Assembly: GCA_029856125.1 (NCBI GenBank)
Contig: JAHQWJ010000062.1
Coordinates: 64,001 to 128,000, forward strand
DNA from: Promethearchaeia archaeon
GTDB taxonomy: Archaea > Asgardarchaeota > Lokiarchaeia > Sigyniarchaeales > SOKP01
Direction of reading: 5' to 3'
Length of the DNA stretch: 64,000 bases
In this document: positions 1 to 64,000 of the stretch, one piece after another
Position numbering within the stretch: position 1 is the first letter of the stretch
Layout: the number at the start of each line of letters is the position of its first letter
The notes under the pieces: model-generated
The model's database searches: none
Seen by the model: the letters and a program-made list of their open reading frames with translations, nothing else
Told to the model about the DNA's origin: nothing
Program-made: the position numbers and the translations under genes

Positions 1-389
1 ATACCTTCGAAGAGAAAAACAAAGCGTTTCTCGACGCGCCCTCAGGATTTCCAGGATTTGAGTCATATCCTTTAACAATACTAAATCAAGTTTTTAAAAA
101 TGAATTTTCTTTAGAATCATTCGTTAAAATTACATCAGAAAATCCAGCAAAGCTTTTTAAATTAAATAATAAAGGTTTTATTAAAGCGCGATACGATGCT
201 GATTTAATTATAGTAGATCGTGGAGTGGATTATCCTATTGAATCAAAACAATTCAAATCAAAAGCAAAGTTTTCACCTTTCCAAAACTATCAAACAAGTG
301 TTCACATATGGAAAGTATTTTTGAGAGGTATAGAAGTAAATAGTGATGAATCTAATCCTATGGGAAACGTAATTAATGGAACAATTTAA
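1..389 (+). CDS. pyrC: Dihydroorotase-family amidohydrolase, C-terminal part (5'-truncated by window)
   Basis: Frame 3 reads (H)TFEEKNKAFLDAPSGFPGFES...TSENPAKLF...KGFIKARYDADLIIVD...SKAKFSPF and stops at TAA 387-389. Not in the ORF track. Confidence 0.8.
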   Translation, partial: TFEEKNKAFLDAPSGFPGFESYPLTILNQVFKNEFSLESFVKITSENPAKLFKLNNKGFIKARYDADLIIVDRGVDYPIESKQFKSKAKFSPFQNYQTSVHIWKVFLRGIEVNSDESNPMGNVINGTI

Positions 390-450
390 ATAATTATTAT
401 AATTTGTCATCTATTATATTATATTGAACCCAAAATCTTGAAGTGTAAAT

Positions 451-1077
451 ATGGCTGATAAAGAAATCTTCACCTTAGCTGACGGAAAAGAGCTAATACA
501 ATTCGCAAGAGATAATATCGTGTATTACCTTAAGAATAGCAAAGGTATCATTATACCTGAAGTTTTAAAAAATAAATATAAGGAAAATTATGGAGCATTT
601 GTCACTTTAAATACTCATAATGTGAATGGTAATCCTTTAAGAGGTTGTATAGGGTATATAGAACCAAGATTTGCATTATACGATGTTATTCATAAAGTTT
701 CAATCAGTTCAGCAACTGAAGATACTCGTTTCTCGTCTGTATCTATTGATGAAATGGATAATATTACCATTGAAATTTCAATATTAACTCCTCCAAAGAT
801 AATAGAAGTTAGCACTCCGAATGAATATCTTGAAAAAATTGTAATAGGGAGGGATGGACTTATAGTGGAGAGAGGAATGCGAAGAGGTTTACTTCTTCCA
901 CAAGTTCCCATAGACCACGATAGGAATTGGGATGTAGAAACTTTCCTTAACCATACATGTAGTAAAGCGTGGCTTTCTTCTGATGCTTGGAAAGATATAA
1001 AAGGAACTAAAATATATTCTTTTCAAGCAATTATATTTGAAGAAAAAACTCCGCTGGGAGAGGTCGTTCGTAAATAA
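451..1077 (+). CDS. AMMECR1/AmmeMemoRadiSam protein A family
   Basis: GAFVTL, LRGCIG, GRDGLIV, GLLLPQV and FL..TC.KA motifs. Confidence 0.9.
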   Translation: MADKEIFTLADGKELIQFARDNIVYYLKNSKGIIIPEVLKNKYKENYGAFVTLNTHNVNGNPLRGCIGYIEPRFALYDVIHKVSISSATEDTRFSSVSIDEMDNITIEISILTPPKIIEVSTPNEYLEKIVIGRDGLIVERGMRRGLLLPQVPIDHDRNWDVETFLNHTCSKAWLSSDAWKDIKGTKIYSFQAIIFEEKTPLGEVVRK

Positions 1078-1119
1078 TTTTCTCCTATCGAAATATAAAT
1101 TAAAATTTTCTTGAGAATT

Positions 1120-2628
1120 ATGGAAAAAGATGAAAATTTAATTTTAACAATAGATATTTCTTCCAATTCAATAAAGGTAGGATTAGTATCCGACCAATTA
1201 AAAATAAAAATCTATAACACTCAAGAATTAAAAATATATAATGAAGATTTAGATGGTTTTGCTAAACGCTTTGACATGGATGACCTTTGGAAAAAGGTTA
1301 TGATGGGAATAGATTTTGTTCTTTCCAAATCTAAAAACAAAAGGATTGTAGGTTTATCAACCTGTACTCAACGAATTGCCTCCGTTTTTCTAGACGAAAA
1401 GGGAAACGCCGTGTATGGAGGACCTAATATTGATATACGTGGTATCGATTCAGCCTATCTCATAGATGATGCGTTTTCAGAAATTGATTTATTTGAGATA
1501 ACGGGACATAGTCCGTCTCTGCTATTTTGTCTAGCAAGATTATTGTGGTTTAAAGAAGAAGCGGAAGAAGTTTATGCAAAAATTAAAAAAGTATTGACAT
1601 TAGATGATTGGTTAGTCTACAAACTTACCGGAAATTTTTATTCTGATCTATCCTCTGCAGCTGAGTCCCAATTACTGGATATTAAAAAAGGAGAATGGAG
1701 TTCTGAAATAATAGACACTTTTAATTTTGATCCCGATTTTTTTCCAGATATTGTTGATTCAGGAACTATTGTGGGCGAATTAAAAGAAAGTTTAAACAAA
1801 AGATTCGATATTGACCTTAAAAGTATTCCCTTTGTCAAGTCGGGCGGAGATACGCAAGCAACTTTATTAGGTATGGGTGTAATCGAAGAAGGTGATATAG
1901 GCATTAGTTTAGGTACTACATCACCACTTCATCTCGTTGTAAATAAACCCATTTTTGATCCTAATTGTAATTTCTGGACCACATGCCATTCGATAAAAGG
2001 AAAATGGTTAATTGAAAGCAATGCGGGCAACACGGGTGCTTCCTACAATTGGTTTAAAGAAGCATTTTTATCAAGTTTTACTGACAATCCAGATTCTTTA
2101 ATAGAGGATTTTCTAAAAAGAACAACACCAGGAGCTTTTTCGACTTACACCTACTTGGGCCCTGAAAAGATGAACATTAAAAATACTACTTCTATTAGAA
2201 GAGGGGCTTTTGTTTTTCAACCACCTATTATGGTGTCTGAGGATGTTCCCAAAATTGAAAATTTTGCCCGGAGCGTTCTTGAAAACATAGCATTCGGGAT
2301 ATTTGAAAATCATCAAGTGCTGCGCAATCAAACTGACCTTAGCACAAAAACTTATGTTGCAGGTGGGATGGCTAAATCTAATGAGTTTTGCAAATTGTTA
2401 GCTAATATATTAGATAGCCAAATTTCTGTCGCCTGTATTAGAGATTCAGCATTTGTTGGTGCTGCAATAAATACACTAATAGGTTTAAAGTACTATTCCA
2501 ATTACAAATCTATTATTAATAATCTATTAACATTTGAAGATATAAAAAACGATCCTGGTGTCTCTGATAAATTCAAAACAATTTATCTCGAATGGAAAAA
2601 CCTAAAATCAAAAATTGATAGTTTATGA
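1120..2628 (+). CDS. FGGY-family carbohydrate kinase (xylulokinase-like)
   Basis: LTIDISSNSIK, LARLLWFKE, GGDTQATLLG, SLGTT and AGGMAKS motifs. ATG at 1120; the track uses TTG at 1111. Confidence 0.85.
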   Translation: MEKDENLILTIDISSNSIKVGLVSDQLKIKIYNTQELKIYNEDLDGFAKRFDMDDLWKKVMMGIDFVLSKSKNKRIVGLSTCTQRIASVFLDEKGNAVYGGPNIDIRGIDSAYLIDDAFSEIDLFEITGHSPSLLFCLARLLWFKEEAEEVYAKIKKVLTLDDWLVYKLTGNFYSDLSSAAESQLLDIKKGEWSSEIIDTFNFDPDFFPDIVDSGTIVGELKESLNKRFDIDLKSIPFVKSGGDTQATLLGMGVIEEGDIGISLGTTSPLHLVVNKPIFDPNCNFWTTCHSIKGKWLIESNAGNTGASYNWFKEAFLSSFTDNPDSLIEDFLKRTTPGAFSTYTYLGPEKMNIKNTTSIRRGAFVFQPPIMVSEDVPKIENFARSVLENIAFGIFENHQVLRNQTDLSTKTYVAGGMAKSNEFCKLLANILDSQISVACIRDSAFVGAAINTLIGLKYYSNYKSIINNLLTFEDIKNDPGVSDKFKTIYLEWKNLKSKIDSL

Positions 2629-2730
2629 TTTATTCTGGTTATTAATTTTAATATTTTTATAAACGATAGTAAATTACTAACTTTAAAATTATTATTAAAA
2701 CTTGTTTTCGTATTTTAAGGGTGAATAAAA

Positions 2731-3081
2731 TTGTCAAATTTTGAAAATTTTGAGTCTTGTTTAAAGGAAATTGAAAATCGTTATATTACTACAGAAAAAG
2801 TAAGAAAGAAATTAGCAAACTATAACGACCCTATACAAATTTCATTTTTAGATACGAATCGTACCGTCATGATCTACGTTAATAAGGATCAAGGAATAGA
2901 GGTAAAAGATAACGCTAGCGATGAAACTGCTACAGTTAAAATCGAGTTTACTTCAGAAAAGATATTATTGGAACTTTTTAACAAAGAGCTTGGAGCGGTG
3001 AAAGCGTATTCTTCAGGAAAAATAAAGGTCATTGAAGGAAACATTAGAAATTTAATGAAACTGAAGAGCTTGATGTTTTAG
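2731..3081 (+). CDS. SCP2 sterol/lipid-binding domain protein
   Basis: C-terminal AVKAYSSGKIKVIEGN..LMKL is typical of SCP2. GGTG SD lies 7 nt before the TTG start. Confidence 0.7.
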   Translation: MSNFENFESCLKEIENRYITTEKVRKKLANYNDPIQISFLDTNRTVMIYVNKDQGIEVKDNASDETATVKIEFTSEKILLELFNKELGAVKAYSSGKIKVIEGNIRNLMKLKSLMF

Positions 3082-3166
3082 CTAAATTCAGTTGTTTTAA
3101 TCATATAATCTAAATATAATTGCGTGATTATATAATCTAATACTTAAAGAATGGATAATCTTTTAG

Positions 3167-4864
3167 TTGAGTAGAGAAATTATGAAAGCATTTATAACAG
3201 CAAGTATAACTGATGATGTTTTAGAAGAATTGCAAAAGAAAATGGAAGTAACCTATGAGAGTTGGAGAGACACTGGAAATATATATTTTGACATTAAAGA
3301 GATGGTTGAAAAATTAAGGAATTACGATGTCTTCATAACTGTAGCAGATGATTTAAAAAAAGCAGAACTTTTTGAACAGACAAACTTGAAGCTGATTGCG
3401 TCTTGTCGTGGGGATCCTTTTAACATCAATTTAGACGCTGCTACAAAAAGAAATATACCTATTATTTACGCACCAAACAGGAATGTCGTTGCAGTTGCTG
3501 AATTAACTGTTGGTTTAATCATATCCATGGCAAGAAATCTTACTAAACTAGACCGATTCCTACATTCAGAAGATTTTGAAATTATTGAGTTTGAAGATTG
3601 GATTAATTGTTATAATAAATTCATGGGAAGTGAATTAGAAAGTAAAACAATAGGCATAGTTGGTTTTGGTCAAATTGGGCAAAGGGTAGCCGAACGATTA
3701 AAACCGTTTGGTGTTAAATTTCTAATATATGATCCGTATGTTTCCGAGGAAATTGTTGAAGAGTACGGGGACAAGACAGACCTTAACGTTTTAATGAAAG
3801 AATCAGATTTTATTACCTTACATGCAGTAGCAACTGATGAAAATGATAATCTTATTAACGAAGAACGGATAAAAATGATGAAAAGCTCTGGATATTTAAT
3901 AAACTTGGCTAAAGGAAGCCTAGTTGATTACGATTATTTATACGGGGCTTTAAAGAATAACGAGATCGCGGGAGCTGCTCTAGATGTATTCCCTTTAGAG
4001 CCCATTGATGAAGATAATGAGTTTTTAGAATTAGATAATGTTATAGTAATGCCCCATATTGGTGGAAATACAACTGAAGTAATTAATAGACAATCTAAAA
4101 TGCTCCTTAAGGATATTAACATTTGGTTAAATAATGGAATTCCTTCTCATGTATTGAATCCCGAAGTATTTGAAGGATATAAGGAAAAAAAGGAGATACT
4201 AGATAAACCAAGCAATAAATTTAAAGAAGAAATAGTAGAAATTTGTAAAAAGTTATTAAGCGACGGCCATGTTATTGGATCAGCGGGAAATGTAAGTATG
4301 AGAATTAAAAAGGGTGATGAAGAATTCATTTTAATCACCCCTAGTAATGTTAACTACAAAGAGATGGAACCAAAGGATATTTTAATTATTGATCTTGAGG
4401 GCAAAGTAATCGAAGGAGAAAGAAATCCCTCAGTAGAAAAACACTTACACTTAGGAATATACAAAGATCGAGAAGATGTGAATGCAATTATTCACTCTCA
4501 CGGAATGTACTCAACAATACTCAGTACTCTCAATTTGTCGTTACCTCCAATAATGGAAGAACTTGTGCCCTACTTAGGCGGAGAGGTTTTATGTTCCGAT
4601 TACGGTGAGGCTGGAAGTGAAGAATTAGCTGATAATGTAAAAGCAAGTTTAGAAGATAGAAGCGCAGTAATTCTTGCCAACCATGGGAGTTTATGTTGTG
4701 GAGGTCATTTAGAAGGAGCATATACCGTATTAAAATATTTAGAGAGAGGATCAAAAACATATTATCTTGCTAAATTAATTAAGGAGCCAAATCTTTTACC
4801 TGAAGATACTATTGATTATGAGATGGATATTTTTGAGCTTTTTAAAGAGTCAAAGAAAATCTAA
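3167..4864 (+). CDS. Fusion of D-isomer 2-hydroxyacid dehydrogenase (SerA2-like) and class II aldolase (FucA-like)
   Basis: N-terminal half has GIVGFGQIG, GAALDVF..EP and MPHIGG. C-terminal half has GNVS, ITPS, PSVE..LH..IY, HSH and LANHG. Confidence 0.85.
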   Translation: MSREIMKAFITASITDDVLEELQKKMEVTYESWRDTGNIYFDIKEMVEKLRNYDVFITVADDLKKAELFEQTNLKLIASCRGDPFNINLDAATKRNIPIIYAPNRNVVAVAELTVGLIISMARNLTKLDRFLHSEDFEIIEFEDWINCYNKFMGSELESKTIGIVGFGQIGQRVAERLKPFGVKFLIYDPYVSEEIVEEYGDKTDLNVLMKESDFITLHAVATDENDNLINEERIKMMKSSGYLINLAKGSLVDYDYLYGALKNNEIAGAALDVFPLEPIDEDNEFLELDNVIVMPHIGGNTTEVINRQSKMLLKDINIWLNNGIPSHVLNPEVFEGYKEKKEILDKPSNKFKEEIVEICKKLLSDGHVIGSAGNVSMRIKKGDEEFILITPSNVNYKEMEPKDILIIDLEGKVIEGERNPSVEKHLHLGIYKDREDVNAIIHSHGMYSTILSTLNLSLPPIMEELVPYLGGEVLCSDYGEAGSEELADNVKASLEDRSAVILANHGSLCCGGHLEGAYTVLKYLERGSKTYYLAKLIKEPNLLPEDTIDYEMDIFELFKESKKI

Positions 4865-5949
4865 TTTTCTAAATAATTTATAATTGTTTTTTGAAATGTA
4901 CTTGGAGATTTTTTCAAGTTCGATAGCTTAATTCCGACTAATCTAACTTTCTTATTCATTGTAGAAAATTCGTTAGTTAATTCGGTGATAACTCGTAAAA
5001 CCTTTTTCTTATCTTGAATGTGATGAATAAAAGAATGCGCGCGAGTGAAGGTTAAATAGCCCTCAAGTCTTATTTTTAAACTTACCGTCTTATAATGGAT
5101 CTTATTTTTAATTACACTTTTATGAATTCTATTATTTATTTCTTCAAGTTTAGACAAAATTTCATTAAAATCGTCAGTGTCCTCAAAAAAGGTTCGTTCC
5201 TTACTAATAGATTTTCTATCGCCGTGAAATTCTTTTACTTCTCTAGTATCAAAACCGTTCGCAACATTCCATACCCATTCTCCGTTTTTTCCAAACAACT
5301 GAACCATTTTAGGAAGTGTAAGATTAATGATATCACCAATAGTTTTAATCCCCTTCTTGTTATAATATAATTGGGACTTTTTTCCAATTCCGGGGATTCT
5401 GGTTATATCCATAGGACTCAGGAATTTTTTAATATATTCTGGTTTTACGACCGTAACGCCATTAGGCTTATTATGATCTGAAGCGATCTTAGCAATCGAT
5501 TTAGTTGGAGCACATCCGATTGAGATTGTTATGCCTACTTTTTTTTGGACTTCGTCTTTTAATTTTTTAGCTAAATCTCTAACTTCTATAACATTTTTAC
5601 ACTTGTCTGATATGTCTAGGTATGCCTCGTCAATACTTACTTGTTGAAACATATCTGAATAGGAATTAACAATCTCCATTACTTCTTTTGAGGCTTTATG
5701 GTATTTCTCAAAATTGGGATGAAGATAGATACCGTGAGGACATCTTTTGTAAGCTTGGGATATAGGCATCGCAGAATGGAGCCCAAATTTTCGAGCTTCG
5801 TAGTTACAGGTACTGACTACACCCCTTCCTTTTCCATTTTTTGGGTCGGCCCCTATTATTATGGGATTTCCTATATATTTTGGGTTATCTCGTGCCTCAA
5901 CAGCGGCAAAAAAGCAATCTAAGTCGCAATGTAAGATAAAACGGCTCAT
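4861..5949 (-). CDS. dinB: Y-family DNA polymerase IV
   Basis: LHCDLDCFFAAVE, STCNYEAR, SIDEAYLD and AKIASD..KPNG motifs. Confidence 0.95.
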   Translation of the reverse strand: MSRFILHCDLDCFFAAVEARDNPKYIGNPIIIGADPKNGKGRGVVSTCNYEARKFGLHSAMPISQAYKRCPHGIYLHPNFEKYHKASKEVMEIVNSYSDMFQQVSIDEAYLDISDKCKNVIEVRDLAKKLKDEVQKKVGITISIGCAPTKSIAKIASDHNKPNGVTVVKPEYIKKFLSPMDITRIPGIGKKSQLYYNKKGIKTIGDIINLTLPKMVQLFGKNGEWVWNVANGFDTREVKEFHGDRKSISKERTFFEDTDDFNEILSKLEEINNRIHKSVIKNKIHYKTVSLKIRLEGYLTFTRAHSFIHHIQDKKKVLRVITELTNEFSTMNKKVRLVGIKLSNLKKSPSTFQKTIINYLEN

Positions 5950-6128
5950 TTTTAATCGTTTTTAATAAATTGTATTAATTTAGACAATGATAGTATTTCC
6001 AAATAAAATAAAAAAAGTTAGACTATGTTGAATTATTAATTTAAAAAGGTAAAATCCAATAATTCGACTCTAATGAATATCTAATTCTATGAAAATACAT
6101 TTTTAATCAATCTTTAATTTAAAATAAT

Positions 6129-6821
6129 ATGGAAACAGATAAGTTAGAACAACTTCGAAAAACGGTTGTAAGAGGAGCTCAAGAGATTTATAGTAAAGGT
6201 TTAGTTGAGGACGGTGAAGGTAATGTTAGTGTCAGGGTTAATAAAAATGAAATATTAGTTACTCCTACTTCCACGAAATATCGTCTATTAAATCCAGATT
6301 TAATTGTTCATATGGATTTAGATGGGAATGTAATCGGATCAGGAAAAATTCCCTCTACAGAAGTAAAAATGCATTTAGCAGTTTATAAAGATAGACCTAA
6401 AGTAAAATGTGTCATTCATAATCATTCTTCTTATGTTTCCATGCTTTCAATTCTCAGAAAAAACATTCCAATTATTATGGAACAACAATTAATTTTTCTT
6501 GGTGGATCAATTCAATGCACTGAGATTACAGAAGCTCATACAGATAAAATGGGAGTTAGTGCTTTAAACGCATTAGGGAGAAATAACGCTGCTATATTAG
6601 CTAATCATGGAGCTATAATATGTGGTAAATCGCTAGATCATGCAGTTCGATTTTCTGTGATCCTTGAAAAATTAGCTAAAGTGTATTGGGGAGCATTACA
6701 AATTGGAGAACCTCGAATCATCCCTCAAGAAAATCTTGAAGAACATGAAAAAATGTTCAATAGCCTATTTGCCTGCTATCCAAAAAGACTAAGAGTTAAA
6801 CAAAAAATGAGGCGGGATTGA
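6129..6821 (+). CDS. Class II aldolase/adducin family (L-fuculose-phosphate aldolase-like)
   Basis: EGNVSVR, VTPTS, PSTE..MH..VY, HNH and LANHG motifs. Confidence 0.85.
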   Translation: METDKLEQLRKTVVRGAQEIYSKGLVEDGEGNVSVRVNKNEILVTPTSTKYRLLNPDLIVHMDLDGNVIGSGKIPSTEVKMHLAVYKDRPKVKCVIHNHSSYVSMLSILRKNIPIIMEQQLIFLGGSIQCTEITEAHTDKMGVSALNALGRNNAAILANHGAIICGKSLDHAVRFSVILEKLAKVYWGALQIGEPRIIPQENLEEHEKMFNSLFACYPKRLRVKQKMRRD

Positions 6822-7652
6822 ATGAAGTTAGGTATTAGTTCACTAGGGAACATCATGGAAAATGCGTTTAAAAACAAATTTCCTAATATTTCTAGTATGC
6901 TTTACCATTCTACAGAAGAATGCTTTAAATTTGCGGAAAAAAATGGGATTGATGTTGTAGAAATTGTTGTGGATCCACAGGATATGTTTATAGGGGAGAT
7001 GAAACAAGCGTATCTTGATCTTTTTAAATCGTATTCAATGGTAAAGCAAGTACATGGACCTTTTATAGATATTAACTTATGCTCTCACAATAAAGGAATA
7101 TCTCAAGCCTCAATAGACGCGTATTTTGAAACTGCTCAATTTTGCCAGGAATTAAAAGCCAAAATATTAACTATACATCCAGGATTGGCTAATTTTTTGT
7201 TGGAATCTCTTAGGGATTATAATAGAATCCAATTAGCTAAAGCAATTAATAGTATATTAGACATGACAAAAAATCTTGATATATCGATTTGCTTAGAAAA
7301 CATGCCTAAAAATACACATATAATGTTAAATCAAGATAATATCGAGGAAAATTTAAAGTCAATTAATAGAAAAGATTTATTCCTCACATATGATACCAGC
7401 CACTTCTATACCAATAATGGAGATGTGGATTTGCTTTGGGAAAGGTATCACAAAATTATTAAAAATGTACACCTCGTCGAAAACTTTACAACCGAGTCAG
7501 ATACTCATCCGAGCCTTGGTTCTGGGAAAGTTAACTTTAAAGGGATTTTAGAAACTATAAGAAATTATCAGTATAAAGGGGCTTTAATTATTGAGTTATC
7601 CTCTAATGAGGGTTTAGAAAACAGTATCGACTATATTCATAAGTTATTATGA
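6822..7652 (+). CDS. Sugar phosphate isomerase/epimerase (xylose-isomerase-like TIM barrel)
   Basis: HGPF.DIN, HPG, LENM, DTSH, NVHL, DTH..LG.G.V and IIE metal-binding pattern. Confidence 0.8.
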   Translation: MKLGISSLGNIMENAFKNKFPNISSMLYHSTEECFKFAEKNGIDVVEIVVDPQDMFIGEMKQAYLDLFKSYSMVKQVHGPFIDINLCSHNKGISQASIDAYFETAQFCQELKAKILTIHPGLANFLLESLRDYNRIQLAKAINSILDMTKNLDISICLENMPKNTHIMLNQDNIEENLKSINRKDLFLTYDTSHFYTNNGDVDLLWERYHKIIKNVHLVENFTTESDTHPSLGSGKVNFKGILETIRNYQYKGALIIELSSNEGLENSIDYIHKLL

Positions 7653-7708
7653 AATAGTTTGGCTATTATTACTACACTTATTTAAGAACCATTTTTATAA
7701 TCCATATA

Positions 7709-8101
7709 ATGAAAATTATTTCCCTCCAAGTTAGCGAAGACTTACTAGAGAGGTTTGAAAAAGTTCGAAAACAGAGCGGGTTTAGTTCTAAAAGCGAAGC
7801 TTTAAGAGATTCAATATTAAAATTCATAGAAAATCATGAGAAATTCGAGAATTTAGAAGGATACAGAATCATGACAATTAACCTAGTATATCCTGTTAAG
7901 GAACCTATAGCTGATGAAATTTCTGAGCTTTTTTATAAATTTCACACGATAATAAAGGCTGTAAGCGATTGGAGAATTGCTGAAAAAAAAATCGAAACGG
8001 TTTTAGTAGTAGGAGAATTCGGATTTATTAAGGATCTTTACCATTCTATCGCAAAAATTAAGGATGTGATTAGTTCAATTCACGAAATAATATTAGATTA
8101 A
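7709..8101 (+). CDS. CopG/NikR-like ribbon-helix-helix regulator
   Basis: MKIISLQVSEDLL...GFSSKSEALRD ribbon-helix-helix N-terminus followed by an ACT-like C-terminus. Confidence 0.75.
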   Translation: MKIISLQVSEDLLERFEKVRKQSGFSSKSEALRDSILKFIENHEKFENLEGYRIMTINLVYPVKEPIADEISELFYKFHTIIKAVSDWRIAEKKIETVLVVGEFGFIKDLYHSIAKIKDVISSIHEIILD

Positions 8102-8112
8102 CTGTTATACCT

Positions 8113-8973
8113 TTAATCAAATCGAAGTGAATAATCTACGAATTCCGTAGGCTTTTGAGTAAGAACGCTCGTACTTATCACGTCGGGCTCTGAAATTAGA
8201 TAGTCAAAAATATTTTCTTGAGTAATGTTCCCAGAAACTTCTATAATAACTTGATTACGTAATTTCTCTTGTTTTAATAAGTTTATGGCGTCCTGTACTT
8301 TATCTGGATTCATGTTATCCAGCATAATTATATCTGCTTTGTTTTTTACGGCAATTAGGACATCGCTTACATTTTCAATCTCAATTTCTATTTTTTTTGT
8401 GAAACTAACTCGAGACTTTACGTCTTTGAGAAGTTTTACGATGTCCCCTTTATAAAATTTTAAATGAGGTGATTTTAAAAGCACCATATCGTCCAAACTA
8501 AAACGATGAGTATCTCCTCCACCCAATTCTACGGCTTTCTTTTCGAACAACCTTAACCCTGGAAGAGTTTTTCGTGTACAAGCTATTTTCACATTTTTTC
8601 CAGAATCCTCAATTATTTTTACAAATTTTCGGGTAGTTGAAGTTATTGCACTCATGTGACTCATAAGATTTAGACCTACTCGCTCACCAAGCAATATATT
8701 TCTGGATTCTCCGTCTATTTTCGCGAAGATATCACCATTATGGATTTGATCTCCATCTTCTTTGTTTCTGATAACTTTAACATTTAAGAGTTGATATAAT
8801 ATACCCAACTCTTCTAAACCAGATAAATATCCATCACTTTTTGCGATAATTGTGGCTGAGGATACAGACTCTTTGGGAATGGCGTTTGAACTAACATCGA
8901 TGAAAGAGTTGTCTTCAATTAAGAACTTTTTTAGTTTTTCTTTGATTAAAATACGATTATAACTCATTTTCAC
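8113..8973 (-). CDS. nadC: Quinolinate phosphoribosyltransferase (nicotinate-nucleotide diphosphorylase)
   Basis: ER..LN, TRKTLPG, HRFSL, DIIMLDN and EVSGNI motifs. Confidence 0.9.
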   Translation of the reverse strand: MKMSYNRILIKEKLKKFLIEDNSFIDVSSNAIPKESVSSATIIAKSDGYLSGLEELGILYQLLNVKVIRNKEDGDQIHNGDIFAKIDGESRNILLGERVGLNLMSHMSAITSTTRKFVKIIEDSGKNVKIACTRKTLPGLRLFEKKAVELGGGDTHRFSLDDMVLLKSPHLKFYKGDIVKLLKDVKSRVSFTKKIEIEIENVSDVLIAVKNKADIIMLDNMNPDKVQDAINLLKQEKLRNQVIIEVSGNITQENIFDYLISEPDVISTSVLTQKPTEFVDYSLRFD

Positions 8974-9023
8974 TAAAGAATTTTGATAGTATTATTATTA
9001 TAGATTAAATACTAATTAAAATT

Positions 9024-9710
9024 ATGCATAGCGTTGAAAAATTGTTTATTCTTAATAATGAAGTAAAACTGGAAGCTGAAGTTTTTCAGATAGAAAATGA
9101 AACACCTAGTTGCGTTGCATTAATGTGCCATCCACATCCTCAATTTCTTTGGGTTTAAATCCCAAGAAAGGGAAAGTATGGCGGGGACATGTATAATAAC
9201 GTTGTATCGGGTGTTTTCAATTCGTTCGTTAAAAAGGATATATCCTGCATACGCTTCAATTTTAGAGGGGCGGGTAATTCGACAGGGGATCATACAAGCG
9301 GTAAGGGCGAATTAAGCGATGTTAAGGCTTGTGTTGACCATTTAACGCAGAGTTTACATTTTGATAGAGTTTTTATATGCGGGTATTCCTACGGTGCAGC
9401 TATAGGGTGCTCTACTATCAATTATTCCGAAAAAATAATTGGATATTGTGCAATTTCTTTTCCTTGGGACTTTATGAGCGTCCAATATAAAGAGTTATCT
9501 CAATCGAAAAGACCAAAATTGTTCATTCAAGGGGATATGGATACAGTAGCCCCTTATGAAAATTTTATGAAACACTTTAATTATTATTCAGAGCCAAAAA
9601 AATTCAAGATTATAGAAGGGGCAGATCATTTTTATCAAAATTTTGAAGAGGTGATTAGTAGAGAAGTATTGAACTTTTATGATTCCATAGCTCAAAATCC
9701 AATTTCATAA
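9024..9710 (+). CDS. Alpha/beta hydrolase, intron-split (exons 9024-9142 and 9176-9710; 217 aa after splicing)
   Basis: ATG 9024 is open to ...MCHPHPQ, then a 33-nt insert with in-frame TAA, then YGGDMYNNVV...RFNFRGAG.S.G...GYSYG...QGDMD...GADHFY in the same frame. The track reports only the 3' part (9189-9710). Confidence 0.85.
9143..9175 (+). other. Putative bulge-helix-bulge (BHB) mRNA intron, 33 nt
   Basis: Central helix TCCT(9137-40)/GGGA(9170-73). Bulges CA^A (9141-43) and AA^G (9174-76). Intron stem TTTCTT-T-GGG/CCCAAGAAA. Splicing yields CAG (Gln) and restores HPHPQYGGDM. Confidence 0.85.
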
Positions 9711-9736
9711 CATCTCTGATTATATGAAGTGAATAG

Positions 9737-9756
9737 ATTGAATTTTCTAATTCAAT
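9737..9756. terminator. 8-bp inverted repeat between convergent genes (possible terminator)
   Basis: ATTGAATT-ttct-AATTCAAT. AT-only, so the evidence is weak. Confidence 0.25.
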
Positions 9757-9786
9757 AATAATATAGAGCGAAAAGATTCGGTTTAT

Positions 9787-10185
9787 TTAAATTGTAGACA
9801 GTTTTTCCAAATCGGGAGTTGCATTTGAAACGGCCCAATCTAATAATTGATCGTAATAGGATTCAATTTCGTATGATTCGGGACTATTAGATAAAACTGC
9901 TAATATAAATTGCGTTTTTTGATCAGGCATAATAATATTTCTACATACAATATAATCTCCAATATATTTAATCTTCATACTCGATAGAAGAGACAAATTC
10001 ATTTCCTCAGAAGCTTTATATGCCGCATCGCTCAATAAGGAGCTCATGGCTGCAACAACCCGTTCATCAACATCCTCTGCTTTTTGGGAAGCTAAAACTA
10101 ATCCTGTTGAAGTAGAGAACAATGACGCTCTAAAATTTCCATTTTCATTTAATTCTTTAAGTACAAGTTCAAGTCGGCTAACCAC
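9787..10185 (-). CDS. Roadblock/LC7 domain protein
   Basis: LE.VLKEL...ASLFSTSTGLVLAS....DERVVAAMSSLL..A pattern. Confidence 0.8.
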   Translation of the reverse strand: MVSRLELVLKELNENGNFRASLFSTSTGLVLASQKAEDVDERVVAAMSSLLSDAAYKASEEMNLSLLSSMKIKYIGDYIVCRNIIMPDQKTQFILAVLSNSPESYEIESYYDQLLDWAVSNATPDLEKLSTI

Positions 10186-10275
10186 AGTTAATACTCCATT
10201 ATATTCTTTTATACTATTACTAACAAAAAAACCTTATTACAATATATTATGAACTATTTAATATTTAATTTTACT

Positions 10276-10800
10276 TTATCTTAAATTCAGATTTATAAGA
10301 AAAGTCGATAGAATATTATCATTATCGATCTTCAGGGTAATAACGCTTGGTCTCGCAATAGGTTTTTCAAAACCTTTTTTAGGAAGTGGGGCTATAGGTT
10401 TAGTTGGGCTCCCCGGATTGATTAATAACGTATTGTAGGGTGTTCCCTTAATAAGTGGTTGATGGGTATGCCCAAAAATAAGAATATGGATATTATTCTC
10501 CTTAATAAAAACTTCCGTATTCTCAGGTTTCTTGTGTACTATTCCGAGGGTGTATTCACCAACTTCAAAGTTTATAAAAGTCTCTAATCCAGGTATTTTA
10601 TCTGACTCTCCTCGTACGCATCGGACTGGAGCTATGTTTTCCAAATCGTTAAGAAAAAACGGTACACAAACATCTCCAGCATGAATTATTTCATCAACAT
10701 CTTCGAAAGTTTCTTTTAATTGATTCAATAATATATAATATAATTTGTTTTTATCATTAGTTGTAAAATGCGTGTCAGAAATGATTCCAAATTTAGCCAT
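10276..10800 (-). CDS. YfcE/Vps29-like metallophosphoesterase
   Basis: IISDTH, IIHAGD, VRG, GHTHQP and NPGSPT motifs. Confidence 0.85.
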   Translation of the reverse strand: MAKFGIISDTHFTTNDKNKLYYILLNQLKETFEDVDEIIHAGDVCVPFFLNDLENIAPVRCVRGESDKIPGLETFINFEVGEYTLGIVHKKPENTEVFIKENNIHILIFGHTHQPLIKGTPYNTLLINPGSPTKPIAPLPKKGFEKPIARPSVITLKIDNDNILSTFLINLNLR

Positions 10801-10817
10801 TTCTTTTTTAACACTCG

Positions 10818-11894
10818 CTATAAAATTATCATTCCAACCAAAAAAATTATTAAGCCAAATATAAAATCCATCATAATTCTAACAACAGTTTCTAACGAAT
10901 TTTCTCCGATACTTTCATCACGGGTAAAATAACTTGTAAACTCTTTCCAACCGATTGATAAACTCTCTTTAATTCGAGAAAATTGCCAAATAAAAAGTAC
11001 TAATCCTATTATCAATAAAGGAATGTAAATATAAACAGCCATATACGAAAAATCAATGCCGTGTAAATAGTGCCAAATCGTATGAGATGTTATAATGTTG
11101 TTAAAAGTATGGGCAAAAATTACGGGAAATATCCAACGTCTTCTTAAAACGATCATAGAAAGAACAATTCCTACTAAGAAAGTTTGTAAAAACCAAATAA
11201 TCGGATAAATTATTGGCAATCCGGCTGACGACGGGCTAAGTATATAAGCAAAGTGTCCCATACCAAAGAAAAAGGAAGTCATGATCACCGCAGACATTTT
11301 ATTAAAGTAATCACTTCCTCTATTAGTTAAAAAGCCTCTTGTTAATGATTCTTCATAAATCGAAACGCATAGAGGTATTATAATGATTGATATAAGAAAA
11401 ATTGAGTAATTCTCGTTAAAATAGGAATTTAAAGAATATTGTGCTGCGGGTTCTATTGCCGTGGAAGAAAAAGAAAGCATTTCAGGTATAAGATAAATAA
11501 AAAAATCTAATGGTATAAAAATTAAAAAAAGCAATAAAATACCGTATAAGAGCTGAAATTTAAAATTTTTTCTTGTAATTTTAAATAAATTAAGAAAATT
11601 TCTTGAAGGGCTAATGTCTTCATCTAAAATCAATGATTTTCTCTGTTTTTCCATTATAAAATTTGATAGATAAAGGAATATGGGTATAACAACGACCATA
11701 ATAGCAGCTCTCATTATGTTATATAATCGCTCATATGTTGCATCGTCTATAGCATTTACATCAAAAAGGAAAGGTAGTATAAAGGTTGGAATTAACATAA
11801 ATACAAAAATTCCTAAGAATATTATTAACGCTTCAAAAAGAAAATAAAATCTCTGTCTCATAATTGTTTTTAAAGGAGTTCTTGGTCTTCTCAT
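10818..11894 (-). CDS. CPBP (CAAX/Abi) family intramembrane glutamic protease
   Basis: Multiple TM segments; EESLTRG, FGMGH and AHTFNN motifs. Confidence 0.85.
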   Translation of the reverse strand: MRRPRTPLKTIMRQRFYFLFEALIIFLGIFVFMLIPTFILPFLFDVNAIDDATYERLYNIMRAAIMVVVIPIFLYLSNFIMEKQRKSLILDEDISPSRNFLNLFKITRKNFKFQLLYGILLLFLIFIPLDFFIYLIPEMLSFSSTAIEPAAQYSLNSYFNENYSIFLISIIIIPLCVSIYEESLTRGFLTNRGSDYFNKMSAVIMTSFFFGMGHFAYILSPSSAGLPIIYPIIWFLQTFLVGIVLSMIVLRRRWIFPVIFAHTFNNIITSHTIWHYLHGIDFSYMAVYIYIPLLIIGLVLFIWQFSRIKESLSIGWKEFTSYFTRDESIGENSLETVVRIMMDFIFGLIIFLVGMIIL

Positions 11895-11957
11895 GATTTA
11901 CCCAAATAACAAGTGTAATTAATAAAGGATAGTTTAATCGAAATATTATAAATTTTT

Positions 11958-12923
11958 TTATTTGTTGCTATTCCAAAAAAATTTTAGATGATCTCTATTT
12001 GGAATACCATTTCTTGCTCCAATTTTTTGAATACAGTTTCCAGCTAAGTAGTTACCAGTTTTTAAATAGGTTTTAAGGTGTTCAACATCAAAAATCATAC
12101 TTTGAACCAACCCATACATAAAACCAGCAGAAAATGCATCACCTGCCCCGGTAGTATCGATAACATTACTCAATTCAAGAGAAGGTATTAGTCCGTTTCC
12201 TTTTTTAGTAAGGAAAAATGATCCTTTATCACCAAGAGTAACTACAATTACCCGGATACCCAAGGATAATAATATTCTTGAATATTTGATAATAGATTCT
12301 TCATTTAAGTCGCTTTCTTTTATGTTTAAAAGGGTACGATATTCCCTCTGGGAAATAATCAGCACATCAATCTTTCCCAATAACTTCTTTAACTTTGTGA
12401 ACCCTAGATCGACGATTAACATGCCAGGATTTAAAATCACAGGGATATTGATACTTTTACCTATCTCCGCTGCAATTTGCAGCGGTTCAAGGTTTCTCAA
12501 ACTGCTTAAAAAGATTATTTTTGCATTTTTAAGTTCTTTTTCTGATATGTCTTTTTTTGAGAGATAATTAGCAGCACCACTATATGCGTATATTCTTCTT
12601 TCCCCTTTTTGATTTAAAGCCACATATGCAGATCCTGTTTTGTGATCTCGAGAATACTTAATTAATCTTGTATCTACAGAGACTTCTTTAAAATCGTTAA
12701 TTATTTTCTCGCCGAATGTATCTTTTTCCCCTAGTTTACCGATAAACGCCGTCGATAAGCCAATTTTTGCGCAAGCATAAGCAGTATTCGCCGCAGCCCC
12801 ACCAGATAATATTGATAAATCTGATACAAATACTTCGTCATCATCTAAGGGATGCCTTACTACTTGAGCTATTATGTCAACAAGTGCTGCCCCAATACAA
12901 ATTACATCGAAAATATTAACCAT
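11958..12923 (-). CDS. PfkB/ribokinase family carbohydrate kinase
   Basis: GGAAANTA, VTLGDKG and DTTGAGDAF motifs. Confidence 0.9.
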   Translation of the reverse strand: MVNIFDVICIGAALVDIIAQVVRHPLDDDEVFVSDLSILSGGAAANTAYACAKIGLSTAFIGKLGEKDTFGEKIINDFKEVSVDTRLIKYSRDHKTGSAYVALNQKGERRIYAYSGAANYLSKKDISEKELKNAKIIFLSSLRNLEPLQIAAEIGKSINIPVILNPGMLIVDLGFTKLKKLLGKIDVLIISQREYRTLLNIKESDLNEESIIKYSRILLSLGIRVIVVTLGDKGSFFLTKKGNGLIPSLELSNVIDTTGAGDAFSAGFMYGLVQSMIFDVEHLKTYLKTGNYLAGNCIQKIGARNGIPNRDHLKFFWNSNK

Positions 12924-12930
12924 TTCACCC

Positions 12931-14127
12931 CTAAATTATGTCTTTTTGATCATATTTGAAGGAGCCAAATTCAGATTTTATTTCTAGCAAGTTCTGGTGT
13001 TTTGAAGGTGAATTTTGGCAGTATCCAATAATTTTCGAGTCTACATTGTATTTTTTGCTGATTTTGATTATATCTTGAGCTGTAGTTTCATCACAATAAA
13101 TTTCCATCCGATGACCCATATTAAACACTTGAAACATCTCTTTCCATTGAGTTTCCGAAGAACTTTGAATAATTTCAAATATTTTTGGAATTTGAAACAA
13201 ATTGTTTTTGGTGTATTTAATTCCTTTACCGTAATTCAAAATTTTTGTTTGACCTCCTCCCGTGTTGTGGATTATTCCGTGAATTTCTTTCCGATGGGTT
13301 CTTAATATATCTAAAATTATTGGGGCATAAGTTCTAGTTGGAGATAAAAGCGCTTTTCCTATTGTTAGACTCGACCCTTTAATCTTGTCGGAAAGTAAGT
13401 GATTTCCGAAAAATACAAATTGTTCTTCAAGAGATTGGTCATAACACTCAGGATATTTCACGTAATATTCGTGCGATAGAACTCCGTGTCGAGCAAGCGT
13501 TAATCCGTTACTACCGATCCCGCTATTAAATTCTTCTTCATATGTTGCTTTTCCTGAGCTAGCTAAACCGATGATTACATCGTTATTGGAAATTTTGCTT
13601 AAATCGATGACATCTTTTTTCTTCAAACTAGTAAACGCTGATGCGTCGATTATAAGAGTTTTTACGACATCTCCTACATCAGCAGTTTCACCACCACAAA
13701 TTAGAGTATTTAAACCCAAGTCAGACAACTTCTTACTATAGGAATAATATTCTTGGATTATGGTACTAATAATCTCGCCATCAATATACCTGCTATTTCG
13801 ACCGATATTATTCGAAATGAAATAATCTCCTGTCGCCCCAACACAAAGCATATCGTCAATATTCATGACAATTGCGTCTTGTACAATTCCTTTAAAGACG
13901 GATATATCTTCAAGCTCTTTATAATACATATAAGCGAGGCTAGATTTAGTTCCCGCTCCATCGGAATGAAAAACTGAACAATAATCATCCCTTCTCCTCA
14001 CATCTTGAACGATTTTACAAAAAGATCCGGGATATAATCCTTTATCAATATTCTGTATTGCTTTATGGACGTCTTCTTTTTTAGAAGAAACACCTAATTG
14101 AGAATAAATATCTTTATGATCAGACAT
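12931..14127 (-). CDS. purM: Phosphoribosylformylglycinamidine cyclo-ligase (AIR synthase)
   Basis: DGAGTK, MNIDD, GGETADV, GIGSNGLT, LLSPTRTY and VFNMG motifs. Confidence 0.9.
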   Translation of the reverse strand: MSDHKDIYSQLGVSSKKEDVHKAIQNIDKGLYPGSFCKIVQDVRRRDDYCSVFHSDGAGTKSSLAYMYYKELEDISVFKGIVQDAIVMNIDDMLCVGATGDYFISNNIGRNSRYIDGEIISTIIQEYYSYSKKLSDLGLNTLICGGETADVGDVVKTLIIDASAFTSLKKKDVIDLSKISNNDVIIGLASSGKATYEEEFNSGIGSNGLTLARHGVLSHEYYVKYPECYDQSLEEQFVFFGNHLLSDKIKGSSLTIGKALLSPTRTYAPIILDILRTHRKEIHGIIHNTGGGQTKILNYGKGIKYTKNNLFQIPKIFEIIQSSSETQWKEMFQVFNMGHRMEIYCDETTAQDIIKISKKYNVDSKIIGYCQNSPSKHQNLLEIKSEFGSFKYDQKDII

Positions 14128-14129
14128 TT

Positions 14130-15488
14130 TTATAACGCGTATTTATTTTTAAGAACATTTAGAATATTTTCTGTTTGTTCAAGAGCCTTCCCTATGTATT
14201 TGTGAGGATCTAATAAATCATCGATCTCGTTTTTAGAAAGGACTTCTTGAATTTTTTGATTTTTATACAGAATTTCTTTAATTAATATATTTTCTTTTTT
14301 TGCTTTAATAGCTGCCTTCCTTAAAATTTCGTGTCCTTCTTGCCTACCGATACCTTTTTTAACCAGATTAACCATAACTTTTTCGGAAAGACTCGCTCCT
14401 TTAGTAAGATTTAAATTTTCTTCTATTTTAAATTCGTCAAATTCGACCCCTAGGACAATATCAGTTAATTGATTTATCATAAAATCTAAAAGTATGAAAT
14501 TCTCTGAGAAAATTATTCTTTCATTAGCAGAATTCGTTAAATCTCTCTCATCTTCTAAAATTATATTATCTAAAGCGGGAATTACATTAGACTTCAACAA
14601 TCGGGCTAAACTACAAATCCTCTCAGATTTATGAGGGTTTCTTTTGTGGGGCATTGTTGAACTACCAACTTGACTCTTCTTAAAAGGTTCAAACATTTCA
14701 GCTATTTCATTCCTTTGAAGTACTCTAATTTGCCTTGAAAACTTAGCAAGAGATTGCCCTATCAATGTTGTTATAAAAATCACCTCAGCGTGACGATCTC
14801 TTTGAATTATTTGGTTTGCTATTAATGCCGGATGTAAATCAAGCTCTTTCGTTACTATATTTTGTATTTCAATACCTTTCTCTCCAAAGCTTGCCATCGT
14901 TCCCACTGCCCCAGACATTTTACCGAACGCGATCCGATTAAGCGTTTCTTTTAATCTATCTATATGTCTATCTATTTCATATGCCCATACACCAAATCTC
15001 ATCCCATATGTTGTAGGAATAGCATGCTGTCCGTGAGTTCTTCCTATACAAACGAGGTTTTTCTTATCATCAATTACTTTGATTAAGGCTATAATTAGTT
15101 TCTTTAAAGATTTTATAATATGCGAGATCGCTTCTTTTAATTGAAGTGCTGTTGCTGTGTCTTCAATATCATAACTAGTTGCTCCTAAATGTGTATATTT
15201 TCCGGCGTCTCCCTCACATTGTTCAGATAAAGCTTTAACCATAGCCATTAAATCATGATGTATTTCTCTATCTATTTCTTTTACACGATTTAATTTTACA
15301 TAATCTAAATTAGCTTTTTTAGATATCTCATCTGCTGCTTCTTGAGGAATGTTCCCTAGTTTAGCGTGAGCTTTAGCTAATACAGCTTCAACTTTTAACC
15401 AGTTGGCTAATTTTTTATCTTCTGTAAAAATGTCGGCTATTTCAGTTCGGTAACGGGTTTCAACGGGATTGATAAATTTATGATCCAT
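14130..15488 (-). CDS. purB: Adenylosuccinate lyase
   Basis: HLGATSYDI, GRTHGQHA.PTT and GSSTMPHKRNP motifs. Confidence 0.95.
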   Translation of the reverse strand: MDHKFINPVETRYRTEIADIFTEDKKLANWLKVEAVLAKAHAKLGNIPQEAADEISKKANLDYVKLNRVKEIDREIHHDLMAMVKALSEQCEGDAGKYTHLGATSYDIEDTATALQLKEAISHIIKSLKKLIIALIKVIDDKKNLVCIGRTHGQHAIPTTYGMRFGVWAYEIDRHIDRLKETLNRIAFGKMSGAVGTMASFGEKGIEIQNIVTKELDLHPALIANQIIQRDRHAEVIFITTLIGQSLAKFSRQIRVLQRNEIAEMFEPFKKSQVGSSTMPHKRNPHKSERICSLARLLKSNVIPALDNIILEDERDLTNSANERIIFSENFILLDFMINQLTDIVLGVEFDEFKIEENLNLTKGASLSEKVMVNLVKKGIGRQEGHEILRKAAIKAKKENILIKEILYKNQKIQEVLSKNEIDDLLDPHKYIGKALEQTENILNVLKNKYAL

Positions 15489-15635
15489 AGCTACTTAACT
15501 CTTTTATAATCTCTATAATTGAAATAATCTATGATCAATTATTATTCTTTTTTTAAATTGTTATTAAAAAGCAAATATTCCAGTAAAAATATCCCAATGG
15601 CTCTATTGTAGAAAGAGAAGTATTAAAAATAGATT

Positions 15636-16364
15636 TTAATTCTGATGACCTGTGCGCCTAGCGGCGATTTGACCAACCTTTCGACCTGGAGGAGCATTTC
15701 TAGAAGTTGTTGTTGGTTTATGAGGTGACTGCTTTGCGCCCCCGCCATAAGGATGACTTGCGGCATTCATAGTAACTCCTCGTACGACCGGCCATTTTTT
15801 TGCTTTAGAGCGGTAAGCGTGGTGTGCGTTTCCTGCTTTCAGAAAAGGTTTATCTATTCTACCTCCACCTGCAACTACTCCTACGGTGCAAAGGCAATTT
15901 TCATTAAACCATTTTGTTTTTTTTGACCGAAATAGTACTTCAATATTTTTTCCAGATTTGTTTCGAACGATAGCAGAAACTCCGGATGCTCTTGCGAATT
16001 TACCTCCATCTTGTGGAGTACCTTCGATGTTAAATACAAGCGTTCCTATTGGCATTTTTTTAATTGGTAGGATATTTCCGACTGATACTTCTTGCCCGTA
16101 TCCCGTTTTTGATTGGAAAAATTCTTGTCCTTCATATATTCCTTCTGGAGGTAACCATAAACTTTTTTCCCCATCTTCGTACCTAATTCTAGCTACTGGG
16201 GCTCCTCTACCTGGAGCGTGGAGGAAATCAATCACTTTAAATTTTAACAATTTTTCATTTTTCTTGAAGGGACGATATTTTACCTTTCCTACATGTCGAT
16301 GACTTGGAGATCGAGCCCATAAATGGCCGTATCCTTTTCTTTGAGCTAATATACGCTTTCCCAT
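15636..16364 (-). CDS. rpl2: 50S ribosomal protein uL2
   Basis: MGKRILAQRKG, PGRGAP, GGKFARASG, WP.VRGV.MNA..HP.GGG and PPGRKVG.IAARRTG motifs. Confidence 0.97.
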   Translation of the reverse strand: MGKRILAQRKGYGHLWARSPSHRHVGKVKYRPFKKNEKLLKFKVIDFLHAPGRGAPVARIRYEDGEKSLWLPPEGIYEGQEFFQSKTGYGQEVSVGNILPIKKMPIGTLVFNIEGTPQDGGKFARASGVSAIVRNKSGKNIEVLFRSKKTKWFNENCLCTVGVVAGGGRIDKPFLKAGNAHHAYRSKAKKWPVVRGVTMNAASHPYGGGAKQSPHKPTTTSRNAPPGRKVGQIAARRTGHQN

Positions 16365-16460
16365 AAAGATCACTTACTATATCGAATTAGTAATATCTAA
16401 TTAATAAAAGTTTAAATTTTTTATTATTTTGCATAGCAATTATAGATTTGTGAGAAAAAA

Positions 16461-17831
16461 TTATTGTTTTTTTACAAAGGTTTTACTCTTTAATAGTCTA
16501 TCAATGTTGTAATTAAAAGCGATTGGTAGTTCCCGATCTATAAACTCTCCAGCGATATTTGTTAATAGTAGATTTTTAATTTCATTTGGATCTTGTGTTT
16601 GGCCAAGAACCCAACCAAGTTTAACGTAACCGACTTCTGGTAAAATATTCTTTCCAGGAATAACACCAAGATTTTGTAATTCTCTACCAGTGGAATATAC
16701 ATCCATTCCAACGAACCCATGTAAGGTTTGAGTGGTCATTAATATAGTAATTCCTTCTTGGATTGCTCTTTTAATAGATTCATAAATATATGTGCTAGTG
16801 TGACCAAGTCCTGTCCCTGCAAATACTATCCCTTTATAGCCATTATCGATATAAAAATCAATTAATTCACTTTCCATGCCAGGGTAAGAGTAGACTAATG
16901 CGATCTTCTTCTCAAATTTTGTCTTTAATATAATTTCTCGATTTGATCTCTTCTTATAATCTGAACTAAACATCTTAATTTTTCTGTTTTTGATCATGCC
17001 TAATGGAACTTGATCAATAGTACGGAATGCCTCTCTTACTGATGAATGCATTTTTCTGACGAGTGTACCCCTATGGATTAACCCATAATCATGTGAAGAG
17101 GATCCTAACATTGTGACCAAAACTTCCGAAATATCTGAACTTGCTACAACAGCAGCGTTGATCAAATTAAGAGCGGCATCAGAGGATGGTCGATCAGAGC
17201 TTCTTTGACTTCCTGTAATCACTACAGGAATAGACAAATTCTCAAGCATGAAAGCTAAAGCAGCACTTGTAAAGCTCATTGTGTCGGTTCCGTGTCCTAT
17301 TAATATTCCGTCGATTCCAGCATCTGCTGCGCTTTTAACCTTTTCTGCTAGTTCTTGCCAATATTCTGGTTTCATGTTTTCCGATAAAATCTCAAAAGCA
17401 GTCTCACATTCAAGGTTACATATCTCTGCTAGTTCTGGGACAGAACTAAACAATTCTCCAGGAGTGAAAGAGGGGATAACCGCACCGGTAGTATAATCTA
17501 GCCTTGATGCCACTGTTCCTCCTGTACCCAGAAGTTTGATGTTTGGTAAATTTTTATTTTTTGGGAATTTTTTTTCTGGAATTTTATAGATTGCCTCTTT
17601 TTTACCAGTTTTTTTAATCTCTATTACATCGTTTAAATTAATACCTAAATTATAATTGTTTTTTAACTTAATTTCAATAAAATTAGGAGCAGAATACTCA
17701 TTTCTAGGTAAAATTATCCCTTGTAAAGTGGTTTTTTTTGTTTTTAATTCGACGACATCCCAAATTTGAATATTATTCTTTTCTAGGTATTCTCTTGCTT
17801 TTTCTTTGTATCCTTTTAACGAATCACTCAT
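16461..17831 (-). CDS. gatD: Glu-tRNA(Gln) amidotransferase subunit D
   Basis: TGGTVASRLDY.TG, HGTDTM, GSQRSSDRPSSD and RKMHSS.R motifs. Confidence 0.95.
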   Translation of the reverse strand: MSDSLKGYKEKAREYLEKNNIQIWDVVELKTKKTTLQGIILPRNEYSAPNFIEIKLKNNYNLGINLNDVIEIKKTGKKEAIYKIPEKKFPKNKNLPNIKLLGTGGTVASRLDYTTGAVIPSFTPGELFSSVPELAEICNLECETAFEILSENMKPEYWQELAEKVKSAADAGIDGILIGHGTDTMSFTSAALAFMLENLSIPVVITGSQRSSDRPSSDAALNLINAAVVASSDISEVLVTMLGSSSHDYGLIHRGTLVRKMHSSVREAFRTIDQVPLGMIKNRKIKMFSSDYKKRSNREIILKTKFEKKIALVYSYPGMESELIDFYIDNGYKGIVFAGTGLGHTSTYIYESIKRAIQEGITILMTTQTLHGFVGMDVYSTGRELQNLGVIPGKNILPEVGYVKLGWVLGQTQDPNEIKNLLLTNIAGEFIDRELPIAFNYNIDRLLKSKTFVKKQ

Positions 17832-19751
17832 TTACTTCAACTCCTTTAATTTTAAACTTAATTTATTCTTCATTTCTCTTGAAATTATTGCTCCATCGAT
17901 TTTCCCCCTCACTTTTTTCATCACTTCTCCCATGAGAGGTCCAATTGCCCTCATACCTTTTTGTTTAACAATTTCGATGTTGGTATCTATTACATCATCG
18001 ATTATTTTTGATAATTCTTCCAAACTTATACTTTCAAGCTTTAATCGTTCTTTTATTTCGATAATTGTAAGTTCGGGAAGATCAGCTTTCATTATCATAA
18101 TTTCTTCTATCGCTTCTTTACTAATCTCTTTATTTTTTAAATACATGAAAATCTCTTCGAAATCAGATTCCTTAATATTACCGATATCTTTGCCTTCACG
18201 TCGAAGAGCTGTAGTAGTATTTAGAATCTTGTTTATTATTATAGATGGATTATCTGAATAAATTTTGATTAATTTTTTGAAGAGATTTAATTTTCCAGTG
18301 AAAAACAACTGTTTTACCGATGATTCTTCTATATGATAAGAGTTAGCATATTCTTCTATTACATTCCACGGATAATCGGGTAAATTTTCTTTAATCTCGT
18401 TAATATCGTTAATATCGTTCATAATTGCCCTTGAGTCTGTGTCAGGATACAACCTTGCACCACCATGTAATTCTCTTAAAAATTCAGTATTGCCATTTTC
18501 TAAAGCTCTCCTAGTTTCTGGAGGAACTCCTTTGAATGCTTGCTTCACTCTTTCAACTACAGTGGTCATTGCTTTAGAAACTTCTTCTTCTGTTCCTAAA
18601 ACTAAAATGAAACAATCATTTTCCTTTGAATTAAGCTTAGATTTTATTATTTTAACATCCTTATCGGAAAAATTATATTTTGTAAGATCTTCATCAGAAT
18701 GAATTATTCCATTTAATCCAGTTAAAGATTTAACTTTACTACTTACTTCTGTTCCAAATCGATAATCTGTAATTAAGAGTTTTCCAAAAATGTCTTTAAA
18801 TCCTGTTAAATTTATACCGTAAAGCTTCTTACCGGAGGATATTTCTTTAGACGCGAAATTAGAACTGGTATCTGAGAAAGATTCTGTCAAATCTGAATGT
18901 TTATTATGTACATCTCGTTCAGTTAATTTTCTTCTTTCTAATTCTTCTTTAACATTCAGAAGTCCAATTTGACGCGATATCTCGTGATTTATAAGGGGTT
19001 TTATCCAATCTAACTTCTGAACGCCTTTAATTTCAATTCTCGTCCCTTTTTTTATACTGACATTGATATCTTGTCGAATTGAACCGAGTACTTTCTTCAC
19101 ATTTGTAGACCATAATAATAATCCTAAACGCTCAGCACAGTCTCTACATTCCTCAGGATTATTTATATCGGGCTTAGTTGTGATCTCAACTAAAGGAATT
19201 CCCAACCTATCTAAGCGGAAATAATTAGTTCTATCAAAAGTTTTTATTTTCCTTGCTGAATCTTCTTCTAAGCTTAAAATCTCTATTCTCACTTTCTTTC
19301 CAGTTTTTAACGTAACAAAACCGTCTGTTCCAAGGATCATTGTTCTTTGAAACCCAGAAGGGACGCTTCCATCGAGATAATTCTTCCTGCAGACATGCAT
19401 TTCTTCGATAATATTGGAATTTAAAAGCAAAGCAATTTTTAAAGCGATTTTTCTCGCCTCACTATTACATAAAAAAGGAGGAGTTTCGTCTAATTCATAG
19501 GTACAAATCTCATCATTATAACATTCGTATTCTATATTTATGTTCTTCTCATATTCAGTAAGCATTGCTTTATCAAAGGTTCCCATCTCACCTAAAACTG
19601 GTCTCATTAATCGTTTTAGGGTAAAATCAGGGGGTTTTTTACCCAGAAGTTTACTTGGGCATCTACAAAATAGTTTCTTCTTAGTATTCAGTTGTTGATG
19701 GATTTCCAAACCGCACTTCATTCCTAATTCTTCATAATCAAAATCGTACAT
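17832..19751 (-). CDS. gatE: Glu-tRNA(Gln) amidotransferase subunit E
   Basis: GLEIHQQL, LEEDSAR, RLDRLGIPL.EI, IRQDIN.SI and EIKGVQ motifs. Confidence 0.95.
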   Translation of the reverse strand: MYDFDYEELGMKCGLEIHQQLNTKKKLFCRCPSKLLGKKPPDFTLKRLMRPVLGEMGTFDKAMLTEYEKNINIEYECYNDEICTYELDETPPFLCNSEARKIALKIALLLNSNIIEEMHVCRKNYLDGSVPSGFQRTMILGTDGFVTLKTGKKVRIEILSLEEDSARKIKTFDRTNYFRLDRLGIPLVEITTKPDINNPEECRDCAERLGLLLWSTNVKKVLGSIRQDINVSIKKGTRIEIKGVQKLDWIKPLINHEISRQIGLLNVKEELERRKLTERDVHNKHSDLTESFSDTSSNFASKEISSGKKLYGINLTGFKDIFGKLLITDYRFGTEVSSKVKSLTGLNGIIHSDEDLTKYNFSDKDVKIIKSKLNSKENDCFILVLGTEEEVSKAMTTVVERVKQAFKGVPPETRRALENGNTEFLRELHGGARLYPDTDSRAIMNDINDINEIKENLPDYPWNVIEEYANSYHIEESSVKQLFFTGKLNLFKKLIKIYSDNPSIIINKILNTTTALRREGKDIGNIKESDFEEIFMYLKNKEISKEAIEEIMIMKADLPELTIIEIKERLKLESISLEELSKIIDDVIDTNIEIVKQKGMRAIGPLMGEVMKKVRGKIDGAIISREMKNKLSLKLKELK

Positions 19752-19939
19752 ATTAGATCATTTGAGATTTATATCGTTCTACTATGAACTGTTTAATTCA
19801 TTTTATAATTTTAATATATTGTATGGAAAATCTAAAATTTAGTTCATTTAGATAGGAAATTAGACTTATTTTTATTGTCCTTATATTTCCGATAAATTGC
19901 ATATTTGCTATAGTAAGACTTAAGTTCAAGAGGGTTGTG

Positions 19940-21568
19940 TTAACCAGTTAAATTTTTTGAGACATAATACCCATCAAGGTAATAACCAAGTTCATAAAAC
20001 CAGTCCCTCACACCTATACCACTTATTACCGCTAATTTTTTAGAGTTGAAATCTTCAAGAGCAATTTTTTCAGCGTTTTCCATTAGTTGTTTACCAAATC
20101 CGCGATGTTGAAGTTGCGTATTCCTAAGTGGTTTTTGATCTTTAGGAACTAATTCGCCTACGACTTTAACTTCCCTTACTACCATTGTTTTTCCATCATT
20201 CAACTCTGGTCTATGAGCGTATTCTGAAGGTCTTCTTAATCTCAAGTATGCTACGAGATAATCTTCCTTTTTATTTTCGTAAGATAGAAATATTTCTTGT
20301 CCATTAGAAGCTTCATAATCGTGACGATATAATTTAATATCTTCAAATAGATTTTCATCAAAAATTTTAGATTTTTTAGCAATTCCATATTCTCGACATC
20401 TTATGCAATTACATTTAGAATTATGTTCTTCTAATCTTTTGTGTATTAATTGTCTTAAATTACTTTTTTTACATCCGGCTTCAATTAAAAACGCAGGTAT
20501 ATCTCTCATAATTCTCTGTATTCTCACATAAGAAGGAATTTTTTGTTTTACATTTGATATTAATTCAATCAATTCATCTAATGAATATGGTGTAAATTCG
20601 CCTTCTTTCCACCAATCGTATAAGATAGTCCCTTTAATTACCACGCAAGGGTAAATTTTCAACATATCTGGGCGGTAATCGGGAGAAGAAAAAAGAACAT
20701 CAAACATTTCTATATCCTTAGAGTAGTTAGAACCGGGTAGGTTAGGCATCATATGAGCATTTATTTTCAATCCAGCGTCTTTTGCAATCCTTATAGCATC
20801 AATACTGTCTTGGGTTGTATGCCCTCTATTTACTTTTTTATACACATCGTCCAACACAGTTTGTATTCCAATTTCTACTCTAGTTGCTCCATATTTCAGC
20901 ATCATGTCTACATAAGGCTCTGTACAATAGTCAGGCCGAGTTTCAATTGTCAACCCTATCAGTCTTCTTTTTGAATTCTCCGCTAGTTTTTTGGCTGCTT
21001 CTAACGAAATAACTTTGCCCCCAATTACTCCTTCGTATGCTCCTTTAATAAATTCTTCTTGATAATCAATAGGAGTAGATAAGAAGGTTCCTCCCATACA
21101 AACTAATTCAATCTTATCTACGATATGGCCAATCGCTTCTAAATCTCTGATCCTACTGAGCACTTGCTCATAAGGATCATAATTATTATGTATAGATCTC
21201 ATCGCAGCCGGTTCATGACCAGTATACGATTGAGCTACTTTTTGATCAGGTTGGGAATCTTGTCCTGGACAATAAACACATTTTCCCGGACAAGGAAGAG
21301 GTTTTGTCATTATTGCAATGACAGACACGCCTGAAATAGTCCTTGTTATCCTCCTCTTTAAGAGTTGTGTAATAACACGTAATTCTTCTTCAGTAGCATG
21401 ATGCAGGATTTGAGCGTTCTTTATAACTTTATGGTACTTATATTTCTTTCCAAATTTTCCTTTAAGGTTTGTAATTTTATGGCGAGGAGTATTTGGATTT
21501 TTCAGTAAATATTCGATAATCTCTCTGGAGATTTTATGTTCTATTTCAGAATTTGTGAGCTCATTCAT
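19940..21568 (-). CDS. elp3: Elp3 tRNA uridine(34) acetyltransferase (radical SAM + KAT)
   Basis: CPGKCVYCPG, QSYTG.EP, GGTF, ETRPD, KIYP and QHRGFG motifs. Confidence 0.95.
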   Translation of the reverse strand: MNELTNSEIEHKISREIIEYLLKNPNTPRHKITNLKGKFGKKYKYHKVIKNAQILHHATEEELRVITQLLKRRITRTISGVSVIAIMTKPLPCPGKCVYCPGQDSQPDQKVAQSYTGHEPAAMRSIHNNYDPYEQVLSRIRDLEAIGHIVDKIELVCMGGTFLSTPIDYQEEFIKGAYEGVIGGKVISLEAAKKLAENSKRRLIGLTIETRPDYCTEPYVDMMLKYGATRVEIGIQTVLDDVYKKVNRGHTTQDSIDAIRIAKDAGLKINAHMMPNLPGSNYSKDIEMFDVLFSSPDYRPDMLKIYPCVVIKGTILYDWWKEGEFTPYSLDELIELISNVKQKIPSYVRIQRIMRDIPAFLIEAGCKKSNLRQLIHKRLEEHNSKCNCIRCREYGIAKKSKIFDENLFEDIKLYRHDYEASNGQEIFLSYENKKEDYLVAYLRLRRPSEYAHRPELNDGKTMVVREVKVVGELVPKDQKPLRNTQLQHRGFGKQLMENAEKIALEDFNSKKLAVISGIGVRDWFYELGYYLDGYYVSKNLTG

Positions 21569-21676
21569 TCTATATAGAATATTATGTGGTAAATGAAAAA
21601 AAATTTTGTATTTTTTGGATCAAATAACAATATATTCTTCTAATGTTAGATTTCGTTGGTTTAAATCAAAAATTTT

Positions 21677-22513
21677 CTATATTGAGATTTTTTTCCCAGA
21701 AAAATCTCTCTTATATTTTCCAAAATCTTCCATTTTTTCTAAAACTGCTGAAGTAAAAATGGGTCCATCATTACAAACTAATAATCCAAGGGGATCTATA
21801 ACGCATAGACCACACAATCCGCAACCACACCTCATAATTCTTTCAAGACTTGCTTGAAGTTCAATTTTATTCTCAAGACATATGTGGAGCAATTTATGCA
21901 TCATAATTTCAGGACCACAGGTAAAAACTACGGTATTTTGTAACTCCTCTCTGCTCATGCTTTTAATAAGGCTTTTAAAGATTTCTGTAGTAAAACCCTT
22001 TTCCCCGTAACTACCATCATCAGTGCAGAAATGAACTTCAAACCCTTCTTGATCGTGATAATTCATGTCGTTCTTGAACACGAGTTGTTTTTTTAACTTT
22101 GCACCAATAATTAACTTAAAATTATGCTTCAGTCTTTTTAGTTCTGAAGCGAGAAATTTAAGTGGAGCTACCCCTATTCCTCCCCCGATCAAAAAAAGAT
22201 TCTTATTCTTTTGTTGAGGAATGGTAAAGTAATTACCGATTGGACCTCTAACTCCAATATAATCGCCTATTTTAAGTTGGTGAATTGAATTAGTACATTC
22301 TCCAACATTTTGAACAGTTATCGCCCACTCATCATTATCGGAATAAGACGATATTGACATTGGAATTTCATCCACACCAGGTAACCAAATCATTAGGAAC
22401 TGTCCCGGTTTAGGTTTTATCATGTCTTGTTTTTTAAATATAATAGTTTTGACTCCATGGCACTCGTCGATGATTTTAGTTATTTTTACTGTTTTAAGCA
22501 TGTTTTTAGTCAA
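21677..22513 (-). CDS. pyrK: Dihydroorotate dehydrogenase electron transfer subunit
   Basis: PGQFLM, RGPIG, GGGIG.AP, CGPE.M and MRCGCGLCGLC...VC.DGP motifs. Confidence 0.9.
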   Translation of the reverse strand: MTKNMLKTVKITKIIDECHGVKTIIFKKQDMIKPKPGQFLMIWLPGVDEIPMSISSYSDNDEWAITVQNVGECTNSIHQLKIGDYIGVRGPIGNYFTIPQQKNKNLFLIGGGIGVAPLKFLASELKRLKHNFKLIIGAKLKKQLVFKNDMNYHDQEGFEVHFCTDDGSYGEKGFTTEIFKSLIKSMSREELQNTVVFTCGPEIMMHKLLHICLENKIELQASLERIMRCGCGLCGLCVIDPLGLLVCNDGPIFTSAVLEKMEDFGKYKRDFSGKKISI

Positions 22514-23432
22514 AATCGGGTACCTCTTGCGTTTTGTAATTATGTGCTAAACCCTTAATTTCAGAGATTGAATTGTATTCGTTTTCTTTAAGATATTTTT
22601 TTAATCCCTGATTTATTTCGGAGATAATCCCATATCCTTGATAGAGAGCAGTTCCAATTTGAACAGCAGAAGCTCCTGCCAAGAAAAATTCAATCGCATC
22701 TTCATAAGTAGATACCCCTCCGCATCCAATTATAGGGATTTTTAAAATTTTATATAGATCGTAGATTTTTTTCACAGCTATGGGATGAATTGCATTTCCT
22801 GAAAGACCTCCACTTCCATGCGATAAAACAGGTCTTTTTACGTTAATATCAATCTTCATAGCAGCAAGAGTATTAATTGCGACTACTCCATCGGCACCCC
22901 CTTTCTGTGCTGCTATAGCAATTTCGCCCATATTGGTTACATTTGGGTTTAGTTTAACAAACAGAGGGACACTTATTTTCTCTTTTATAGCTTTAACAAC
23001 TGAATAAGTTAGATTTTTATCAATACCTATGCTTGATACTTCAGCATGCGGACAAGAGATGTTAATTTCAATAGCGTTGGCCCCTGCTTTTTCTGCTTTT
23101 GAGGCAACATCAATGTAAGAATCCGTTGTATCCCCGAAAACGCTTACAATTAAAGGGAAACCGAATTTTTTAATCTCTTTAATTTCTGTAATAAAACTAT
23201 CTATTCCAGGATTTCCAAGACCTACACTATTTAAAAACGAGCCATTATGTAATTCAATGATTGAAGGGTTCTTATATCCCTTTCTTCGGACAGGACCAAT
23301 TGATTTAGTAGTAATTGCGCCAAATCCTGCGTCAATTAACCTTTTCATACTAGAGTAAGAAACACCTAAAATGCCGGAGGCTAAAATTAAAGGAGAGTTT
23401 AATTTTAACTCAGAAAGATTTAGTTCAAGCAT
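22506..23432 (-). CDS. pyrD: Dihydroorotate dehydrogenase (class 1B) catalytic subunit
   Basis: ASG, TKS, N.VGL.NPG, EINISCPH, KL.PN and GGLSG motifs. Confidence 0.95.
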   Translation of the reverse strand: MLELNLSELKLNSPLILASGILGVSYSSMKRLIDAGFGAITTKSIGPVRRKGYKNPSIIELHNGSFLNSVGLGNPGIDSFITEIKEIKKFGFPLIVSVFGDTTDSYIDVASKAEKAGANAIEINISCPHAEVSSIGIDKNLTYSVVKAIKEKISVPLFVKLNPNVTNMGEIAIAAQKGGADGVVAINTLAAMKIDINVKRPVLSHGSGGLSGNAIHPIAVKKIYDLYKILKIPIIGCGGVSTYEDAIEFFLAGASAVQIGTALYQGYGIISEINQGLKKYLKENEYNSISEIKGLAHNYKTQEVPDFD

Positions 23433-23502
23433 TACTATTATTATGTAAGAAATGATTATTATTATTATTTGAGAAATTTTACTAAAGCAAGTGTATAGGA
23501 TA

Positions 23503-24726
23503 ATGAGATGTTATATTATTGATTCTTTAATAGGGATATTTGCTATTGATGATGGAGGAAATTTCCTTAATTATAGAGATTTCTTAGACGACATTCAAAA
23601 ATCAGTAAATTTTTATAATTCATTAAATAAAGATACTCTCTCAGAAGGGTATTTAGACTTTATGAGTGAATTAAATAATTCTGGTTTTGATGATTTTGTG
23701 TTTGATAATAGAAAACTAAAAGACATAACACTGCAAGATTTAGGATATAACACTTCTTTTGAAAAATTATCTTTAGAATTTAAAAATTTTCGCTTCAATT
23801 TGAGTGAGCAATTGAAAAAAATAGGTATCACGAAAACACGAGACGAGATTCTCTTTTTCTTTAAGAAAGTTGAAGAACAACTGATTAAAGAACAAATTAG
23901 TCAATTTGGAAGTAAGGGAGATGTAGAAGTTGTTCAAATCATAGAAACTTTGGATATTCTTAAAAAATCAATAAGTTTATTCTCAAGCCGCATGAGAGAA
24001 TGGTATGGTTTACATTTTCCAGAACTAGTTGATAAAATAATAGAAGATAATGTCCTTATAGCAAAACTCATTTCAGTTTTAGGAAATCGTGATAATTTCA
24101 CCTATAATAAGCTCGATCAAGAGTTTGGTTTTAAAGAAGCAAGAATTAAAATGCTGCAGAATTTAGCATCCCAATCAATGGGAGCGGATATTGATCTTAG
24201 CATAATTAAAAAATACGCTAACGAAATTTTATCTTTGGATGACTTTACACATGAATTAGAGAAATATTTAGATTTAGTAATGGAACAAATTGCTCCAAAT
24301 CTTTTTGCTTTAGTTGGAGGCTTAATTGGAGCGAAATTAATAGCAAAAGCGGGAAGTTTAAAAAAATTAGCATTCATGCCAGCTTCAAGAATTCAACTAT
24401 TGGGGGCTGAGAAAGCTTTATATAGGTTCCTTAAAACCGGCGAAAAACGCCCAAAGCACGGATTAATTTTTCAGTGGAACCTAATACGGGGAAGTAAGCC
24501 ATGGAATAGAGGGAAGATATCTCGAGTGATATCTGGAAAAATTGGTATTTCAGCAAAAGTAGATTATTTTGGAGGAGAGTTCGTAGCCGATGTGCTTTCA
24601 AAAGCGATAAACGAAAAAATTCAAGAAATTGAGGAGAAATATCCTAAACCTCCTCTAAAAAGAAGTGAGCCCAAAACTAAGATTAGATCGAATAAAAAAC
24701 AAACAAGTAAAAAAAAAAGGAGGTAA
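23503..24726 (+). CDS. nop5: Box C/D sRNP subunit Nop5 (Nop56/58)
   Basis: REWYGLHFPEL, APNL, AGSL..LA.MPAS.IQLLGAEKA and PKHGLI motifs. ATG at 23503. Confidence 0.95.
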   Translation: MRCYIIDSLIGIFAIDDGGNFLNYRDFLDDIQKSVNFYNSLNKDTLSEGYLDFMSELNNSGFDDFVFDNRKLKDITLQDLGYNTSFEKLSLEFKNFRFNLSEQLKKIGITKTRDEILFFFKKVEEQLIKEQISQFGSKGDVEVVQIIETLDILKKSISLFSSRMREWYGLHFPELVDKIIEDNVLIAKLISVLGNRDNFTYNKLDQEFGFKEARIKMLQNLASQSMGADIDLSIIKKYANEILSLDDFTHELEKYLDLVMEQIAPNLFALVGGLIGAKLIAKAGSLKKLAFMPASRIQLLGAEKALYRFLKTGEKRPKHGLIFQWNLIRGSKPWNRGKISRVISGKIGISAKVDYFGGEFVADVLSKAINEKIQEIEEKYPKPPLKRSEPKTKIRSNKKQTSKKKRR

Positions 24727-24733
24727 AGCTAAA

Positions 24734-25423
24734 TTGAGCAACATTAATTTAAGAACCCACCCAAAATTTTCCAATGTCTATATCTCGGGGTTACCACAGA
24801 ATCCAAAACTTTATTCTAAAAACCTAATTCCAGGCAATAAAGTATATGGGGAGAGGCTAATTACTTTTAAAGGAGAGGAATATCGAGAATGGGATCCTTT
24901 TAGAAGTAAATTAGCTGCGATGATATTGGAAAAGCCTTCGTTAGAATTCTTGACGAAAGATTTAAGTTGCTTGTATTTAGGAGCATCTTCTGGAACTACA
25001 ATTTCTCATCTTTCGGACATTGTTTACAACGGAGTTATTTACGGAGTCGAATTTGCTGAACGTAGTATGAGACAATTAATTCAAAACACCTATGAAAGAA
25101 AGAATATTGTCCCATTATTAGCTAACGCTAATTTTCCAGAAAGTTATGCTAAATCTATTTTTACTCCTATCGATCTAGTCTATCAAGACATCGCTCAACC
25201 TAATCAAGCACAAATAGCCATCGAAAACTGCAATTATTATCTAAAAAATAAGGGATTTTTAATTCTCGCAATAAAATCTCAATCAATTGACAGCGTAGAA
25301 AAGTCTGAAAAAATTTATATTCAAGAAAAAAAAATTATAGAAAAAGCGGGTTATGAAATAATTGATAGCATAAACATTCATAAGTACGCTGCAAATCACA
25401 TTATTTTAACTGTTCAAAAATGA
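24734..25423 (+). CDS. flpA: Fibrillarin rRNA/tRNA 2'-O-methyltransferase
   Basis: VYGE, YREWDPFRSKLAA, LYLGASSGTTISHLSD and DIAQPNQ motifs. TTG at 24734 after GGAGGT is the likely start. Confidence 0.93.
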   Translation: MSNINLRTHPKFSNVYISGLPQNPKLYSKNLIPGNKVYGERLITFKGEEYREWDPFRSKLAAMILEKPSLEFLTKDLSCLYLGASSGTTISHLSDIVYNGVIYGVEFAERSMRQLIQNTYERKNIVPLLANANFPESYAKSIFTPIDLVYQDIAQPNQAQIAIENCNYYLKNKGFLILAIKSQSIDSVEKSEKIYIQEKKIIEKAGYEIIDSINIHKYAANHIILTVQK

Positions 25424-25462
25424 TTTAAAACAGAGGAATCATAATAGATATAATTGTAAATC

Positions 25463-26179
25463 TCATTTTACAAAATCAGTTATTTTTGTGTTAGATATTT
25501 CCTCGCTGATTATTTTTTTCGTTGTTTCCCAAGATTTTCTAGCGATCAGTGGGGCTTTTTTCTTTTCTATTATCCATTCTCTCAGAAATTCTATAGATCG
25601 CGTATCGGAGGGATACCCTGATCCAAAATCCCCGTAATTCTTTTTTAATTCTTCAATAATGCTATCTCTCGTATCTTTTGCAATTATTGAGCTAGCTGAG
25701 ACGATCGGGTATAAATCATCTGCTTTATGCTTAGATATTATTTTAGTAGGCGAATATTTAAGAAGTTTTTGGATAGATTTCCCAAACCTTGCCTCGTTCA
25801 CATCTGCAGCGTCAACATAAATAATATTGGGCTTTAACGCTTCGATAATTTCTGCCATCTTAATTTCTTCAAGTCTATTCAAAGTAATTCTTTTTTTTTC
25901 TCTCGCGTCGATTTCTTGAGCCGAAATGATGATAGTTTTATAATTGTTACATTTTTTCTTTATTATTTTAGCTAGCTCAGACCGTTTTTTGGGCGATAAT
26001 TTCTTTGAATCCTTAACTCCAATATCGTCAAGCAATGTTAACTCAGCTTCGAAAAAACACACGCCACAAATTACCATTGGTCCTAATACGGGGCCTCTCC
26101 CTGCCTCGTCAATACCACAAATAACGCCTTGGTTAAATTCCTGATTCTTGGACGAGGTCAATAAATTCCTCTTCGTCAT
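25463..26179 (-). CDS. rnhB: Ribonuclease HII
   Basis: GIDEAGRGPVLGP, KDSKKL, KADD.YP.VSASSI.AK and GSGYPSD motifs. Confidence 0.95.
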   Translation of the reverse strand: MTKRNLLTSSKNQEFNQGVICGIDEAGRGPVLGPMVICGVCFFEAELTLLDDIGVKDSKKLSPKKRSELAKIIKKKCNNYKTIIISAQEIDAREKKRITLNRLEEIKMAEIIEALKPNIIYVDAADVNEARFGKSIQKLLKYSPTKIISKHKADDLYPIVSASSIIAKDTRDSIIEELKKNYGDFGSGYPSDTRSIEFLREWIIEKKKAPLIARKSWETTKKIISEEISNTKITDFVK

Positions 26180-27143
26180 CTATTTTTTCTAAATTTCTAA
26201 TTTTAACGATAGGAACTTTAATTTTTCTTAACGAATCTGGTATTTTGATGTCGTTATTTACGATAAAGAGAGAATTTATATGAAATAATTTGTTGAACTT
26301 ATTTAAGCAATTAAGACTAAGTTCGTTAATCTTTTTATCCTCTTCTGAAACGCCCGAAAAAAGAGGATACACATTTCTTTCCTTATTATCGTCAGAAACT
26401 TTGGAATATAAGGATAATTTAAACGGAATTGGGCTATTTTTATACCAATAAGAACAAATTCCAATGTCGTCTAAAACTGCTTGAAGGTGGGTTTCAAAAG
26501 GATTACGAGCAACGCACTCCCGAGGTTCTTTCCAATCAATCTCAAATTTGAAATTCCATTCAAAAAGGTTAATTTTCCTAAAGAGATCTTTATTTTCTAG
26601 GATATTTGATAGTTTTTTAGCGACTTTTTCAGAAGGTCGCATGCTTTCATTTTCGTAAGCACATACGGTACGTTTTGTTACTCCAAGTAACTCTGATAAT
26701 TCTTTTCGTGATATCTCCTGCTTTTCTCTAATGAATTTCATAACATTCCCGTTTAAAAACATTATACCACCTCCTCTTCTCGCCAGAATGTAGGGATATA
26801 AATCGTTTTCAATTATGTTTTCTAAAGTCGCTAAAGTAATGAATGGTAGCTCGTCTCTAATATATATAGTATTGTCTTCTAATTCATTGTACCGATTTTT
26901 AATACCTATTAATAATGGTTTAGATTTTAGCAATATCGACAATGATTTAATATCGTTAACAATTTCAGCGCTTACATTATCGATGTTCGTAAAAACTTTC
27001 ACGCTAAATATAATATCGTTCTTCTTGACGAGTAAATCAAAACAAAATTTACTTTTTTTATTGCAAAAATTATCTATCCTAAACGTCTCAAAACTTGCGC
27101 TCTTTAACAAATCGTCAATTTTTTCAATTATAGTACTATTCAT
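26133..27143 (-). CDS. Archaeal HTH cro/C1-type transcriptional regulator
   Basis: CFDLL, Y.RRGG and IREKQEISRKELSELLGVTKRTVCAYE HTH motifs. Confidence 0.75.
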   Translation of the reverse strand: MNSTIIEKIDDLLKSASFETFRIDNFCNKKSKFCFDLLVKKNDIIFSVKVFTNIDNVSAEIVNDIKSLSILLKSKPLLIGIKNRYNELEDNTIYIRDELPFITLATLENIIENDLYPYILARRGGGIMFLNGNVMKFIREKQEISRKELSELLGVTKRTVCAYENESMRPSEKVAKKLSNILENKDLFRKINLFEWNFKFEIDWKEPRECVARNPFETHLQAVLDDIGICSYWYKNSPIPFKLSLYSKVSDDNKERNVYPLFSGVSEEDKKINELSLNCLNKFNKLFHINSLFIVNNDIKIPDSLRKIKVPIVKIRNLEKIDDEEEFIDLVQESGI

Positions 27144-27268
27144 TTATTCCCAAATCTAAGAAAGCTAAATAGGTTAATAAAATTTTTTTATTGTGATATA
27201 AGATTTTGGTATGATTTACTTATTCGAAAATTAAACTCTTAAACTCCGGTTTATACATATATGTTTTT

Positions 27269-27835
27269 TTATTTACTCGTAAGTTTAAGAAAATTAGAGT
27301 CTGTAATTATACCAATGAATTTTTTATCCTCTTTTACCAACACTGCCGGATAATTTATCAATAAATTTGAAATATCTTTTACGTTCCAATTTTTTTCTAC
27401 TTCTGGAAATGGCAGTTCCTTAATGTCCGTTACTTTTAGGTTTAGAATAATGGGATCGTCTGTTATGTACCCCTGAATTTTTTTAGCTGTAATACTTCCA
27501 TAATTATGATTACTCTCAATAATTGGGATTTGTGATATATTGTATTTTGTCATCAGCTCTACGGCTTCTTTCACAGTTGAATGTGGATTTATGAATATAA
27601 TTTCGGGAGTAAGAATGTCTACGGCATGTTTTATGGATCGTTTACGCGATATTCTTTCATTTTCTAAGAATTCATAAATTTGTTTAAACTTGGAGTAGGG
27701 GGGATCCATCGTCCCATTTTCTATTCTTGATATTGTAGACTGAGAAATGTTTAATTTCTCTCCCAACTCTTTTTGACTAATGTTTAAACTCTTTCGTAAC
27801 GTTTTAATTTCCAAAGGATCGGGTAATACTTCCAT
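27269..27835 (-). CDS. XRE-HTH + CBS-pair transcriptional regulator
   Basis: LRKSLNISQKELG..LNISQSTISRIENG.MDP followed by CBS motifs (ISQIPI, GIIT). Confidence 0.85.
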   Translation of the reverse strand: MEVLPDPLEIKTLRKSLNISQKELGEKLNISQSTISRIENGTMDPPYSKFKQIYEFLENERISRKRSIKHAVDILTPEIIFINPHSTVKEAVELMTKYNISQIPIIESNHNYGSITAKKIQGYITDDPIILNLKVTDIKELPFPEVEKNWNVKDISNLLINYPAVLVKEDKKFIGIITDSNFLKLTSK

Positions 27836-27988
27836 TTTAAAATCCGTAAAGCTTAATTATTATAATTTATGAGCATATTTCATGCAAAACATGCATATTA
27901 TTATCAATAATTATTTATAAATGCCATTAATTTTTAAGACACATAATTAAAATAACTATTTATATAATTCACATGGAGTTTATTTAAA

Positions 27989-29230
27989 ATGTTGAAAATT
28001 ACACAAGCGAATTTTTTACCGATCGAAAAAAGTGAATTTCCGGAAATATGCGAGCGGAAAGGCGTGGGGCACCCCGATAGTGTGTGTGACGCAGTAGCCG
28101 ATGCGTGCTCGAGAGCACTTTGTGTGTACTATTTAGAAAATTACGAAAGGGTTTATCATCATAATGTTGATAAAGCAGCATTAGTTGGAGGGACTGCTAA
28201 ACCAGAATTTGGTGGAGGCTTAATAATTCAACCACAATATTTTTTAATAGTGGGAAGAGCAATAAATCAAATCCTCACTAAGTGTGGAACTGAAAGTAAA
28301 TTAGAGTACATACCAGTTGCGACTATTTGTATTGACACCCAAAGAAAAGTTCTTGCTGAAATTTTTAGAAATCTTGACCTTAATAGAGACATTCAATTCG
28401 ATTATGCCGTCCGACCTGGATCTATAGACTTAACTGGAGTTTTTGATGACTCCCACCACACAGACGACATACCACTTTCAAATGATACGAGCTTTGGAGT
28501 GGGTTATGCACCCTATTCAGATGTAGAAAAGATAACGTTAGAAGCTGAATATTTACTCAACTCAGATAAATTCAAAAATACATGTAAAGCTTCGGGAGAA
28601 GACATTAAAGTTATGACGGAAAGACTCGGTAATAAAGTAGGAATTACTGTAGCAGCTGCTATGGTTAGCAAATACATCAATGACACCGATGAATATATTA
28701 GTTACACAAATCAAATTAAAGACGCTGTTTTAGACTTGGCGGCTAAAATCATCCCCGAACGCGAAGTCACTTGCCAAGTAAATGTGGGAGATAATGTCGA
28801 AAAAGGAATTCTTTATCTTACAATAACTGGAACTTCAGCTGAAGCTGGAGATGATGGTGAAGTAGGAAGAGGTAATCGATCGAATGGATTAATTACTCCT
28901 TGTAGACCGATGAGTTTGGAAGCAGTGTGTGGAAAAAACCCGATAAACCATGTAGGTAAGCTGTATAACATTCTAGGCACAGAATTGAGTAGAGAAATCT
29001 ATAAAAGAGGAGAAGGGGATATTTTGGAAGCACATGTAAAATTACTTTCCCAGATTGGACGCCCTATTACTGATCCGTGGGTGAATTCGATAGAACTGAT
29101 CCCTGCTGAAAATGTGAACTTTGCGAGCATTAATAAGATAGCTCAAGAAGTTTCTGAAGAGATGTTAAGCAAGGAGTATTTTATTGACTTACGGAAGCGT
29201 TTGATTGAAGGAAAAGTTCAAGTGTATTAA
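27989..29230 (+). CDS. mat: Archaeal-type S-adenosylmethionine synthetase
   Basis: [39 protein letters not shown] and [12 protein letters not shown] motifs. Confidence 0.95.
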
Positions 29231-29362
29231 TTTTGAGTGTCGATCAGTTACATTTTTTTTTATTCTTTTTATATTAATTACTGAGAGCTATATTTTATGA
29301 ACAATTACTTTATTTTTATATTGAAAGAATTAAACAGTTAAAGATGATTTGGTGACACAAAA

Positions 29363-29617
29363 TTGGGATTAGATAAGTGGATAAAAACAGAAGTATCTGA
29401 AAAAAAAACTGAGAAAAAAGAAGAGGTAAGATCAACAAAAAAACCTAAAACTCAGCCAATAAAGAAGAAAAGTGAAATTGAATCAATAAATTTAACAAAA
29501 TTTGTTCTTATCTGCTCTAAACCAAAATGTAAATATAAAAAGATAATAATGAAAAAGGAATTATCTGAAAAAGATCGTATTTGCCCACGATGCAAAAACG
29601 AAATGAAAGTTCAGTAA
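29363..29617 (+). CDS. Small Lys-rich zinc-ribbon protein
   Basis: CSKPKC...CPRC. GGTG SD lies 8 nt before the TTG start. Confidence 0.6.
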   Translation: MGLDKWIKTEVSEKKTEKKEEVRSTKKPKTQPIKKKSEIESINLTKFVLICSKPKCKYKKIIMKKELSEKDRICPRCKNEMKVQ

Positions 29618-29620
29618 ATA

Positions 29621-29875
29621 CTAATTAGTAACATCTTTTTCAAGAAATTTTTTATCTGAAAGATTGTTGAGATCGAATTGTGTTTCGCAATTTGGACATC
29701 TATCTTTTGTTTTGCTGTATTTCAAGATTAAATAAAGTATAAAGCCTAATCCCATCGTTAAGATGACGGAGAAGCAAAGAATTTCGTGATACATATGTTC
29801 AAAATTCTTCCTTCTAAGAATGACATTCTGTTCGCATGTTGGGCAAAAGACTGTTTTTTTCCCCGTTATAATCAA
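29621..29875 (-). CDS. Small LITAF-like membrane-associated zinc-ribbon protein
   Basis: CPTC, then a hydrophobic stretch (ILCFSVILTMGLGFILYLIL), then RCPNC. Confidence 0.55.
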   Translation of the reverse strand: MIITGKKTVFCPTCEQNVILRRKNFEHMYHEILCFSVILTMGLGFILYLILKYSKTKDRCPNCETQFDLNNLSDKKFLEKDVTN

Positions 29876-30049
29876 CTATTTTTAGTTACTTTATATAAAT
29901 AAGTAGGTAAATTGTTATTTAATTATTTTATGGTAATTAAAAATGTTGGAGAAATCACTGAATTAAACAATCTGTTAGAATTTATTAAGTTTGAACTTTA
30001 TAAGATATATAAGTTCTTCTTAAAAAATTAAAAAAAATGAACCCATAAA

Positions 30050-31030
30050 ATGCCGATATGTTATCATTGTGGAACCGAGAACCCCGAATTGTTTAAATGT
30101 TCTAAATGTGGTCAATCTTATTGCTACTTACATCAAAATTCTATTGATCACGAATGCAATATTGTCATAGAGAGCTTGAATTTTACTCCTCATGCGGCAC
30201 CACACTTGACTCCTCAGTATGCAGCTCCATCACAAACAGCTCCGACATTTACAGAACAAAGTAGTTTAACAGAAACCATCACGCGAGGAACAACAGATGG
30301 AACTTATACATGGTATCGTCAAGAGCAAGCAGTGCCGGAAAACGCTTTTGATCCTGAATCAGGCATTGATTTTAAAGGAATATTATTGGCGCATAAATCT
30401 GAATTACTTCATTTTATAATTGGATGTACTTTAATTTTCCTGATTGGATTAATTTCATTCTATAATCAGATTATCGAGTCGGGTTATATATGGGCTCTAT
30501 TTATGCTAGCTGGTTTTTATATGACTGCATTTCTTTTCCACGAATTTGGGCATCGTCAAGTAGCAATACATTTTGGTCTTCAAACAAAATTTCGTTTACT
30601 TACATTTGGGATGCTTATAACGACTTTAAGCCTTGTTATGGGCTTAATTAGTTTAATAAGTTCATCAAGCACATTTCCAATGCTAGCTCTCCCTGGAGCA
30701 GTCGTAGTATTAGGATTAGATAAGATAAACAGGAAAACGGGATTGTGTAAAGCAGCAGGACCAATAGTTAATTTGATTTATGGTTCGATTTTATTAATTA
30801 TATCACTACTTATACCTAATACATTCTATCCTCTAAATTTTTTCATTGGTTATGCATCCTACTTCAATTTCATGCTTGGAGCTTTTAATATGATTCCTAT
30901 CGGAATATTAGATGGCCAAAATATATGGAAATGGAATAAAAAAATCTATGTCGGCTTAATAAGTTCGTTAGGTCTTATGTTAATATTGTCCCTACTTCTT
31001 ATTAATTCACCAGTAGGACTATACATCTAA
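30050..31030 (+). CDS. AN1-type zinc finger fused to M50 (site-2) intramembrane metalloprotease
   Basis: CYHC...FKCSKCGQSYCYLH....HEC, then HEFGH, AAGP..N and FNMIPIGILDG. Confidence 0.85.
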   Translation: MPICYHCGTENPELFKCSKCGQSYCYLHQNSIDHECNIVIESLNFTPHAAPHLTPQYAAPSQTAPTFTEQSSLTETITRGTTDGTYTWYRQEQAVPENAFDPESGIDFKGILLAHKSELLHFIIGCTLIFLIGLISFYNQIIESGYIWALFMLAGFYMTAFLFHEFGHRQVAIHFGLQTKFRLLTFGMLITTLSLVMGLISLISSSSTFPMLALPGAVVVLGLDKINRKTGLCKAAGPIVNLIYGSILLIISLLIPNTFYPLNFFIGYASYFNFMLGAFNMIPIGILDGQNIWKWNKKIYVGLISSLGLMLILSLLLINSPVGLYI

Positions 31031-31178
31031 TTTTCTTACCTTTGAATAGTGTTTAAAGAATCGTAAAGAAATTAATAAGAAAAATTATCAAGGATCGAAA
31101 TTTTAAAAATGTAAGAAAGAAAAATCAAACTTATACAATATAATTTTTAGAAAATTTGTAAATTATAAGGAATATTTC

Positions 31179-32078
31179 ATGACATTTTGCGAACATTGTG
31201 GTGAAAAAATAAACTTCTTACCATTTAAGTGCAAGTATTGCGGAGGAGCTTATTGTAAAGAGCATCGCTTACCTGAAAATCATCAATGTACTTTCGAACT
31301 AAAACATGTCCAGAATACATTTTCAGGCTTAGGAGAAACGCCATCAAAAAGTGGTTCATCGCGTAGAACTTCAAGGAATTTCAAGAAATATATGAAAAGA
31401 CAAGATAAGCAGAAGCAGAAAACCACTAAGCTATATAAAAGTTATAATTTTGAACCTAATCAAAATAAAGGAACGAAAATCTTAATTATAGTGATAATTG
31501 TTTTATCTATTGCGAGTATATGGTATCCATTGTTTTTAACCTTAAGTAGGTTTAGTTTTTTAAATTTTTGGTTATGGACTTTTGTTACATCAGTATTTGT
31601 GAGTTATATTTCTGATTTGTTTGGATTATTTTTTCTATTTATCCTCATACTTTTTTTCTACATGATTATTAAAAATATTGAAAAGGCTTTTGGAACAAAA
31701 TTCTTATTGCGCTTGTATTTAACTTGCGCATTATTCTCTGGTTTGGTTTACTTTATATTATGGATTATATTGGAGATATTCTTAATACCTCCTGGGTTTG
31801 GAATAATAATTCCCTATGGTCTGGCCTCAGGTGCTTTATTGGGTGTTATATGTTTCATGATATTTATAAATTGGAACCGGCAAATGACATTTTTAATTTT
31901 TTTTATGCCGATAAGAATGAAAGGGAAAACCATTATAATCGTCTTAATATTAATAAAGTTAATTCCCGGTATACTGTTTGCTATTGACTATCCTCCAGCC
32001 CTATTAATTTATCTTCCTGATTTGGGGGGAATCCTCGCTTCATATCTCGTTTATAATTATAAATTGAAAAATCGATAG
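31179..32078 (+). CDS. AN1-type zinc finger fused to rhomboid-like membrane domain (probably inactive)
   Basis: CEHC...LPFKCKYCGGAYCKEHRLPENHQC, W.FVTS.F, IE..FG.KF and GLASGA. PDLGG replaces the catalytic HLGG. Confidence 0.75.
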   Translation: MTFCEHCGEKINFLPFKCKYCGGAYCKEHRLPENHQCTFELKHVQNTFSGLGETPSKSGSSRRTSRNFKKYMKRQDKQKQKTTKLYKSYNFEPNQNKGTKILIIVIIVLSIASIWYPLFLTLSRFSFLNFWLWTFVTSVFVSYISDLFGLFFLFILILFFYMIIKNIEKAFGTKFLLRLYLTCALFSGLVYFILWIILEIFLIPPGFGIIIPYGLASGALLGVICFMIFINWNRQMTFLIFFMPIRMKGKTIIIVLILIKLIPGILFAIDYPPALLIYLPDLGGILASYLVYNYKLKNR

Positions 32079-32179
32079 TTATTTATGATATTGTTATAAC
32101 TCAAATCCGAAAAAAATATCAACGAATAAACGCTATTTTTTTTATCATTATTGATTTATCTATTAATTGAGTTTTATTA

Positions 32180-32839
32180 ATGCCAGAAGAAGAGTTATCA
32201 AAAATAATTGAGTTAAATGAGGATTTAATTGAAAATAACGATAACTTAGCAGCTCAAAATAAAGAGATGCTCATAAAGTATAATATTCGTTCTTTTGATG
32301 TCGTTGGGGCTATAGGAGCTGGAAAAACAGCGCTTTTAGAGTCTATTTCTAAGAGGATTTCTAAAAATAAAAGAGTCTTAGTAATAAACGGAGATGTAAC
32401 TACGAGAATTGATGCTGATCGTATTGAAAAACATGGTGTAAAAACCATCCAGATAAACACCGGTAGGGAATGTGCTTTAAATTCTTATCACATTTCTCAA
32501 GTGATAAAGAATTCGGATTTAAGTGAATACGATGTAATTTTTATAGAAAATGTAGGAAATCTTATATGTCCTTCAGATTTTATTTTAGGCACTGATAAAA
32601 GAATAGTCGTTGTGTCTATTACAGAAGGGCCATGGGTTATTCGAAAGCATCCGATGTTGTTTAAATTTTCAGATGTAGCTATTATTAACAAAGTTGATCT
32701 GATCGATGTGATAGATGTAAATATTGAAGATATGATTAGCGATGCATTAGAAATAAATCCGAATATAAAAATATTTACAACCAGTGCAATTACAGAAGAA
32801 AACATACCCGAATTAATAAAAGAATTATTCTCCAATTAA
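32180..32839 (+). CDS. hypB: Hydrogenase nickel incorporation GTPase
   Basis: GAGKT, QINTG.EC, IENVGNLICP, S.TEG and NKVD motifs. Confidence 0.88.
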   Translation: MPEEELSKIIELNEDLIENNDNLAAQNKEMLIKYNIRSFDVVGAIGAGKTALLESISKRISKNKRVLVINGDVTTRIDADRIEKHGVKTIQINTGRECALNSYHISQVIKNSDLSEYDVIFIENVGNLICPSDFILGTDKRIVVVSITEGPWVIRKHPMLFKFSDVAIINKVDLIDVIDVNIEDMISDALEINPNIKIFTTSAITEENIPELIKELFSN

Positions 32840-32927
32840 TTAATAGAGATTGATAATAGATTGGTTAATTATTAAAAAAAAGTATAATAATAAAACAAAA
32901 AATATTTTTTATTGAAGGTGTTGAAAT

Positions 32928-33347
32928 ATCAGTCTAAGGCAATATAATACCGAATTAGGTTTATTGATTGATAAAATTGTTAAAGTTTATCTTGAAAATG
33001 ATAAATTCTTCGTAGGACAACTCAAAGGAGTTTCAGAGGACAGTAATCTTATTCTTACAAATGTTAAAAATGAAAAAGGTAAGGTTTTCCCAAAACTAAT
33101 GATTAGAAATACATATTATCATTATGTAACTGTTGAAGAAGAACCGTTTCCTATGGCCGCATTAGCAGACAGAATTGCAACAATTTTTTCAAAAGGGCAT
33201 GTAAATTACATTGAAGATCAAAACATCATTTCTATTTTAAATGGGAAAATTATCGTAAATGAAGACGGTGTGAGAGGTACTGGCCCTTCTGCCGATCGCG
33301 TAAAAAAAATTTACGACCAATTTAAAATCGATTTAGACAAGGAATAA
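32928..33347 (+). CDS. Sm-like (Lsm) protein with C-terminal domain, SmAP3-type
   Basis: Sm1/Sm2 motifs (VYLEN...GQL.GV...NLILTN) plus a C-terminal domain ending GVRGTGP.A.RV..IY. Likely start is ATC 32928; the track uses TTG 32964. Confidence 0.8.
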   Translation: MSLRQYNTELGLLIDKIVKVYLENDKFFVGQLKGVSEDSNLILTNVKNEKGKVFPKLMIRNTYYHYVTVEEEPFPMAALADRIATIFSKGHVNYIEDQNIISILNGKIIVNEDGVRGTGPSADRVKKIYDQFKIDLDKE

Positions 33348-33365
33348 GTAAATCTTTTTTTTTAC

Positions 33366-33890
33366 TTATGCTGTTTCTTTTTTTCTTTTAAAGGCTTCCA
33401 ATAAGCTTTTTAATTCAATATCTTTAATTATATTTTTTAATAGCGCTTTTCCCAATGGCGTTATTTTTAATATATTTAGATCTTCGATTTTCCTTAAATA
33501 ATCGTTTTCGATTAAAAATTTCATATCAGTATTCCATACTTCTTTAAAAATATCTTTTAGGTCATTCAGGTCTAAATTATCATCCAATTCTTTGCTAAGG
33601 GCGAGGATTAGAACGAGAGTTCCGTATTGCGATGGAGTAACTCTATCATCTTTCCCTTCAGAAGTTAAAATGTAATAATTTTGATCTAAGAACTTCGATT
33701 TAATAAATTCAAACCCTACATTCCTTAAACTTGAATAAACAGCGCTTATCACCTGTTCAAAATCCAAGTTCTTAGTTAAAATCAGGAGATCTTTTTCTCT
33801 AATCATTTTTTGGGGGCTTGTTAGAATAATTTTAGCAATATTTTTCACTATTTCTTCAAGGTTTTCAGGTTCCATTTGATCTCTCATCAT
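33366..33890 (-). CDS. Tandem winged-helix protein, KITE-like (Nse1/Nse3/ScpB/MksE-like)
   Basis: About 170 aa. L..VGFEF...YYIL, GTLVLILAL and LIENDYL....LKITPLGKA wing pattern. Overlaps the SMC-like gene stop by 4 nt. Confidence 0.5.
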   Translation of the reverse strand: MMRDQMEPENLEEIVKNIAKIILTSPQKMIREKDLLILTKNLDFEQVISAVYSSLRNVGFEFIKSKFLDQNYYILTSEGKDDRVTPSQYGTLVLILALSKELDDNLDLNDLKDIFKEVWNTDMKFLIENDYLRKIEDLNILKITPLGKALLKNIIKDIELKSLLEAFKRKKETA

Positions 33891-35512
33891 CTCTCATTTA
33901 CTTCTATAATTTTAAAATTATCGATATCTTTTTTCAACTCTAAGTTTGACATAAGCAATATAATACTCACATCAGATAAATTTTCGTCAGTTTTAAACAA
34001 GGGTATAATTTTCCTGATGGTTCTATAAATTGAACCACCTTTAGTATTATATACGGGGAGAATAAATAAATTTGAAAAAATAATATTTTTTGAATTTAAC
34101 AAAACTTTAAACGAGATAAAAAAACTAATAATGAAAAAAATTTTTTCAGGAGTGGTTAAATTCTCAAAATTTACATTAATTTTTGATTTTCTTGTGAAAT
34201 CCGTCTTTATCAGGAAAGCAGTGTTCATTTGGTTTGTAACGAGGTTAAATTGTACTTGGAGTTGAATTGTTTTTAGAAACTTATTCGTAATATTTTCAAT
34301 GTTTTTAATAAGATTCTCAAAAATATGAAACTGTTCAAAAAATTCTTCGATTTCTTCTTCATTTACGTTAATATTTATTTTTTCATAGTTATTTCTAAGG
34401 GTACCGTCAATTTCTTTAAACTTCTCTATCATTGTGGGCATATTACTTAGAAAGTTTTTCTTATTTAGATTGGGGGGAAACGATAAATTATCCAGTTCAG
34501 ATTCAACATCTCTTATTTCATGTTCAATCTCTAAATATGGTCTAATAGGTTGTGAAAGTAACTCTTCAGTCTTTCCAAATTGAATTTCTTCATTTTTACT
34601 AAGTTCCTTTCCATAATCGTTTTGAGCTTGTCTCAATCTTTTCTCTTCTTTGTTTATGGTTTCTAAAATTTCCTCATAATCATTTCTGTAAATTTCATAA
34701 TTTGGTAATAGCTCTTCGAATTCTGCTTGTGATTGTTTTGCTCTTAACCTAATCTGGTTACTTTCATATTGAGTTTCTTTTGCTTTTTTTTGAAGGGCTC
34801 TAATCTTCTCTGAATTCGTTAAATTTGTTTCAATACCAAACCTTAGAAAAGAATTATCTTCATTTTCTGTTTTTGATCCTTCTAATTGTCTAGTAATTTT
34901 ATTAATTTGATCAAAGCAATTTTTTTTAATTTGAGATTGTTCTTGAATTAGGGTTTTACAAGTTGTCAGATCTTTCTTGATTTTATCAATTTGATTTTTA
35001 CGTTGAAAATAATCTTCTTTGATGTAGGACAATTTCACCTTATTACTATTTATAGATTCGGTCAAACTTTTCATTAAATCTGCAATCGCTAAGATATCGC
35101 TTGAAGATTTACGAATTTTTGATAATTCTAACTCTTTAGACAGGAGTTTCTTTTTTGCTGAGAAATAAATTAACTTAAAGAGGGTATACAAAATTTCCAT
35201 ATTTTTACTAAATTTTAAGTAGATTTCTAGATTATTTTCAACGATCTTACTATAACCTGACAGGAGGTCGAGTATTTTCGTAAAATTTGTTAAGTCAGAT
35301 AAATTATTTGATTCGTTTGAAATTACATTAATAATTTTCTCTACTGGAATTAAATCCAGATTTTCTTGAATCTGAAGATAATCGTCACTATGATATTCGT
35401 GGAATTGATTAAGCTTAAATTTTCCTTGTATTAGAGTGAATCGATCTTCAATAAAAATCTTATTTTCCCCTACTTTAATCTCAGTCCTATTTTTATTAAT
35501 GAGTAGAATCAC
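33887..35512 (-). CDS. Degenerate SMC/Rad50-like coiled-coil protein
   Basis: N-terminal FTLIQG with no GKS/T, about 300 aa of heptad coiled coil, C-terminal FENLTTPEK..F (signature-like), and terminal beta-strands IILLM. Confidence 0.5.
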   Translation of the reverse strand: MILLINKNRTEIKVGENKIFIEDRFTLIQGKFKLNQFHEYHSDDYLQIQENLDLIPVEKIINVISNESNNLSDLTNFTKILDLLSGYSKIVENNLEIYLKFSKNMEILYTLFKLIYFSAKKKLLSKELELSKIRKSSSDILAIADLMKSLTESINSNKVKLSYIKEDYFQRKNQIDKIKKDLTTCKTLIQEQSQIKKNCFDQINKITRQLEGSKTENEDNSFLRFGIETNLTNSEKIRALQKKAKETQYESNQIRLRAKQSQAEFEELLPNYEIYRNDYEEILETINKEEKRLRQAQNDYGKELSKNEEIQFGKTEELLSQPIRPYLEIEHEIRDVESELDNLSFPPNLNKKNFLSNMPTMIEKFKEIDGTLRNNYEKININVNEEEIEEFFEQFHIFENLIKNIENITNKFLKTIQLQVQFNLVTNQMNTAFLIKTDFTRKSKINVNFENLTTPEKIFFIISFFISFKVLLNSKNIIFSNLFILPVYNTKGGSIYRTIRKIIPLFKTDENLSDVSIILLMSNLELKKDIDNFKIIEVNER

Positions 35513-35525
35513 TCCGCTTTAATAT

Positions 35526-36560
35526 TTAATCACTTTCAAAATGATCCTTAAACGTGTCATATTCTTTTTTTCTTTTTCTTTTTCTTTCTCTAATTAATTC
35601 TATTGGGTCTACACTGGAATCATCGAGAGAAACATGATGTTCATCTGATCTTTTATCCATTTGTTTTTTAAACATCTCAATTTTTTGAGAGATTTCTTCT
35701 GTTATTTCAAGTGTTTTCTCGTTTTCCGTATCACTAATGTCAGTCAATTTTTCACGCTTCTGTTTTCGCAATATTCTTTTAAATTCTTTATTTGATAATT
35801 TTAAATAACTATCATAAGATTCTGTTTGCTCTTCTTGTTGTTTTTTTAATTCTTCAATTTCTTGTCTTTTTATGTTTTTTACCAAGAGTTCTTTCTTCGA
35901 TTTTAATTCTTCTTCAGATAGTTTATGTTCAAGCGATTGAGTGAATTTAATATAAGTTATCTCGGGTGTAATATGAAACTGTTTTTTAAAATCTTCGATT
36001 ATGAAAGGTTCTACATTACGGGGTATTTTAGCCAGTTCCTTTTTTAATTTGTTCTGTAAATTTATTTTATAGTGTTCTCTCAGATTGTCAACAGATTTTA
36101 GAAAAAGGGTGTTCTGATTTAAGGAATCTATTAAATCAAGCCATTGTTTAACGCTAACAGAAGGAATGTGGGTAATTCTTTCAATTATTTTACTAATTTT
36201 TTTATTTTCAATAAAAGATAGGCCAATCTGTGTAAGAGAGTCATTGTCCAAATCAATGATTTTCAGTTTATCGTTAATTGATTTCTTGTATTTATTAATC
36301 AAATAGCTTTTTAACTTTAAAAATTTGTTAATGTTGTGCTTTGAGACAGTCTTTAAATTTTCGTTGATTCTCTCTACTAATTTAGTTAATTGTGTGAAAT
36401 CTTTTAAAAATAAATCGTTTCCGTCGTAAAATGAAGCTATCTGGTGCTCAGATTCTAAATTTTTTACTATATTTGATACTTGGTTGACCTTTCCTTGTAA
36501 ATTTTTAATGGGAGCGGTTAACTCCTTTATCTTTTCAAGGTTAAATAGTTCTGTTTCCAT
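35526..36560 (-). CDS. Hypothetical helical/coiled-coil protein
   Basis: 344-aa ORF with a charged C-terminal coil; in operon. Confidence 0.7.
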   Translation of the reverse strand: METELFNLEKIKELTAPIKNLQGKVNQVSNIVKNLESEHQIASFYDGNDLFLKDFTQLTKLVERINENLKTVSKHNINKFLKLKSYLINKYKKSINDKLKIIDLDNDSLTQIGLSFIENKKISKIIERITHIPSVSVKQWLDLIDSLNQNTLFLKSVDNLREHYKINLQNKLKKELAKIPRNVEPFIIEDFKKQFHITPEITYIKFTQSLEHKLSEEELKSKKELLVKNIKRQEIEELKKQQEEQTESYDSYLKLSNKEFKRILRKQKREKLTDISDTENEKTLEITEEISQKIEMFKKQMDKRSDEHHVSLDDSSVDPIELIRERKRKRKKEYDTFKDHFESD

Positions 36561-36607
36561 TTTATCAATTAAATTAAATTTTTTATTTAGTAATTAAAAA
36601 AAATATA

Positions 36608-37717
36608 TTATATCTCTGGAGGTCCTTTCATATTGCGTTTTTCCTGCTTAGTTCTCGAAGAGTTTAAAAAAAATTTCTTTGAATCGCTTAAATTATCTTG
36701 TCTTTCAACATGCATAGCGGTCCCTCCCACTAATTTTAGAGAATTGTAAAATAAATCGTAAGTTAAACGTTCTGTGTTAATAGCTTTTAAGAGTGAAACT
36801 TTTGTTCCTCTTTCAATATCTGAGCCTGAAAATCCTATTGTAAGCTCTAACAATCCCTTGTTTTTATTATTTTTATTGATTTCATCCCAAAGTAGAGTAT
36901 CACTAAATTCGGAAATTTCAAATCCTAGTTTATGCGTAAGATTACTATGTATCTTTTTAATCATCTCGTATTCTTCTGTTAAATTTGAATAAATTGAGTC
37001 ATCAACACCAATTTTCGCAATTTTAACTTTAGCGAGGAAGGATTCTATTATTTTTCTTCTCAGATGATAATCTGGGAATTCAAAACTAAAGTGAAATGTA
37101 AACCGCCTCCAAATTGCTGAATCTAATTGATTTTGATGATTTGTCGCCCCAAATATTGCTAAGGGTACTCCTTCATAATTTATTCTATCAATTACTTGTA
37201 AAAATGAAATAACGGCTCGTTTGATCTCACCTACTTCATGAATGTTTGACCTTTCGGAGCCTATAGAATCTATTTCATCAAAGAATAGGATAAAATTACC
37301 TCGTTCCTTTGCTATTTCTGCCGCAAGATCCACAACATTCCTAATTTGTTTTATAGTATCTCCTAACAAAGGAGAAACTAACCTATCAGTTTCTACTACG
37401 CATAAGGGAATATCATAATGTTTTGCAAACCCTCTTGTAAGAGAGGTTTTACCTGTTCCTGGAGGGCCATACAAGAGAACAGTCAAACTAGGGTTGAGTT
37501 TTGCTCCCTTTAATCGTTTACTAAATTCATAGTATTTCTTCAAAGCTTTAAAGAAGTCGTGTAAAATTTCTTTTTTATTCTCATTACCTAGAATATCATC
37601 GATTGATTCTTGTATTGTGGAAGGAAAATACACCGCGCCATATTTGCCTAACCTATTTTTAATGACATCTTCGGTAAAAGTTATCTCCTTGTCTCCATCT
37701 TCTTTAGAATTACTCAT
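36608..37717 (-). CDS. AAA+ ATPase (single classical AAA domain)
   Basis: LLYGPPGTGKT, FFDEIDSIG..R, ATN....LDSAIWRRF and GFSGSDI motifs. Confidence 0.9.
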   Translation of the reverse strand: MSNSKEDGDKEITFTEDVIKNRLGKYGAVYFPSTIQESIDDILGNENKKEILHDFFKALKKYYEFSKRLKGAKLNPSLTVLLYGPPGTGKTSLTRGFAKHYDIPLCVVETDRLVSPLLGDTIKQIRNVVDLAAEIAKERGNFILFFDEIDSIGSERSNIHEVGEIKRAVISFLQVIDRINYEGVPLAIFGATNHQNQLDSAIWRRFTFHFSFEFPDYHLRRKIIESFLAKVKIAKIGVDDSIYSNLTEEYEMIKKIHSNLTHKLGFEISEFSDTLLWDEINKNNKNKGLLELTIGFSGSDIERGTKVSLLKAINTERLTYDLFYNSLKLVGGTAMHVERQDNLSDSKKFFLNSSRTKQEKRNMKGPPEI

Positions 37718-37742
37718 TTTTCTCATCTCTTTTTATTCTAAT

Positions 37743-39050
37743 TTAGTTATTTTTTCTTTCTTTATCAAACTTTTTACAAAATTCTGCTATTTCTAAGATA
37801 AAATCTTTAAGGTTATCGATTTGAGACCCAATAAAGTTAAAAATTTCTTTTCTGTATTGCGGAGAATCCCGTATTTTCATTTTATCAATACCTAGATAGT
37901 TGGGAAAACAGAGAAGCTTCATCAAATAAGGTAAAATCTTCTCATTTGTTTGTAAATCCTTAAAGATAGGATAGAAAATGTTTTGGTCTGACAATTTCCA
38001 CTTCAATATACCCATATAAATCAAAAAAGCAAAATTCATTGAAATCCAATTTATTAATTCCCTCGATAAAAAACCTCTTCTCTGGGAAGAGAAAGCTAAA
38101 TAATAGAGAAACAAGCTTTCATTGCTTAGTTGAGGTATTAATCGTACTTTTCCATCAGATTGTGAATTTTTTCGGAAAAAATTATTTTCTGTTAGTAAAT
38201 CTACTAAGTCCTCGCTTGGAACAATAAAAATTCCGTCTATTATTCGCAATCCAAATCGTTCAGAAATTTTCTCGATAGCCTCTTCTTCTGCATTTGCTAT
38301 AGAATCAATATATGGTTCGAATACTTCAGATTTTAATATCATAGGCAGTTCTTGATTTTCTCTTTCAGGGAATTCTCCGAAATTTGGATCCAAATTAAAG
38401 AGTGATGTTATATTATTAATGATATTATAAACTTTAGGGGAAATTCCCGGAATTTCAAATAAATCAGAGGATTCTAATTTTTCTCGGTAATAAGTATGTG
38501 GTTGGAGCATATGTCTTTGACAATCGTACAAATCTGAAGAATAACCTAATAATTTACTATAGATAATGCTTAAATTTCTACCTCTCGGGAGGAGCCGTTC
38601 TTCAATGAACTTAACTAAAACATATAAAATGGTGTTTTCTAAATTTGTTTCGTCTGGATTTGTGATGTGTAACAAAACATTCAGAGCCCCGACTGATTCG
38701 TATAAGAATTCAATAATATAATCTTTAATATCAAGAATAGGTATTTGATTCCGATATTTAACTAAGAAATCTTTAATAATTTCATATATATTTGACCTGT
38801 ACATTGCGGAAAATTCTGATAAAGCTCTCACTTTTCTAAAATTTCGTTTTTCTTCTTCTTCTCGGATTTTATCTAGAATTTCTGTATCTAAAAGAAGGTC
38901 CGCATCCAAATCAATTATTATTCTTCTCGTTTCTCTTAGTATTGGACGCATATGAGTTAAAAACGTAAGGTACCTCGGTAAGATATCGGTCCACTTCTCC
39001 CTTTTTCTCCCAGGTCTAACATTCCTTGTCGTTTTTTTTTTATAACTCAT
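37743..39050 (-). CDS. Hypothetical protein
   Basis: About 435-aa ORF in operon, with a basic N-terminus. Confidence 0.75.
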   Translation of the reverse strand: MSYKKKTTRNVRPGRKREKWTDILPRYLTFLTHMRPILRETRRIIIDLDADLLLDTEILDKIREEEEKRNFRKVRALSEFSAMYRSNIYEIIKDFLVKYRNQIPILDIKDYIIEFLYESVGALNVLLHITNPDETNLENTILYVLVKFIEERLLPRGRNLSIIYSKLLGYSSDLYDCQRHMLQPHTYYREKLESSDLFEIPGISPKVYNIINNITSLFNLDPNFGEFPERENQELPMILKSEVFEPYIDSIANAEEEAIEKISERFGLRIIDGIFIVPSEDLVDLLTENNFFRKNSQSDGKVRLIPQLSNESLFLYYLAFSSQRRGFLSRELINWISMNFAFLIYMGILKWKLSDQNIFYPIFKDLQTNEKILPYLMKLLCFPNYLGIDKMKIRDSPQYRKEIFNFIGSQIDNLKDFILEIAEFCKKFDKERKNN

Positions 39051-39076
39051 AATTCTCACTCATTTTATCATTGTTA

Positions 39077-40216
39077 TTAACTTTCGTCGTAACCCACTAA
39101 GATTTCTGTGAAAATATTCGAAATTTCTACGAAAATTGGTATTTCTACTCTTACAAGTTGACCAAGGACCCATTTATTAACATCTTTAATCAAAAATCGT
39201 ATTTGATTATGGATTTTTTTATTTATATCTGAATCAATTATTTTAGACAACCATAGCCCGCCCCCTAATCTGTAAGCAATGATTTTAATTAAAGGTTCGA
39301 ACAACGGTTCTAAAACTTGTCTCATCATCCAAGATTTAGGAATTACACTCATAGTATCTGCATTGTAATTAGGATCGTTAAGGATGGGGTTTGTTTCATC
39401 TACAGATAATTTAGGTAAAAAACTTAACAGCAGTATTAATGCAAAAATGGCCGAAATACCGTTCAATGTATAAGATCCACCAATCTTATCTAAATCATCC
39501 CTATTAGTGGCCACATTCGCTAAGAACATACATATAAATACGTTTCTATCAAATGCTTCAGAAACGTACGTATATCCTAATTTTTCGTCTAGTATCAAAT
39601 ATTTCTCTTCAAGTATTTTAATAATCTTTTCCGGAAAAGTGTAAAAAGTGAATATTTTTTCTTCACTTTTTCTAACATCTTTTTCTATAATTAATTCTTT
39701 TGACACGAGACCAAATAATTTAACCAACTCTTCAAGTTGACTTTTAATATAATGTCGAGGTTTATTTGGGTCGCCAAACATCGCATAAAATTGATAATCA
39801 ACGATATGAAAGTCATTTCTTTTACTAAAAGCTTCAACCATTCTATCAATTACAGGTCCTTGAGTTCCCGTAGCAACAGCTTTAGCTTTTGATGCCACGA
39901 ATCCGTTTAACAGCTCGTTTATGATGAAATCCTGTTCGTGAGTACGAGATTTTATTATCTTTTGAAATGCTTCAGAAAAATCGTTTGTGTTAGGGAAAAA
40001 CGCGTTTTGAATTTTATCGTCAATGGATTTTAAGAAAATTTCACCATTATTTTTAGGAAAATGAAGCCTCATATTCTTTAACCTTTGTTTTAAAGCTTCT
40101 TTTGCACCAGGTATGTTTTCCACGTCTCGTTTTTCGAGCTCATCAATAGCCTTCTCTAAGCCCATCTCAAAGTCTTGAAGCAGTTCGTGCCAAGTGCTTT
40201 CTTGATTTCTTTCCAT
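39077..40216 (-). CDS. Hypothetical protein
   Basis: About 379-aa ORF. AGGTG SD precedes the ATG. Confidence 0.75.
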   Translation of the reverse strand: MERNQESTWHELLQDFEMGLEKAIDELEKRDVENIPGAKEALKQRLKNMRLHFPKNNGEIFLKSIDDKIQNAFFPNTNDFSEAFQKIIKSRTHEQDFIINELLNGFVASKAKAVATGTQGPVIDRMVEAFSKRNDFHIVDYQFYAMFGDPNKPRHYIKSQLEELVKLFGLVSKELIIEKDVRKSEEKIFTFYTFPEKIIKILEEKYLILDEKLGYTYVSEAFDRNVFICMFLANVATNRDDLDKIGGSYTLNGISAIFALILLLSFLPKLSVDETNPILNDPNYNADTMSVIPKSWMMRQVLEPLFEPLIKIIAYRLGGGLWLSKIIDSDINKKIHNQIRFLIKDVNKWVLGQLVRVEIPIFVEISNIFTEILVGYDES

Positions 40217-40250
40217 TTTGTTCACCTTAATGGTATGGTTTTTTTCAGTT

Positions 40251-41207
40251 TCACCAATTTAACTCTTGTTTTATTCTCTTTAATGCATTGATTAATGGCG
40301 TTACAAGTTTTTTATCATAGATATTAGGAGACGCTACCCCCCTTTGGGCTTTCCAGCCCATTTGGATTCCTTCACCTATTTCTCTCTGTCCGTACTTTAA
40401 TAGACTGCTTAAGTCTCGCATCCACCAATAAAATCTTAGCCATCGCTTATTAGGATTATCTTTAGCGTGAATAACTGCTAGTGCTTTCCACTCCCCCATT
40501 AACCATTTCACAGTTATACCGCTTACTGGCAGGTAATAATTGATTGGGAAATTAGTTTGAAAACGTAAATCCAACTCTGAAGATTGTATGTTAAAAATTG
40601 GTTGATTATACCCTTCCAGTATAACTATTTCACCACAATGTTGGCATTCGTAATGAGATTTCTTTTTTGACATTTTTTTTTGACATTTTGGGCAAGTTCG
40701 ATGTTCTAAAATTCTAAATTTGATTAAATCTAAGTATTTTTCCTTCTCTAGAGCATCTTTGGTTTTAGGTTCCTGCTTTACATATTTTCCGCCCCAAGTC
40801 CAAATATCGTCAAAATTATTATTAATTTTTTCTAATGTGACTATAAGGTTATTTAATACCTGTTTTTCATAGATTTTAAACATGCCAGCATGCTGAAAAC
40901 TTTTCCACCATGAGAGTCTCACGTATTTTTCGTCTTTTAAATAAGCACTATGACAGATTAACGCAGCAAACAAACGAGTTTCAGTTTTGCTTATTATAAT
41001 ACCTTGTTCGCACACTTCGTATTTTTTATTTATACTTGCAGTATTATGAAAATATTCTCCTTCTAGAAATTCTCCTTTTTCTACCTTTTTTATATCTTCA
41101 AGTTCAGCTTTTTCGTCTTTTTGCTTTACAATTTTTCGACATTGAGGGCATTGGTAAATTCCAGAAACCAAAGGCTCCATTTCGATGTTACACGCTGAAC
41201 ACTTCAA
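40251..41207 (-). CDS. Hypothetical protein with two zinc ribbons, each followed by a repeated beta-rich domain
   Basis: CSAC..CPQC and CPKC..CQHC. Repeats YVRLSWWK...KIYEK and WLRFYWWM...NIYDK. Confidence 0.7.
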   Translation of the reverse strand: MKCSACNIEMEPLVSGIYQCPQCRKIVKQKDEKAELEDIKKVEKGEFLEGEYFHNTASINKKYEVCEQGIIISKTETRLFAALICHSAYLKDEKYVRLSWWKSFQHAGMFKIYEKQVLNNLIVTLEKINNNFDDIWTWGGKYVKQEPKTKDALEKEKYLDLIKFRILEHRTCPKCQKKMSKKKSHYECQHCGEIVILEGYNQPIFNIQSSELDLRFQTNFPINYYLPVSGITVKWLMGEWKALAVIHAKDNPNKRWLRFYWWMRDLSSLLKYGQREIGEGIQMGWKAQRGVASPNIYDKKLVTPLINALKRIKQELNW

Positions 41208-41209
41208 AT

Positions 41210-42310
41210 TTAATCATCACTTCTTGTAATTAAATACCGTTCATAATCTAAATTTAATAATTTTAATTCTTTCTTCGTTAATACTTCAAGTTCTTTATTA
41301 ATTTTTATTAAATCCTCTCTAAATTTAAGTAGAACATTTTGAATTTTATTTACTATGTTATCTTCGTTAAATGAAACTTTTTCAATAAATTCAAGATAAC
41401 TAAACTTTTTATCTTTTCCAGAATAATATTTTTTGGTTTCTAATATTTTCTCGTCGAGTTGTTCCATCCTAAACCTAGCGTTCAGTATTGTCATCACTCT
41501 GAAATGCCAATCGTTACCAATTTCATTCCTTTCTGTATCTTCATCAAAGTTGAACTTCTCAGGAAGTTCAATTTTTTCATCCCTCAGATATTTAAAGACA
41601 TCTTTCTCACCCTTAATCGCTTCAAAAATTTTTTTTAACACGGGTTTACTCCTTAATTTTGGTTCAAAGATATCTATATACTCGTTAATTTTTTCTTTTA
41701 TATCTAAATATTTCTGGTGAACCCCTTCAATTGTGATCTCAATTTTAATTGCCTGATAAACATTGCCAAATTGATCTAATATGTAGTATACATCATCGGA
41801 TATTGTGTAATCGTTTTCTCCAATTTGAGATATAAATGGATGAATATGGTTACTATTCTGACATTTTACTCCTTTTAATTTAATCAAAGCTAAATTATAA
41901 TTTCTTCTGGTAAGAAACTTAAATTTTTTATTTATCATTAAGAAAAGAGTATGGTCTGGGACCGATATTTTGTCGTTCTCGATGGTAATTGTTTCTTCTC
42001 CTAATCGTATTATAAAATCCCCATCTTTATGATTAAATTCTCTAATACTACGAATATTTTTAAACAAGCCTAAATCGATCGCTATATCGATAAAATTTTC
42101 TTCCCACAAGTTAAGTACGTTATTTTTAAATATTTCGTCTAAGATAATGACTTTCTCATAGGATTCTATAATTTTTGAATCCTTTAAGTCTTTAAACAAG
42201 TCATTTCTGATAATATATAAAAACATAATAATGTATCTCATATTAAGATCGTCCAAAACCCTTTCTATCAAGCTCTTATCATATTCTAGTGACAAATTCG
42301 TATGTTCCAT
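41210..42310 (-). CDS. Hypothetical protein with C-terminal coiled coil
   Basis: 366-aa ORF, first gene of the minus-strand operon. Confidence 0.75.
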   Translation of the reverse strand: MEHTNLSLEYDKSLIERVLDDLNMRYIIMFLYIIRNDLFKDLKDSKIIESYEKVIILDEIFKNNVLNLWEENFIDIAIDLGLFKNIRSIREFNHKDGDFIIRLGEETITIENDKISVPDHTLFLMINKKFKFLTRRNYNLALIKLKGVKCQNSNHIHPFISQIGENDYTISDDVYYILDQFGNVYQAIKIEITIEGVHQKYLDIKEKINEYIDIFEPKLRSKPVLKKIFEAIKGEKDVFKYLRDEKIELPEKFNFDEDTERNEIGNDWHFRVMTILNARFRMEQLDEKILETKKYYSGKDKKFSYLEFIEKVSFNEDNIVNKIQNVLLKFREDLIKINKELEVLTKKELKLLNLDYERYLITRSDD

Positions 42311-42635
42311 GCCTAAAATCCACTCATTTTTTTTTAACTACTAAGACAATTCAGTGAAAAAGAGTAATTGAGATAAGGTATCATTCCTAAAAAATTTTCC
42401 GTTTTATACTAAAAATCGGCTCTAAATTGTTTCTAAAATTCTTAGAACTCTTTTTTCTTCTAAATAAAAAGGTTTATTACAATAATATAGAAAATAAGTT
42501 AACTAACCGAAAAATAAATTTCAACGATATTAATCCGAATAAAAAACTCATTAAAACAAAAGTATAAATTATTGTAACAAAACTTTTTTGTTATGTTTTT
42601 CTTATTTAGTATATACAATAATTAGTGTTTGAATA

Positions 42636-43247
42636 ATGGGAAGAAGGAAACGTAAACAACAATCATATAAAAGAGTTAAGCGAGTTCCAAAGATTTTCAC
42701 GTGCCCAAATAACTAAATGGATACCCCATTTAATATGGATTGCGGTGAAAAATCTGTCAAGGTTAAGAATATTCGGAAAAGCTTAATTGCCACAGTGAAG
42801 TGTGGTCATTGTGGCTTAACAAAGGATGTTTTAATTAATTCTATATCAGAACCGGTTGATGCCTTTGGAGATTTTATCGATATTCATTACGCTGATCAGG
42901 AACTTCAGAGACTAGAAAAACGCATAGAGAAACTTAAAAAGAAAAATGAATGGGGGGAATTAGTTCTAGTTTATTCTATTTTATCGGATATTTGCAAAGC
43001 TAAAGCTGCAGAGGCCTTAGAAGATGAAGATAATGTCAACCTTGATGTAGTTAATAAATGGAAAATTAGAGCGGAAGAATATAAAAGGTTAGGAAAGGAT
43101 GCATTACTTCAACTAGACTCTCTTGAGTTAGAGAAAGGAATTAAAACAGATGACGAGTCTTTGTTTACAGAGCACGACGAGAGTGACATGAAGAGGGAAA
43201 AAAAAATCGAAGATATTTTTGACGATCCAGGCTTTCTTGAATTCTAA
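42636..43247 (+). CDS. elf1: Transcription elongation factor Elf1 with helical/acidic C-terminal extension, intron-split (exons 42636-42710 and 42741-43247; 193 aa after splicing)
   Basis: MGRRKRK...VPKIFTCPN|CGEKSV....A.VKCGHCGL......EPVD.FGDFID is the Elf1 signature. A 30-nt insert with in-frame TAA splits the first CxxC. Confidence 0.88.
42711..42740 (+). other. Putative BHB mRNA intron, 30 nt
   Basis: Central helix CCAA(42705-08)/ATGG(42735-38) with one A-A mismatch. Bulges AT^A (42709-11) and AT^T (42739-41). Intron stem TAAATGG/CCATTTA. Long exon-exon stem AGATTTTCAC-G-TGC/GCG-GTGAAAAATCT. Confidence 0.8.
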
Positions 43248-43277
43248 TCTCGTTAAAATCGACTCCCACCTGAACAA

Positions 43278-45002
43278 TTAAAATTCTGAGCTCAGTATTA
43301 CCTTTTTAATAGTTTTAGGAATATTTTTCCATATAGGGAGTTTCACTATCAATTTGAAAAACTGTTTCTGATTTAATTTTCGGTTTATTATTAGATAGCT
43401 CCAGTTATTAAACGCTAATTTATTAAAAAGATTCATTAGATTTATTCCGAGGGGGTTAAACCTTGAAGTTAATAGACTAGCAAAATATCCCCCCAACCGT
43501 TTTGTTTGAGGAACTGATTCGGGATAAACTGACTCTGAAAGAACTCTATTAAAAATTTCATAAATTGAAAAAATTGGAATAAGGTTGTTGATGTATTCGT
43601 TTACAACTTTTCTATAACTATAATCATTCAACGATAAAGTAGAAAGATCGTTTAATTTTTTTAAAGCATAATTGAAATGTTTCTCCTTAAAATAAAGCCA
43701 CATAGTCCCCATATTATCTCTAAGTTTAACCAGTTCATTGATGACTTCCATTTCTTTGAAAGAAAACGAGTTTATTTCTTCAAATTTCTTTATATAGAGT
43801 AAAAAAATTGAATCTATCGATATTTTGCTAAAATCAGTCTTAATACCATTTCGTTTCTGTTTTTGAAGATTTAATTCATCGTCGATAGTTTTATGAATAG
43901 TATGGGTATAAAGGGGAGTTGTCCATAGCATCTTCGTAATTATTTCCATAAGTCGAATATGAAGGGAACATTCTTGAATTTTAGAAAATTTTTGAGATAT
44001 TTTCAAACTTGGAACTGAAAATGATTTTGATTGATCAATCCTAAATTTAATTCTATCGGTTCTCTTTAAATTACCAATAAACTCTTTTTTTTGCTGTTTA
44101 AAGTGGATGATCTTTCTTTTTATCAACTTTTCTGTTGCTATTAAATTATTTAAATAGTCGTAAAAATTCACGTTGTATTTACGAACTATAGTTTCATGCG
44201 TAATTAATGGTACGCTAATTATTTTCTTTGATTTTTCGCTTTCAACAGACATAGCGTGATCTCCAACAGAATAAGAAAATGTTACGTTATCAAGTGCATT
44301 TTCTAAACTTGGAAACACACCAAGTGTTTTTGGGTCTTGCGTGTAATAACCGTGTAAAAGGGTGTCAATTCCTTTATAAAGGTTGTTTTTATACTCTGAT
44401 ATTATTACAGATTCAAATTCTCCAGGGTGATGCCTTTTAATTCTATATTTTTTCCCTACAAGAAAAATCGCTTGGTTTGCTCTGTGACAGATAGTATGGC
44501 TCCATTTAAACAAAGGTTCTAATAATTTACCTATAGTTAATATATACCCATAGAATTCTGGACCAAAATATATGGGGAATCCGAATCCTCTAGAAGTTGA
44601 ATACATGAATTGAAAAACATTCCTCGTTTTTTCTCCTTTTAAAAATCCAGGAAATTTGTAATGGATCGCTATTCTAGGAAAGAGCGCTCCAAAACCTAAA
44701 TTCATCCACGCCTCAAATAGGATTATGCTATCAGGAAATCTAAAAGAATCTTTATTGGTGTTTAAATCGCCGCTTGACGAATTTCTAGCGATCGGAACGG
44801 TATGAAGCCAATCTCCGTCACTTTCTATATTTTTTAACTCATCGTTAAATCTTTTTAATGTAAGAGGTTTTAGTTTCTTTTCTATCTTTGCTTTTTGATA
44901 ATAATAATTATTTAAAACCCTAACGAGGGATGTAATTTCTAGGATTTGTCTTTGTAGATCGTGAGCGACCTTTACTCTTTTTACTTTTGATCCATTAACG
45001 AT
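43278..45002 (-). CDS. Hypothetical protein (probable non-AUG start about 100 codons upstream of the track start)
   Basis: The frame is open from 45026 to the track ATG at 44705. GGTG at 45014-45011 precedes in-frame ATT 45005 and ATC 45002. Confidence 0.65.
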   Translation of the reverse strand: MVNGSKVKRVKVAHDLQRQILEITSLVRVLNNYYYQKAKIEKKLKPLTLKRFNDELKNIESDGDWLHTVPIARNSSSGDLNTNKDSFRFPDSIILFEAWMNLGFGALFPRIAIHYKFPGFLKGEKTRNVFQFMYSTSRGFGFPIYFGPEFYGYILTIGKLLEPLFKWSHTICHRANQAIFLVGKKYRIKRHHPGEFESVIISEYKNNLYKGIDTLLHGYYTQDPKTLGVFPSLENALDNVTFSYSVGDHAMSVESEKSKKIISVPLITHETIVRKYNVNFYDYLNNLIATEKLIKRKIIHFKQQKKEFIGNLKRTDRIKFRIDQSKSFSVPSLKISQKFSKIQECSLHIRLMEIITKMLWTTPLYTHTIHKTIDDELNLQKQKRNGIKTDFSKISIDSIFLLYIKKFEEINSFSFKEMEVINELVKLRDNMGTMWLYFKEKHFNYALKKLNDLSTLSLNDYSYRKVVNEYINNLIPIFSIYEIFNRVLSESVYPESVPQTKRLGGYFASLLTSRFNPLGINLMNLFNKLAFNNWSYLIINRKLNQKQFFKLIVKLPIWKNIPKTIKKVILSSEF

Positions 45003-45232
45003 AATTATTACACCAAAGAAATCAAATCAAAATAGAATGCTTCTTATAGTATTATATTTTTTTTTTAGTTTTAATTTTAATTGATTTTAAAAACTCTTAG
45101 GTTAATACTTAAAAGTAAACGACTGAAACTGAATCGTCTTCAAGTTAAAACACATTTAAATGATGCAGAGAACATTTCTTCAATCGCGAAGGTTTGAGTG
45201 AATTTATTTTAGAAAAATAATTTCTAAATTAA

Positions 45233-45676
45233 CTATCCCGATTGATTTCTCTTAGAAAAAAGCTGCTTTAATTCACCCATTATCGCACCTCTTAAGCTCA
45301 CAGGGCTAGCTGGACGCGCAGCTCCTGGGCCTCCGGGTGGTGGACCTCCGGGTGGACCTCCGGGTGGTGGTGGTGGACCTCCGGGTGGACCTCCAGAAGG
45401 TGGTGGTGCGCTGCTTGGAGAAGAAGGTGAAGCGATTACTGGGGATGCCCCACCGCCTTTGGTCCGTAGTGATGATACTTCATTGTTAAACGTATTAAAT
45501 CGTGATTCCAATGTGGATATTTTTTGATTTACAGAAGCTAAAGACTGATCTACTAAATCGGGTATTTTTAGAATTACAGACATCATTCTTTCAACAATGT
45601 CTCCAAATGCGTTTAGTTTTTCTTCTAATGGAGCCTTTTTTGTTTCTTGCATGAAATTTGCGAATTCTTCTGCCAT
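45233..45676 (-). CDS. Coiled-coil + polyproline + C-terminal WH2-like helix protein
   Basis: N-terminal heptads, PPPSGGPPGGPPPPPGGPPGGPPPGGPG, then SLRGAIMGELKQLFSKR. Confidence 0.75.
   Translation of the reverse strand: MAEEFANFMQETKKAPLEEKLNAFGDIVERMMSVILKIPDLVDQSLASVNQKISTLESRFNTFNNEVSSLRTKGGGASPVIASPSSPSSAPPPSGGPPGGPPPPPGGPPGGPPPGGPGAARPASPVSLRGAIMGELKQLFSKRNQSG
45327..45407. repeat. GC-rich coding tandem repeats (GGACCTCCGGGT units / GGT runs) encoding the Pro-Gly tract
   Basis: CCTCCGGGTGG occurs four times in about 80 bp of otherwise AT-rich DNA. Confidence 0.8.
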
Positions 45677-45806
45677 TTTATTCTCTCTAATTTAATAATA
45701 GCTATTTATCCAAGTATTTTTCTAATAATTATATATTTGAACTATTTAATAAAGTTAAGTTCATAGTTGATATTGAATTCAAAAATAAAATAAAAAAAGT
45801 TTAAAG

Positions 45807-46430
45807 TTAGCTTGCTTTGTCAACGCTATTTTTCAAATTAACCCAGAGATCATCTACTTCGTTCTTAACTTGCAAAAATTGGTCTATTTTTTTTAATAAA
45901 ATATCTCGAGCACGATCAAAATCTCTTTGTGAATCATTTAATCCAGACTCTAAGAGTTTCATTTTTTCTCCTTCGATTAAATCGTTTTTTTTTTTCTCAA
46001 CAGATAATGCTTTTTTGATGACTATGCTTCTTTTATTTGCTACTTCGCTTAAAGCCGAAGCAAATTCGTATTTTTTTTCGACTAAGTACTCCTTTTTTAC
46101 TGCGATATCTTTAATCGAATCAATATATTTGTTATTTACTTCTATATATTCATCGTTTTTGTGGATAATATCTTGGAATAATTTCACTTCTTCGTCTTTA
46201 ATATTTGATCTCTTCTCTCGTACTAGAGTCTGCATGTGTTTCAATACGTCTCTAAATGTTCTATTTACCATTTCTCGAGTTAATGTTGCTTTTTTTAAAT
46301 TTTCGGCGTATTTTTTTTGAGAATCAATTAATGTACTCTGGGCTTTTGCTAGTTTCCTTATTTGGGTCATTAATTCTTTTTCTAAACTTGATAATGTAAG
46401 TTCATCTTCATGCGTTATAATTGGACTCAT
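45807..46430 (-). CDS. All-helical coiled-coil protein, BAR-domain-like
   Basis: About 207 aa, three long amphipathic helices. YIDSIKD...K and LESGLNDSQRDFDRARDILLKKIDQF recall SNX/Vps5-type BAR helices 2-3. Confidence 0.45.
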   Translation of the reverse strand: MSPIITHEDELTLSSLEKELMTQIRKLAKAQSTLIDSQKKYAENLKKATLTREMVNRTFRDVLKHMQTLVREKRSNIKDEEVKLFQDIIHKNDEYIEVNNKYIDSIKDIAVKKEYLVEKKYEFASALSEVANKRSIVIKKALSVEKKKNDLIEGEKMKLLESGLNDSQRDFDRARDILLKKIDQFLQVKNEVDDLWVNLKNSVDKAS

Positions 46431-46522
46431 TACAATCAAACCGTAAAAATATTGATTAATGTTAAATTGCGATACTATTCTAATATAAATTCGTAATTAT
46501 AATTTTTAGTTTTTTTTTTAAG

Positions 46523-47563
46523 TTACATTTTATGAGGAAATAAGGCAGTAAGTATATTATCTTTATAATTTGCTTTTATTACCTTAGCTTCAATAACTTT
46601 TCCAATTAGATTATCCGAAAAAACTATTGGTTTTTTCAATAATACCTTTATTCCAAGCGAATCATTGATTTTACCGATACACTCGTTTTCCCACCTTCCC
46701 CTCGATACTATTTTTACTTTAATTAAGTCGTCTTTCTGAAGATTCAAGGTTGATATGCGTTTTCTTTTATGAATTCCAAAATCGTTAGGTCCAAGTTTTA
46801 ATTTAATCTTGAATTTTTTTTCCAACCGGGACAAATATAAATAAAAATAATCCCAAGATTTTGGTTGTATTTTTTTTAGGGCTCTACCAGTCTTGTAAAT
46901 TAAATATTTCTGGATACCTATTTGTAATTGACTCTTTGAATATCCCTCATTCCTTACGTTAAGAACAAATTCTATAATTTCTTCAATATCCTTGTCGTTT
47001 TCTCCGGGAAACCATACTGGTGCGATTAATACTTGTATGTTGGAATCCATCAGCGTATAAATATTACTAATAAGCTTGTCGACATCATATTGAGTACAAT
47101 TGCATAGATAACAATCCGTCTCCTCTTTTAGACTATTTAAGCTTATATTAATTCGAGTGAGTTTAGATTTTTTTAATTTTTTAATAACTGGTTTCGAAAG
47201 TAACAAACCATTAGATTGCATTGATCTAATTGAGATTCCTTTGATCTCTGAGAGTCTTTTTAAAAGATTTTCAAGTTCTTTGTAAAGTAATATCTCTCCA
47301 TAAGGAGAAAGATGAAGTTCGAGATCATAGTCACCTTTTATTCTGACAATATCTAAAACTTTTTCAATTAAGTAGTTTGAATCTACGATAAAGTTAGTGT
47401 TGTAATTACCAGAACTTACAAAACAGTACTTGCATTTGAGATTGCAAAGAGTAATTGGTTTAAGTTCGATTACATTTGTCCCTCTATCAATGATCCCTAA
47501 AAAATCTACTCCCATTAGAGGGATTTTTGAGGGTTTATTAACATATTGCATTTTATCGTTCAT
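46523..47563 (-). CDS. Radical SAM protein with C-terminal TRAM-like domain
   Basis: GIIDRGTNVIELKP.TLCNLKCKYC. Confidence 0.85.
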   Translation of the reverse strand: MNDKMQYVNKPSKIPLMGVDFLGIIDRGTNVIELKPITLCNLKCKYCFVSSGNYNTNFIVDSNYLIEKVLDIVRIKGDYDLELHLSPYGEILLYKELENLLKRLSEIKGISIRSMQSNGLLLSKPVIKKLKKSKLTRINISLNSLKEETDCYLCNCTQYDVDKLISNIYTLMDSNIQVLIAPVWFPGENDKDIEEIIEFVLNVRNEGYSKSQLQIGIQKYLIYKTGRALKKIQPKSWDYFYLYLSRLEKKFKIKLKLGPNDFGIHKRKRISTLNLQKDDLIKVKIVSRGRWENECIGKINDSLGIKVLLKKPIVFSDNLIGKVIEAKVIKANYKDNILTALFPHKM

Positions 47564-47593
47564 GGTAGAATAAATAGTAAGCTTTTATAGTTC

Positions 47594-48667
47594 TTAAATT
47601 TTAAATCTTAAAATAGCAACAATAGATCCCAAATCAATTATTTGTTTCCCTGTTGGGTGTTCGCTGCTTAAAATATGAATTTCTCCACCCAGAGATTCTA
47701 CACCGTTTAATAATTGTTCTATTCTTAATTTCTGTTTTTTTGATGCACCCCTTATAAGAATATCTGCACAAAAAAGCTCTTTTACTGCTCTTTTTTCAAT
47801 AGCATTCGAGATTTCATCGAACCCAATTGCAATTAAATCTGAATTGGTGCTAAATAACTGAAAAATTTCCTCAATTTTCTCAGTTTCAAGGAAAATTTTA
47901 ACGTTTTTCTGTAGGAGTTTGAGTTCTTTTGATTTAAGAATTTCTAGGATAGCACTTTCAGTTCCGGAGCCAGCTTGAATGCTCACGATTTTCGGTAACT
48001 TCGTTATTTGGGCTTTTTCTTTAATAAATTGTTTTAAGTGATCCTTTGTACTCCCTGGACCACATAATATTATGATTTTTAAGTCTACGCGTTCTGTTTT
48101 TTCTTTAATTATACTGCTAATATCACTATAAAATTCTTCGTACGCTTTATTTCGATGTGATTGTTCGTATCTTTTGCCCGGGATATTTTTTTTTACCGTA
48201 GCTATTCTATTATGACTGTAATTTGTAATGAGAGCGATTGTTGCCAACCCAGATTCGATCGCTACTATTAGCATGACAAAATCAGTTTGAAATCGGGGTG
48301 ATTTCCCGAGGCGCTTAATCTCGCTTTTTAACCACTTAGGTTTTTCAATTGTTAATTTTTGTCCTGGTTCTATATTAAATGTATGATATGTCCCATACGA
48401 AACAAAATCTTCTGGGCCTTCTAAGATGGTTCCTTTCACTCTTAGTCGGTTTGAAAACTCGTGGAATGCGATAGAATCGACGTTAAGTTTCAATTTCATC
48501 TGTTTTCTTTCTCCTTTAGAACCTTCTTTTAAAACGATTCTACGGTTTGTTCGTGAAGTAACATGGTCGTTTTTGGCAATGGTATTATAAAGCGTCCATA
48601 GATCGTTTAAATCTTCGATTCTTAATGAAATGGTTTCCTCCTTCTTATCAATATCCAGAATTTTCAT
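47594..48667 (-). CDS. pelA: Pelota/Dom34 mRNA surveillance factor
   Basis: EDLNDLWTL, RLRVKG.I, G.YHT, GPG..K and SSEH..G.Q...LG.I.AILRF motifs. ATG at 48667. Confidence 0.93.
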   Translation of the reverse strand: MKILDIDKKEETISLRIEDLNDLWTLYNTIAKNDHVTSRTNRRIVLKEGSKGERKQMKLKLNVDSIAFHEFSNRLRVKGTILEGPEDFVSYGTYHTFNIEPGQKLTIEKPKWLKSEIKRLGKSPRFQTDFVMLIVAIESGLATIALITNYSHNRIATVKKNIPGKRYEQSHRNKAYEEFYSDISSIIKEKTERVDLKIIILCGPGSTKDHLKQFIKEKAQITKLPKIVSIQAGSGTESAILEILKSKELKLLQKNVKIFLETEKIEEIFQLFSTNSDLIAIGFDEISNAIEKRAVKELFCADILIRGASKKQKLRIEQLLNGVESLGGEIHILSSEHPTGKQIIDLGSIVAILRFKI

Positions 48668-48813
48668 TGGGCACTTCAAACTCAAAATTCCTAAATTTTT
48701 ATAATTAATCCTAACAATTAAGTTTAACACACTTAAATTGCATCTTGCTTGGGGAATTGTGAGTTAACTAAGAATAAAGAAAAAAAATATAAAAATACAA
48801 AAACACCTAAAAT

Positions 48814-48966
48814 TTAATCTGTTGCTCCTAAGGCTTGTTTAACTTTTTCTAATTCTTCCATTCGTTTCTTTTTCTCTTCTTCGCGTTTTTTCATGTCTTC
48901 CTCGTCAACCTTTTGGAGAGCAACACCTTTTTTAATTTCGTCTTTCAATTCGTTTCCTAACGACAT
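48814..48966 (-). CDS. 50-aa WH2-like microprotein (absent from ORF track)
   Basis: MSLGNELKDEIKKGVALQKVDEEDMKKREEEKKKRMEELEKVKQALGATD*. ATG start with AAAGG/GAG upstream and T-tracts downstream. Confidence 0.75.
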   Translation of the reverse strand: MSLGNELKDEIKKGVALQKVDEEDMKKREEEKKKRMEELEKVKQALGATD

Positions 48967-49075
48967 AATAACTCAAACCTTTTAGTTTAGTTTCCTTTTA
49001 TGAGCACATTATCAATGCGTTCTATACACAATTTATGATAGAATTTATTTATAAGTCTTGGTTTTTAGAAAATGA

Positions 49076-49522
49076 TCAAATGTTCAATATCATTAAGTAA
49101 GCGCTTTGTTTGTCCCGATAATAATTTTCTATTCTTTGTGCGATTCGAAAATTAAATTTTTGATACAAGCTTATAGCAGCTTTATTTTTAGAGTTCACAT
49201 TCAATACAATTGTTTTTATCTCATCCGATGTTTTTACTTTATTCAGGGTGTATCTTAAGAGAAAACTCCCATAACCTCTTTTTCTTTCCCCTTTTCTGAT
49301 TAAAAAGTTAATCAAGTTTACTCTCTTATCTCGATCTTGAATAATAATGATGAACCCTATAATATTATTCGATAATTCGTCATCGATGAGCTTAAAAAAA
49401 TATGTGTTCTTCATTATCAAATTAAGAATTAATTCTTTAGAAAATGAGTCCTTCTTAAAAGATTTTCTTTCTAAATTGTATATTTCATCTAAATCCTTAA
49501 GAGTGACTGTATCAATAATCAT
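49076..49522 (-). CDS. RimI/Ard1-like GNAT N-acetyltransferase
   Basis: RKRGYG, LNV...NKAAISLYQKFNF and ENYY.D..SAYLM motifs. Confidence 0.85.
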   Translation of the reverse strand: MIIDTVTLKDLDEIYNLERKSFKKDSFSKELILNLIMKNTYFFKLIDDELSNNIIGFIIIIQDRDKRVNLINFLIRKGERKRGYGSFLLRYTLNKVKTSDEIKTIVLNVNSKNKAAISLYQKFNFRIAQRIENYYRDKQSAYLMILNI

Positions 49523-50663
49523 TTAGTCCCATCTCTTCTTTGAATAACATGATAGGTGTTTTTTCCGTTATTTGTTGATATTTATCTTCTCGAAACGGTG
49601 TCATTTCTATTACAAATCCTTGTAATTTATGCTGAATTAGTAAATCCATAAAAATTTCTTCCATCGCAAACTTTATGGGTAATTTAATAGTAGTAGCTTC
49701 GCAAGAAAAGAAGTTTTGAGGGATTTTTAGTTTATTTAATAAAAGATTACAAAACTCATCAATTTTCTTCTCCTCGCCTTCAATTAGAGCGTATAATAGC
49801 AACCCCTCTCTCGTGATTTCTTCGTATTGTAATTTAATAGTTTTTGCGCGTCTTAAGTACCTTTCTCTCAATTGCCAATAATCCTTAGCTATAATCGTGC
49901 AAAAATGAATTTTTATTGGAACTTTTGGAACGATATCACGCATGAGCTTCATTGCACATTCTTTACTATTCTTTACAGATGCTATTGTACCTGCTTCCAA
50001 CTTAAAATTTCGGTCTTTAAGGTTTTGACTATTTGGTAAACTATACTCAAATTCATTCAAATTGATAAAATCTGCGCCTATTTTGTTCAAATAAAAAATG
50101 AATTTTTTCAAATTATCTATATATTCCTCTTCTGGAATCACAGGTACTTCAGCACCTACAGACATACCCTTGTTTAATGCGTATTTAATCACGTTCCAAT
50201 TTTCTTTTGATGGGTTGAATCTAATTTCGTCTAACCCTGCTCGAGCGAGCTTTGTCGCAATTTCTTTGCTAAAATTAAGACCGTTGGTATAAAGGTGGAT
50301 ATGAAACTTTTTTCCTTTAATTTCTTTGATGAATTTGATATATTCAAGCGTTTTTTTTAAGTTGGGTTCATATAATGGGTCTCCGCCCGTAATACTCATT
50401 CCTTTCGCATTAATAGCTTTAAGTTCGAGGAGTATTTGTTCTTTAGAAGATATTTGAATCTCATTTATATAGGTATCTTTCTTACCTTTTCGTTTTTCAG
50501 AAATCGGACAATACCACCAGCAATGTTTTGGATTCTGACAGATTCCATTAAGAAATAACACTGCTTTAGTACCCTTTAAACATTGTTGACATCCTTTAGG
50601 AATTCCTTCTTTTTTTACGTAAAATGTCTGTGCCTTAGATTCTAAAATTACTGGATTTCTCAT
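49512..50663 (-). CDS. Radical SAM protein (archaeal PflA-like family)
   Basis: PKGCQQC..G.K, CQNPKHCWWYCP, ITGGDP, HLYTNG and GLDEIRF motifs. Confidence 0.85.
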   Translation of the reverse strand: MRNPVILESKAQTFYVKKEGIPKGCQQCLKGTKAVLFLNGICQNPKHCWWYCPISEKRKGKKDTYINEIQISSKEQILLELKAINAKGMSITGGDPLYEPNLKKTLEYIKFIKEIKGKKFHIHLYTNGLNFSKEIATKLARAGLDEIRFNPSKENWNVIKYALNKGMSVGAEVPVIPEEEYIDNLKKFIFYLNKIGADFINLNEFEYSLPNSQNLKDRNFKLEAGTIASVKNSKECAMKLMRDIVPKVPIKIHFCTIIAKDYWQLRERYLRRAKTIKLQYEEITREGLLLYALIEGEEKKIDEFCNLLLNKLKIPQNFFSCEATTIKLPIKFAMEEIFMDLLIQHKLQGFVIEMTPFREDKYQQITEKTPIMLFKEEMGLNDY

Positions 50664-51367
50664 CTTTGTAACAGTTTTTTTCTCACAATTGATTTTTCAT
50701 TGGCTAATTTTTTTAACACATCTTCGGTAGTCTCGTTCATTTCAATTGATCTCTTTAGAAATACGCCTGTTTTTCCAAATTTTTCTCTCTTTAAAAGAAC
50801 TCTTTTTCTTTCATTAATCAAATCAATACTAACATTCAACTGCTTTGCAGCTAAATTTTCATTTCCAATAATCGAATATTCTTCATGACCATAAGAAATT
50901 GGTTGAATTAAAACTAACCTTTTATCGATTCCAGGGACTCTAATACTATTTTTTACTTGGTTTAGATTAATTTTTCCTCCAAAATCGTAAAATTCGCTTG
51001 ATTTTTTATTGAACTTAGATATTGGAATTGTTATGCTCTCTAACTCATCTAAGTAAATGTAGAGTTTCAATGTGTCAGCGGGAGTTGCCATAATGATTTC
51101 TCGGAAGTAATTATTAAAACCGTTCTTGTCGAGTATTATTTCTATTTGATATGGAGCGATTGATTGGGTTAAAACCATGTCGATATCGCTATCGTTATGG
51201 ATGTCGCCTCGGGCAATACTACCATATACATATAGATTCAAACCTTCTTTAGCGAACATCTCCAACAGCGTTTTAGTTCGTTCTCTTTTTTGTTGTAATA
51301 GTTGTAAATGGTTTTCAGAGTATGTAACCTTATTAAAATGATCTCTTAGAATTTTATGTCCTTTCAT
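50660..51367 (-). CDS. Pol-beta-like nucleotidyltransferase domain protein
   Basis: YGSIARGD....SDID, EFYDFGG, RVPGIDKRL and GKTGVF motifs. Confidence 0.85.
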   Translation of the reverse strand: MKGHKILRDHFNKVTYSENHLQLLQQKRERTKTLLEMFAKEGLNLYVYGSIARGDIHNDSDIDMVLTQSIAPYQIEIILDKNGFNNYFREIIMATPADTLKLYIYLDELESITIPISKFNKKSSEFYDFGGKINLNQVKNSIRVPGIDKRLVLIQPISYGHEEYSIIGNENLAAKQLNVSIDLINERKRVLLKREKFGKTGVFLKRSIEMNETTEDVLKKLANEKSIVRKKLLQR

Positions 51368-51392
51368 TAGAATTTAATCGCTTCTATCTTTT

Positions 51393-52205
51393 TTACTGTT
51401 TCTCAATATATCCAATTATTACGCTTAAAAGTAATGTTTCGTAATACTTGAATGTGCTTTTAGTTTTTTTGATAATAGTATATTTGGTGTATTTAAATAT
51501 TTCTTTATTATGTAGTATCTTTTTTACTTTCTTGTTTTTAAAAAATGGATTTAATTTCTCACTAAGTATCGTAACTAATTTAGATTTTGTGTTTGAATCA
51601 GTTAGTAAAGTTAAATATACTTTCAGATTGTAAGAATTTAAGCGTGGGTTAATCAAAATTATGTTGCTACAATGGTAGTCTTTCAAAAGAAGATTCAAAG
51701 GTAAAACTTTTTTGGTAAAATCAATAACCTTATAATTCTGACTTAACAAGTTAAGATCTTGATTGTAAAACATTATAATAGTAGGAAAAGTTTGTTGCAA
51801 CTCTTTTTCAATATCAGATATCAATCGTTCCGTCAAGTTTTTATTTGATATTTTAAGCCGTAAGCTTATTACGTTATATCCAGACGTACAAAATGCTTCT
51901 GTGAGCGCTTTCAACATCATTAGTTTTCGATACCTTTTTATTAAGATTATTGTCGGTTTTATTAAATCTTCTTGCTGAAAAACGCTAGAAGTAGTCAGAT
52001 TGCACTTTTTTATAGATATAGACGAAAACTGATTGTTAATATCCAGCAGGTTATCAACTTCCCTAATCGTAGAAACATTTGAAAAAAAAAATCTCCATCT
52101 ATAAATTTCTTTAAATATCTTTACACAGATTAAAAGCAGGATTAACAATATGATTATGATAATATCAACTGTAATCCAATCAACTTGAAAGATGTCAAAT
52201 GTCAT
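51393..52205 (-). CDS. Hypothetical protein with N-terminal TM anchor
   Basis: IIIIILLILLLICV TM segment followed by an alpha/beta-like soluble region. Confidence 0.6.
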   Translation of the reverse strand: MTFDIFQVDWITVDIIIIILLILLLICVKIFKEIYRWRFFFSNVSTIREVDNLLDINNQFSSISIKKCNLTTSSVFQQEDLIKPTIILIKRYRKLMMLKALTEAFCTSGYNVISLRLKISNKNLTERLISDIEKELQQTFPTIIMFYNQDLNLLSQNYKVIDFTKKVLPLNLLLKDYHCSNIILINPRLNSYNLKVYLTLLTDSNTKSKLVTILSEKLNPFFKNKKVKKILHNKEIFKYTKYTIIKKTKSTFKYYETLLLSVIIGYIEKQ

Positions 52206-52229
52206 AATATTTACAACGCAGCACTTATT

Positions 52230-52544
52230 TTAATCTACAACTTCTTCAATCCAATCCAAATATTTCTCAGGTCCTTTCTCGATTTTGAAAGCAACACATT
52301 CGGGGTTTGAATAACTGTGAACTTCTCCGATTTTTTGAATTATTAAATCGCAATTTTTTTCAGTGGTTTTAATTATTAGAAGTAACTCGTTATCTCTTTC
52401 TATTTTTCCTTCCCACCAATATATGGAAAGTAAATTAGGTATGATATTTACGCAGGCTGCTAATTTATTTTCTATTAATAAGTTAGCAATTTTTTTACCT
52501 TCTTCAAAATTAGGTACAGTTACGAAAAATGTGTAATAATCCAT
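52230..52544 (-). CDS. cutA: Divalent-cation tolerance protein CutA
   Basis: LAACVNI, SIYWWEG, E.LLIIKT and HSY..PE motifs. Confidence 0.93.
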   Translation of the reverse strand: MDYYTFFVTVPNFEEGKKIANLLIENKLAACVNIIPNLLSIYWWEGKIERDNELLLIIKTTEKNCDLIIQKIGEVHSYSNPECVAFKIEKGPEKYLDWIEEVVD

Positions 52545-52820
52545 CTTTTTCCCTTAGGTATGATATCTGATTCTAATAATGTACAAATCAATTTCAATCT
52601 AATTGCGATATTAACAATTCATAAACAAAAAGAATTAAGCTAATAGGAAATCATTTATAAATTATTTTTGTATAAGGGAGAAAAAATAGATTTTAATTTT
52701 AGATTGCTTCTATGATATTTAATGTAGGAAATGCTATTTTTACTTAAATGAAATTATAAATAGGAGAACTTATATTATTAATAAAAAAAAATATAATTTT
52801 ATTATAAGGAGTGGATTGTA

Positions 52821-53546
52821 ATCCTTCACAATGTTTACCTGATATCAAATTATACGGGCATTTGTTTAATCCATAGGAAGTATGGGACAATAGAGTTTAA
52901 TCAAGATTTAGTATCTGGTTTTTTAACGGCATTAAAAGATTTTTCAGTGGAGTTCTCGAAAGGATCGGGTGAATTAAAAATCATTGATATGCAAATATTT
53001 TATCTCCTTCTTGTTTTTAAGGAAGGAATATTGTGCACAGCAGCAGCTGACAAGAATGACGATGCCAAAATAACGCACAAAATTTTAAGTGATATTATCG
53101 ACAAATTTCTGAATAAGTATGGAAACCTAATGAAGGATTGGTCAGGAGATGTTAGGTTGTTCACAGGATTTGAAAATGTTATGGATGACATGTTAAAAAA
53201 CGGTCATGTGGCAGAAATTCAAATAAAGATTCCTATTTTAAAAATCTATGAAAAAGACTTTGTAAAATCTCAGAAACTTCTAACTAAAAAGGGCATGGTG
53301 CTTTCGGAGGAAGATTTACGGAAAGTTCAAGACCAGAAGCCCACATGGACTTCAAAACGTCTTCCTTCCCAAGTAATCATTCAGGGTTTTTTAAACAAGG
53401 AACAGTATAAGATTGCTCATTTAGCAGATGGTTTTCACACTGTAGCAGATATAGCAGAGGAGGCTGGCGTTCCAAAGGCAGAGATTGATGTAATGATCGA
53501 TGATTTAGACGATCTTGGCTTGCTCAAGTTTATTGAAATAAAATAA
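52821..53546 (+). CDS. Longin/roadblock-like domain + C-terminal winged helix protein (probable ATC start)
   Basis: The frame upstream of the track GTG (52947) reads ILHNVYLISNYTGICLIHRKYG....DLVSGFLTALKDFS, a typical Asgard longin-like N-terminus. C-terminus ADGFHTVADIAEE...L...GLL is a wHTH. Confidence 0.7.
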   Translation: MLHNVYLISNYTGICLIHRKYGTIEFNQDLVSGFLTALKDFSVEFSKGSGELKIIDMQIFYLLLVFKEGILCTAAADKNDDAKITHKILSDIIDKFLNKYGNLMKDWSGDVRLFTGFENVMDDMLKNGHVAEIQIKIPILKIYEKDFVKSQKLLTKKGMVLSEEDLRKVQDQKPTWTSKRLPSQVIIQGFLNKEQYKIAHLADGFHTVADIAEEAGVPKAEIDVMIDDLDDLGLLKFIEIK

Positions 53547-53703
53547 CGTAAATTTTTTCATATAGCCTATATATAACCCACATTTTCTAATTTCTTGAAT
53601 CTGATTTGGCTAATTTTACTATTTTTATTAAATTAAATATGCTTGTCCTATTAAAATTGGTAAACATAAAATTTATGAAAAAAATATCACTAATCTAATT
53701 AGT

Positions 53704-55176
53704 ATGAATGTGAATAAAATAGATGAAAACATCTACGAAATCCCTCAAAAAACTTTAATGGCTCGAGTAGAAGGAAAGATCGCAAAATTTCAAATGAGAG
53801 TACCTGTCCATATTTATGCTAACGATTACATTTTAGAAAAAATTAAAAACGATAGAACTTTGGATCAAATTTGTAATGTAGCTTGTCTCCCCGGTATACA
53901 AAAACATGCTATTGTTCTCTCTGATGCACACCAAGGTTATGGGTTTTGTATTGGGGGTGTAGCAGGAACAGACGCTTATTCTGGAATGATTTCCCCAGGT
54001 GGTGTAGGATACGATATAAACTGTGGTGTGAGAATTCTAAGAACAAATCTTCACCTTAAAGATATTGAAAGTTCAATTCCTAAATTACTAGACACTATTT
54101 TTAAGAATATACCATCCGGATTAGGAAGTAAAGGAAAATTAAGCATCAATTCCTCTCAATTAGATGAGGTTTTAGATAATGGCTTAAATTGGGCATTAGA
54201 TAATGATTATGCTATAAAAGAGGATTTAGAGCATTGCGAAGAAAACGGTTTTTTGAAAAACGCTGATTCAAAATTAGTATCTCAAAAAGCAAAGCAAAGA
54301 GGAATAAAACAACTCGGCTCTTTAGGGAGCGGTAACCATTTTCTCGAAATACAAAAGGTTGATGAGATTTATAACGAGTCAGTGGCAAAGAAATTGGGAA
54401 TCATTAATAAAGATCAAATAGCAATCATGGTTCATACTGGTTCCCGGGCTCTTGGTCATCAAGTGTGCACGGATTCGCTTAGAAATGTCGAGCAAGCAAT
54501 GAGAAAATACAAGATAAAAGTACCAGACCGCGAGTTAGCTTGTGTACCAGCCGATACTCCGGAGGCAATACAATACTTGAAAAACATGGCTTGCGCTGCA
54601 AATTTTGGGTTTACTAATCGCCAGTTAATAACGCATTGGCTAAGAGAATCTTTCCAAAATCATTTTAAAAGGAGTTTAGACGATCTGGATTTTAAATTGA
54701 TTTATGGTGTTTGTCATAATATCTTAAAGATAGAAGAACATGATGTTGATGGGAAAAAAATGAAATTAAACATCCACAGAAAAGGCGCAACTAGAGCCTT
54801 CCCCCCAGAGCATCCAGATATACCCCGTGATTATAAAAGTATAGGTCAACCAGTTTTAATTCCTGGAACTATGGGAACTGCTTCGTACTTATGTGTTGGG
54901 AGACCAAAAGCAATGGATCTCTCTTTTGGTTCGACAGCTCATGGATCTGGGCGTGTGATGTCAAGATCTAAAGCAACGAAACAATATTGGGGCACTAAAA
55001 TAAAGGAAGATCTAAGGAATAAAGGAATTACCGTAAAAGCCGCCTCTCCTAAAATAATTGCGGAAGAAGCTCCTGGAGCATATAAAGACATAGATCAGGT
55101 TGTCCAAGTGAGCCAAGATCTCGGCATTGTAGAAAAAATTGTAAGATTAGTTCCAATTGGCGTTGTAAAAGGATAA
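53704..55176 (+). CDS. rtcB: RNA-splicing ligase RtcB
   Basis: DAHQGYGF.IGGV, GVGYDINCG, GSLGSGNHF.E, HTGSR, HN, HRKGAT, HGSGR and EEAP.AYK motifs. Confidence 0.97.
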   Translation: MNVNKIDENIYEIPQKTLMARVEGKIAKFQMRVPVHIYANDYILEKIKNDRTLDQICNVACLPGIQKHAIVLSDAHQGYGFCIGGVAGTDAYSGMISPGGVGYDINCGVRILRTNLHLKDIESSIPKLLDTIFKNIPSGLGSKGKLSINSSQLDEVLDNGLNWALDNDYAIKEDLEHCEENGFLKNADSKLVSQKAKQRGIKQLGSLGSGNHFLEIQKVDEIYNESVAKKLGIINKDQIAIMVHTGSRALGHQVCTDSLRNVEQAMRKYKIKVPDRELACVPADTPEAIQYLKNMACAANFGFTNRQLITHWLRESFQNHFKRSLDDLDFKLIYGVCHNILKIEEHDVDGKKMKLNIHRKGATRAFPPEHPDIPRDYKSIGQPVLIPGTMGTASYLCVGRPKAMDLSFGSTAHGSGRVMSRSKATKQYWGTKIKEDLRNKGITVKAASPKIIAEEAPGAYKDIDQVVQVSQDLGIVEKIVRLVPIGVVKG

Positions 55177-55288
55177 ATAATTACTTCTTCTTATGTTTCA
55201 AATTGAATCTTCTAAAAAAAGAAATTTTTTTTTTATTATTTCATGATAAAATTTTAAATGATATCGTTATCCAAAAAATATTTCGAAG

Positions 55289-55726
55289 TTAAATATCAAA
55301 TACTATATCTATTATGGTGCTTTCGTGTTTTTCTTCTATATTTAAGAAAGAATAAGTTATGGCCTTAACTTCGATTCCTATTTCGTGCTTACCTAAGTCG
55401 AACTTTTCACCTTTTAGAGTAGCACGCAACTTATAATTATCGTTAAATTTTTCAATTGAATGGACACAGATTTGATTAAAAACAAGCTCATCAACATCAA
55501 AAATATATAAAAATTCAGAAAGAAAATCAAATAATAGGGCTTCTTTATCCTCAGCCTCAACGATTATTTCTCTTTCGACTATAGGAGTTATTTTTTTTAA
55601 GTTTGGGGTTATGGTCGACATTAAACTATAAGCTGTTTGCGAAAAGGCTTCTTTTAATGATGATCCCCAACTTCTTACCTGAACATCGGCAGTATGATCT
55701 CTAAACTCAAATCCTGCTTTTTTCAT
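55289..55726 (-). CDS. Archease (RtcB cofactor)
   Basis: FEFRDHTADV, LLFDFLSE, EVKAITY and terminal VFDI. ATG at 55726. Confidence 0.93.
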   Translation of the reverse strand: MKKAGFEFRDHTADVQVRSWGSSLKEAFSQTAYSLMSTITPNLKKITPIVEREIIVEAEDKEALLFDFLSEFLYIFDVDELVFNQICVHSIEKFNDNYKLRATLKGEKFDLGKHEIGIEVKAITYSFLNIEEKHESTIIDIVFDI

Positions 55727-55846
55727 GTGAAACTTAATTATTTTCAATATAGATTTACTATAAATAGGCTCTTTTAAAATTAAATCTTTGTTGTTCAATT
55801 TATTTTTTCTAGGAGTTTAAAATAATAGGTTTGAAAATGTAATTAT

Positions 55847-56362
55847 ATGTTGAGTACAGTTTCTAACTCATTTATCACTAATCTGCTTTTTTATCAAAAG
55901 TTAATTATAAAAAAGATTTTTTCAAATGAAGAACTTTTGCTTTTTCACTTTTTTCATGAAACTACCAAAAGCCCCCCCCAAAATGTGATTATAGTAAAGG
56001 AATTTGTATTTTTTTTCCTAAAAAATGAAAATTATTTCAATGCAAAGTCCAAACTACCCTATCTTAGGAAGAAATTTGCGCATAGGAAAATCGTGATTGT
56101 ACGGGAAGAGGACGTACTAGTTAACTTAGTTTATGGGTTTTTTCCAGATCCTTATATTCATACAGTTAGAATCGAAAGAAATGTTTATACCGGAAAAACG
56201 AATATAATGGTAGGTTTTCTTTCGTACGAGGAACGAGGAATAGCTATAGGAGGTAACGGTAATTACATTAAAGCAGTTAACGAGATTTTCGAAAGATATG
56301 TTATTTTTGTTAATAGCGAAGCATTTCAAGTCAGAATTAAGTGTGATGTAGTTAAAATATAA
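55847..56362 (+). CDS. Archaeal NusA-like KH-domain protein (divergent)
   Basis: EE...F.FFH.TT, FFPD, ERGIAIGGNG.YIK (KH GxxG). Start is uncertain. Confidence 0.6.
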   Translation: MLSTVSNSFITNLLFYQKLIIKKIFSNEELLLFHFFHETTKSPPQNVIIVKEFVFFFLKNENYFNAKSKLPYLRKKFAHRKIVIVREEDVLVNLVYGFFPDPYIHTVRIERNVYTGKTNIMVGFLSYEERGIAIGGNGNYIKAVNEIFERYVIFVNSEAFQVRIKCDVVKI

Positions 56363-57133
56363 TTACCAAGGCACATCTTTTAATTTTATTAGATACGCTA
56401 TAGTATTAGATATAAGGCTTACAGAAGGTGTTAAAATGAGAAGAAATATAACAATGTTTAGATCTGGGATCAAGTATAATCCAGGAAAAAAAATAGCTGG
56501 AATTAAAGCAAAAATCAGAGCTCCTATCGCAAAATCTAATTGATCTACGATCCAAAAAGGCGCTCCACTTTTAATATTGACCCTTCTTTTCAGAAAAGAT
56601 CCAGCTAAATCTCCAATAGCTGCACCATAGGAACAAAAGACAATCCTCAAAAGTATAATAACTATTCCTATTGGAAATGAACCTCCAACAAAATAATACT
56701 GATAATAAAACAATTCAGAATATAAATTGTAAACTCCAAGAGAAGCACCCTCAATTGGAATCTGTTGTATTGCGGGCCATAAAATAAAAAACAGCAAGAA
56801 TAATGCACTACTTAAGGGTATCCCTATGTATAAAGGTCCCTTGACAAATCCGGATATTGTTTTGTGATCTCCTAAAATTCTACGACCGTCTCGCCAAAGT
56901 TTACTTTTATCTAACGGTTTGCCGCCTCCGACAATAACCATTCCTGCGTTTGAAAAATATGCGGGGACGATAAAAAGTACACTAAAAATTAATATCGCTA
57001 ACCAATCAGCCCATGTAAAGATGATAGAGATAATCAGAAAGTTAAAAAAAAGCAAACTGATAAACGTAATTGTCAATATTATAGCGAATCTTACGTTTTT
57101 TTTATCGATATCTCCCTTATTATTTCTAGACAT
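56363..57133 (-). CDS. carS: CDP-archaeol synthase
   Basis: PAYFSN, PLD....DGRRILGDHKT..G, GDL.GSFLKRR, DQLDF and terminal K.VPW motifs. Confidence 0.92.
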   Translation of the reverse strand: MSRNNKGDIDKKNVRFAIILTITFISLLFFNFLIISIIFTWADWLAILIFSVLFIVPAYFSNAGMVIVGGGKPLDKSKLWRDGRRILGDHKTISGFVKGPLYIGIPLSSALFLLFFILWPAIQQIPIEGASLGVYNLYSELFYYQYYFVGGSFPIGIVIILLRIVFCSYGAAIGDLAGSFLKRRVNIKSGAPFWIVDQLDFAIGALIFALIPAIFFPGLYLIPDLNIVIFLLILTPSVSLISNTIAYLIKLKDVPW

Positions 57134-57401
57134 AAATTTTCCAGTAATATTAATGAATGTATTCACTAATTTTTAATTAAAATTAAATTTTGGCAAATAT
57201 AACTAATTATACTAAACCCTTAATAATATTGCTTCCTAAATAATTATCTTTTAAAGTTCCGACAATAATATTATAAACTATCGATTTAATCGCTGCAAAT
57301 CAAAAAATTAGCATATTAAAGCTTTAATATATTATTCTTACTTTTTCGATTAATAAATAAATTTAAATAGCGCGGAATCGAAATAACAACTATTGGTATT
57401 A

Positions 57402-57435
57402 TTTCAAGTGGAAAATATTTACATGGTGGAAATGA
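57402..57435 (+). promoter_or_regulatory. Two mini-ORB-like motifs immediately upstream of cdc6
   Basis: TTTCAAGTGGAAA (57402-14) and GGTGGAAATGA (57425-35) resemble the ORB core TTCCAGTGGAAA(TGA). An AT-rich tract lies upstream. Confidence 0.4.
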
Positions 57436-58755
57436 GTGTTGACTAATCATAATGAAAAAGGAATGTATTCATTCAATATCGATAAATTTTATCAGAACTA
57501 CTTAAAAGGACCGAAGCTTTTTAAAAATCGAGAAGCTCTCGAACCATCGTTTATCCCTGACGTTTTACCTCACAGAAATTCGGAGATCGAGAAGATAGCT
57601 GGTATAACTGCTTGTGCCTTAAAAGGTGACGTTCCTCCTAATTTCTTGTGTTATGGGATGACTGGTACGGGTAAAACGGCTACTGTAAGGTATATTTCAC
57701 AAAAACTTGCCCAACACTCTACCAAACCTCCTTGGTGGGTATATATTAATTGTACAGTAGTATCTACACCTTATAGAATCTTAGCTCATATCTACAATAC
57801 GATAGTTGGTAAAGAAATAATTCCATCAACGGGCTTACCTAAAGATGTAATTCTCAAGAAGTTATTAGGTTTATTAGACCAATATATCAAAGATAGTATC
57901 TGTTTTCTTGTATTAGATGAAATAGATATTCTGATTGAAAAAAAAGGAGGAAATGAAATCTTGTATAACTTAACAAGGTTAAATGAGAGCTTAGATCACT
58001 GTAGAACGAGTGTTATCGGCATATCTAATAAGCTAAAATTCACGGAATTCCTCGATGCGAGAGTTAACTCTAATCTTGAGGAAGAAGAACCAATTGTCTT
58101 TAAACCATATAACGCTAACCAACTCTACGACATTCTAAAACTAAGAGCTGAAATAGCTTTTAAGGAAGGCGTTATTGACGACGGAGTTATAAAGCTTTGT
58201 GCAGGTCTAGCAGCAAAAGAAAATGGTGATGCGAGAAAAGCTCTTCAGTTGTTAAGAAAGGCGGGAGAAATTGCAGAACGAAACCAAACTAAAAAAATAT
58301 TGGAAAATCATGTAGAAAAAGCTCAAAAAGATATTGATAAAGATTACATTGTTGAATATATCTTTTCGATGCCTCTTCAAGCAAAACTAACGTTGACGGC
58401 CATCTTTTTATTGTCAAAAAATACCAAAGAACACATAATTACTTCAGGAGATATTTATGAAGCTCATTCAGAATTAGCACAAATCATTCCAAATGTGAAA
58501 CAATTGACGCACAGAAGGATTAGTGATTACATTAATGAATTAGCGTTGTCAGGATTAATAACTGCTACAACAAAATCGATGGGTCATTATGGTCGAACGA
58601 AAATTGTAAAACTTGACATCGAGTTTAACCTAATAGAACGAATTTTGTCTCAGATTAATAAAGTAAAAGAATATCGATTACTAGATTATAAACCGATAAT
58701 ACTCCAAACCGATAAAGTTAAGATAAAGAATGTAGTATTTAAAAAGCTAATTTAA
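57436..58755 (+). CDS. cdc6: Orc1/Cdc6 replication initiator
   Basis: LPHR, YGMTGTGKT, VYINC, LVLDEID, F.PY...QL..IL..R and GDARKAL motifs, with a C-terminal WH domain. Confidence 0.95.
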   Translation: MLTNHNEKGMYSFNIDKFYQNYLKGPKLFKNREALEPSFIPDVLPHRNSEIEKIAGITACALKGDVPPNFLCYGMTGTGKTATVRYISQKLAQHSTKPPWWVYINCTVVSTPYRILAHIYNTIVGKEIIPSTGLPKDVILKKLLGLLDQYIKDSICFLVLDEIDILIEKKGGNEILYNLTRLNESLDHCRTSVIGISNKLKFTEFLDARVNSNLEEEEPIVFKPYNANQLYDILKLRAEIAFKEGVIDDGVIKLCAGLAAKENGDARKALQLLRKAGEIAERNQTKKILENHVEKAQKDIDKDYIVEYIFSMPLQAKLTLTAIFLLSKNTKEHIITSGDIYEAHSELAQIIPNVKQLTHRRISDYINELALSGLITATTKSMGHYGRTKIVKLDIEFNLIERILSQINKVKEYRLLDYKPIILQTDKVKIKNVVFKKLI

Positions 58756-59435
58756 GATAGGAACTTCCAATTATTAATATCTTTGGTAATACTCTCAAGA
58801 AAGTACGATGCTAAATCCGCGTTTTTTATTTTTAATAGGAGAAATAATTTCGCTAAGTGTTTACAGAATTTCTTATTTTCTGCTCTTTTAGTCTGAAAAT
58901 CAAGGCAATTATGTTTTATCACTTTTTCACTTATGTTTATATCAATGTTATACGGAATCTTTTGAGAACCTTGAACTTCAGCTTTAATTATTTTTTGTTT
59001 AGGATCGATAGATCTAAATTTGTATGCGCTATCAGACTCTGCTACTGCTCTATTTATAGTTCCTTTATCAAGTAAAGCTTTTAATAAAATTTTGAACTTA
59101 TTTACATCTTTATTTTTAGATTCATTGCTGAACTCGTTGAAATCGTTGACATCTTTTATCTTTTCTGAAATGTGCGTTTTCCTTTTCTCATGCCATTTGT
59201 TTAACTTAAGAGCTAAAGATTTGGATAATTTAATTCGCTCATCGCCTTCTAGTATTAAATAATCTTCATGAATGGCTGTATTTATGAATTCTTTTGCCTC
59301 TTTAGGAGAAAACAGAAACAGTTCAAAAGAAATTACGTGCAAGAAATCATCTTGTTGTATACTAGGAAGTTCTATAATTTTCCAAATATGTAAAACCATC
59401 TCTGAGGTATTGCCACGTGGAATCGCAAAATTCAC
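58752..59435 (-). CDS. Hypothetical protein with C-terminal SWIM zinc finger
   Basis: HNCLDF......KFCKHL motif; DUF2240-like N-terminus. Confidence 0.65.
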   Translation of the reverse strand: MNFAIPRGNTSEMVLHIWKIIELPSIQQDDFLHVISFELFLFSPKEAKEFINTAIHEDYLILEGDERIKLSKSLALKLNKWHEKRKTHISEKIKDVNDFNEFSNESKNKDVNKFKILLKALLDKGTINRAVAESDSAYKFRSIDPKQKIIKAEVQGSQKIPYNIDINISEKVIKHNCLDFQTKRAENKKFCKHLAKLFLLLKIKNADLASYFLESITKDINNWKFLS

Positions 59436-59469
59436 TTAAAGCACCTAATACAATTAAAAGTAGAAGAAT

Positions 59470-61248
59470 TTAATTAATTTTTTTAAAATCGAGTGATAAA
59501 AAATCTAAAGAATCCAATTCAATTACTGGTACTATACCTGGAGTAGGTACTATCCCAAAGCTTTTCATAAAGTCAGTTTGAGCTTGAAAACATCCCGAAT
59601 TTACGAGAGTTACATTCCTGTATTTTCCTATCCCGTTTATATGTATGTGTCCGGTATGAAAGATATCAGGGATCTTTTCTACTATTAGATGATCAGTGTC
59701 TATAGGAGCAATTTGCGTTTTTCCCCCAAATATTGGAGCAAGATGTCTACATATTAGAAATTCTTTCATGGTCTCGATCGGTTTATTTATGTCTAAATCG
59801 TGAATTAATCTATTAATATCGTGCATACTCTCTCCATGATATATAAGTGTGTTGACATTATGAGTTTTAATTAAAGAAGGGTTGCCCAGACATTTGATTC
59901 CCATGTCAACTAAATCTTCGCAATATTTCTTTGGTACTGCGGGTCGAGGTATTGCGTTTCTTACTGGTTCGTGATTTCCAGATACAAAAAATATTTTAAT
60001 ATAGTCCGGAATTTCTAAAAGAAGATCTGAAGCTTTTTTAAATTGTTTATAAATGTCTGAAATGACGAGATCTTCTTGTTGGTTGGGATATATTCCTATT
60101 CCATCAATTAGATCGCCATTGATGACTAAGTACTTTATCTTCCCAGCCTTTTCTCTCAGGAGTTTATTTTTACTTTTACCGTTTAAAAAATTAATAAATT
60201 TAGTAAATAAGCCTTCTTCAAACTCTTTACTTCCAATGTGAATATCGGAAATTAAAGCGATTGAGAGAGGATCGGGTGATAGGTTAGGCTGAAAATTTGT
60301 CGGAATATCTATTTTTGAGATGTAGGAGGCAAAAATTATTCCTTTTCTCCCATGTTCACCAGGATTATACAAACCCTTAACGAACACCATCTGATCGTTA
60401 AGAGTTCTTTCTATAATTTTGACGGAATCTAAGTTCTCCGAATTATTTTGAATCAGTACGCTAATTTTGCCTGTTAAGTCCTCCAATGTAAAAAGAAAAT
60501 TCCCCTTTTTTGTTTTATGAATTTTATCTACTAAACCTAATGTCGATATTTCAATACTATTAGAAATCCTAAATATGTTATTGATATTAGTAGTCGAACT
60601 TACTTCCGGTCTTTTTCTGATGAGGTTCTTAAGCTTATTAAATTTGTCAAGCGTTAATTCGTAAAAATCATCGTACTTTCCGTCAGTAAATAATTTATTG
60701 GTAGGATCTTGAATAATTTCGTAGTTAGATTTATATTCTTTAGCAATAGGTTTAAATGTAAAAATAGATTTGGTGGATTCGAATCTTGGAGTTTTTTTCG
60801 TGTTTTTCATTTTGGTAATTTGCTTGGGCAAGATATTTGTGTTAGAAGTTTCTTGGCTTTTGTATTCTGTTTTAGATTTTTCATTAATGGGTGGAAATTC
60901 TGATGGGAGATTTTTATCCATTAAGGAGCTCGTAACTGCTTCTTGTTGAAGATTGGAATATTCGGATATTTTGTTGGTTTTTTCATGTAATAGCAGAGAA
61001 TTGGTTTTAGATATGTTGCGTTTCAGCACTCTTTGAAGTTTTTCGTCTGAAATGTCTTTTATTACAGTTTCCGTTAAGTGGCTCTTAAACGAGGGAATAA
61101 AACTTGTTTCCCTAATAAGGAGATTTAAGTTCTTCAACGGATTATTTATGTTCATAACATTGTCTAGCATCGTAGGAGATATATTTATACCCGAATTTAT
61201 TAGTCTATTTAGAATAACCTTTTTCTGCTCTGTGATTTTGGTTTCCAA
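59470..61248 (-). CDS. polB: DNA polymerase D small (exonuclease) subunit DP1
   Basis: OB fold (LEDLTG), ISDIHIGS, GDLIDG.GIYP.Q, GNHE, YHG, RHLAP, HTGH.H and NSGCFQ.QT motifs. Confidence 0.95.
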   Translation of the reverse strand: METKITEQKKVILNRLINSGINISPTMLDNVMNINNPLKNLNLLIRETSFIPSFKSHLTETVIKDISDEKLQRVLKRNISKTNSLLLHEKTNKISEYSNLQQEAVTSSLMDKNLPSEFPPINEKSKTEYKSQETSNTNILPKQITKMKNTKKTPRFESTKSIFTFKPIAKEYKSNYEIIQDPTNKLFTDGKYDDFYELTLDKFNKLKNLIRKRPEVSSTTNINNIFRISNSIEISTLGLVDKIHKTKKGNFLFTLEDLTGKISVLIQNNSENLDSVKIIERTLNDQMVFVKGLYNPGEHGRKGIIFASYISKIDIPTNFQPNLSPDPLSIALISDIHIGSKEFEEGLFTKFINFLNGKSKNKLLREKAGKIKYLVINGDLIDGIGIYPNQQEDLVISDIYKQFKKASDLLLEIPDYIKIFFVSGNHEPVRNAIPRPAVPKKYCEDLVDMGIKCLGNPSLIKTHNVNTLIYHGESMHDINRLIHDLDINKPIETMKEFLICRHLAPIFGGKTQIAPIDTDHLIVEKIPDIFHTGHIHINGIGKYRNVTLVNSGCFQAQTDFMKSFGIVPTPGIVPVIELDSLDFLSLDFKKIN

Positions 61249-61299
61249 ATTTGATTCTCCCGTGATTGAATTATTATGTTTATTAAAAGATAAAGATAA

Positions 61300-61326
61300 A
61301 TTGTTTATTATTAAAGAATAAACAAT
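61300..61326. promoter_or_regulatory. Inverted repeat in the divergent DP1/DP2 promoter region
   Basis: ATTGTTTATT-N7-AATAAACAAT, with additional TGTTTAT copies near 61277 and 61326. Confidence 0.4.
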
Positions 61327-61516
61327 GTTTATAATTATTAGGAGGGCATGCTAATTCTCATACTTTTATCAAAAACTTTAAATCTCCTCAAATTCAAATA
61401 GTTCGATTCAACTAACCTATTAATAAAATATTTTATTTTGAACCAAGAAATTTAACATTATGTAACCTAATTTTCAACAATAGGATTAATTATCTTATCA
61501 ATGTGCGGACACTATT

Positions 61517-64000
61517 ATGGTAGAAATGAGTAAAAAAGTGGAAGACTACTTTTCTCTGTTGCAAAGAGATGTTGATAGATGCTACGAAATTGCAGAAAAG
61601 GCACGCCAAAAAGGACTTGATCCCGAAATGTTTGTAGAATCTCCTCAAGCGAAAGATTTAGCTGGAAGAGTAGAAAAACTTGTAGGACCAAAGGGCGTCG
61701 CGGATGTGATAAGAGTTTTAAAAAATCAAGGAAAAAACGATGATGAGATTGTGTTTCAAGTAGTTTCTGACATTCTCAACCAAAAAATCGTAAAAATTGA
61801 CTCTTTAGAGGAAAGGGTTGAAAGGGCTATCCGGGTAGGTCTTGCTATAAAAACTATGGGTGTCGTTAGTGCCCCTCTTGAAGGCATATCAAAAATATTA
61901 ATACGAGAAGATCGGCACAACAATAAATATTTATCTTTATATTTTGCAGGTCCGATTAGGGCTGCTGGAGGTACAACAGCCGCTTTATGCGTTCTGATTG
62001 CGGATTATGTTAGGAAACGATCAAATATTCCAAAATATGAAGCAACTGAGGGTGAGATAGGAAGATTCGTTGAAGAAGTAAAATTATACGATCGGAGAGT
62101 TCACTTGCAATATCCCTCATCTAACGATGAAATTCGATACGCCGTAGAACATCTACCTGTTGAGATAAACGGAGACTCTACTGAAGACGAAGAAGTATCA
62201 GCGTTTAGGGAATTACCTAGAATCAAAACGAATAAAATTCGAGGAGGTGCTTGTTTAGTATTAAACGATGGGATATTGCTTAAAGCTCCAAAACTTCTTA
62301 AGATTGCTCAAAATATGAAATTAGAAGGTTGGGATTGGCTAGGAAAACTAAAAGATATCGCACAAAAGGAAGAGAAAGAAAACAAAAGGGATGGTTTAGA
62401 GAGCAAGTCTACTAATAAAATCATACCTAACTCTAAATATGTTTCTGATATTATCGCTGGTAGGCCGGTTTTTAGCCATCCTTCCAAAATTGGTGGACAC
62501 AGAATGCGTTATGGAAGATCACGTAATACCGGATTAGCTGCGGCAGGATTGCATCCTGCAACTATGACTATTTTGGACAGTTTTATAGCAATTGGAACAC
62601 AATTGAGAATTGAAAGACCTGGAAAAAGCACAAGTATTTGTCCTGTGGACTCGATAGAACCACCGATAGTAAAACTCAAAAATGGGAGCGTAGTAAGGGT
62701 TTCGAGCGCAAAAAAAGGAAAAGAACTCTTTCCAGACATCAAAGAAATTCTTTTTCTGGGAGATATTCTCTTTGGATTTGGGGAGTTTTCTGAAAATAAC
62801 CACAAACTGGTCCCATCTGGGTATGTTGAAGAATGGTGGGCTTTAGAGTTAGAGGAAGCATTAAAAACAGAACTAGGATCAAACAACGAATCACATAAAT
62901 TTATCGAGGATCCCTTTAATAACATTCCCTCGGCAAAGGAAGCTATCAATTTAGCAAAAAAATTTGCTGTACCCTTGCATCCTAAATACACCGATTATTG
63001 GGGAAACATTTCCGTAAGTGATTTAAGTACTTTAAGAGAAGCTTTGACTACTGGCTTTGATGATAAGACTAAGAAAATAAATTTAAAAAATAGAACTTCT
63101 ATAAAAGAAATTCTAGAAAGAGCTTTTATTCCTCATATAGTTGATGAAAATTGCTTAATTCTTGATGATGCAACAGTAGAAATATACGAAACTATATTCA
63201 ATTTAAACCATAAGGAATTTATTGATATGAAAAAAGAAGACAATGTCTTCGATTATTTTTCGAGCATTTCTCCCATCAAAATTAGAAATAAAGCTCCTTA
63301 TTTTATGGGAACTCGCATGGGACGCCCTGAGAAGTCTGAAAGAAAAAGCATGAAAGGCGTTCAAAGCTTATTTCCTCTCAGTGTAAAAGTTGGGAATACA
63401 AGATTGGTACGGAAGGCGATTGAGCTGGGAAGAATAAAAATTGATATATGTAGAAAAAAATGTCCGAAATGTTCCTCAATTACTCCATTTAACCTATGCC
63501 CTAAATGCGGATCTCATACTGAATTTCAGAAAATGTGCCTAAAATGTAATAAATATTACACTAAAAACGAAAATAAGTGCCAGCAATGCGGAGGTTTATT
63601 AGCCTTCTCTAAGGAAGCTTCTTTTAATATACAAAACTATTCAAAAACAATACTCAGCTCATTAAATATGTCTCTCCCGGACAAATTTAAAGGAATTCTA
63701 GGATTGACAAATAAATTTAAAGTACCAGAACCGCTACTGAAGGGAATTCTTAGAGCCAAAAATGGGTTATTGGTGTATAAAACCGCAGAAATTCGATACG
63801 ACGCTACAGATATTCCATTAACTCATTTCAAACCTAAAGAAATTGCCACACCTGTGAGTAGGTTAATTGAATTGGGATATGAATTTGACTATAAAACTAA
63901 CGAATTAAATAACGAAAATCAGATCTTAGAGCTTCAAGTACAGGATGTCATCCTTTCAGACGATTGTGCTAAGTACTTTATAAAACTTGCTAACTTTATA
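61517..64000 (+). CDS. polC: DNA polymerase D large subunit DP2 (3'-truncated by window)
   Basis: MVEMSKKVEDYF...ARQKGLDP, GVVSAPLEGI, YFAGPIRAAGGT, IAGRPVF, RYGRSRNTG, GTRMGRPEK and IRYDATD motifs. Open to the window end, so not in the track. Confidence 0.96.
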   Translation, partial: MVEMSKKVEDYFSLLQRDVDRCYEIAEKARQKGLDPEMFVESPQAKDLAGRVEKLVGPKGVADVIRVLKNQGKNDDEIVFQVVSDILNQKIVKIDSLEERVERAIRVGLAIKTMGVVSAPLEGISKILIREDRHNNKYLSLYFAGPIRAAGGTTAALCVLIADYVRKRSNIPKYEATEGEIGRFVEEVKLYDRRVHLQYPSSNDEIRYAVEHLPVEINGDSTEDEEVSAFRELPRIKTNKIRGGACLVLNDGILLKAPKLLKIAQNMKLEGWDWLGKLKDIAQKEEKENKRDGLESKSTNKIIPNSKYVSDIIAGRPVFSHPSKIGGHRMRYGRSRNTGLAAAGLHPATMTILDSFIAIGTQLRIERPGKSTSICPVDSIEPPIVKLKNGSVVRVSSAKKGKELFPDIKEILFLGDILFGFGEFSENNHKLVPSGYVEEWWALELEEALKTELGSNNESHKFIEDPFNNIPSAKEAINLAKKFAVPLHPKYTDYWGNISVSDLSTLREALTTGFDDKTKKINLKNRTSIKEILERAFIPHIVDENCLILDDATVEIYETIFNLNHKEFIDMKKEDNVFDYFSSISPIKIRNKAPYFMGTRMGRPEKSERKSMKGVQSLFPLSVKVGNTRLVRKAIELGRIKIDICRKKCPKCSSITPFNLCPKCGSHTEFQKMCLKCNKYYTKNENKCQQCGGLLAFSKEASFNIQNYSKTILSSLNMSLPDKFKGILGLTNKFKVPEPLLKGILRAKNGLLVYKTAEIRYDATDIPLTHFKPKEIATPVSRLIELGYEFDYKTNELNNENQILELQVQDVILSDDCAKYFIKLANFI

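Follow-up and report, generated by a model that had tools for sequence, protein, structure and literature searches.

Two protein-coding genes on the forward strand of a 64,000-nt window (the whole stretch of DNA analyzed here) are each interrupted within a conserved motif by a short insert. Are these inserts pre-mRNA introns of the bulge-helix-bulge (BHB) type? The window had been attributed to Asgard archaea, the prokaryotes most closely related to eukaryotes. This was borne out by the nearest named genomes, Promethearchaeota MAGs with 82-96% identity; the source genome is itself a Promethearchaeota (Loki) MAG. In the literature searched, the only confirmed archaeal intron within a coding sequence is that of cbf5. 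Reviews up to 2023 list this intron and one further intron in a 5' UTR, and additional archaeal mRNA introns were predicted and unconfirmed as of Yokobori et al. 2009 (PMC2738675). No report of Asgard mRNA introns was found in the literature searched, with subscription journals mostly outside its coverage.

Based on our analysis, both inserts are probably (with a probability of about 0.9) genuine archaeal pre-mRNA BHB introns that would be cut by EndA and joined by RtcB and archease. From the comparison with related genomes, splicing of these mRNAs appears very likely.

Structure of the two interrupted genes

The first gene encodes an alpha/beta hydrolase. Exon 1 (9024-9142) starts with the ATG at 9024, comprises 39 codons plus 2 nt and ends with HPHP-CA. 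It is followed by the candidate intron of 33 nt (9143-9175) with an in-frame TAA at 9156-9158, and by exon 2 (9176-9710), which by itself was called as a 173-aa ORF from the ATG at 9189. The insert splits the motif HPHPQ/YGGDM; without it a frame of 217 aa is open across the predicted junction. The intron hairpin has 9 bp with one bulged U. In the central helix, intron GGGA (9170-9173) pairs with exon UCCU (9137-9140) at all four positions including one U-G, and the bulges are CA^A (9141-9143) and AA^G (9174-9176). Fold prediction gave helix pair probabilities of 0.22-0.58; the value of 0.22, obtained with longer flanks, indicates that the modeled hydrolase BHB is in competition with alternative folds.

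The second gene encodes Elf1. Exon 1 (42636-42710) consists of 25 codons from the ATG at 42636 and ends with FTCPN, which carries the first Cys of the first CxxC. The insert of 30 nt (42711-42740, in-frame TAA at 42714-42716) thus splits the first zinc knuckle, FTCPN/CGEK. Exon 2 (42741-43247) is represented in databases by a miscalled 176-aa protein beginning at the intron-internal ATG 42717. The Pfam profile Elf1 (PF05129) matches with positions 1-27 upstream and 27-76 downstream of the break. Removal of the insert at the predicted junction yields an open frame of 193 aa, the length of uninterrupted Elf1 orthologues. The intron hairpin forms 8 of 9 pairs, the bulges are AU^A (42709-42711) and AU^U (42739-42741), and a long exon-exon stem is present. 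The central helix between intron AUGG (42735-42738) and exon CCAA (42705-42708) contains three pairs and one A.A mismatch, and the motif is therefore a relaxed BHB here; its pair probability in fold prediction was 0.75-0.82.

The original prediction of two inserts of 33 and 30 nt, each with an in-frame TAA and an internal hairpin, was thereby confirmed. A 4-bp helix had been claimed for both genes, which holds for the hydrolase (4/4) but not for this Elf1 allele (3/4); perfect CCAA/UUGG helices (4/4) are found in the 28- and 32-nt alleles of Elf1. Homology alone permits several equivalent cuts. The cut with the best BHB, after the second base of each bulge, restores HPHPQYGG and CPNCG, as had been proposed. 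For both inserts the BHB fold is predicted to be 0.1-1.2 kcal/mol less stable than the minimum-energy fold.

Conservation, covariation and chance level of the fold

Presence or absence in orthologues and compensatory base changes had been suggested as checks, and both gave positive results. The two inserts were found at the identical base in many independent genomes and are precisely missing in relatives, including alleles with 94-98% DNA identity. For the hydrolase, 19 of 30 orthologue loci carry the insert at the identical site with lengths of 30, 31 or 33 nt, and the central helix is 4/4 in each of the 19. Elf1 inserts of 28, 30, 31 and 32 nt were read directly at one site in three genera. 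Here, matches beginning at profile position 26-27 in G043, G228, G263 and G303 were left unread, and tandem zinc-ribbon repeats, not introns, account for the low scores of Elf1 in G097, G190 and G319. The lengths of 33 and 30 nt in this genome are multiples of three as described originally, but this does not extend to orthologous inserts of 28, 31 and 32 nt in Elf1, 31 nt in the hydrolase and 29 nt in aIF2-gamma, some of which shift the frame.

Exon and intron strands of the central helix change together across genera. The variants found were CCAA with AUGG or UUGG, CCGA/ACGG, CCAC/GAGG and CCGG/CCUG in Elf1, and GAGA/UCUU versus GCGC/GUGC in a histone gene. In the hydrolase alignment 88.4% of cells were paired (central helix 100%). 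The value for Elf1 was 79.8% compared to 26-44% in slid alignments, and its level of covariation was reached by none of 500 shuffles. In both genes together the intron stem was paired in 87-89% and the exon stem in 71-78% of cells.

Both exons had dN/dS values of 0.04-0.34, resembling intron-free orthologues (pooled, non-independent pairs), which points to purifying selection on both. Values were 0.06 for Elf1 exon 1 and 0.16 for hydrolase exon 2; hydrolase exon 1, with 14 codons compared, had 0.34 in intron-bearing and 0.31 in intron-free genomes.

The BHB shape is frequent by chance (0.68% per cut). A genome scan by structure gave no excess: the strict structure-only search yielded 2870 matches compared to 2913 for a mirror-geometry control. 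With ORF merging and a coding score added there was still none (977 versus 996), and such a scan became useful only after homology across the junction was included. At cuts defined by homology, a BHB was present in 9 of 11 clean gene-disrupting inserts versus 4 of 40 clean in-frame indels (Fisher P = 1e-5). The signal above chance is therefore the BHB at homology-defined cut sites and not the BHB shape alone.

Splicing enzymes and alternative explanations

EndA, RtcB and archease are all encoded in the genome, in agreement with the predicted pathway, and the enzymes required for BHB splicing thus appear to be available. Two of them lie within the window: rtcB, the presumed exon ligase (53704-55176, forward strand; PF01139, E 4.5e-170), is uninterrupted and the single match in the genome, and the gene of its cofactor archease (55289-55798, reverse strand; PF01951, E 2.9e-41) is convergent with it. 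EndA is predicted from sequence to consist of two subunits, and a broad-specificity loop is present. The catalytic subunit is closest to EndA of Aeropyrum pernix (E 1.7e-33) and aligns with its Tyr/His/Lys triad and also with the Lys/Arg residues in the loop specific to Crenarchaea (residues as in PMC3241643); the second paralogue lacks the triad His.

In the mechanism we propose, the central helix would arise where the ends of exon 1 and of the intron pair; the intron hairpin would close it on one side, the exon-exon stem on the other. An (alpha-beta)2 EndA, whose loop would permit relaxed motifs, would cleave each 3-nt bulge between its second and third bases. RtcB and archease would then join the exons, and the intron would probably be circularized by RtcB. 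In unspliced mRNA, the stop or frameshift would limit the product to a short truncated peptide.

Other explanations have to be weighed against BHB splicing. Split genes, in which translation would stop in the insert and restart internally to yield two peptides or a protein lacking its N-terminal part, might be suspected from the ATG or GTG present in frame in several of the Elf1 inserts, the 176-aa database product, the TAA followed immediately by ATG in Elf1 and the hydrolase ATG four codons past the junction. However, the breaks separate two Cys of one knuckle and both halves of a P-loop, and no start codon is in frame ahead of the second Cys in the 28-nt allele (L037) or in an allele from genus g13 (L310). 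Neither compensatory pairing of exon and intron nor bulges fixed at 3 nt would be expected under this model, and we regard it as very improbable. Equally improbable is programmed translational bypassing, a ribosome hop over the hairpin from a take-off to a landing codon as in T4 gene 60 and the byps of yeast mitochondria. The size of 28-33 nt, the hairpin and the early stop resemble such elements, as does the 8-nt direct repeat at the ends of the UPPS insert. A matching codon pair is absent, though, from 19/19 hydrolase, 25/27 Elf1 and 5/5 aIF2-gamma inserts and is frequent only in UPPS (9 of 12 inserts), and the junctions lie mostly within a codon.

EndA cleavage could also serve chiefly to degrade or retain the mRNA, or low-level readthrough or frameshifting could occur, with little ligation. 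Yeast TSEN, which targets mRNAs for decay by cutting them with no subsequent ligation (PMC10485636), provides a precedent. Against this, the matches for aIF2-gamma, Elf1 and UPPS include no second, uninterrupted copy, so that the full-length proteins must come from the interrupted genes. Moreover, the stops vary (TAA, TGA, TAG) and three mod-3 length classes occur at one site; therefore no single recoding event fits, and we give this explanation very little weight. Pseudogenes or assembly errors could be imagined in a MAG with 6% contamination. Yet many independent assemblies and hundreds of database proteins contain the same inserts, and both flanking exons are under purifying selection, which makes this origin negligibly probable; the artefact named in the original prediction is excluded by this recurrence. 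Group I and group II introns possess a catalytic RNA core that spans hundreds of bases. Self-splicing introns of these groups do not fit the inserts, which are single hairpins of 30 and 33 nt. All traced intron-free, near-identical sequences, in which spliced copies were sought, were on apparently genomic contigs.

Further probable introns and comparison with known systems

The presumption that BHB introns are common in this genome was supported: motif-free comparison and follow-up revealed at least 8. The other genes affected are aIF2-gamma, UPPS, two histones, UvrA and CobO, and we estimate 10-20 mRNA introns in total. The motif-free census, biased toward conserved and in-frame cases, gave 6 clean disrupting inserts among the 1211 genes compared here. 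Six others were found in approximately 1293 genes of the sister genome G017 (2.27 of ~3.8 Mb covered, ~60%), which had been chosen as an intron-free control but carries its own introns. In 10 of these 12 inserts the helix at the motif-restoring cut was 4/4. Altogether, at least 14 different intron genes or sites were found across two genomes of one genus, and the set differs per genome.

The P-loop of aIF2-gamma is interrupted in the sole full-length match of the genome, and UPPS is interrupted in its sole match. The UPPS central helix is 2/4 here and 4/4 in G011, with 88.1% of cells paired. In CobO and one histone no exon stem adjoins the bulge. A P-loop pattern searched in 400 Asgard genomes identified 45 BHB inserts (29-33 nt) in translation GTPases from 40 genomes of this Loki family; matches in G069, G080, G091 and G132 were intact P-loops and thus chance matches. 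Judged by eye from printed matches, 38 helices were 4/4 and 7 were 3/4, with exon ACGG opposite CCGU or CUGU in all four cases and AUGG opposite NNAU or CCAC. About 1000 gene copies in the neighbourhoods of the examined loci contained no additional site; intron sites therefore seem few and specific. Seven introns of the genome matched neither one another nor any other part of it significantly (best E 0.05), which speaks against a MITE-like mobile repeat family. Nine of 14 BHB introns in its own tRNA genes measured 27-35 nt in a rough scan (ARAGORN scores unparsed), the same size class as the mRNA inserts.

The Loki family probably harbours a population of 21-33-nt introns, repeatedly gained at and precisely lost from conserved motifs. 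It is doubtful that EndA/RtcB splicing is both routine and regulated, with introns of aIF2-gamma, EF-1alpha, Elf1 and histones tying the output of translation, transcription and chromatin to splicing capacity and a turnover population entering conserved motifs and spreading between paralogues and species. The routine part of this reading is likely; the differing gene sets fit neutral persistence and regulation equally well. A regulatory role, like a link to spliceosomal or IRE1-type introns, would at present be speculative. If ten or more introns per genome do occur in core Asgard genes, pre-mRNA splicing would be an ordinary step there, and intron-exon structure could arise and persist without spliceosome or nucleus in the lineage closest to eukaryotes. 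This would pose the question of how unspliced mRNA is dealt with when transcription and translation are coupled. Intron gain and loss can be tested directly in close relatives that differ in a single, precisely positioned intron. Practical consequences are misannotated Loki proteomes, with the shortened 176-aa Elf1 alone deposited hundreds of times, and interrupted marker genes such as aIF2-gamma and EF-1alpha, which affect phylogenomics and the inference of metabolism.

In eukaryotes, IRE1/RtcB splicing of XBP1/HAC1 mRNA involves a protein-only cut and RtcB ligation. Like the introns proposed here, that intron is short and controls the reading frame. IRE1, however, is a different nuclease and recognizes a different signal, which consists of two separate stem-loops cleaved within the loops, and our data imply no homology of the cutting step. 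The intron of HVO_1309 in Haloferax volcanii (46 nt; Schwarz et al. 2020, PMC7714728) is likewise an EndA-cut BHB mRNA intron, but it is a single case, located in the 5' UTR outside the reading frame and associated with an alpha2 EndA. Non-canonical Asgard tRNA introns (PMC11291895; bioRxiv 10.64898/2026.10.13.758758) share the motif, repeated gains and an (alpha-beta)2 EndA. Those studies concern tRNA genes only, the preprint text being without the word 'mRNA', and deal mainly with Jordarchaeia and Atabeyarchaeia rather than with this Loki family.

Most similar in form is the cbf5 intron of Crenarchaeota (Desulfurococcales, Sulfolobales; PMC2738675), likewise short, within the coding sequence, often a relaxed BHB, tied to a hetero-oligomeric (alpha-beta)2 EndA and patchily gained and lost. 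In our genome cbf5 is uninterrupted (TIGR00425 match 4-319 of 322, stop-free). Splicing of cbf5 has been shown experimentally, whereas the introns described here are known from sequence; cbf5 is one gene, compared to at least 14 genes or sites in two genomes here, among them translation factors and histones.

Structure of the two interrupted genes

The analyzed window covers positions 64001-128000 of contig C63 in a 3.69-Mb Lokiarchaeal MAG (32.7% GC). The named genomes closest to it, with 82-96% identity in the Elf1 comparison, are MAGs of Promethearchaeota (Lokiarchaeia). The predicted stop-containing inserts were found inside conserved motifs of two plus-strand genes. The alpha/beta hydrolase frame runs from ATG 9024 to HPHPQ, followed by 11 additional codons including a TAA (9143-9175) and then YGGDM. 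The Elf1 frame runs from ATG 42636 to FTCPN, followed by 10 additional codons including a TAA (42711-42740) and then CGEK; its Pfam match covers profile positions 1-27 before and 27-76 after the insert. In silico deletion restored both genes as predicted, with open frames of 217 aa (hydrolase) and 193 aa (Elf1).

Elf1 exon 2 (42741-43247) extends the protein C-terminally by about 110 aa past the zinc ribbon. Open frames of Elf1 comprise 193-212 aa in the order of the source genome, compared with some 80-110 aa for the other Asgard classes. Tandem zinc-ribbon Elf1 genes with two or three domains per 261-aa frame were also present (loci L313-L316 of genomes G097 and G190; G319:C64:11530-12057). 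In public protein databases intron-bearing Elf1 alleles appear as entries of 170-176 aa whose start lies within the intron, and these are often labelled "hypothetical protein".

The original prediction placed a 4-bp helix between two 3-nt bulges (bulge-helix-bulge, BHB) in both genes. This held in canonical form for the hydrolase (exon/intron strands UCCU/GGGA; bulges CA^A and AA^G, ^ marking the predicted cut), where 6/6 of the first intron pairs and 4/5 exon pairs are formed in the flanks. The Elf1 motif is relaxed, with one A.A mismatch in the helix (CCAA/AUGG; bulges AU^A and AU^U). Constrained BHB folds of both were 0.1-1.2 kcal/mol above the minimum. The shape by itself is little proof, since strict BHB and mirror-image shapes were equally frequent in a scan of the source genome and 0.68% of random cuts passed the helix-plus-stem test. 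The BHB test was passed by 9 of 11 clean disrupting inserts vs 4 of 40 clean in-frame indels (P = 1e-5).

Orthologues, selection and splicing machinery

Comparison of orthologues, proposed earlier as a check, revealed both exact absences and compensatory changes. The hydrolase insert was located at the identical base in 19 of 30 loci (33, 30 or 31 nt, central helix invariant) and was exactly absent from the other 11. A stop was retained in all 12 distinct 33-nt hydrolase introns yet varied (TAA in seven, TGA in four, TGA at a different codon in one). Elf1 inserts of 28, 30, 31 or 32 nt were present in three genera (g1, that of the source genome, g12 and g13), and changes in the exon helix strand were matched by the intron strand (CCGA/ACGG, CCAC/GAGG, CCGG/CCUG). 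In an ungapped alignment this covariation exceeded 500 of 500 shuffles, a control that kinship can inflate, and pairing dropped from 80% in register to 26-44% with the partners slid. The lowered Elf1 score marking the break was essentially restricted to f1, the GTDB family of the source genome, among 301 Asgard genomes.

Both exons of both genes are under purifying selection in intron-bearing genomes, and this extends to cases in which the intron changes the frame (Elf1 dN/dS 0.04 and 0.06). Instead of being spliced, the mRNAs might be translated by re-initiation, by bypassing or by reading through the insert, or the broken frames might be pseudogenes; on some alleles each of these four explanations fails.

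The analysis showed positions, pairing potential, covariation, selection and encoded enzymes. From these features we infer, with a probability of roughly 0.9, cleavage of these mRNAs by EndA and ligation by RtcB/archease. EndA would cut the pre-mRNA at both bulges, RtcB/archease would then join the exons, and unspliced mRNA would yield a dead-end peptide. Two EndA paralogues are encoded in the genome. The one on C135 has its best match in A. pernix EndA (3p1z, E 1.7e-33); the alignment includes the Tyr, His and Lys of that enzyme as well as K44/R46 of the Crenarchaea-specific loop, which allows relaxed substrates (PMC3241643). The C56 paralogue is without the His, as expected for a putative structural subunit. 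The genes for RtcB (53704-55176) and archease (55289-55798) lie side by side in convergent orientation, some 10 kb from the Elf1 intron, a closeness which may be chance. BHB introns in the tRNA genes of this genome match the mRNA inserts in size. About 13 of these tRNA genes were resolved only with the BHB introns removed; ARAGORN on its own overlooks several or gives them the wrong name (Asn, Asp, Trp).

Further introns in the source genome and other Asgard genomes

The expectation of more such introns was borne out. When 1211 genes were compared, without reference to any motif, with 2.27 Mb of the sister genome G017, six clean disrupting inserts of 30-33 nt were identified: the two of the window and those in UvrA (C149, 31 nt), CobO (C118, 30 nt), a histone (C82, 30 nt) and UPPS (C32, 30 nt). 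Outside this census, verified introns in the P-loop of aIF2-gamma (C136, 29 nt) and in another histone gene (C138, 29 nt) bring the count to at least 8; scaling from six per 1211 genes suggests about 10-20. aIF2-gamma gave a single full-length match per genome and was P-loop-broken in 12 genomes of g1. UPPS was interrupted in 12 loci, with a covarying hairpin and a central helix ranging from ACGG/CCGU (4/4 pairs) to ACGG/ACGG (2/4). Removal of a 31-nt BHB candidate on C116 (+ strand, 4339; 4/4 helix) would fuse a frame of 176 codons to one of 126; homology support for it was weak.

The reverse comparison yielded six introns in G017, none common to the source genome and all with 4/4 helices. 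Named from motifs in the aligned stretch, longin protein excepted, these interrupt EF-1alpha (P-loop, 33 nt), a probable oxidoreductase subunit (30 nt), an MFS-type transporter (33 nt), a longin/winged-helix protein directly upstream of rtcB (30 nt; orthologue of window 52947-53546), a low-molecular-weight phosphatase/ArsC (21 nt) and mevalonate kinase (31 nt).

An interrupted-P-loop pattern (GHxDHGK-[ST]-T) run over 400 Asgard genomes found 45 inserts of 29-33 nt in 40 genomes of f1, and its reversed-pattern control zero. Judged by eye, all 45 have at least 3/4 helix pairs and 38 have 4/4. None was found in 14 searched genomes of family f2. In genome G130, outside f1, two GTPase P-loops close to each other (C27:26071-26129 and 28823-28894) are interrupted by BHB inserts of 30 and 43 nt with the helix CGGC/GCCG. 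The two inserts of G130 and one 4/4 insert of f1 lie one base downstream of the usual f1 site; each has a perfect helix of its own, suggesting that they were gained independently. Besides aIF2-gamma and EF-1alpha, a third translation GTPase (GHIDHGKTT) has a P-loop intron at the identical base (e.g. G201:C188, G076:C272, G163:C539, G087:C151). Several P-loop introns of different paralogues share the start TGA.TTAG, hinting at transfer between paralogues. In G001 (C94:172-1408) the aIF2-gamma gene is interrupted near profile position 40-43, away from the P-loop site, perhaps by a further intron or by a frameshift error.

Turnover and relation to known archaeal mRNA introns

Precise loss together with repeated gain or transfer is ongoing, because genomes lacking an intron branch from within groups that carry it in the concatenated tree (unrooted and weak in places), Elf1 alleles without intron are 94-98% identical to intron-bearing alleles, and unrelated inserts occupy one and the same histone site in the source genome and G020. 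The intron is missing from G011 (hydrolase, Elf1), G007 (aIF2-gamma) and G004 (Elf1). Intron-to-intron comparison found no common sequence. GGAA precedes the cut at 5 of 14 sites and nearly all sites are in catalytic or binding motifs, both post hoc observations and partly products of detection. An in-frame stop is present in each of the ten 3n introns, and BHB inserts of 28-33 nt lacking a stop were not found in clean context, which suggests selection against proteins with active-site insertions.

Published archaeal mRNA introns are those of cbf5 (PMC2738675) and of HVO_1309, in the 5' UTR (PMC7714728); a 2023 review listed two genes and expected more (PMC10485636). Asgard tRNA introns have been covered (PMC11291895; bioRxiv 10.64898/2026.10.13.758758), and other Asgard intron papers concern group II introns. 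The literature searched, which mostly excluded subscription journals, contained no description of BHB introns within Asgard coding sequences. The chemistry is already known, and what is new about the introns of the source genome and f1 is their scale, targets, lineage and turnover.

What the first reader, a model, noticed from the sequence alone, without database searches (positions are those of the whole stretch)
9143..9175. 33-nt canonical BHB intron inside the HPHPQ-YGG motif of an alpha/beta hydrolase
Unspliced, the frame reads CHPHPQ-FLWV*IPRKGK-YGGDMYNNVV, whereas the family motif is HPHP.YGG.M.N.VV. The fold is: exon stem (CCACA/TATGG with one mismatch, extended by ATGT/ACAT), bulge AAG, helix UCCU/GGGA, bulge CAA, and a 9-bp intron stem with one bulged U. 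EndA-rule cuts give CA|G = Gln, giving a 217-aa intact enzyme. The agreement between RNA structure and protein motif is hard to explain by chance.
Basis: seen in the sequence. Interest (0 to 1): 0.9.

Follow-up and report, generated by a model that had tools for sequence, protein, structure and literature searches.

The report
tRNA-type mini-intron in Asgard hydrolase gene
A 33-base insert that breaks an esterase-like gene of a Loki-type Asgard archaeon has the RNA shape cut by the tRNA-splicing enzyme and is conserved in 25 relatives, so the mRNA is very probably spliced, which papers report for only one other archaeal coding sequence (cbf5).

Summary
Gene 9024..9710 (+) encodes a COG2945-like alpha/beta hydrolase. 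It is interrupted at 9143-9175 by 33 nt carrying an in-frame TAA. The insert and its flanks form a near-canonical hBHBh' motif in the correct topology. The standard cuts join CA|G and give HPHPQ|YGG and a 217-aa protein.

The main support is comparative:
- 25 distinct orthologues in the same genus carry an insert at the same site, 30 to 33 nt long.
- Four inserts are not a multiple of three. Every 3n insert has an in-frame stop.
- The hairpin keeps pairing through compensatory changes.
- The exon codons that pair with the intron are frozen as CAT CCT in 25 of 25 intron-bearing genes, against 6 of 13 intronless Asgard orthologues.
- Both exons are under purifying selection.
- Intronless orthologues nested among the intron-bearing ones have exactly the predicted junction.
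- The genome encodes EndA alpha and beta subunits and RtcB.

No RNA data covered the junction, so splicing itself is inferred.

In the papers I could search, BHB introns in archaeal mRNAs are reported only for crenarchaeal cbf5 (coding sequence) and a Haloferax 5' UTR. This scan has already noted the same hydrolase intron in another genome, and similar mRNA introns in other Asgard genomes.

Verdict: a real feature, a new member of a known kind, interest 0.62.

The parts
9024..9142 (+). Exon 1: ATG to the first two bases (CA) of the split Gln codon. It encodes 39 residues plus two thirds of a codon and ends ...CHPHP(Q).
   Evidence: The frame is open, with an ATG at the same place, in 24 of the 25 intron-bearing orthologues (L084 is cut by its contig end). 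Median dN/dS is 0.37.
9143..9175 (+). 33-nt BHB intron, phase 2, with an in-frame TAA at 9156-9158.
9176..9710 (+). Exon 2: G of the Gln codon, then YGGDMYNNVV... to the stop (TAA 9708-9710). It holds the GYSYG nucleophile elbow and the Asp and His of the triad.
   Evidence: Median dN/dS is 0.16.
9137..9140 (+). Central 4-bp helix, exon strand UCCU (last base of His codon CAU plus Pro codon CCU).
   Evidence: It pairs with 9170-9173. CAT CCT is found in 25 of 25 intron-bearing genes against 6 of 13 intronless Asgard orthologues.
9170..9173 (+). Central 4-bp helix, intron strand GGGA.
   Evidence: Invariant in all 25 sequences. All four pairs are kept in 100% of cells.
9141..9143 (+). 5' bulge CAA. 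The predicted cut is between 9142 and 9143.
   Evidence: Manual parse by the EndA rule (cut after the second bulge base). The bulge is CAA in 24 of 25 and GAA in 1.
9174..9176 (+). 3' bulge AAG. The predicted cut is between 9175 and 9176.
   Evidence: The bulge is AAG, AAA or AUA in relatives. The joined codon is CAG or CAA (Gln) in 24 of 25 and GAA in 1.
9144..9169 (+). Intron hairpin (inner helix h'): 9144-9153 with 9161-9169, loop 9154-9160.
   Evidence: 91% of cells are paired and 5 of 9 pairs show changes on both sides. The hairpins of L020 and L022 have different sequences but still fold.
9123..9136 (+). Exon-exon outer helix, 5' strand.
   Evidence: It pairs with 9177-9190. 81.5% of cells are paired and 2 pairs show double changes at synonymous sites.
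9177..9190 (+). Exon-exon outer helix, 3' strand.
53704..55176 (+). RtcB RNA ligase gene (490 aa), the expected exon-joining enzyme, in the same window.
   Evidence: PF01139, 567 bits; ORF. The EndA alpha and beta genes lie on other contigs (G000:C135 and C56).

Best explanation
The 33 nt at 9143-9175 are an archaeal bulge-helix-bulge (tRNA-type) intron inside the coding sequence of a single-copy alpha/beta hydrolase gene of a Promethearchaeota (Loki-type Asgard) archaeon.

Proposed mechanism:
1. In the pre-mRNA, the last exon-1 codons (CAU CCU CA) pair with the 3' end of the intron (GGGA). The intron folds into a hairpin, and the flanking exons pair with each other.
2. This presents two 3-nt bulges 4 bp apart.
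3. The (alpha-beta)2 splicing endonuclease EndA cuts after the second base of each bulge.
4. RtcB joins the exons. Only this message can be translated into the 217-aa enzyme with the HPHPQYGG loop.
5. The excised 33-mer is probably circularised.

What is shown: the structure, its conservation and covariation, the selection on both exons, the exact junction in intronless relatives, and the presence of the enzyme genes.

What is inferred: cleavage and ligation in vivo, the circular by-product, and any regulatory role.
For: 1. Anatomy and cut sites are as the EndA rule requires.
2. The same site is interrupted in 25 distinct orthologues from genomes and metagenomes of one genus, with inserts of 30, 31, 32 or 33 nt.
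3. Four distinct inserts are not a multiple of 3, so exon 1 and exon 2 lie in different frames. All 21 inserts that are a multiple of 3 have an in-frame stop. Only exact removal gives one ORF of 208-225 aa.
4. All 25 can adopt hBHBh' within 2 to 5 kcal/mol of the minimum-energy fold.
5. 88% of cells are paired, against 67% or less when the partners are slid by 1-3 columns. None of 500 shuffles reached the observed pairing or covariation. The inner helix has 5 of 9 pairs with changes on both sides.
6. The exon codons in the central helix are CAT CCT in 25 of 25 intron-bearing genes. The preceding His-Pro codon pair varies freely, and intronless Asgard orthologues use CAT CCT in only 6 of 13.
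7. dN/dS is 0.37 for exon 1 and 0.16 for exon 2, at dS of about 0.9 to 1.5.
8. Intronless genes nested among intron-bearing ones (L011, L014, L016, L018) read CCTCA|ATWTGG, exactly the predicted junction.
9. The genome encodes two EndA-family genes: a catalytic alpha with Tyr/His/Lys and a beta without the His. RtcB lies in this window. PMC5829648 reports the (alpha-beta)2 type for Asgard.
10. The gene is single-copy in this genome.
Against: - No transcript evidence. The two possible RNA-Seq runs hold only small pieces that do not reach the junction, and no joined form was seen.
- The thermodynamic minimum-energy fold is not the BHB register.
- The outer helix has a fixed C.A mismatch next to its first pair, so the motif is near-canonical rather than strict.
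- The relatives are phylogenetically related, so the counts of sequences overstate the number of independent events.
Confidence: 0.88

Rival explanations
1. The gene is a decaying pseudogene, or carries a tolerated insertion. On this reading the 33 nt are junk that happens to fold, and no full-length protein is made.
For: There is an in-frame TAA. Public gene calls for relatives are truncated to 169 aa. No RNA evidence for splicing was found.
Against: - Exon 1 stays open with its ATG in 24 of 25 lineages in a 31% GC genome.
- Both exons show purifying selection.
- The insert is kept at one site, with compensatory changes and frozen synonymous sites.
- It is the only copy of the gene in the genome.
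Confidence: 0.03
2. The gene is split into two separately translated products, a 44-aa N-terminal peptide and a 173-aa protein starting at Met 9189, which associate non-covalently. On this reading the insert is an intergenic spacer.
For: An ATG (9189) follows the insert, and gene callers use it. The purine-rich stretch AAGAAAGGGAAAG lies upstream of it.
Against: - The YGG codons between the insert and that ATG are conserved as amino acids, with synonymous variation (GGC, GGA, GGG, GGT; TAT, TAC, TTC, TTT). No start codon precedes them.
- That Met is the family's own conserved YGGxM residue and is also present in uninterrupted genes.
- A spacer would not need a BHB fold with covariation.
Confidence: 0.03
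3. Translational bypassing (ribosome hopping, as in phage T4 gene 60): the ribosome takes off at the Gln codon and lands before UAU, skipping the insert on the unspliced mRNA.
For: Hopping tolerates gaps that are not a multiple of 3 and uses a hairpin and a nearby stop. The insert has both.
Against: - The take-off codon (CAA) and the landing codon (AAG, AAA or AUA) do not match, whereas matched codons are the rule in gene 60 (established knowledge).
- The stop is not adjacent to the take-off codon.
- The conserved features are those of a BHB: a 4-bp helix between two 3-nt bulges and an exon-exon helix.
- The genome has the EndA/RtcB machinery.
Confidence: 0.02

Closest known systems
BHB intron in the cbf5 (pseudouridine synthase) pre-mRNA of Crenarchaeota (Watanabe 2002; Yoshinari 2006; Yokobori 2009, PMC2738675)
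   Same: It is a short intron inside an archaeal protein-coding sequence with a bulge-helix-bulge motif at the exon-intron boundaries. It is removed by a hetero-oligomeric (alpha-beta)2 EndA. Its distribution among related species is patchy and is read as gain and loss.
   Different: - The host gene is an alpha/beta hydrolase, not cbf5.
- The phylum is Promethearchaeota (Asgard), not Thermoproteota.
- The organism is a mesophilic sediment archaeon.
- Splicing of cbf5 was shown by RT-PCR and in vitro cleavage. Here it is only inferred.
BHB intron in the 5' UTR of HVO_1309 mRNA of Haloferax volcanii (PMC7714728)
   Same: It is an mRNA substrate of the archaeal splicing endonuclease.
   Different: It lies in the untranslated leader, so the reading frame does not depend on it. 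The enzyme is a homodimeric alpha'2 EndA. That paper states that cbf5 was the only additional BHB intron reported in an archaeal mRNA.
Archaeal tRNA introns, canonical (37/38) and non-canonical, which are numerous in Asgard tRNA genes (bioRxiv 10.64898/2026.10.13.758758)
   Same: The motif, the expected enzymes and the size range are the same: hBHBh', EndA plus RtcB, about 30 nt.
   Different: The host here is an mRNA. The exon strand of the central helix is made of His-Pro codons, so coding and RNA structure constrain the same bases. That preprint does not treat protein-coding genes.
Unconventional cytoplasmic splicing of HAC1/XBP1 mRNA in eukaryotes (IRE1 cut, RtcB or Trl1 ligation)
   Same: It is a spliceosome-independent removal of a short mRNA intron that changes the reading frame or the product. 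In metazoa the exons are joined by RtcB.
   Different: The endonuclease is IRE1, which recognises two stem-loops rather than a BHB, and the event is stress-regulated. No regulation is shown here. This comparison rests on established knowledge and was not tested.
COG2945-type alpha/beta hydrolases (PDB 3TRD, 2I3D, 2FUK/XC6422; Pfam Abhydrolase_11, PF20408)
   Same: Exon 2 matches 3TRD at E = 1e-23, starting at chain residue 43, and matches PF20408 and PF12146 above their cut-offs. The HPHPxYGG loop, the GxSxG elbow and the Asp and His are present.
   Different: The gene is interrupted. The substrate is unknown.

Membership tests
Archaeal BHB (EndA-spliced) intron | Two 3-nt bulges on opposite strands separated by a 4-bp helix, each bulge lying 3' of its central-helix strand. 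| tested here: met
   UCCU 9137-40 pairs with GGGA 9170-73; the bulges are CAA 9141-43 and AAG 9174-76. The central helix is paired in 100% of cells in 25 sequences.
Archaeal BHB (EndA-spliced) intron | Flanking helices h (exon-exon) and h' (intron) of at least 2 bp. | tested here: met
   h' has 9 bp with one bulged U. h has one A-U pair, a C.A mismatch and then 3 bp plus extensions, so it is near-canonical.
Archaeal BHB (EndA-spliced) intron | Cutting after the second bulge base on each side gives a functional mature RNA. | tested here: met
   The joined frame gives HPHPQ|YGG and 217 aa. Intronless orthologues have the identical junction. Inserts that are not a multiple of 3 come back into frame only with these cuts.
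Archaeal BHB (EndA-spliced) intron | The structure is maintained in evolution (covariation). | tested here: met
   7 pairs have changes on both sides, and 0 of 500 shuffles reach the observed pairing or covariation score; synonymous sites in the exon strand are frozen.
Archaeal BHB (EndA-spliced) intron | The host encodes the splicing endonuclease and an RNA ligase. | tested here: met
   Two PF01974 genes at 97.8 and 72.9 bits (alpha with Tyr/His/Lys, beta lacking the His) and RtcB at 567 bits.
Archaeal BHB (EndA-spliced) intron | A spliced RNA or a circular intron is observed, or the RNA is cleaved by EndA in vitro. | not testable with these tools
   No RNA holder of the locus is listed, and the laid contigs do not bridge the junction.
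Alpha/beta hydrolase, COG2945 / Abhydrolase_11 type | The sequence matches the family profile above its curated cut-off. | tested here: met
   PF20408 at 34.2 bits (cut-off 27) and PF12146 at 38.7 bits (cut-off 27) on exon 2 alone. PDB 3TRD matches at E = 1e-23.
Alpha/beta hydrolase, COG2945 / Abhydrolase_11 type | A Ser-Asp-His triad with a GxSxG elbow, and the HPHPxYGG loop. | tested here: met
   GYSYG, GDMD and GADH are read directly in exon 2. HPHPQ|YGG is formed only after removal of the insert. Assigning these residues to the triad is inference from the order of the motifs.

The most novel reading that the evidence does not exclude
This intron may be one visible member of a genome-wide population of EndA/RtcB-spliced introns in Asgard protein-coding genes. 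Candidates noted in the same genome are aIF2-gamma, elf1 and cobO, and others were noted in other Asgard genomes. On this reading, routine spliceosome-independent mRNA splicing, with intron gain and exact loss, is a normal part of gene expression in the closest prokaryotic relatives of eukaryotes.
Probability: 0.55. Interest if true: 0.85.

Novelty: new member of a known kind. Interest (0 to 1): 0.62.

Why it matters
Papers I could search report endonuclease-spliced introns inside an archaeal coding sequence for a single gene, cbf5 in Crenarchaeota (PMC2738675; PMC7714728). A second, well-conserved family in an unrelated metabolic gene of Asgard archaea would show three things.
- The tRNA-splicing machinery also serves mRNAs in the lineage nearest to eukaryotes.
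- Standard gene callers truncate such genes. Here the public calls are 169 aa instead of about 213.
- Intron loss at the exact splice junction occurs within a genus.

It also gives a small, easily tested substrate, an 81-nt RNA, for Asgard EndA. In addition, it is a case where coding and RNA-structure constraints act on the same bases.

Tried and rejected
- RNA evidence. The look-up of sequencing runs listed no RNA holder. Two cold-seep 'RNA-Seq' runs of uncertain kind hold small shares. Laying X1-X4 gave contigs that do not bridge 9142/9176 in X1 and X2, and no joints. This says nothing either way.
- Spliced full-length product in the protein database. Every hit above about 70% identity is a truncated call of 169 to 179 aa, and none is full-length. 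No assembled spliced transcript was found.
- Homology-free genome screen for BHB motifs whose removal joins two long open frames. It gave 592 candidates, but the observed/expected ratio was about 1 at every length. The ORF criteria were too loose, so the screen says nothing about how many mRNA introns the genome holds.
- Mobile-element idea. blastn-short of the intron against the whole genome finds only itself, so it is not a repeated sequence family.
- Rfam. There is no match in 8800-9900.
- Selection on outer-helix pairing at synonymous sites. The two variable pairs are complementary in 60% and 68% of intron-bearing sequences, against 21% and 33% of intronless ones. The intronless set is mostly GC-richer bacteria, so I treat this only as a hint.
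- Translated insertion or stop-codon read-through. This is rejected because of the inserts that are not a multiple of 3.

Full report
**What is there**

The window is G000:C63:64001-128000 of a 3.69-Mb MAG at 31% GC. Its relatives in public records are named Promethearchaeota or Lokiarchaeota, that is, Loki-type Asgard archaea.

From ATG 9024 the + strand reads MHSVEK...CHPHPQ, then FLWV*IPRKGK, then YGGDMYNNVV... to a stop at 9708-9710, all in one frame. The part after the insert matches Pfam Abhydrolase_11 and Hydrolase_4 above their cut-offs. It also matches the solved COG2945-type hydrolases 3TRD, 2I3D and 2FUK, starting at chain residue 43 of 3TRD. It carries GYSYG, GDMD and GADH in the order of a Ser-Asp-His triad. 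More than 1,500 homologues exist. The closest ones are called as 169 aa, starting at the Met after the insert, while more distant ones are about 212 aa and uninterrupted.

**The RNA motif**

A real BHB, as in pre-tRNA with an intron at 37/38, has on each strand the order helix, 4-nt central strand, 3-nt bulge, helix. EndA cuts after the second bulge base. This is established knowledge; compare PMC5829648.

The sequence fits exactly:
- Outer helix CCACA 9132-36 with UAUGG 9177-81 (one C.A mismatch), extended by CC/GG and AUGU/ACAU.
- Central helix UCCU 9137-40 with GGGA 9170-73.
- Bulges CAA 9141-43 and AAG 9174-76.
- Intron hairpin 9144-53 with 9161-69.

The cuts remove 9143-9175 and join CA|G. 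This gives HPHPQ|YGG and 217 aa.

RNAfold prefers a register with 2x2 internal loops. The BHB form costs 2.0 kcal/mol more. A motif of comparable looseness occurs at about 2e-4 of all (position, length) pairs, both in the genome and in shuffles. Coincidence with boundaries fixed independently by the protein alignment is therefore improbable, though for one sequence alone it is not overwhelming.

**Comparative evidence**

This is the main support.

A search of 41 related genomes, of GTDB species genomes and of JGI metagenomes gave 160 loci. Twenty-five distinct sequences, all in the window's genus or from unbinned metagenome contigs 71 to 92% identical to it, carry an insert at the same codon. 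The lengths are 33, 32, 31 and 30 nt.

- In four of them (L015, L020, L021, L091) the length is not a multiple of three, so exon 1 and exon 2 are in different frames. All 21 inserts that are a multiple of three contain an in-frame stop.
- With the predicted cuts, every complete gene becomes a single ORF of 208 to 225 aa.
- All 25 can form hBHBh' within 2 to 5 kcal/mol of their minimum-energy fold.

I aligned the sequences to a covariance model of the motif and counted pairs:
- 88% of cells pair, against 39 to 67% when the 3' partners are slid by one to three columns.
- None of 500 column shuffles reach the observed pairing, covariation score or number of double changes.
- The intron hairpin has changes on both sides in 5 of 9 pairs: C-G, U-G and U-A at one pair, U-A and A-U at another, and G-C, A-U and U-A at others.
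- L020 and L022 have hairpins of essentially different sequence.
- This alignment was fitted to the model, which favours the structure. The per-sequence folds do not depend on it.

**Coding and structure constrain the same bases**

The exon strand of the central helix is the end of a His codon plus a Pro codon. These are CAT CCT in 25 of 25 intron-bearing genes. The His-Pro codons immediately before them take five combinations in the same genes. Intronless Asgard orthologues use CAT CCT in only 6 of 13. The synonymous divergence among these genes is about 0.9 to 1.5. The frozen third positions therefore point to selection for pairing with the intron's invariant GGGA. Relatedness of the sequences weakens this as a statistic but not as a pattern.

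**Not a pseudogene**

- The median pairwise dN/dS among intron-bearing genes is 0.16 for exon 2 and 0.37 for the short, more variable exon 1.
- Exon 1 keeps its ATG and stays open in every complete copy.
- The genome has only this one copy.
- The YGG codons between the insert and the next ATG vary synonymously and have no start codon before them. They must therefore be translated as a continuation of exon 1.

**History**

On a maximum-likelihood tree of the in-silico spliced and the intronless proteins, the intron is confined to the window's genus. It is absent from the five sequences of other genera and from all bacterial homologues.

Intronless genes are nested among intron-bearing ones. L011 groups with L008 and L009. 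L016 is sister to L013 and L017, inside a 95% SH-aLRT clade that also holds L014 and L018. Parsimony needs four changes, and well-supported branches force at least two.

The intronless genes read ...CCTCA|ATWTGG, which is the predicted junction base for base. That is what loss through a spliced RNA copy would leave. Repeated gain at one site cannot be excluded.

**Machinery**

The genome has two EndA-family genes. One (200 aa) has the Tyr, His and Lys of the active site. The other (201 aa) lacks the His. This matches the (alpha-beta)2 type that PMC5829648 reports for Asgard archaea. RtcB (490 aa) lies in this window at 53704-55176.

**What is missing**

No RNA run that covers the junction could be found, and the one laying of reads showed no joined form. 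Splicing, the circular intron and any regulatory role are therefore inferences.

**Rivals**

- A decaying pseudogene is contradicted by the selection on both exons and by the conservation of the structure.
- A two-polypeptide split gene is contradicted by the translated YGG codons, which have no start codon before them.
- Ribosome hopping is contradicted by the unmatched take-off and landing codons, and by the fact that the conserved features are those of a BHB.

Together I give these rivals under 10%.

**Known or new**

In the library I could search, PMC7714728 (2020) states that, besides its own 5'-UTR case in Haloferax, only the crenarchaeal cbf5 mRNA intron had been reported (PMC2738675). 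A 2026 preprint on Asgard tRNA introns does not treat protein genes. Two further searches for Asgard or Lokiarchaeota mRNA introns found nothing. The library is incomplete, so this is not proof of absence.

Within this scan the thing is not new:
- The same hydrolase intron was followed up in another genome (e1-3024574).
- Similar mRNA introns were reported in several other Asgard genomes, one of them with RNA support according to its agent (e1-5583151). I did not check those claims.
- First-reader notes list further candidates in this genome: aIF2-gamma, cobO, and elf1 at 42636-43247 of this window. I looked at the elf1 site only briefly.

**Verdict**

It is a new member (new gene, new phylum) of a known kind of element. 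Confidence in the mechanism is 0.88 and interest is 0.62.

Noticed in passing
window 42636-42760 (+): The elf1-like ORF reads ...KIFTCPN, then 30 nt (42711-42740) containing an in-frame TAA, then CGEKSVKV..., which splits the CPxCG zinc knuckle. My strict BHB scan did not flag it, so its central helix is relaxed, as another first-reader note says (e1-5574279).
   Followed up: partly
window 8975-9023 (+), upstream of ATG 9024: The A/T-rich stretch just upstream of the start codon (it translates as IIID*xLIKIM) is conserved almost base for base across species whose synonymous sites are near saturation. It is probably the BRE/TATA promoter with a very short leader.
   Followed up: no
window 53704-55176 (+): The RtcB RNA ligase gene (490 aa, PF01139 at 567 bits) lies 44 kb downstream of the intron-bearing gene on the same contig.
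   Followed up: partly
window 9787-10185 (-) and 10276-10800 (-): A stand-alone Roadblock/LC7 gene and a Vps29-like metallophosphoesterase follow the hydrolase. This neighbourhood is kept in same-genus relatives: the Roadblock C-terminus ...PDLEKLSSI* appears next to the hydrolase in L003, L006, L009 and L021.
   Followed up: no
L085:565-600 (metagenome contig Ga0307376_10002690): In one orthologue exon 1 ends in GA instead of CA, so the spliced codon is GAA (Glu, HPHPE|YGG) and the 5' bulge is GAA. The BHB is otherwise intact.
   Followed up: partly
public protein calls P0002-P0020 and others: Dozens of database entries for this gene are 169-aa truncations that start at the Met after the intron. 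Automatic annotation systematically mis-calls intron-bearing Asgard genes.
   Followed up: partly

What the first reader, a model, noticed from the sequence alone, without database searches (positions are those of the whole stretch)
42711..42740. 30-nt BHB intron splitting the first zinc-binding CxxC of transcription factor Elf1
Unspliced, the frame reads FTCPN-N*MDTPFNMD-CGEKSV; spliced, it reads FTCPNCGEKSV, the Elf1 zinc ribbon. The flanking exons form a roughly 13-bp stem, both 3-nt bulges are present, and the 4-bp central helix has one A-A mismatch, so it is a slightly relaxed BHB. That could mean slower, possibly regulatable splicing of a core RNA-polymerase factor (inference). The intron also holds an in-frame ATG (42717), which misled the ORF caller and could give an N-truncated isoform lacking one zinc ligand.
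Basis: partly seen in the sequence, partly recalled or inferred. Interest (0 to 1): 0.88.

Follow-up and report, generated by a model that had tools for sequence, protein, structure and literature searches.

The report
tRNA-type intron splits Asgard elf1 gene
The only gene for transcription elongation factor Elf1 in this Loki-type Asgard archaeon is interrupted by a 30-base insert shaped like a tRNA intron, and comparison with relatives plus one transcript-library contig indicate it is cut out of the mRNA, which the papers I could search report for only one other archaeal coding sequence (cbf5).

Summary
Window 42711-42740 is a 30-nt insert between the codons for CPN and CGEKS of elf1 (PF05129). 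Removing it gives a 193-aa protein with the intact CxxC...CxxC zinc ribbon.

[quoted passage not shown] It has a 13-bp exon-exon helix and 3-nt bulges AUA and AUU. The 4-bp central helix CCAA/AUGG has one A.A mismatch. A 9-pair intron hairpin closes it.

Comparative evidence is strong:
- 16 of 37 congeneric genomes carry an insert at the same site, of 28, 30, 31 or 32 nt, so it is often frame-shifting.
- All 16 give 193-aa ORFs when spliced, and dN/dS is 0.02-0.12.
- Compensatory changes keep the structure.
- The exon-exon helix is held at synonymous sites only where the insert is present.
- Three other genera of the same family have introns at this site.
- Precise losses recur.

A contig from a library labelled metatranscriptomic is 279/280 identical to the window and lacks exactly these 30 nt. 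EndA alpha- and beta-like genes and rtcB are present, and there is no second elf1.

The ideas of slow or regulated splicing and of a truncated isoform have no support.

This scan has already noted an elf1 intron on other DNA (e1-5564858). I found no paper describing it. It is a new member of a known kind.

The parts
42636..42710 (+). elf1 exon 1: 25 codons, MGRRKRK...KIFTCPN, with the first Cys of the zinc ribbon
   Evidence: PF05129 profile positions 1-27. Identical in register to intronless orthologues. Exon-1 dN is 0-0.08 against dS 0.07-1.8.
42711..42740 (+). 30-nt BHB intron with an in-frame TAA at 42714-42716. Equivalent boundaries are 42709/42739 and 42710/42740.
   Evidence: The 30 nt are missing from the X2 contig. 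The sequence is unique in the genome. No Rfam family matches.
42741..43247 (+). elf1 exon 2: 168 codons plus stop. It holds the second Cys of the first knuckle, the CGHC knuckle, SEPVDAFGDFID and a ~115-aa charged C-terminal tail.
   Evidence: PF05129, 3e-09, profile positions 28-76. Spliced total is 193 aa.
42691..42704 (+). 5' strand of the exon-exon outer helix h; pairs with 42742-42755
   Evidence: helix 1 is 92% paired across 15 sequences. It is kept at synonymous sites only in intron-bearing genes.
42742..42755 (+). 3' strand of the outer helix h, in exon 2
42705..42708 (+). Central 4-bp helix H, exon strand CCAA; pairs with 42735-42738 (AUGG). The fourth pair is A.A.
   Evidence: A-U becomes G-C in G024. 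The fourth pair is A-U in the 28- and 32-nt orthologous introns.
42709..42711 (+). 5' bulge AUA; inferred cut after U42710
   Evidence: Five tRNA introns of the same genome have the same geometry at ARAGORN's own boundaries.
42712..42734 (+). Intron hairpin h': 42712-42720 pairs with 42726-42734, with one C.A mismatch and loop AUACC
   Evidence: helix 3 is 92% paired, and 3 pairs show double changes.
42735..42738 (+). Central helix H, intron strand AUGG
42739..42741 (+). 3' bulge AUU; inferred cut after U42740
53866..55173 (+). rtcB, the RNA ligase expected to join the exons. It is trans-acting and lies about 11 kb downstream.
   Evidence: PF01139 at 2.6e-170, G000:C63:117866-119173, which is window 53866-55173.

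Best explanation
Window 42711-42740 is a genuine archaeal bulge-helix-bulge (tRNA-type) intron inside the coding sequence of elf1.

In the pre-mRNA, exon 1 and exon 2 pair with each other to form the outer helix. The last exon-1 bases, CCAA, pair with the intron's AUGG to form the central helix. The intron's own hairpin forms the inner helix. This presents two 3-nt bulges four base pairs apart.

Inferred steps: the heteromeric splicing endonuclease EndA (alpha-like gene on contig C135, beta-like gene on C56) cuts once in each bulge, and RtcB (window 53866-55173) joins the exons. The joined mRNA reads ...CCA AAU|UGC GGU... and encodes a 193-aa Elf1 with the complete C-x2-C...C-x2-C zinc ribbon. 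Unspliced RNA can only give a 26-residue peptide, or a ribbon lacking a zinc ligand.

Shown here: the structure and its covariation; selection on both exons; the exact junction in intronless orthologues; and one transcript-library contig with the junction.

Inferred: that EndA and RtcB are the enzymes, and the exact cut positions.

The intron is old. The same site is occupied in four genera of one Lokiarchaeia-type family. It has been lost precisely several times, so it looks like a tolerated, structure-constrained passenger rather than a required regulator.
For: 1. Position and product. Removing the insert restores FTCPNCGEKSV, exactly as in 21 intronless congeners. The Pfam Elf1 match spans both exons. 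PDB Elf1 chains align across both Cys pairs.

2. It cannot be read through. Orthologous inserts are 28 nt (G013), 31 nt (G036) and 32 nt (5 species), as well as 30 nt (9 species). All 16 give 193-aa ORFs only after excision. Genus g28 has 31/32-nt inserts in 17 genomes read.

3. Selection. dN/dS is 0.02-0.12. dS is at or near saturation (about 1 or more) between the distant intron-bearing lineages compared. Yet the G000 and G014 introns differ at only 3 of 30 bases.

4. Structure. 90.7% of cells pair, against 34-51% for slid controls. Double changes occur at 4 pairs. G013 has lost both bases of one pair. The 28- and 32-nt forms fold into a canonical hBHBh' as their MFE.

5. Exon constraint. 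The best duplex between the two exon flanks averages -10.3 kcal/mol in 37 intron-bearing genes. It averages -5.4 in 26 intronless genes encoding the same peptide.

6. RNA. Contig record 6 of run X2 (library source METATRANSCRIPTOMIC, marine sediment) covers 42645-42954 with 1 mismatch and exactly 30 nt left out at 42709. A contig of run X6, whose library type is not recorded, keeps the insert. Over that segment the nearest intronless species held by the genome search differs at 50 of 280 bases.

7. Machinery. Two EndA paralogues are present, one with Tyr/His/Lys and one without the His, plus RtcB. tRNA introns of this genome have the same geometry. Asgard EndA is reported to be an (alpha-beta)2 enzyme with the L1 loop, which that paper links to broad (relaxed-BHB) substrate specificity (PMC5829648).

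8. No second elf1 in a 99% complete genome.
Against: The RNA evidence is a single low-depth contig (depth 5.6). The tool flags its run as 'RNA? (probably DNA)', because the library strategy is WGS although the source is metatranscriptomic.

Intronless DNA alleles do exist fairly close by: L162/L163 are 91-93% identical. So an intronless strain 99.6% identical to this genome cannot be excluded as the source of that contig.

The one clearly RNA run (X5) did not cover the gene.

The central helix has an A.A mismatch. The MFE fold prefers a register that would cut out of frame. Single-sequence folding energy is not significant (z = -1.67).

No enzyme assay has been done.
Confidence: 0.9

Rival explanations
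1. Exon 2 is translated on its own from the ATG inside the insert (42717). This would give the 176-aa protein that public databases annotate, an Elf1 with a three-Cys ribbon. Exon 1 would then be a remnant or a separate micro-ORF, and no splicing would occur.
For: Gene callers produce this ORF. All proteins at least 96% identical in the 5.8-billion-protein collection are 176 aa. In-frame ATGs are present in the 30-nt and 32-nt forms.
Against: Exon 1 is conserved in frame and in sequence in all 16 intron-bearing congeners, with dN 0-0.08 against dS up to 1.8. The start is GTG in G024, and the corresponding ATG is out of frame in the 28- and 31-nt forms. The exon-exon helix is conserved at synonymous sites only when the insert is present. 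The insert shows RNA-structure covariation rather than codon-like conservation. A contig with the spliced junction exists.
Confidence: 0.03
2. The ribosome bypasses the insert during translation (programmed hopping, as in phage T4 gene 60), so the mRNA stays unspliced.
For: A stop codon follows within two codons of the take-off site, and a hairpin lies in the gap. Both are features of gene 60 (comparison from general knowledge).
Against: No matching landing codon sits where it is needed: GAU or GAA precedes UGC/UGU, while the take-off codon is AAU or AAC. Bypass does not need an exon-exon helix, two 3-nt bulges four pairs apart, or covariation in the central helix. The 30 nt are missing at the nucleic-acid level in one contig.
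Confidence: 0.02
3. The gene is a decaying pseudogene, or the insert is an assembly artefact or a small mobile insertion.
For: There is an in-frame stop in a single-copy gene. Three congeners have contigs that end inside elf1.
Against: The insert is seen in about 38 independent assemblies at the same site. dN/dS is 0.02-0.12. There is no other copy of the 30 nt in the genome. There is no second elf1 to take over.
Confidence: 0.01

Closest known systems
BHB intron in the cbf5 (pseudouridine synthase) pre-mRNA of Crenarchaeota (Watanabe 2002; Yokobori 2009, PMC2738675)
   Same: It is a tRNA-type intron inside a protein-coding sequence. It occurs in lineages with a heteromeric splicing endonuclease. 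Its distribution is patchy, with lineage-specific precise losses, and gene callers mis-predict the gene.
   Different: The gene differs (elf1) and so does the phylum (Lokiarchaeia-type Asgard, mesophilic marine sediment). The length varies from 28 to 32 nt among species. Here the central helix has one mismatch. Splicing of cbf5 was shown experimentally; here there is only one transcript-library contig. A 2020 paper states that cbf5 was then the only mRNA case reported besides its own 5'-UTR example (PMC7714728).
Archaeal tRNA introns with hBHBh' motifs, including the many non-canonical ones of Asgard archaea (Marck and Grosjean 2003; PMC11291895; bioRxiv 10.64898/2026.10.13.758758)
   Same: The motif geometry, size range and presumed enzymes match. 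tRNA introns of 18-36 nt in this same genome show the same arrangement of 4 helix bases plus 2 bulge bases before each cut.
   Different: The host RNA is an mRNA. The exon half of the motif therefore has to be built from codons, and it constrains synonymous sites. A failure to splice yields a truncated protein rather than a dead tRNA.
BHB element in the 5' UTR of Haloferax volcanii HVO_1309 (PMC7714728)
   Same: EndA acts on an mRNA.
   Different: That element lies in the untranslated leader and does not interrupt a reading frame.
Unconventional HAC1/XBP1 mRNA splicing in eukaryotes
   Same: It is spliceosome-independent, with endonuclease cuts in small RNA loops. In metazoans RtcB does the joining. 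It changes the reading frame or product of a transcription-related factor.
   Different: The endonuclease is Ire1, not a tRNA-splicing endonuclease. The cut sites are stem-loops, not a BHB. It is a stress-regulated switch, for which there is no evidence here. This comparison comes from general knowledge and was not tested.

Membership tests
Archaeal BHB (splicing-endonuclease) intron | [quoted passage not shown] | tested here: met
   Bulges AUA (42709-42711) and AUU (42739-42741). The helix CCAA/AUGG has 3 pairs plus A.A, so the motif is relaxed. The orthologous 28- and 32-nt introns have a perfect 4-bp helix, CCAA/UUGG.
Archaeal BHB (splicing-endonuclease) intron | Flanking helices h (exon-exon) and h' (intron) | tested here: met
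   A 13-pair outer helix and a 9-position inner helix with one mismatch. They are 92% and 92% paired across 15 sequences.
Archaeal BHB (splicing-endonuclease) intron | Structure kept by compensatory change among orthologues | tested here: met
   Four pairs have changes on both sides. The covariation score is 0.112 against 0.010-0.038 for slid controls, and 0 of 500 shuffles reach it.
Archaeal BHB (splicing-endonuclease) intron | Symmetrical cuts in the bulges give a functional joined RNA | tested here: met
   Cuts after the second bulge base on both strands give CPN|CGEKS and a 193-aa ORF in all 16 congeners. This junction is identical to that of intronless orthologues. tRNA introns of the genome follow the same rule.
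Archaeal BHB (splicing-endonuclease) intron | The insert is absent from the mature RNA | tested here: inconclusive
   One contig (X2, metatranscriptomic source, depth 5.6) is 279/280 identical and lacks exactly the 30 nt. The run's RNA nature is uncertain, and an intronless strain cannot be excluded.
Archaeal BHB (splicing-endonuclease) intron | Splicing endonuclease and RtcB ligase are encoded in the genome | tested here: met
   PF01974 matches twice (97.8 and 72.9 bits). One product has Tyr/His/Lys and the other lacks the His. PF01139 (RtcB) scores 567 bits.
Archaeal BHB (splicing-endonuclease) intron | Cleavage by EndA in vitro or in vivo | not testable with these tools
   Needs recombinant enzyme or a culture.
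Elf1 / ELOF1 transcription elongation factor (PF05129) | Match to the family profile above the curated threshold | tested here: met
   48.4 bits against a cut-off of 29.8 for the read-through, covering profile positions 1-76 of 79. PDB Elf1 chains from Pol II elongation complexes match a 95%-identical intronless orthologue at E = 1e-8.
Elf1 / ELOF1 transcription elongation factor (PF05129) | Four-Cys zinc ribbon (CxxC...CxxC) | tested here: met
   CPNC is present only after excision. CGHC lies in exon 2.
Programmed translational bypass (T4 gene 60 type) | Matched take-off and landing codons flanking the gap | tested here: not met
   The take-off codon is AAU or AAC. The codon before exon 2 is GAU, GAC or GAA.
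Group I / group II self-splicing intron | Catalytic RNA core of hundreds of nucleotides | tested here: not met
   The insert is 30 nt. No Rfam match at E up to 1 in 42500-42900.

The most novel reading that the evidence does not exclude
The elf1 intron may be one visible member of a lineage-wide population of EndA/RtcB-spliced mRNA introns in Lokiarchaeia-type Asgard archaea. Their presence or absence turns over quickly. In this picture the repeated, base-perfect losses come from reverse transcription of spliced mRNA, and exon sequences are shaped by the need to build half of the splice motif. Protein-gene intron dynamics would then be observable in the closest prokaryotic relatives of eukaryotes. 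Because translation can begin on nascent RNA, splicing might also gate how much Elf1 is made.

Two such introns in this one window stand up to comparison (elf1 and the hydrolase at 9143-9175). Notes from this scan claim many more, but I did not test those.
Probability: 0.45. Interest if true: 0.9.

Novelty: new member of a known kind. Interest (0 to 1): 0.77.

Why it matters
Papers I could search document splicing inside an archaeal coding sequence for a single gene, cbf5, in Crenarchaeota.

This case has several features of interest:
- It sits in a conserved transcription elongation factor of an Asgard archaeon.
- It is polymorphic across about 130 related genomes.
- It has length variants that prove it must be removed.
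- It has left a measurable imprint on synonymous sites of the exons.
- It has been lost cleanly several times.

That makes intron gain, maintenance and loss in protein genes directly testable in the sister group of eukaryotes.

There is also a practical consequence. Public annotations of this Elf1 are wrong: they give a 176-aa ORF lacking a zinc ligand. Readers have taken that ORF for a 'degenerate three-Cys Elf1'. Gene callers for these lineages need a BHB-aware step.

Tried and rejected
- Rfam scan of 42500-42900 at E up to 1: nothing.
- blastn-short of the 30 nt against the whole genome: no second copy, so it is not a repeated element.
- Second elf1: none. The 17-bit hit on C152 is an unrelated 128-aa CxxC protein.
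- Runs X5 (true RNA) and X1 had no contig over the junction, so they say nothing either way.
- Five congeners gave no family hit. In G005, G034 and G062 the gene is cut by a contig end. In G028 and G061 it was not found.
- Low-scoring Elf1 hits in genus g18 are duplicated-ribbon proteins without an insert at this site. G053, G326 and the second G230 hit were not resolved.
- For genus g28 I tried all six equivalent boundary registers allowed by the GAAUG repeat. None gives a perfect central helix; the best keeps 3 of 4 pairs (and by hand).
- About half of ARAGORN's 14 intron calls look unreliable (introns of 6-13 nt, one of 1666 nt). Only the five with a 4/4 central helix at ARAGORN's own boundaries were used as a geometry control.
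- Translational bypass, pseudogene and independent exon-2 translation were considered and rejected; see the rival explanations.
- Literature searches for Asgard or Lokiarchaeia mRNA BHB introns, or for an elf1 intron, found no report.

Full report
**What is in the sequence**

The + strand from 42636 reads MGRRKRKQQSYKRVKRVPKIFTCPN, then AAC TAA, and the frame closes. A second ORF starts at ATG 42717 and runs to 43247. Deleting 42711-42740 (30 nt) joins CCA AAT to TGC GGT and gives FTCPNCGEKSV. Pfam's Elf1 zinc-ribbon model matches the read-through across both pieces (48.4 bits, cut-off 29.8, profile positions 1-76). It also matches each exon separately. An intronless orthologue 95% identical in protein hits Elf1/ELOF1 chains of solved Pol II elongation complexes at E = 1e-8, with both Cys pairs aligned. 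That orthologue aligns to the window's read-through with a single clean 10-residue gap. The genome is 99% complete by markers and has no other elf1.

**The fold**

RNAfold on 42685-42765 gives the following:
- an exon-exon helix of 13 pairs;
- a 3-nt bulge AUU on the 3' strand;
- three pairs, CCA with UGG;
- an intron hairpin of seven pairs.

The centroid structure is the canonical layout: central helix CCAA/AUGG with the fourth pair A.A, and 5' bulge AUA. The MFE is 0.6 kcal/mol lower. It pairs A42709-U42710 with A42733-U42734, which moves the 5' bulge by two bases.

Cuts after the second base of each bulge give the in-frame product. Five tRNA introns of the same genome show the same arrangement with 4/4 central pairs, at ARAGORN's own boundaries. 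On its own this fold is not statistically unusual (z = -1.67).

**Relatives decide the matter**

The genus holds 42 species genomes, and 37 have elf1 on a contig. Of these, 21 are uninterrupted and read FTCP(N/S)CGEKSV. The other 16 have an insert at exactly this site: 30 nt in nine, 32 nt in five, 31 nt in one and 28 nt in one. Three of the four lengths shift the frame. Even so, excision restores a 193-aa ORF in all 16.

dN/dS between intron-bearing lineages is 0.02-0.12, and synonymous sites are at or near saturation between the distant ones. So these genes have been functional, with the insert in place, for a long time.

On an alignment of 15 inserts with flanks, the proposed structure pairs 90.7% of cells, against 34-51% when partners are slid. 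Four pairs show changes on both sides:
- In the central helix, A-U becomes G-C in G024. There a synonymous CCA-to-CCG change in the Pro codon is matched by U-to-C in the intron.
- In the inner helix, A-U becomes G-C at two positions.
- A C.A mismatch becomes G-C in the 32-nt group.

G013 lacks both bases of one inner pair. The 28- and 32-nt forms have a perfect CCAA/UUGG helix and fold into a textbook hBHBh' as their MFE.

**The exons carry the imprint**

The outer helix is built from the codons for I-F-T and G-E-K. In 37 intron-bearing genes, ATT TTC AC. and GGT GAA AA. are held, and the best exon-exon duplex averages -10.3 kcal/mol. In 26 intronless genes encoding the same residues the synonymous sites wander (ATA, TTT, GGA, GAG, AAG), and the mean is -5.4. 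The five 32-nt genes of this genus are an exception: their outer helix is weaker, but their central and inner helices are perfect. The species are related, so this is a pattern rather than a formal test.

**Breadth and history**

Among 400 genomes of the phylum, weak or split Elf1 hits cluster in the window's own family. Reading them shows same-site introns in three further genera:
- g22: 4 of 4 genomes, 30 nt;
- g27: 1 of the 9 genomes with an Elf1 match, 31 nt, with a perfect CCGA/UCGG helix;
- g28: 17 genomes read of 49, 31-32 nt, each with one mismatch in the central helix.

The intron sequences differ between genera but share a hairpin core (UGGAU..CCA), which suggests one old origin. I did not test that formally.

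A tree of the 3.1-kb locus, built without the intron, puts 15 of the 16 intron-bearing congeners in one clade of 17 (support 100). Two intronless members, G004 and G011, are nested inside it. G036 sits outside on a long branch. Metagenome contigs L162 and L163 are intronless genomic DNA 91-93% identical to the window. So at least three base-perfect losses have occurred among the relatives of this clade.

Record titles name the relatives as Promethearchaeota, Lokiarchaeota or Hermodarchaeota MAGs.

**RNA evidence**

Of eight public runs sharing words with the locus, four were laid. In run X2 (library source METATRANSCRIPTOMIC, strategy WGS, marine sediment) one 280-nt contig covers 42645-42954. 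It has a single mismatch and exactly 30 nt left out at 42709, which is the left-aligned equivalent of 42711-42740. A contig of run X6, whose library type is not recorded, keeps the insert.

Over this segment the nearest intron-bearing species differs at 11 of 280 bases. The nearest intronless species held by the genome search differs at 50. The contig therefore comes from this species or a strain of it.

I read it as spliced mRNA, but the support is modest. The contig has low depth, the tool doubts that the run is RNA, and recent precise losses exist nearby. X1 and X2 contigs lie only over coding parts of the stretch. That fits RNA, but at this depth it proves nothing.

**Machinery**

Two splicing-endonuclease paralogues of about 200 aa are present. 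One has the Tyr, His and Lys expected of a catalytic subunit. The other lacks the His, as a structural beta subunit would (the residue assignment is my inference). Published work assigns Asgard archaea an (alpha-beta)2 EndA with the L1 loop, an insert it links to broad (relaxed-BHB) substrate specificity (PMC5829648). RtcB is encoded at window 53866-55173.

Nothing here bears on splicing rate or regulation. The mismatch is specific to some lineages, and repeated loss shows the intron is dispensable.

ATG 42717 lies in the 5' strand of the intron's own hairpin, and a second in-frame ATG (42735) lies in the AUGG strand that pairs with the exon, so both follow from pairing. ATG 42717 is GTG in G024, and the corresponding ATG is out of frame in the 28- and 31-nt forms.

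The ORF-caller point is correct. Every public protein at least 96% identical is the 176-aa truncated ORF. Earlier notes of this scan read that ORF as a degenerate three-Cys Elf1.

**Comparison with what is known**

The closest case is the cbf5 intron of Crenarchaeota, which also shows lineage-specific loss (PMC2738675). A 2020 study stated that cbf5 was the only additional BHB intron reported in an archaeal mRNA, apart from its own 5'-UTR example (PMC7714728). My searches found heavy tRNA-intron loads reported for Asgard archaea (PMC11291895; bioRxiv 10.64898/2026.10.13.758758). They found no report of mRNA introns there, or of an elf1 intron.

This scan has already followed up a 32-nt elf1 intron in another genome, and similar introns in other Lokiarchaeia genes.
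- the junction-bearing contig;
- the synonymous-site imprint on the exons;
- the spread across four genera;
- the evidence for repeated precise loss.

**Verdict**

This is a real BHB intron in elf1: a new member of a known but very sparsely documented kind.

Noticed in passing
window 9143-9175 (+), in the alpha/beta-hydrolase gene 9024-9710: A second mRNA BHB intron candidate. A 33-nt insert sits between HPHP-Q and YGG, with a 10-bp hairpin. The same 33-nt insert, with compensatory hairpin changes, is found in 15 congeners. G022 has a 31-nt, frame-shifting form. It is absent, leaving a gap of exactly one codon, in G036, G011, G006 and G009.
   Followed up: partly
window 53866-55173 (+): rtcB, the RNA ligase expected to join EndA-cut exons, lies about 11 kb downstream of elf1 on the same contig.
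   Followed up: no
window 42870-43247 (+): Elf1 in this family carries a charged, coiled-coil-like C-terminal tail of about 115 aa ending in DIFDDPGFLEF. Total length is 193-206 aa, whereas most other Asgard lineages have open frames of about 77-134 aa.
   Followed up: no
public protein clusters P0002-P0012 and others: All public proteins at least 96% identical to exon 2 are annotated as a 176-aa ORF starting inside the intron. Elf1 of these lineages is therefore systematically mis-annotated as lacking the first CxxC.
   Followed up: yes
L087 (G193), and also G190, G191, G192, G194; G057 and G058: Genus g18 has 253-261-aa Elf1-like proteins with two zinc-ribbon modules in one frame. G057 and G058 show three tandem Elf1-domain matches in one 237-261-aa frame. 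These look like domain duplications, not introns.
   Followed up: partly
L055 (G034), L056 (G005), L057 (G062): In three congeners the contig ends inside elf1, so only the C-terminal part is present. Strain-level intron polymorphism breaking the assembly is one possible cause.
   Followed up: no
whole genome G000: ARAGORN finds only 30 tRNAs in a 99%-complete genome, and calls introns in 14 of them, several at non-canonical positions. This fits many tRNA genes being hidden by multiple or non-canonical introns.
   Followed up: no

Follow-up and report, generated by a model that had tools for sequence, protein, structure and literature searches.

A WH2-like module occurs as a free-standing 50-residue protein in an Asgard archaeon and is a candidate regulator of archaeal actin

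We found that the 64,000-nucleotide stretch of Promethearchaeia DNA analysed here (the window) encodes, on its minus strand at 48814-48966 (stop codon included), a 50-residue protein that is best described as a WH2-like module joined to a conserved charged helix and that falls outside both Pfam WH2 and beta-thymosin. The protein appears to be the free-standing, single-copy form of a ~45-residue module specific to Asgard archaea, in which an amphipathic helix is followed by G-x-x-L-x-K-V and then by a long charged helix; the source genome carries exactly one copy. Judged from sequence, the module is a good candidate for a new type of actin regulator in archaea, and we place direct binding of actin monomers by the 50-residue protein, in the fashion of WH2, a little short of an even chance.

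The reading frame runs from ATG to TAA and its product is MSLGNELKDEIKKGVALQKVDEEDMKKREEEKKKRMEELEKVKQALGATD. A preliminary description of this DNA had placed a clean ATG-TAA frame between a GNAT gene and pelota. The frame is present at the positions given there and has 50 codons, and the three genes lie on the same strand, which that description had left unnamed and which is the minus strand. Failure of conservation had been named beforehand as grounds for abandoning the proposal; the genus has an intact orthologue in 24/24 genomes and the family in 63/68, and the frame on the nearest public contig (SOKP01000306.1) is 98% identical. A large protein collection contained 484 homologues of 26-93 aa, all labelled 'hypothetical' and free of any Pfam domain. 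The suggestion that annotation pipelines miss the frame did not hold, since the orthologues are annotated as 'hypothetical protein' in NCBI MAG records and gene callers thus do not overlook it systematically. Across 22 orthologues, variable sites fell on the three codon positions as 21/13/39 over 41 codons, and the median dN/dS was 0.13. The short length and the low-complexity, E/K-rich composition would fit an untranslated frame that arose by chance in AT-rich spacer DNA, but the conservation data refute this: the codon-position pattern, the dN/dS value, the 484 homologues, the conserved signals for ribosome binding, promotion and termination, and the presence of the module inside long ORFs leave that reading practically no room. 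The 50-residue ORF is a genuine gene under strong purifying selection.

Putative expression signals flank the gene, all on the minus strand. A BRE/TATA-like box (ACTTATAAATAAA; 49040-49056), probably the promoter, lies about 80 nt upstream of the ATG and is unchanged in 14 orthologous spacers, while adjacent bases drift. A Shine-Dalgarno-like site (GGT(G)/GGAG; 48977-48980) precedes the ATG by 11-14 nt, and sites of this type are kept among orthologues 8-14 nt before the ATG. Past the stop codon, an oligo-T (T8) run at 48780-48787 is a probable archaeal terminator, and T-runs follow the stop codon in nearly all orthologues. Fixed elements of these three kinds amid a drifting spacer argue for a monocistronic gene, and the ORF is therefore likely to be transcribed independently, from a predicted promoter and to a predicted terminator of its own.

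Both neighbours belong to recognizable families. Upstream lies a RimI/Ard1-like GNAT N-acetyltransferase (49076-49522, minus strand; PF00583 Acetyltransf_1, 50.5 bits), whose closest NCBIfam model is TIGR01575 rimI at 77.5 bits, below the cut-off of 86.4. Downstream lies Pelota (47594-48664, minus strand), with its eRF1_1/2/3 domains. The order GNAT-ORF-pelota-radical SAM recurs in ~60/62 family loci and in one sister-family genome in which the neighbouring proteins are only 29-44% identical. Such persistence could mean that the protein works with the RimI-like N-terminal acetyltransferase, with Pelota or with both, as a substrate, a cofactor or a small ribosome-associated factor; the product starts with Met-Ser, Met-Thr or Met-Pro, and Ser N-termini are typical acetylation substrates. 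We nevertheless consider such a partnership unlikely. Gene order that is common to relatives is weak evidence of joint function, the gene has its own predicted promoter and terminator, no ribosomal or translation family matches the sequence, and the neighbourhood is missing in family f4 and around the tandem and fusion forms of the module described below.

The same position beside a GNAT gene, together with paralogues in which an N-terminal RHH domain precedes the unit, brings to mind TacA/TacT-like systems, with the unit as the toxin-neutralising tail of an RHH antitoxin and the ORF as a minimal antitoxin for the GNAT. We rejected this reading as very improbable: the GNAT is RimI-like rather than a tRNA-acetylating toxin, the ORF lies downstream of it with a predicted promoter of its own and lacks an RHH domain, the RHH+unit paralogues are located away from GNAT genes, and the lineage keeps the gene as a stable, single-copy member of its core set.

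The wider region (window 46523-52205, minus strand) is a co-directional cluster kept across the whole family, which comprises an unknown membrane ORF, a nucleotidyltransferase, a radical SAM protein, the RimI-like GNAT, the mini-protein, pelota and a radical SAM protein. One contig labelled 'Candidatus Nanopelagicaceae bacterium' (DATKTW010000134.1; L052) carries this entire Asgard cluster, its proteins being 83-93% identical to those of the window, and is therefore probably misbinned or mislabelled. NCBI labels also varied among MAGs of the window's own genus, from Hod-, Hermod- and Thor- to Odin- and Heimdallarchaeota.

We then modelled the protein with AF2, which predicted a helix at residues 3-12, a loop at 13-21 and a second helix at 22-47 (pLDDT 82.6, pTM 0.40). 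The WH2-like half, residues 6-20 (ELKDEIKKGVALQKV; 48907-48951, minus strand), comprises a short amphipathic helix and the L-x-K-V segment, and the long charged helix, residues 22-47 (EEDMKKREEEKKKRMEELEKVKQALG; 48826-48903, minus strand), was modelled as helical with pLDDT >90. Among 26 aligned orthologues, G14, L17, K19, E29, E30, K33 and R35 are invariant, and at least 90% of the sequences retain E6, L7, I11, K12, V20, R28 and several residues of the tail. The preliminary description had made its case depend on conservation of I..G..L.KV, and the alignment bears this out, with three of these positions invariant (G14, L17, K19) and L7, I11 and V20 at or above 90%. The predicted helix 3-12 is amphipathic, with its hydrophobic residues, including L7 and I11, on one side. 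In the window's protein the first hydrophobic position of this helix is occupied by Glu, while the tandem and profilin-fused units show the full LLxxI/LIxFF pattern. An LKKT/V-type motif follows at fixed spacing, with L17 six positions after I11; L17 and K19 are invariant and V20 nearly so, and the first basic residue of LKKV is absent (LQKV).

The charged helix has two parts. Its start, residues 22-35 (EEDMKKREEEKKKR), consists of E, K and R only; this composition and the AF2 helix fit a single alpha-helix (SAH), whereas the position-specific conservation of E29, E30, K33 and R35 is atypical of one. Its end is amphipathic, through M36, L39, V42 and L46. In a hairpin, nearly every helix 2 residue opposite helix 1 would be a charged one, so that L7, I11, V15, L17 and V20 more likely form a partner-binding face than a hydrophobic core in the modelled structure. 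A Foldseek search of the model against the PDB returned no match, and Pfam and NCBIfam scans of the ORF gave noise only, with no family significant.

The claim that the N-terminus matches the WH2 pattern stood in part: the WH2-type positions are conserved and the likeness appears specific in both search directions, but membership of Pfam WH2 did not follow. The Pfam WH2 HMM (PF02205), proposed as a check, had no match on the ORF at E<=10, and a six-frame scan of its own genome with this model found nothing at the 48814-48966 locus. Relatives scored 12.8-13.8 bits, short of the gathering threshold of 23.1 bits. Membership of the beta-thymosins fared no better, as the Pfam Thymosin model (PF01290) matched neither the ORF nor any unit in the five genomes G000, G017, G027, G032 and G268. 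The architecture of a free beta-thymosin peptide (~40-50 residues; helix, LKKT segment, helix) is nonetheless seen in the model, as a helix at 3-12, a loop and a helix at 22-47. In a language-model atlas the nearest named clusters were also beta-thymosin, at 0.84 and 0.82, which we take as a lead only.

To compare the module with known structures, we searched the family profile against 177,635 distinct PDB sequences. An N-WASP tandem WH2 construct came out best (E 2e-5); its alignment is in register (LkeeIkkGvsLqKV versus LLDQIRQGIQLKKV) and has identical I-to-L spacing. This E value overstates the likeness, because it sums three near-identical repeats of ~9 bits each and because the family profile also gave aEF-1beta 14.5 bits. 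A second profile, confined to the N-terminal half and built from the first 32 residues of 37 units from all contexts, matched 4/177,635 PDB sequences at E<=10; the top three were N-WASP (twice) and Spire, with scores in the noise range. In the reciprocal test, the Pfam WH2 model was run against 11 whole genomes in six frames, and its best or only match fell on the motif family in 5/11 of them (12.8-13.8 bits): on a unit of a tandem protein in G032 and G036, on an orthologue of the 50-residue protein in G027 and G029, and on a Thorarchaeota protein in G268. These five genomes represent three independent contexts, and in G038 the match on the motif family was second best. Module-coding DNA makes up <0.05% of each genome, so this placement is far beyond chance, although unrelated LKKV-type strings score 12-15 bits with the WH2 model in the same genomes. 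The other top matches were such unrelated LKKV/LRKT strings and were set aside: a membrane protein in G000, a 217-residue putative regulator in G038, an off-frame stretch in G033 and a K-rich ORF in G035. These searches point to a likeness between the module and WH2 that is specific, yet below every threshold.

The module is re-used in longer proteins. An HMM search run exhaustively over 1.84 billion cluster representatives yielded only 64 members, and these, together with the sampled genomes, gave several architectures. Arrays, such as the tandem protein P0131, contain 2-10 units, and sister-family proteins of ~490 residues consist of ~10 tandem units. P0157, P0168 and P0141 combine a profilin with 1, 2 or 4 units behind it and a small C-terminal domain; a cassette of unit and C-terminal domain also exists by itself or preceded by transmembrane segments (P0162, P0179). 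Other proteins have the order Ras-family GTPase-unit-RHH-unit, LRR-unit-RHH, LRR-unit-zinc finger or RHH-unit, and a hexapeptide (LbH) transferase bears an N-terminal unit. The N-terminal domains encoded on L108 and L111 matched the solved Asgard profilins 5zza, 5yed, 5zzb and 7pbh (best E 1e-10 and 2e-9), a solid assignment by sequence; the corresponding profilin-unit genes lie at L108:1017-1790 (plus strand) and L111:1201-1953 (minus strand). The C-terminal domain shared by the profilin-unit proteins spans ~50 residues (…ITIKxKFxTDYIYDDFQLLxVKHxIExLI…) and has no relative in Pfam or the PDB. AF2 modelling of the 10-unit protein, from a shallow alignment of 7 sequences (pLDDT 61, pTM 0.22), gave a chain of helices of ~37 residues in which the segments with pLDDT <50 are the conserved G..L.K[IV]D loops. 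This model weakly suggests a linear array of binding motifs and does not favour a packed helical-repeat fold.

The GTPase and LRR fusions (L112:1089-2039, minus; L113:1227-2282, minus; L109:455-1510, plus; P0187, P0189, P0193) join a Ras/Roc-type small GTPase or leucine-rich repeats to a unit and then to an RHH domain or zinc finger. Their parts recall Roco-type signalling proteins, and there is a weak resemblance between the RHH parts and aCcr1 cell-cycle regulators (17-20 bits, cut-off 60). Two genes from one profilin-unit gene, in G235, we observed a Roadblock/LC7-Ras-family GTPase fusion and a CheB-like response regulator (L130:7835-8800, minus strand); this neighbourhood is not kept in G174.

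The variety of fusions bears on a second explanation for the module, namely that it has no connection with actin and serves as a general helical element for docking or spacing, made of a short recognition helix and an SAH-type charged rod. It would tether or space profilin, Ras GTPase, LRR and RHH domains, or bind some other common partner, and the free 50-residue protein would compete in that interaction or regulate it. The unit is usually flanked by an N-terminal domain on one side and by a C-terminal RHH, zinc-finger or small beta-alpha-beta domain on the other, its copy number varies, and in fusions the E/K/R-rich helix rather than the WH2-like half is the best-kept part. The WH2 scores, moreover, are within the noise range, and aEF-1beta and designed TIM barrels come about as close to the N-terminal half as WH2 proteins do. 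A pure spacer, however, leaves unexplained why G14, L17 and K19 are invariant and why a free-standing single-copy gene is held under purifying selection; the most elaborate fusion series involves profilin, whose only known job is to bind actin monomers; and searches with the WH2 model and against the PDB came back to this motif repeatedly, in both directions. We regard the docking or spacer role as a real possibility, though one that falls well short of probable.

The complete module is restricted to one Loki-type order among the genomes sampled, where it was found in 63/68 genomes of f1 (the family of the source genome), 7/7 of f2 and 4/4 of f4; none of ~225 sampled genomes of other Asgard families contained it, and weaker matches came from three sister families sampled (f2, f3, f4). 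Related N-terminal halves occur elsewhere. Thorarchaeota carry a conserved single-copy protein of ~315 residues (52/61 genomes; 221 homologues; no Pfam domain), with an internal, nearly invariant segment, DMQAELKASILxGvSLKK[T/V]. The only PDB match of this segment's profile was N-WASP WH2 (E 0.006), and its hhalign probability with the Loki N-terminal half was 96%. One such protein is encoded at L122:1354-2301 (plus strand) with its motif at L122:1813-1908 (plus strand), and others lie on L118-L129; the protein has no charged-helix tail and its gene neighbours are housekeeping genes. In a third Asgard family (f16), all 19/19 genomes encode a free mini-protein of ~56-61 residues (L132:492-677, plus strand; also L134-L152), whose N-terminal half is of the same kind (EELKREIKKGAKLEHV) and whose tail is very conserved (DLSAEKALLEKLRAEGKLEEE). 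Its L, I, G and L positions are invariant, and the place of LKKV is not basic. The hhalign probability with the Loki family was 87%, and the PDB matches were less specific for WH2.

The Asgard actin and gelsolin background invoked in the preliminary description was confirmed in the source genome, which encodes Lokiactin (442 bits; G000 contig C63:2972-4084) and several gelsolin-domain genes, as well as three further actin-family genes and one weak profilin. No actin, gelsolin or profilin gene lies near the ORF in this genome, and the neighbourhoods of the tandem, profilin-unit, RHH+unit and Thorarchaeota genes are housekeeping or inconsistent, with no cytoskeletal pointer. To our knowledge, no Asgard formin, complete Arp2/3 complex or WH2 nucleator has been described. 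According to current work, Lokiactin is regulated mainly via profilins and gelsolins in Asgard archaea (bioRxiv 10.1101/2025.11.30.690169). Co-immunoprecipitation of Lokiactin from L. ossiferum in the same report singled out an Arf GTPase, a profilin and gelsolins, and its main text names nothing of the module's kind. Within our literature search, which covered part of the journals, the only WH2-like elements reported from Asgard archaea are four-residue gelsolin linkers (PMC7444086, PMC9433394, bioRxiv 10.1101/2025.11.30.690169), and no published description of the 50-residue module family was found.

Returning to actin binding as the reading we prefer, the N-terminal half (the helix with L7 and I11, the Gly cap and the extended L17-x-K19-V20) would dock like a WH2 motif, probably in the hydrophobic cleft on the barbed face of monomeric Lokiactin. 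The charged helix, by analogy with the C-terminal helix of thymosin beta-4, might run along the actin surface or recruit a second partner. The single-unit protein would then buffer or deliver actin monomers, and the tandem arrays and the profilin-(unit)1/2/4 proteins could line up several monomers and serve as nucleators or elongation factors. For this role we count the apparent identity of the conserved positions with those that define WH2, the outcomes of the PDB and reciprocal WH2 searches, the fusion, as judged from sequence, to profilin, a verified actin-monomer binder, the low-confidence loops of the 10-unit AF2 model, which may represent linear binding motifs, and a genome that encodes Lokiactin and gelsolins. 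Against it stand the failure to reach any curated threshold, the better conservation of the charged helix in fusions, the many fusion partners without a link to actin (RHH, LRR, Ras GTPase, LbH transferase), the frequent linker-like position of the unit between two domains, and the confinement of the full module to one order among sampled genomes. The broader proposal, that Asgard archaea own a WH2-type monomer-binding family as a third class of actin regulator beside profilin and gelsolin, we put forward tentatively and with less assurance than the binding of actin by the protein itself.

If the broader proposal is correct, the 50-residue protein would be the free, thymosin-like form of this family, the profilin-(unit)1/2/4 proteins and the arrays of 4-10 units could be the missing Asgard actin nucleators or elongators, and the related N-terminal halves in Thorarchaeota and the third family would push the age of the motif back beyond a single order, either ancestral to eukaryotic WH2 or convergent with it. 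Binding of actin by the module would add a monomer-binding peptide and, in its tandem and profilin-fused forms, plausible nucleators, while the GTPase and LRR fusions would offer a possible link from signalling to actin assembly. Should it not bind actin, the module would still be an undescribed and widely re-used docking module of Asgard signalling proteins.

Among known systems, the closest comparison is with WH2 itself (PF02205; N-WASP, WAVE, WIP, Spire, Cobl, VopL/VopF). The module resembles it in the succession of amphipathic helix, Gly and L-x-K-V, in the placement of L six residues past the last helix hydrophobic, as in the N-WASP register, and in its occurrence singly, in tandem arrays and on the C-terminal side of signalling domains. 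It differs in its obligatory, strongly conserved charged helix of ~26 residues, in the usual lack of the first basic residue of LKKV (LQKV), and in the Glu at the first helix hydrophobic position. Like the beta-thymosins (thymosin beta-4, ciboulot, actobindin; PF01290), the 50-residue protein is a free peptide of 40-50 residues with an N-terminal helix, an LKKT-like segment and a C-terminal helix, and has multi-repeat relatives; its C-terminal helix, however, is much longer and of other sequence. E/K/R-rich SAH domains share the composition of residues 22-35 and the long isolated helix of the AF2 model, but SAH segments have no position-specific conservation, no hydrophobic N-terminal motif and no amphipathic C-terminal end, unlike the module.

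Two archaeal systems can be set beside it. The LKKT-type linkers of Asgard gelsolins (LRRV, LKHV, LVDV/LKDV) are WH2-like and contact actin in crystal structures (PMC7444086, PMC9433394, bioRxiv 10.1101/2025.11.30.690169). Such a linker comprises four residues between two gelsolin domains and has no amphipathic helix of its own, whereas the module is autonomous, brings its own helix and is found as a free protein, in arrays and joined to profilin. In Pyrobaculum, the C-terminal helix of arcadin-2 plugs the hydrophobic groove of crenactin and sequesters monomers, and its authors noted no sequence similarity to actin sequesterers (PMC5173319). Arcadin-2 thus sets a precedent in archaea for the sequestering of an actin by a short helix, although it belongs to another lineage and acts on another actin, and its arcade cluster stands beside crenactin while the module gene is unlinked to actin genes. 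A eukaryotic parallel exists for the profilin-(unit)n proteins P0157, P0168 and P0141: in the trypanosomatid Leishmania, a WH2-like helix and the profilin that carries it bind one actin monomer together (PMC10907219). The trypanosomatid motif is an insertion inside the profilin fold, whereas in the Asgard proteins 1-4 units follow the profilin and precede the small C-terminal domain.
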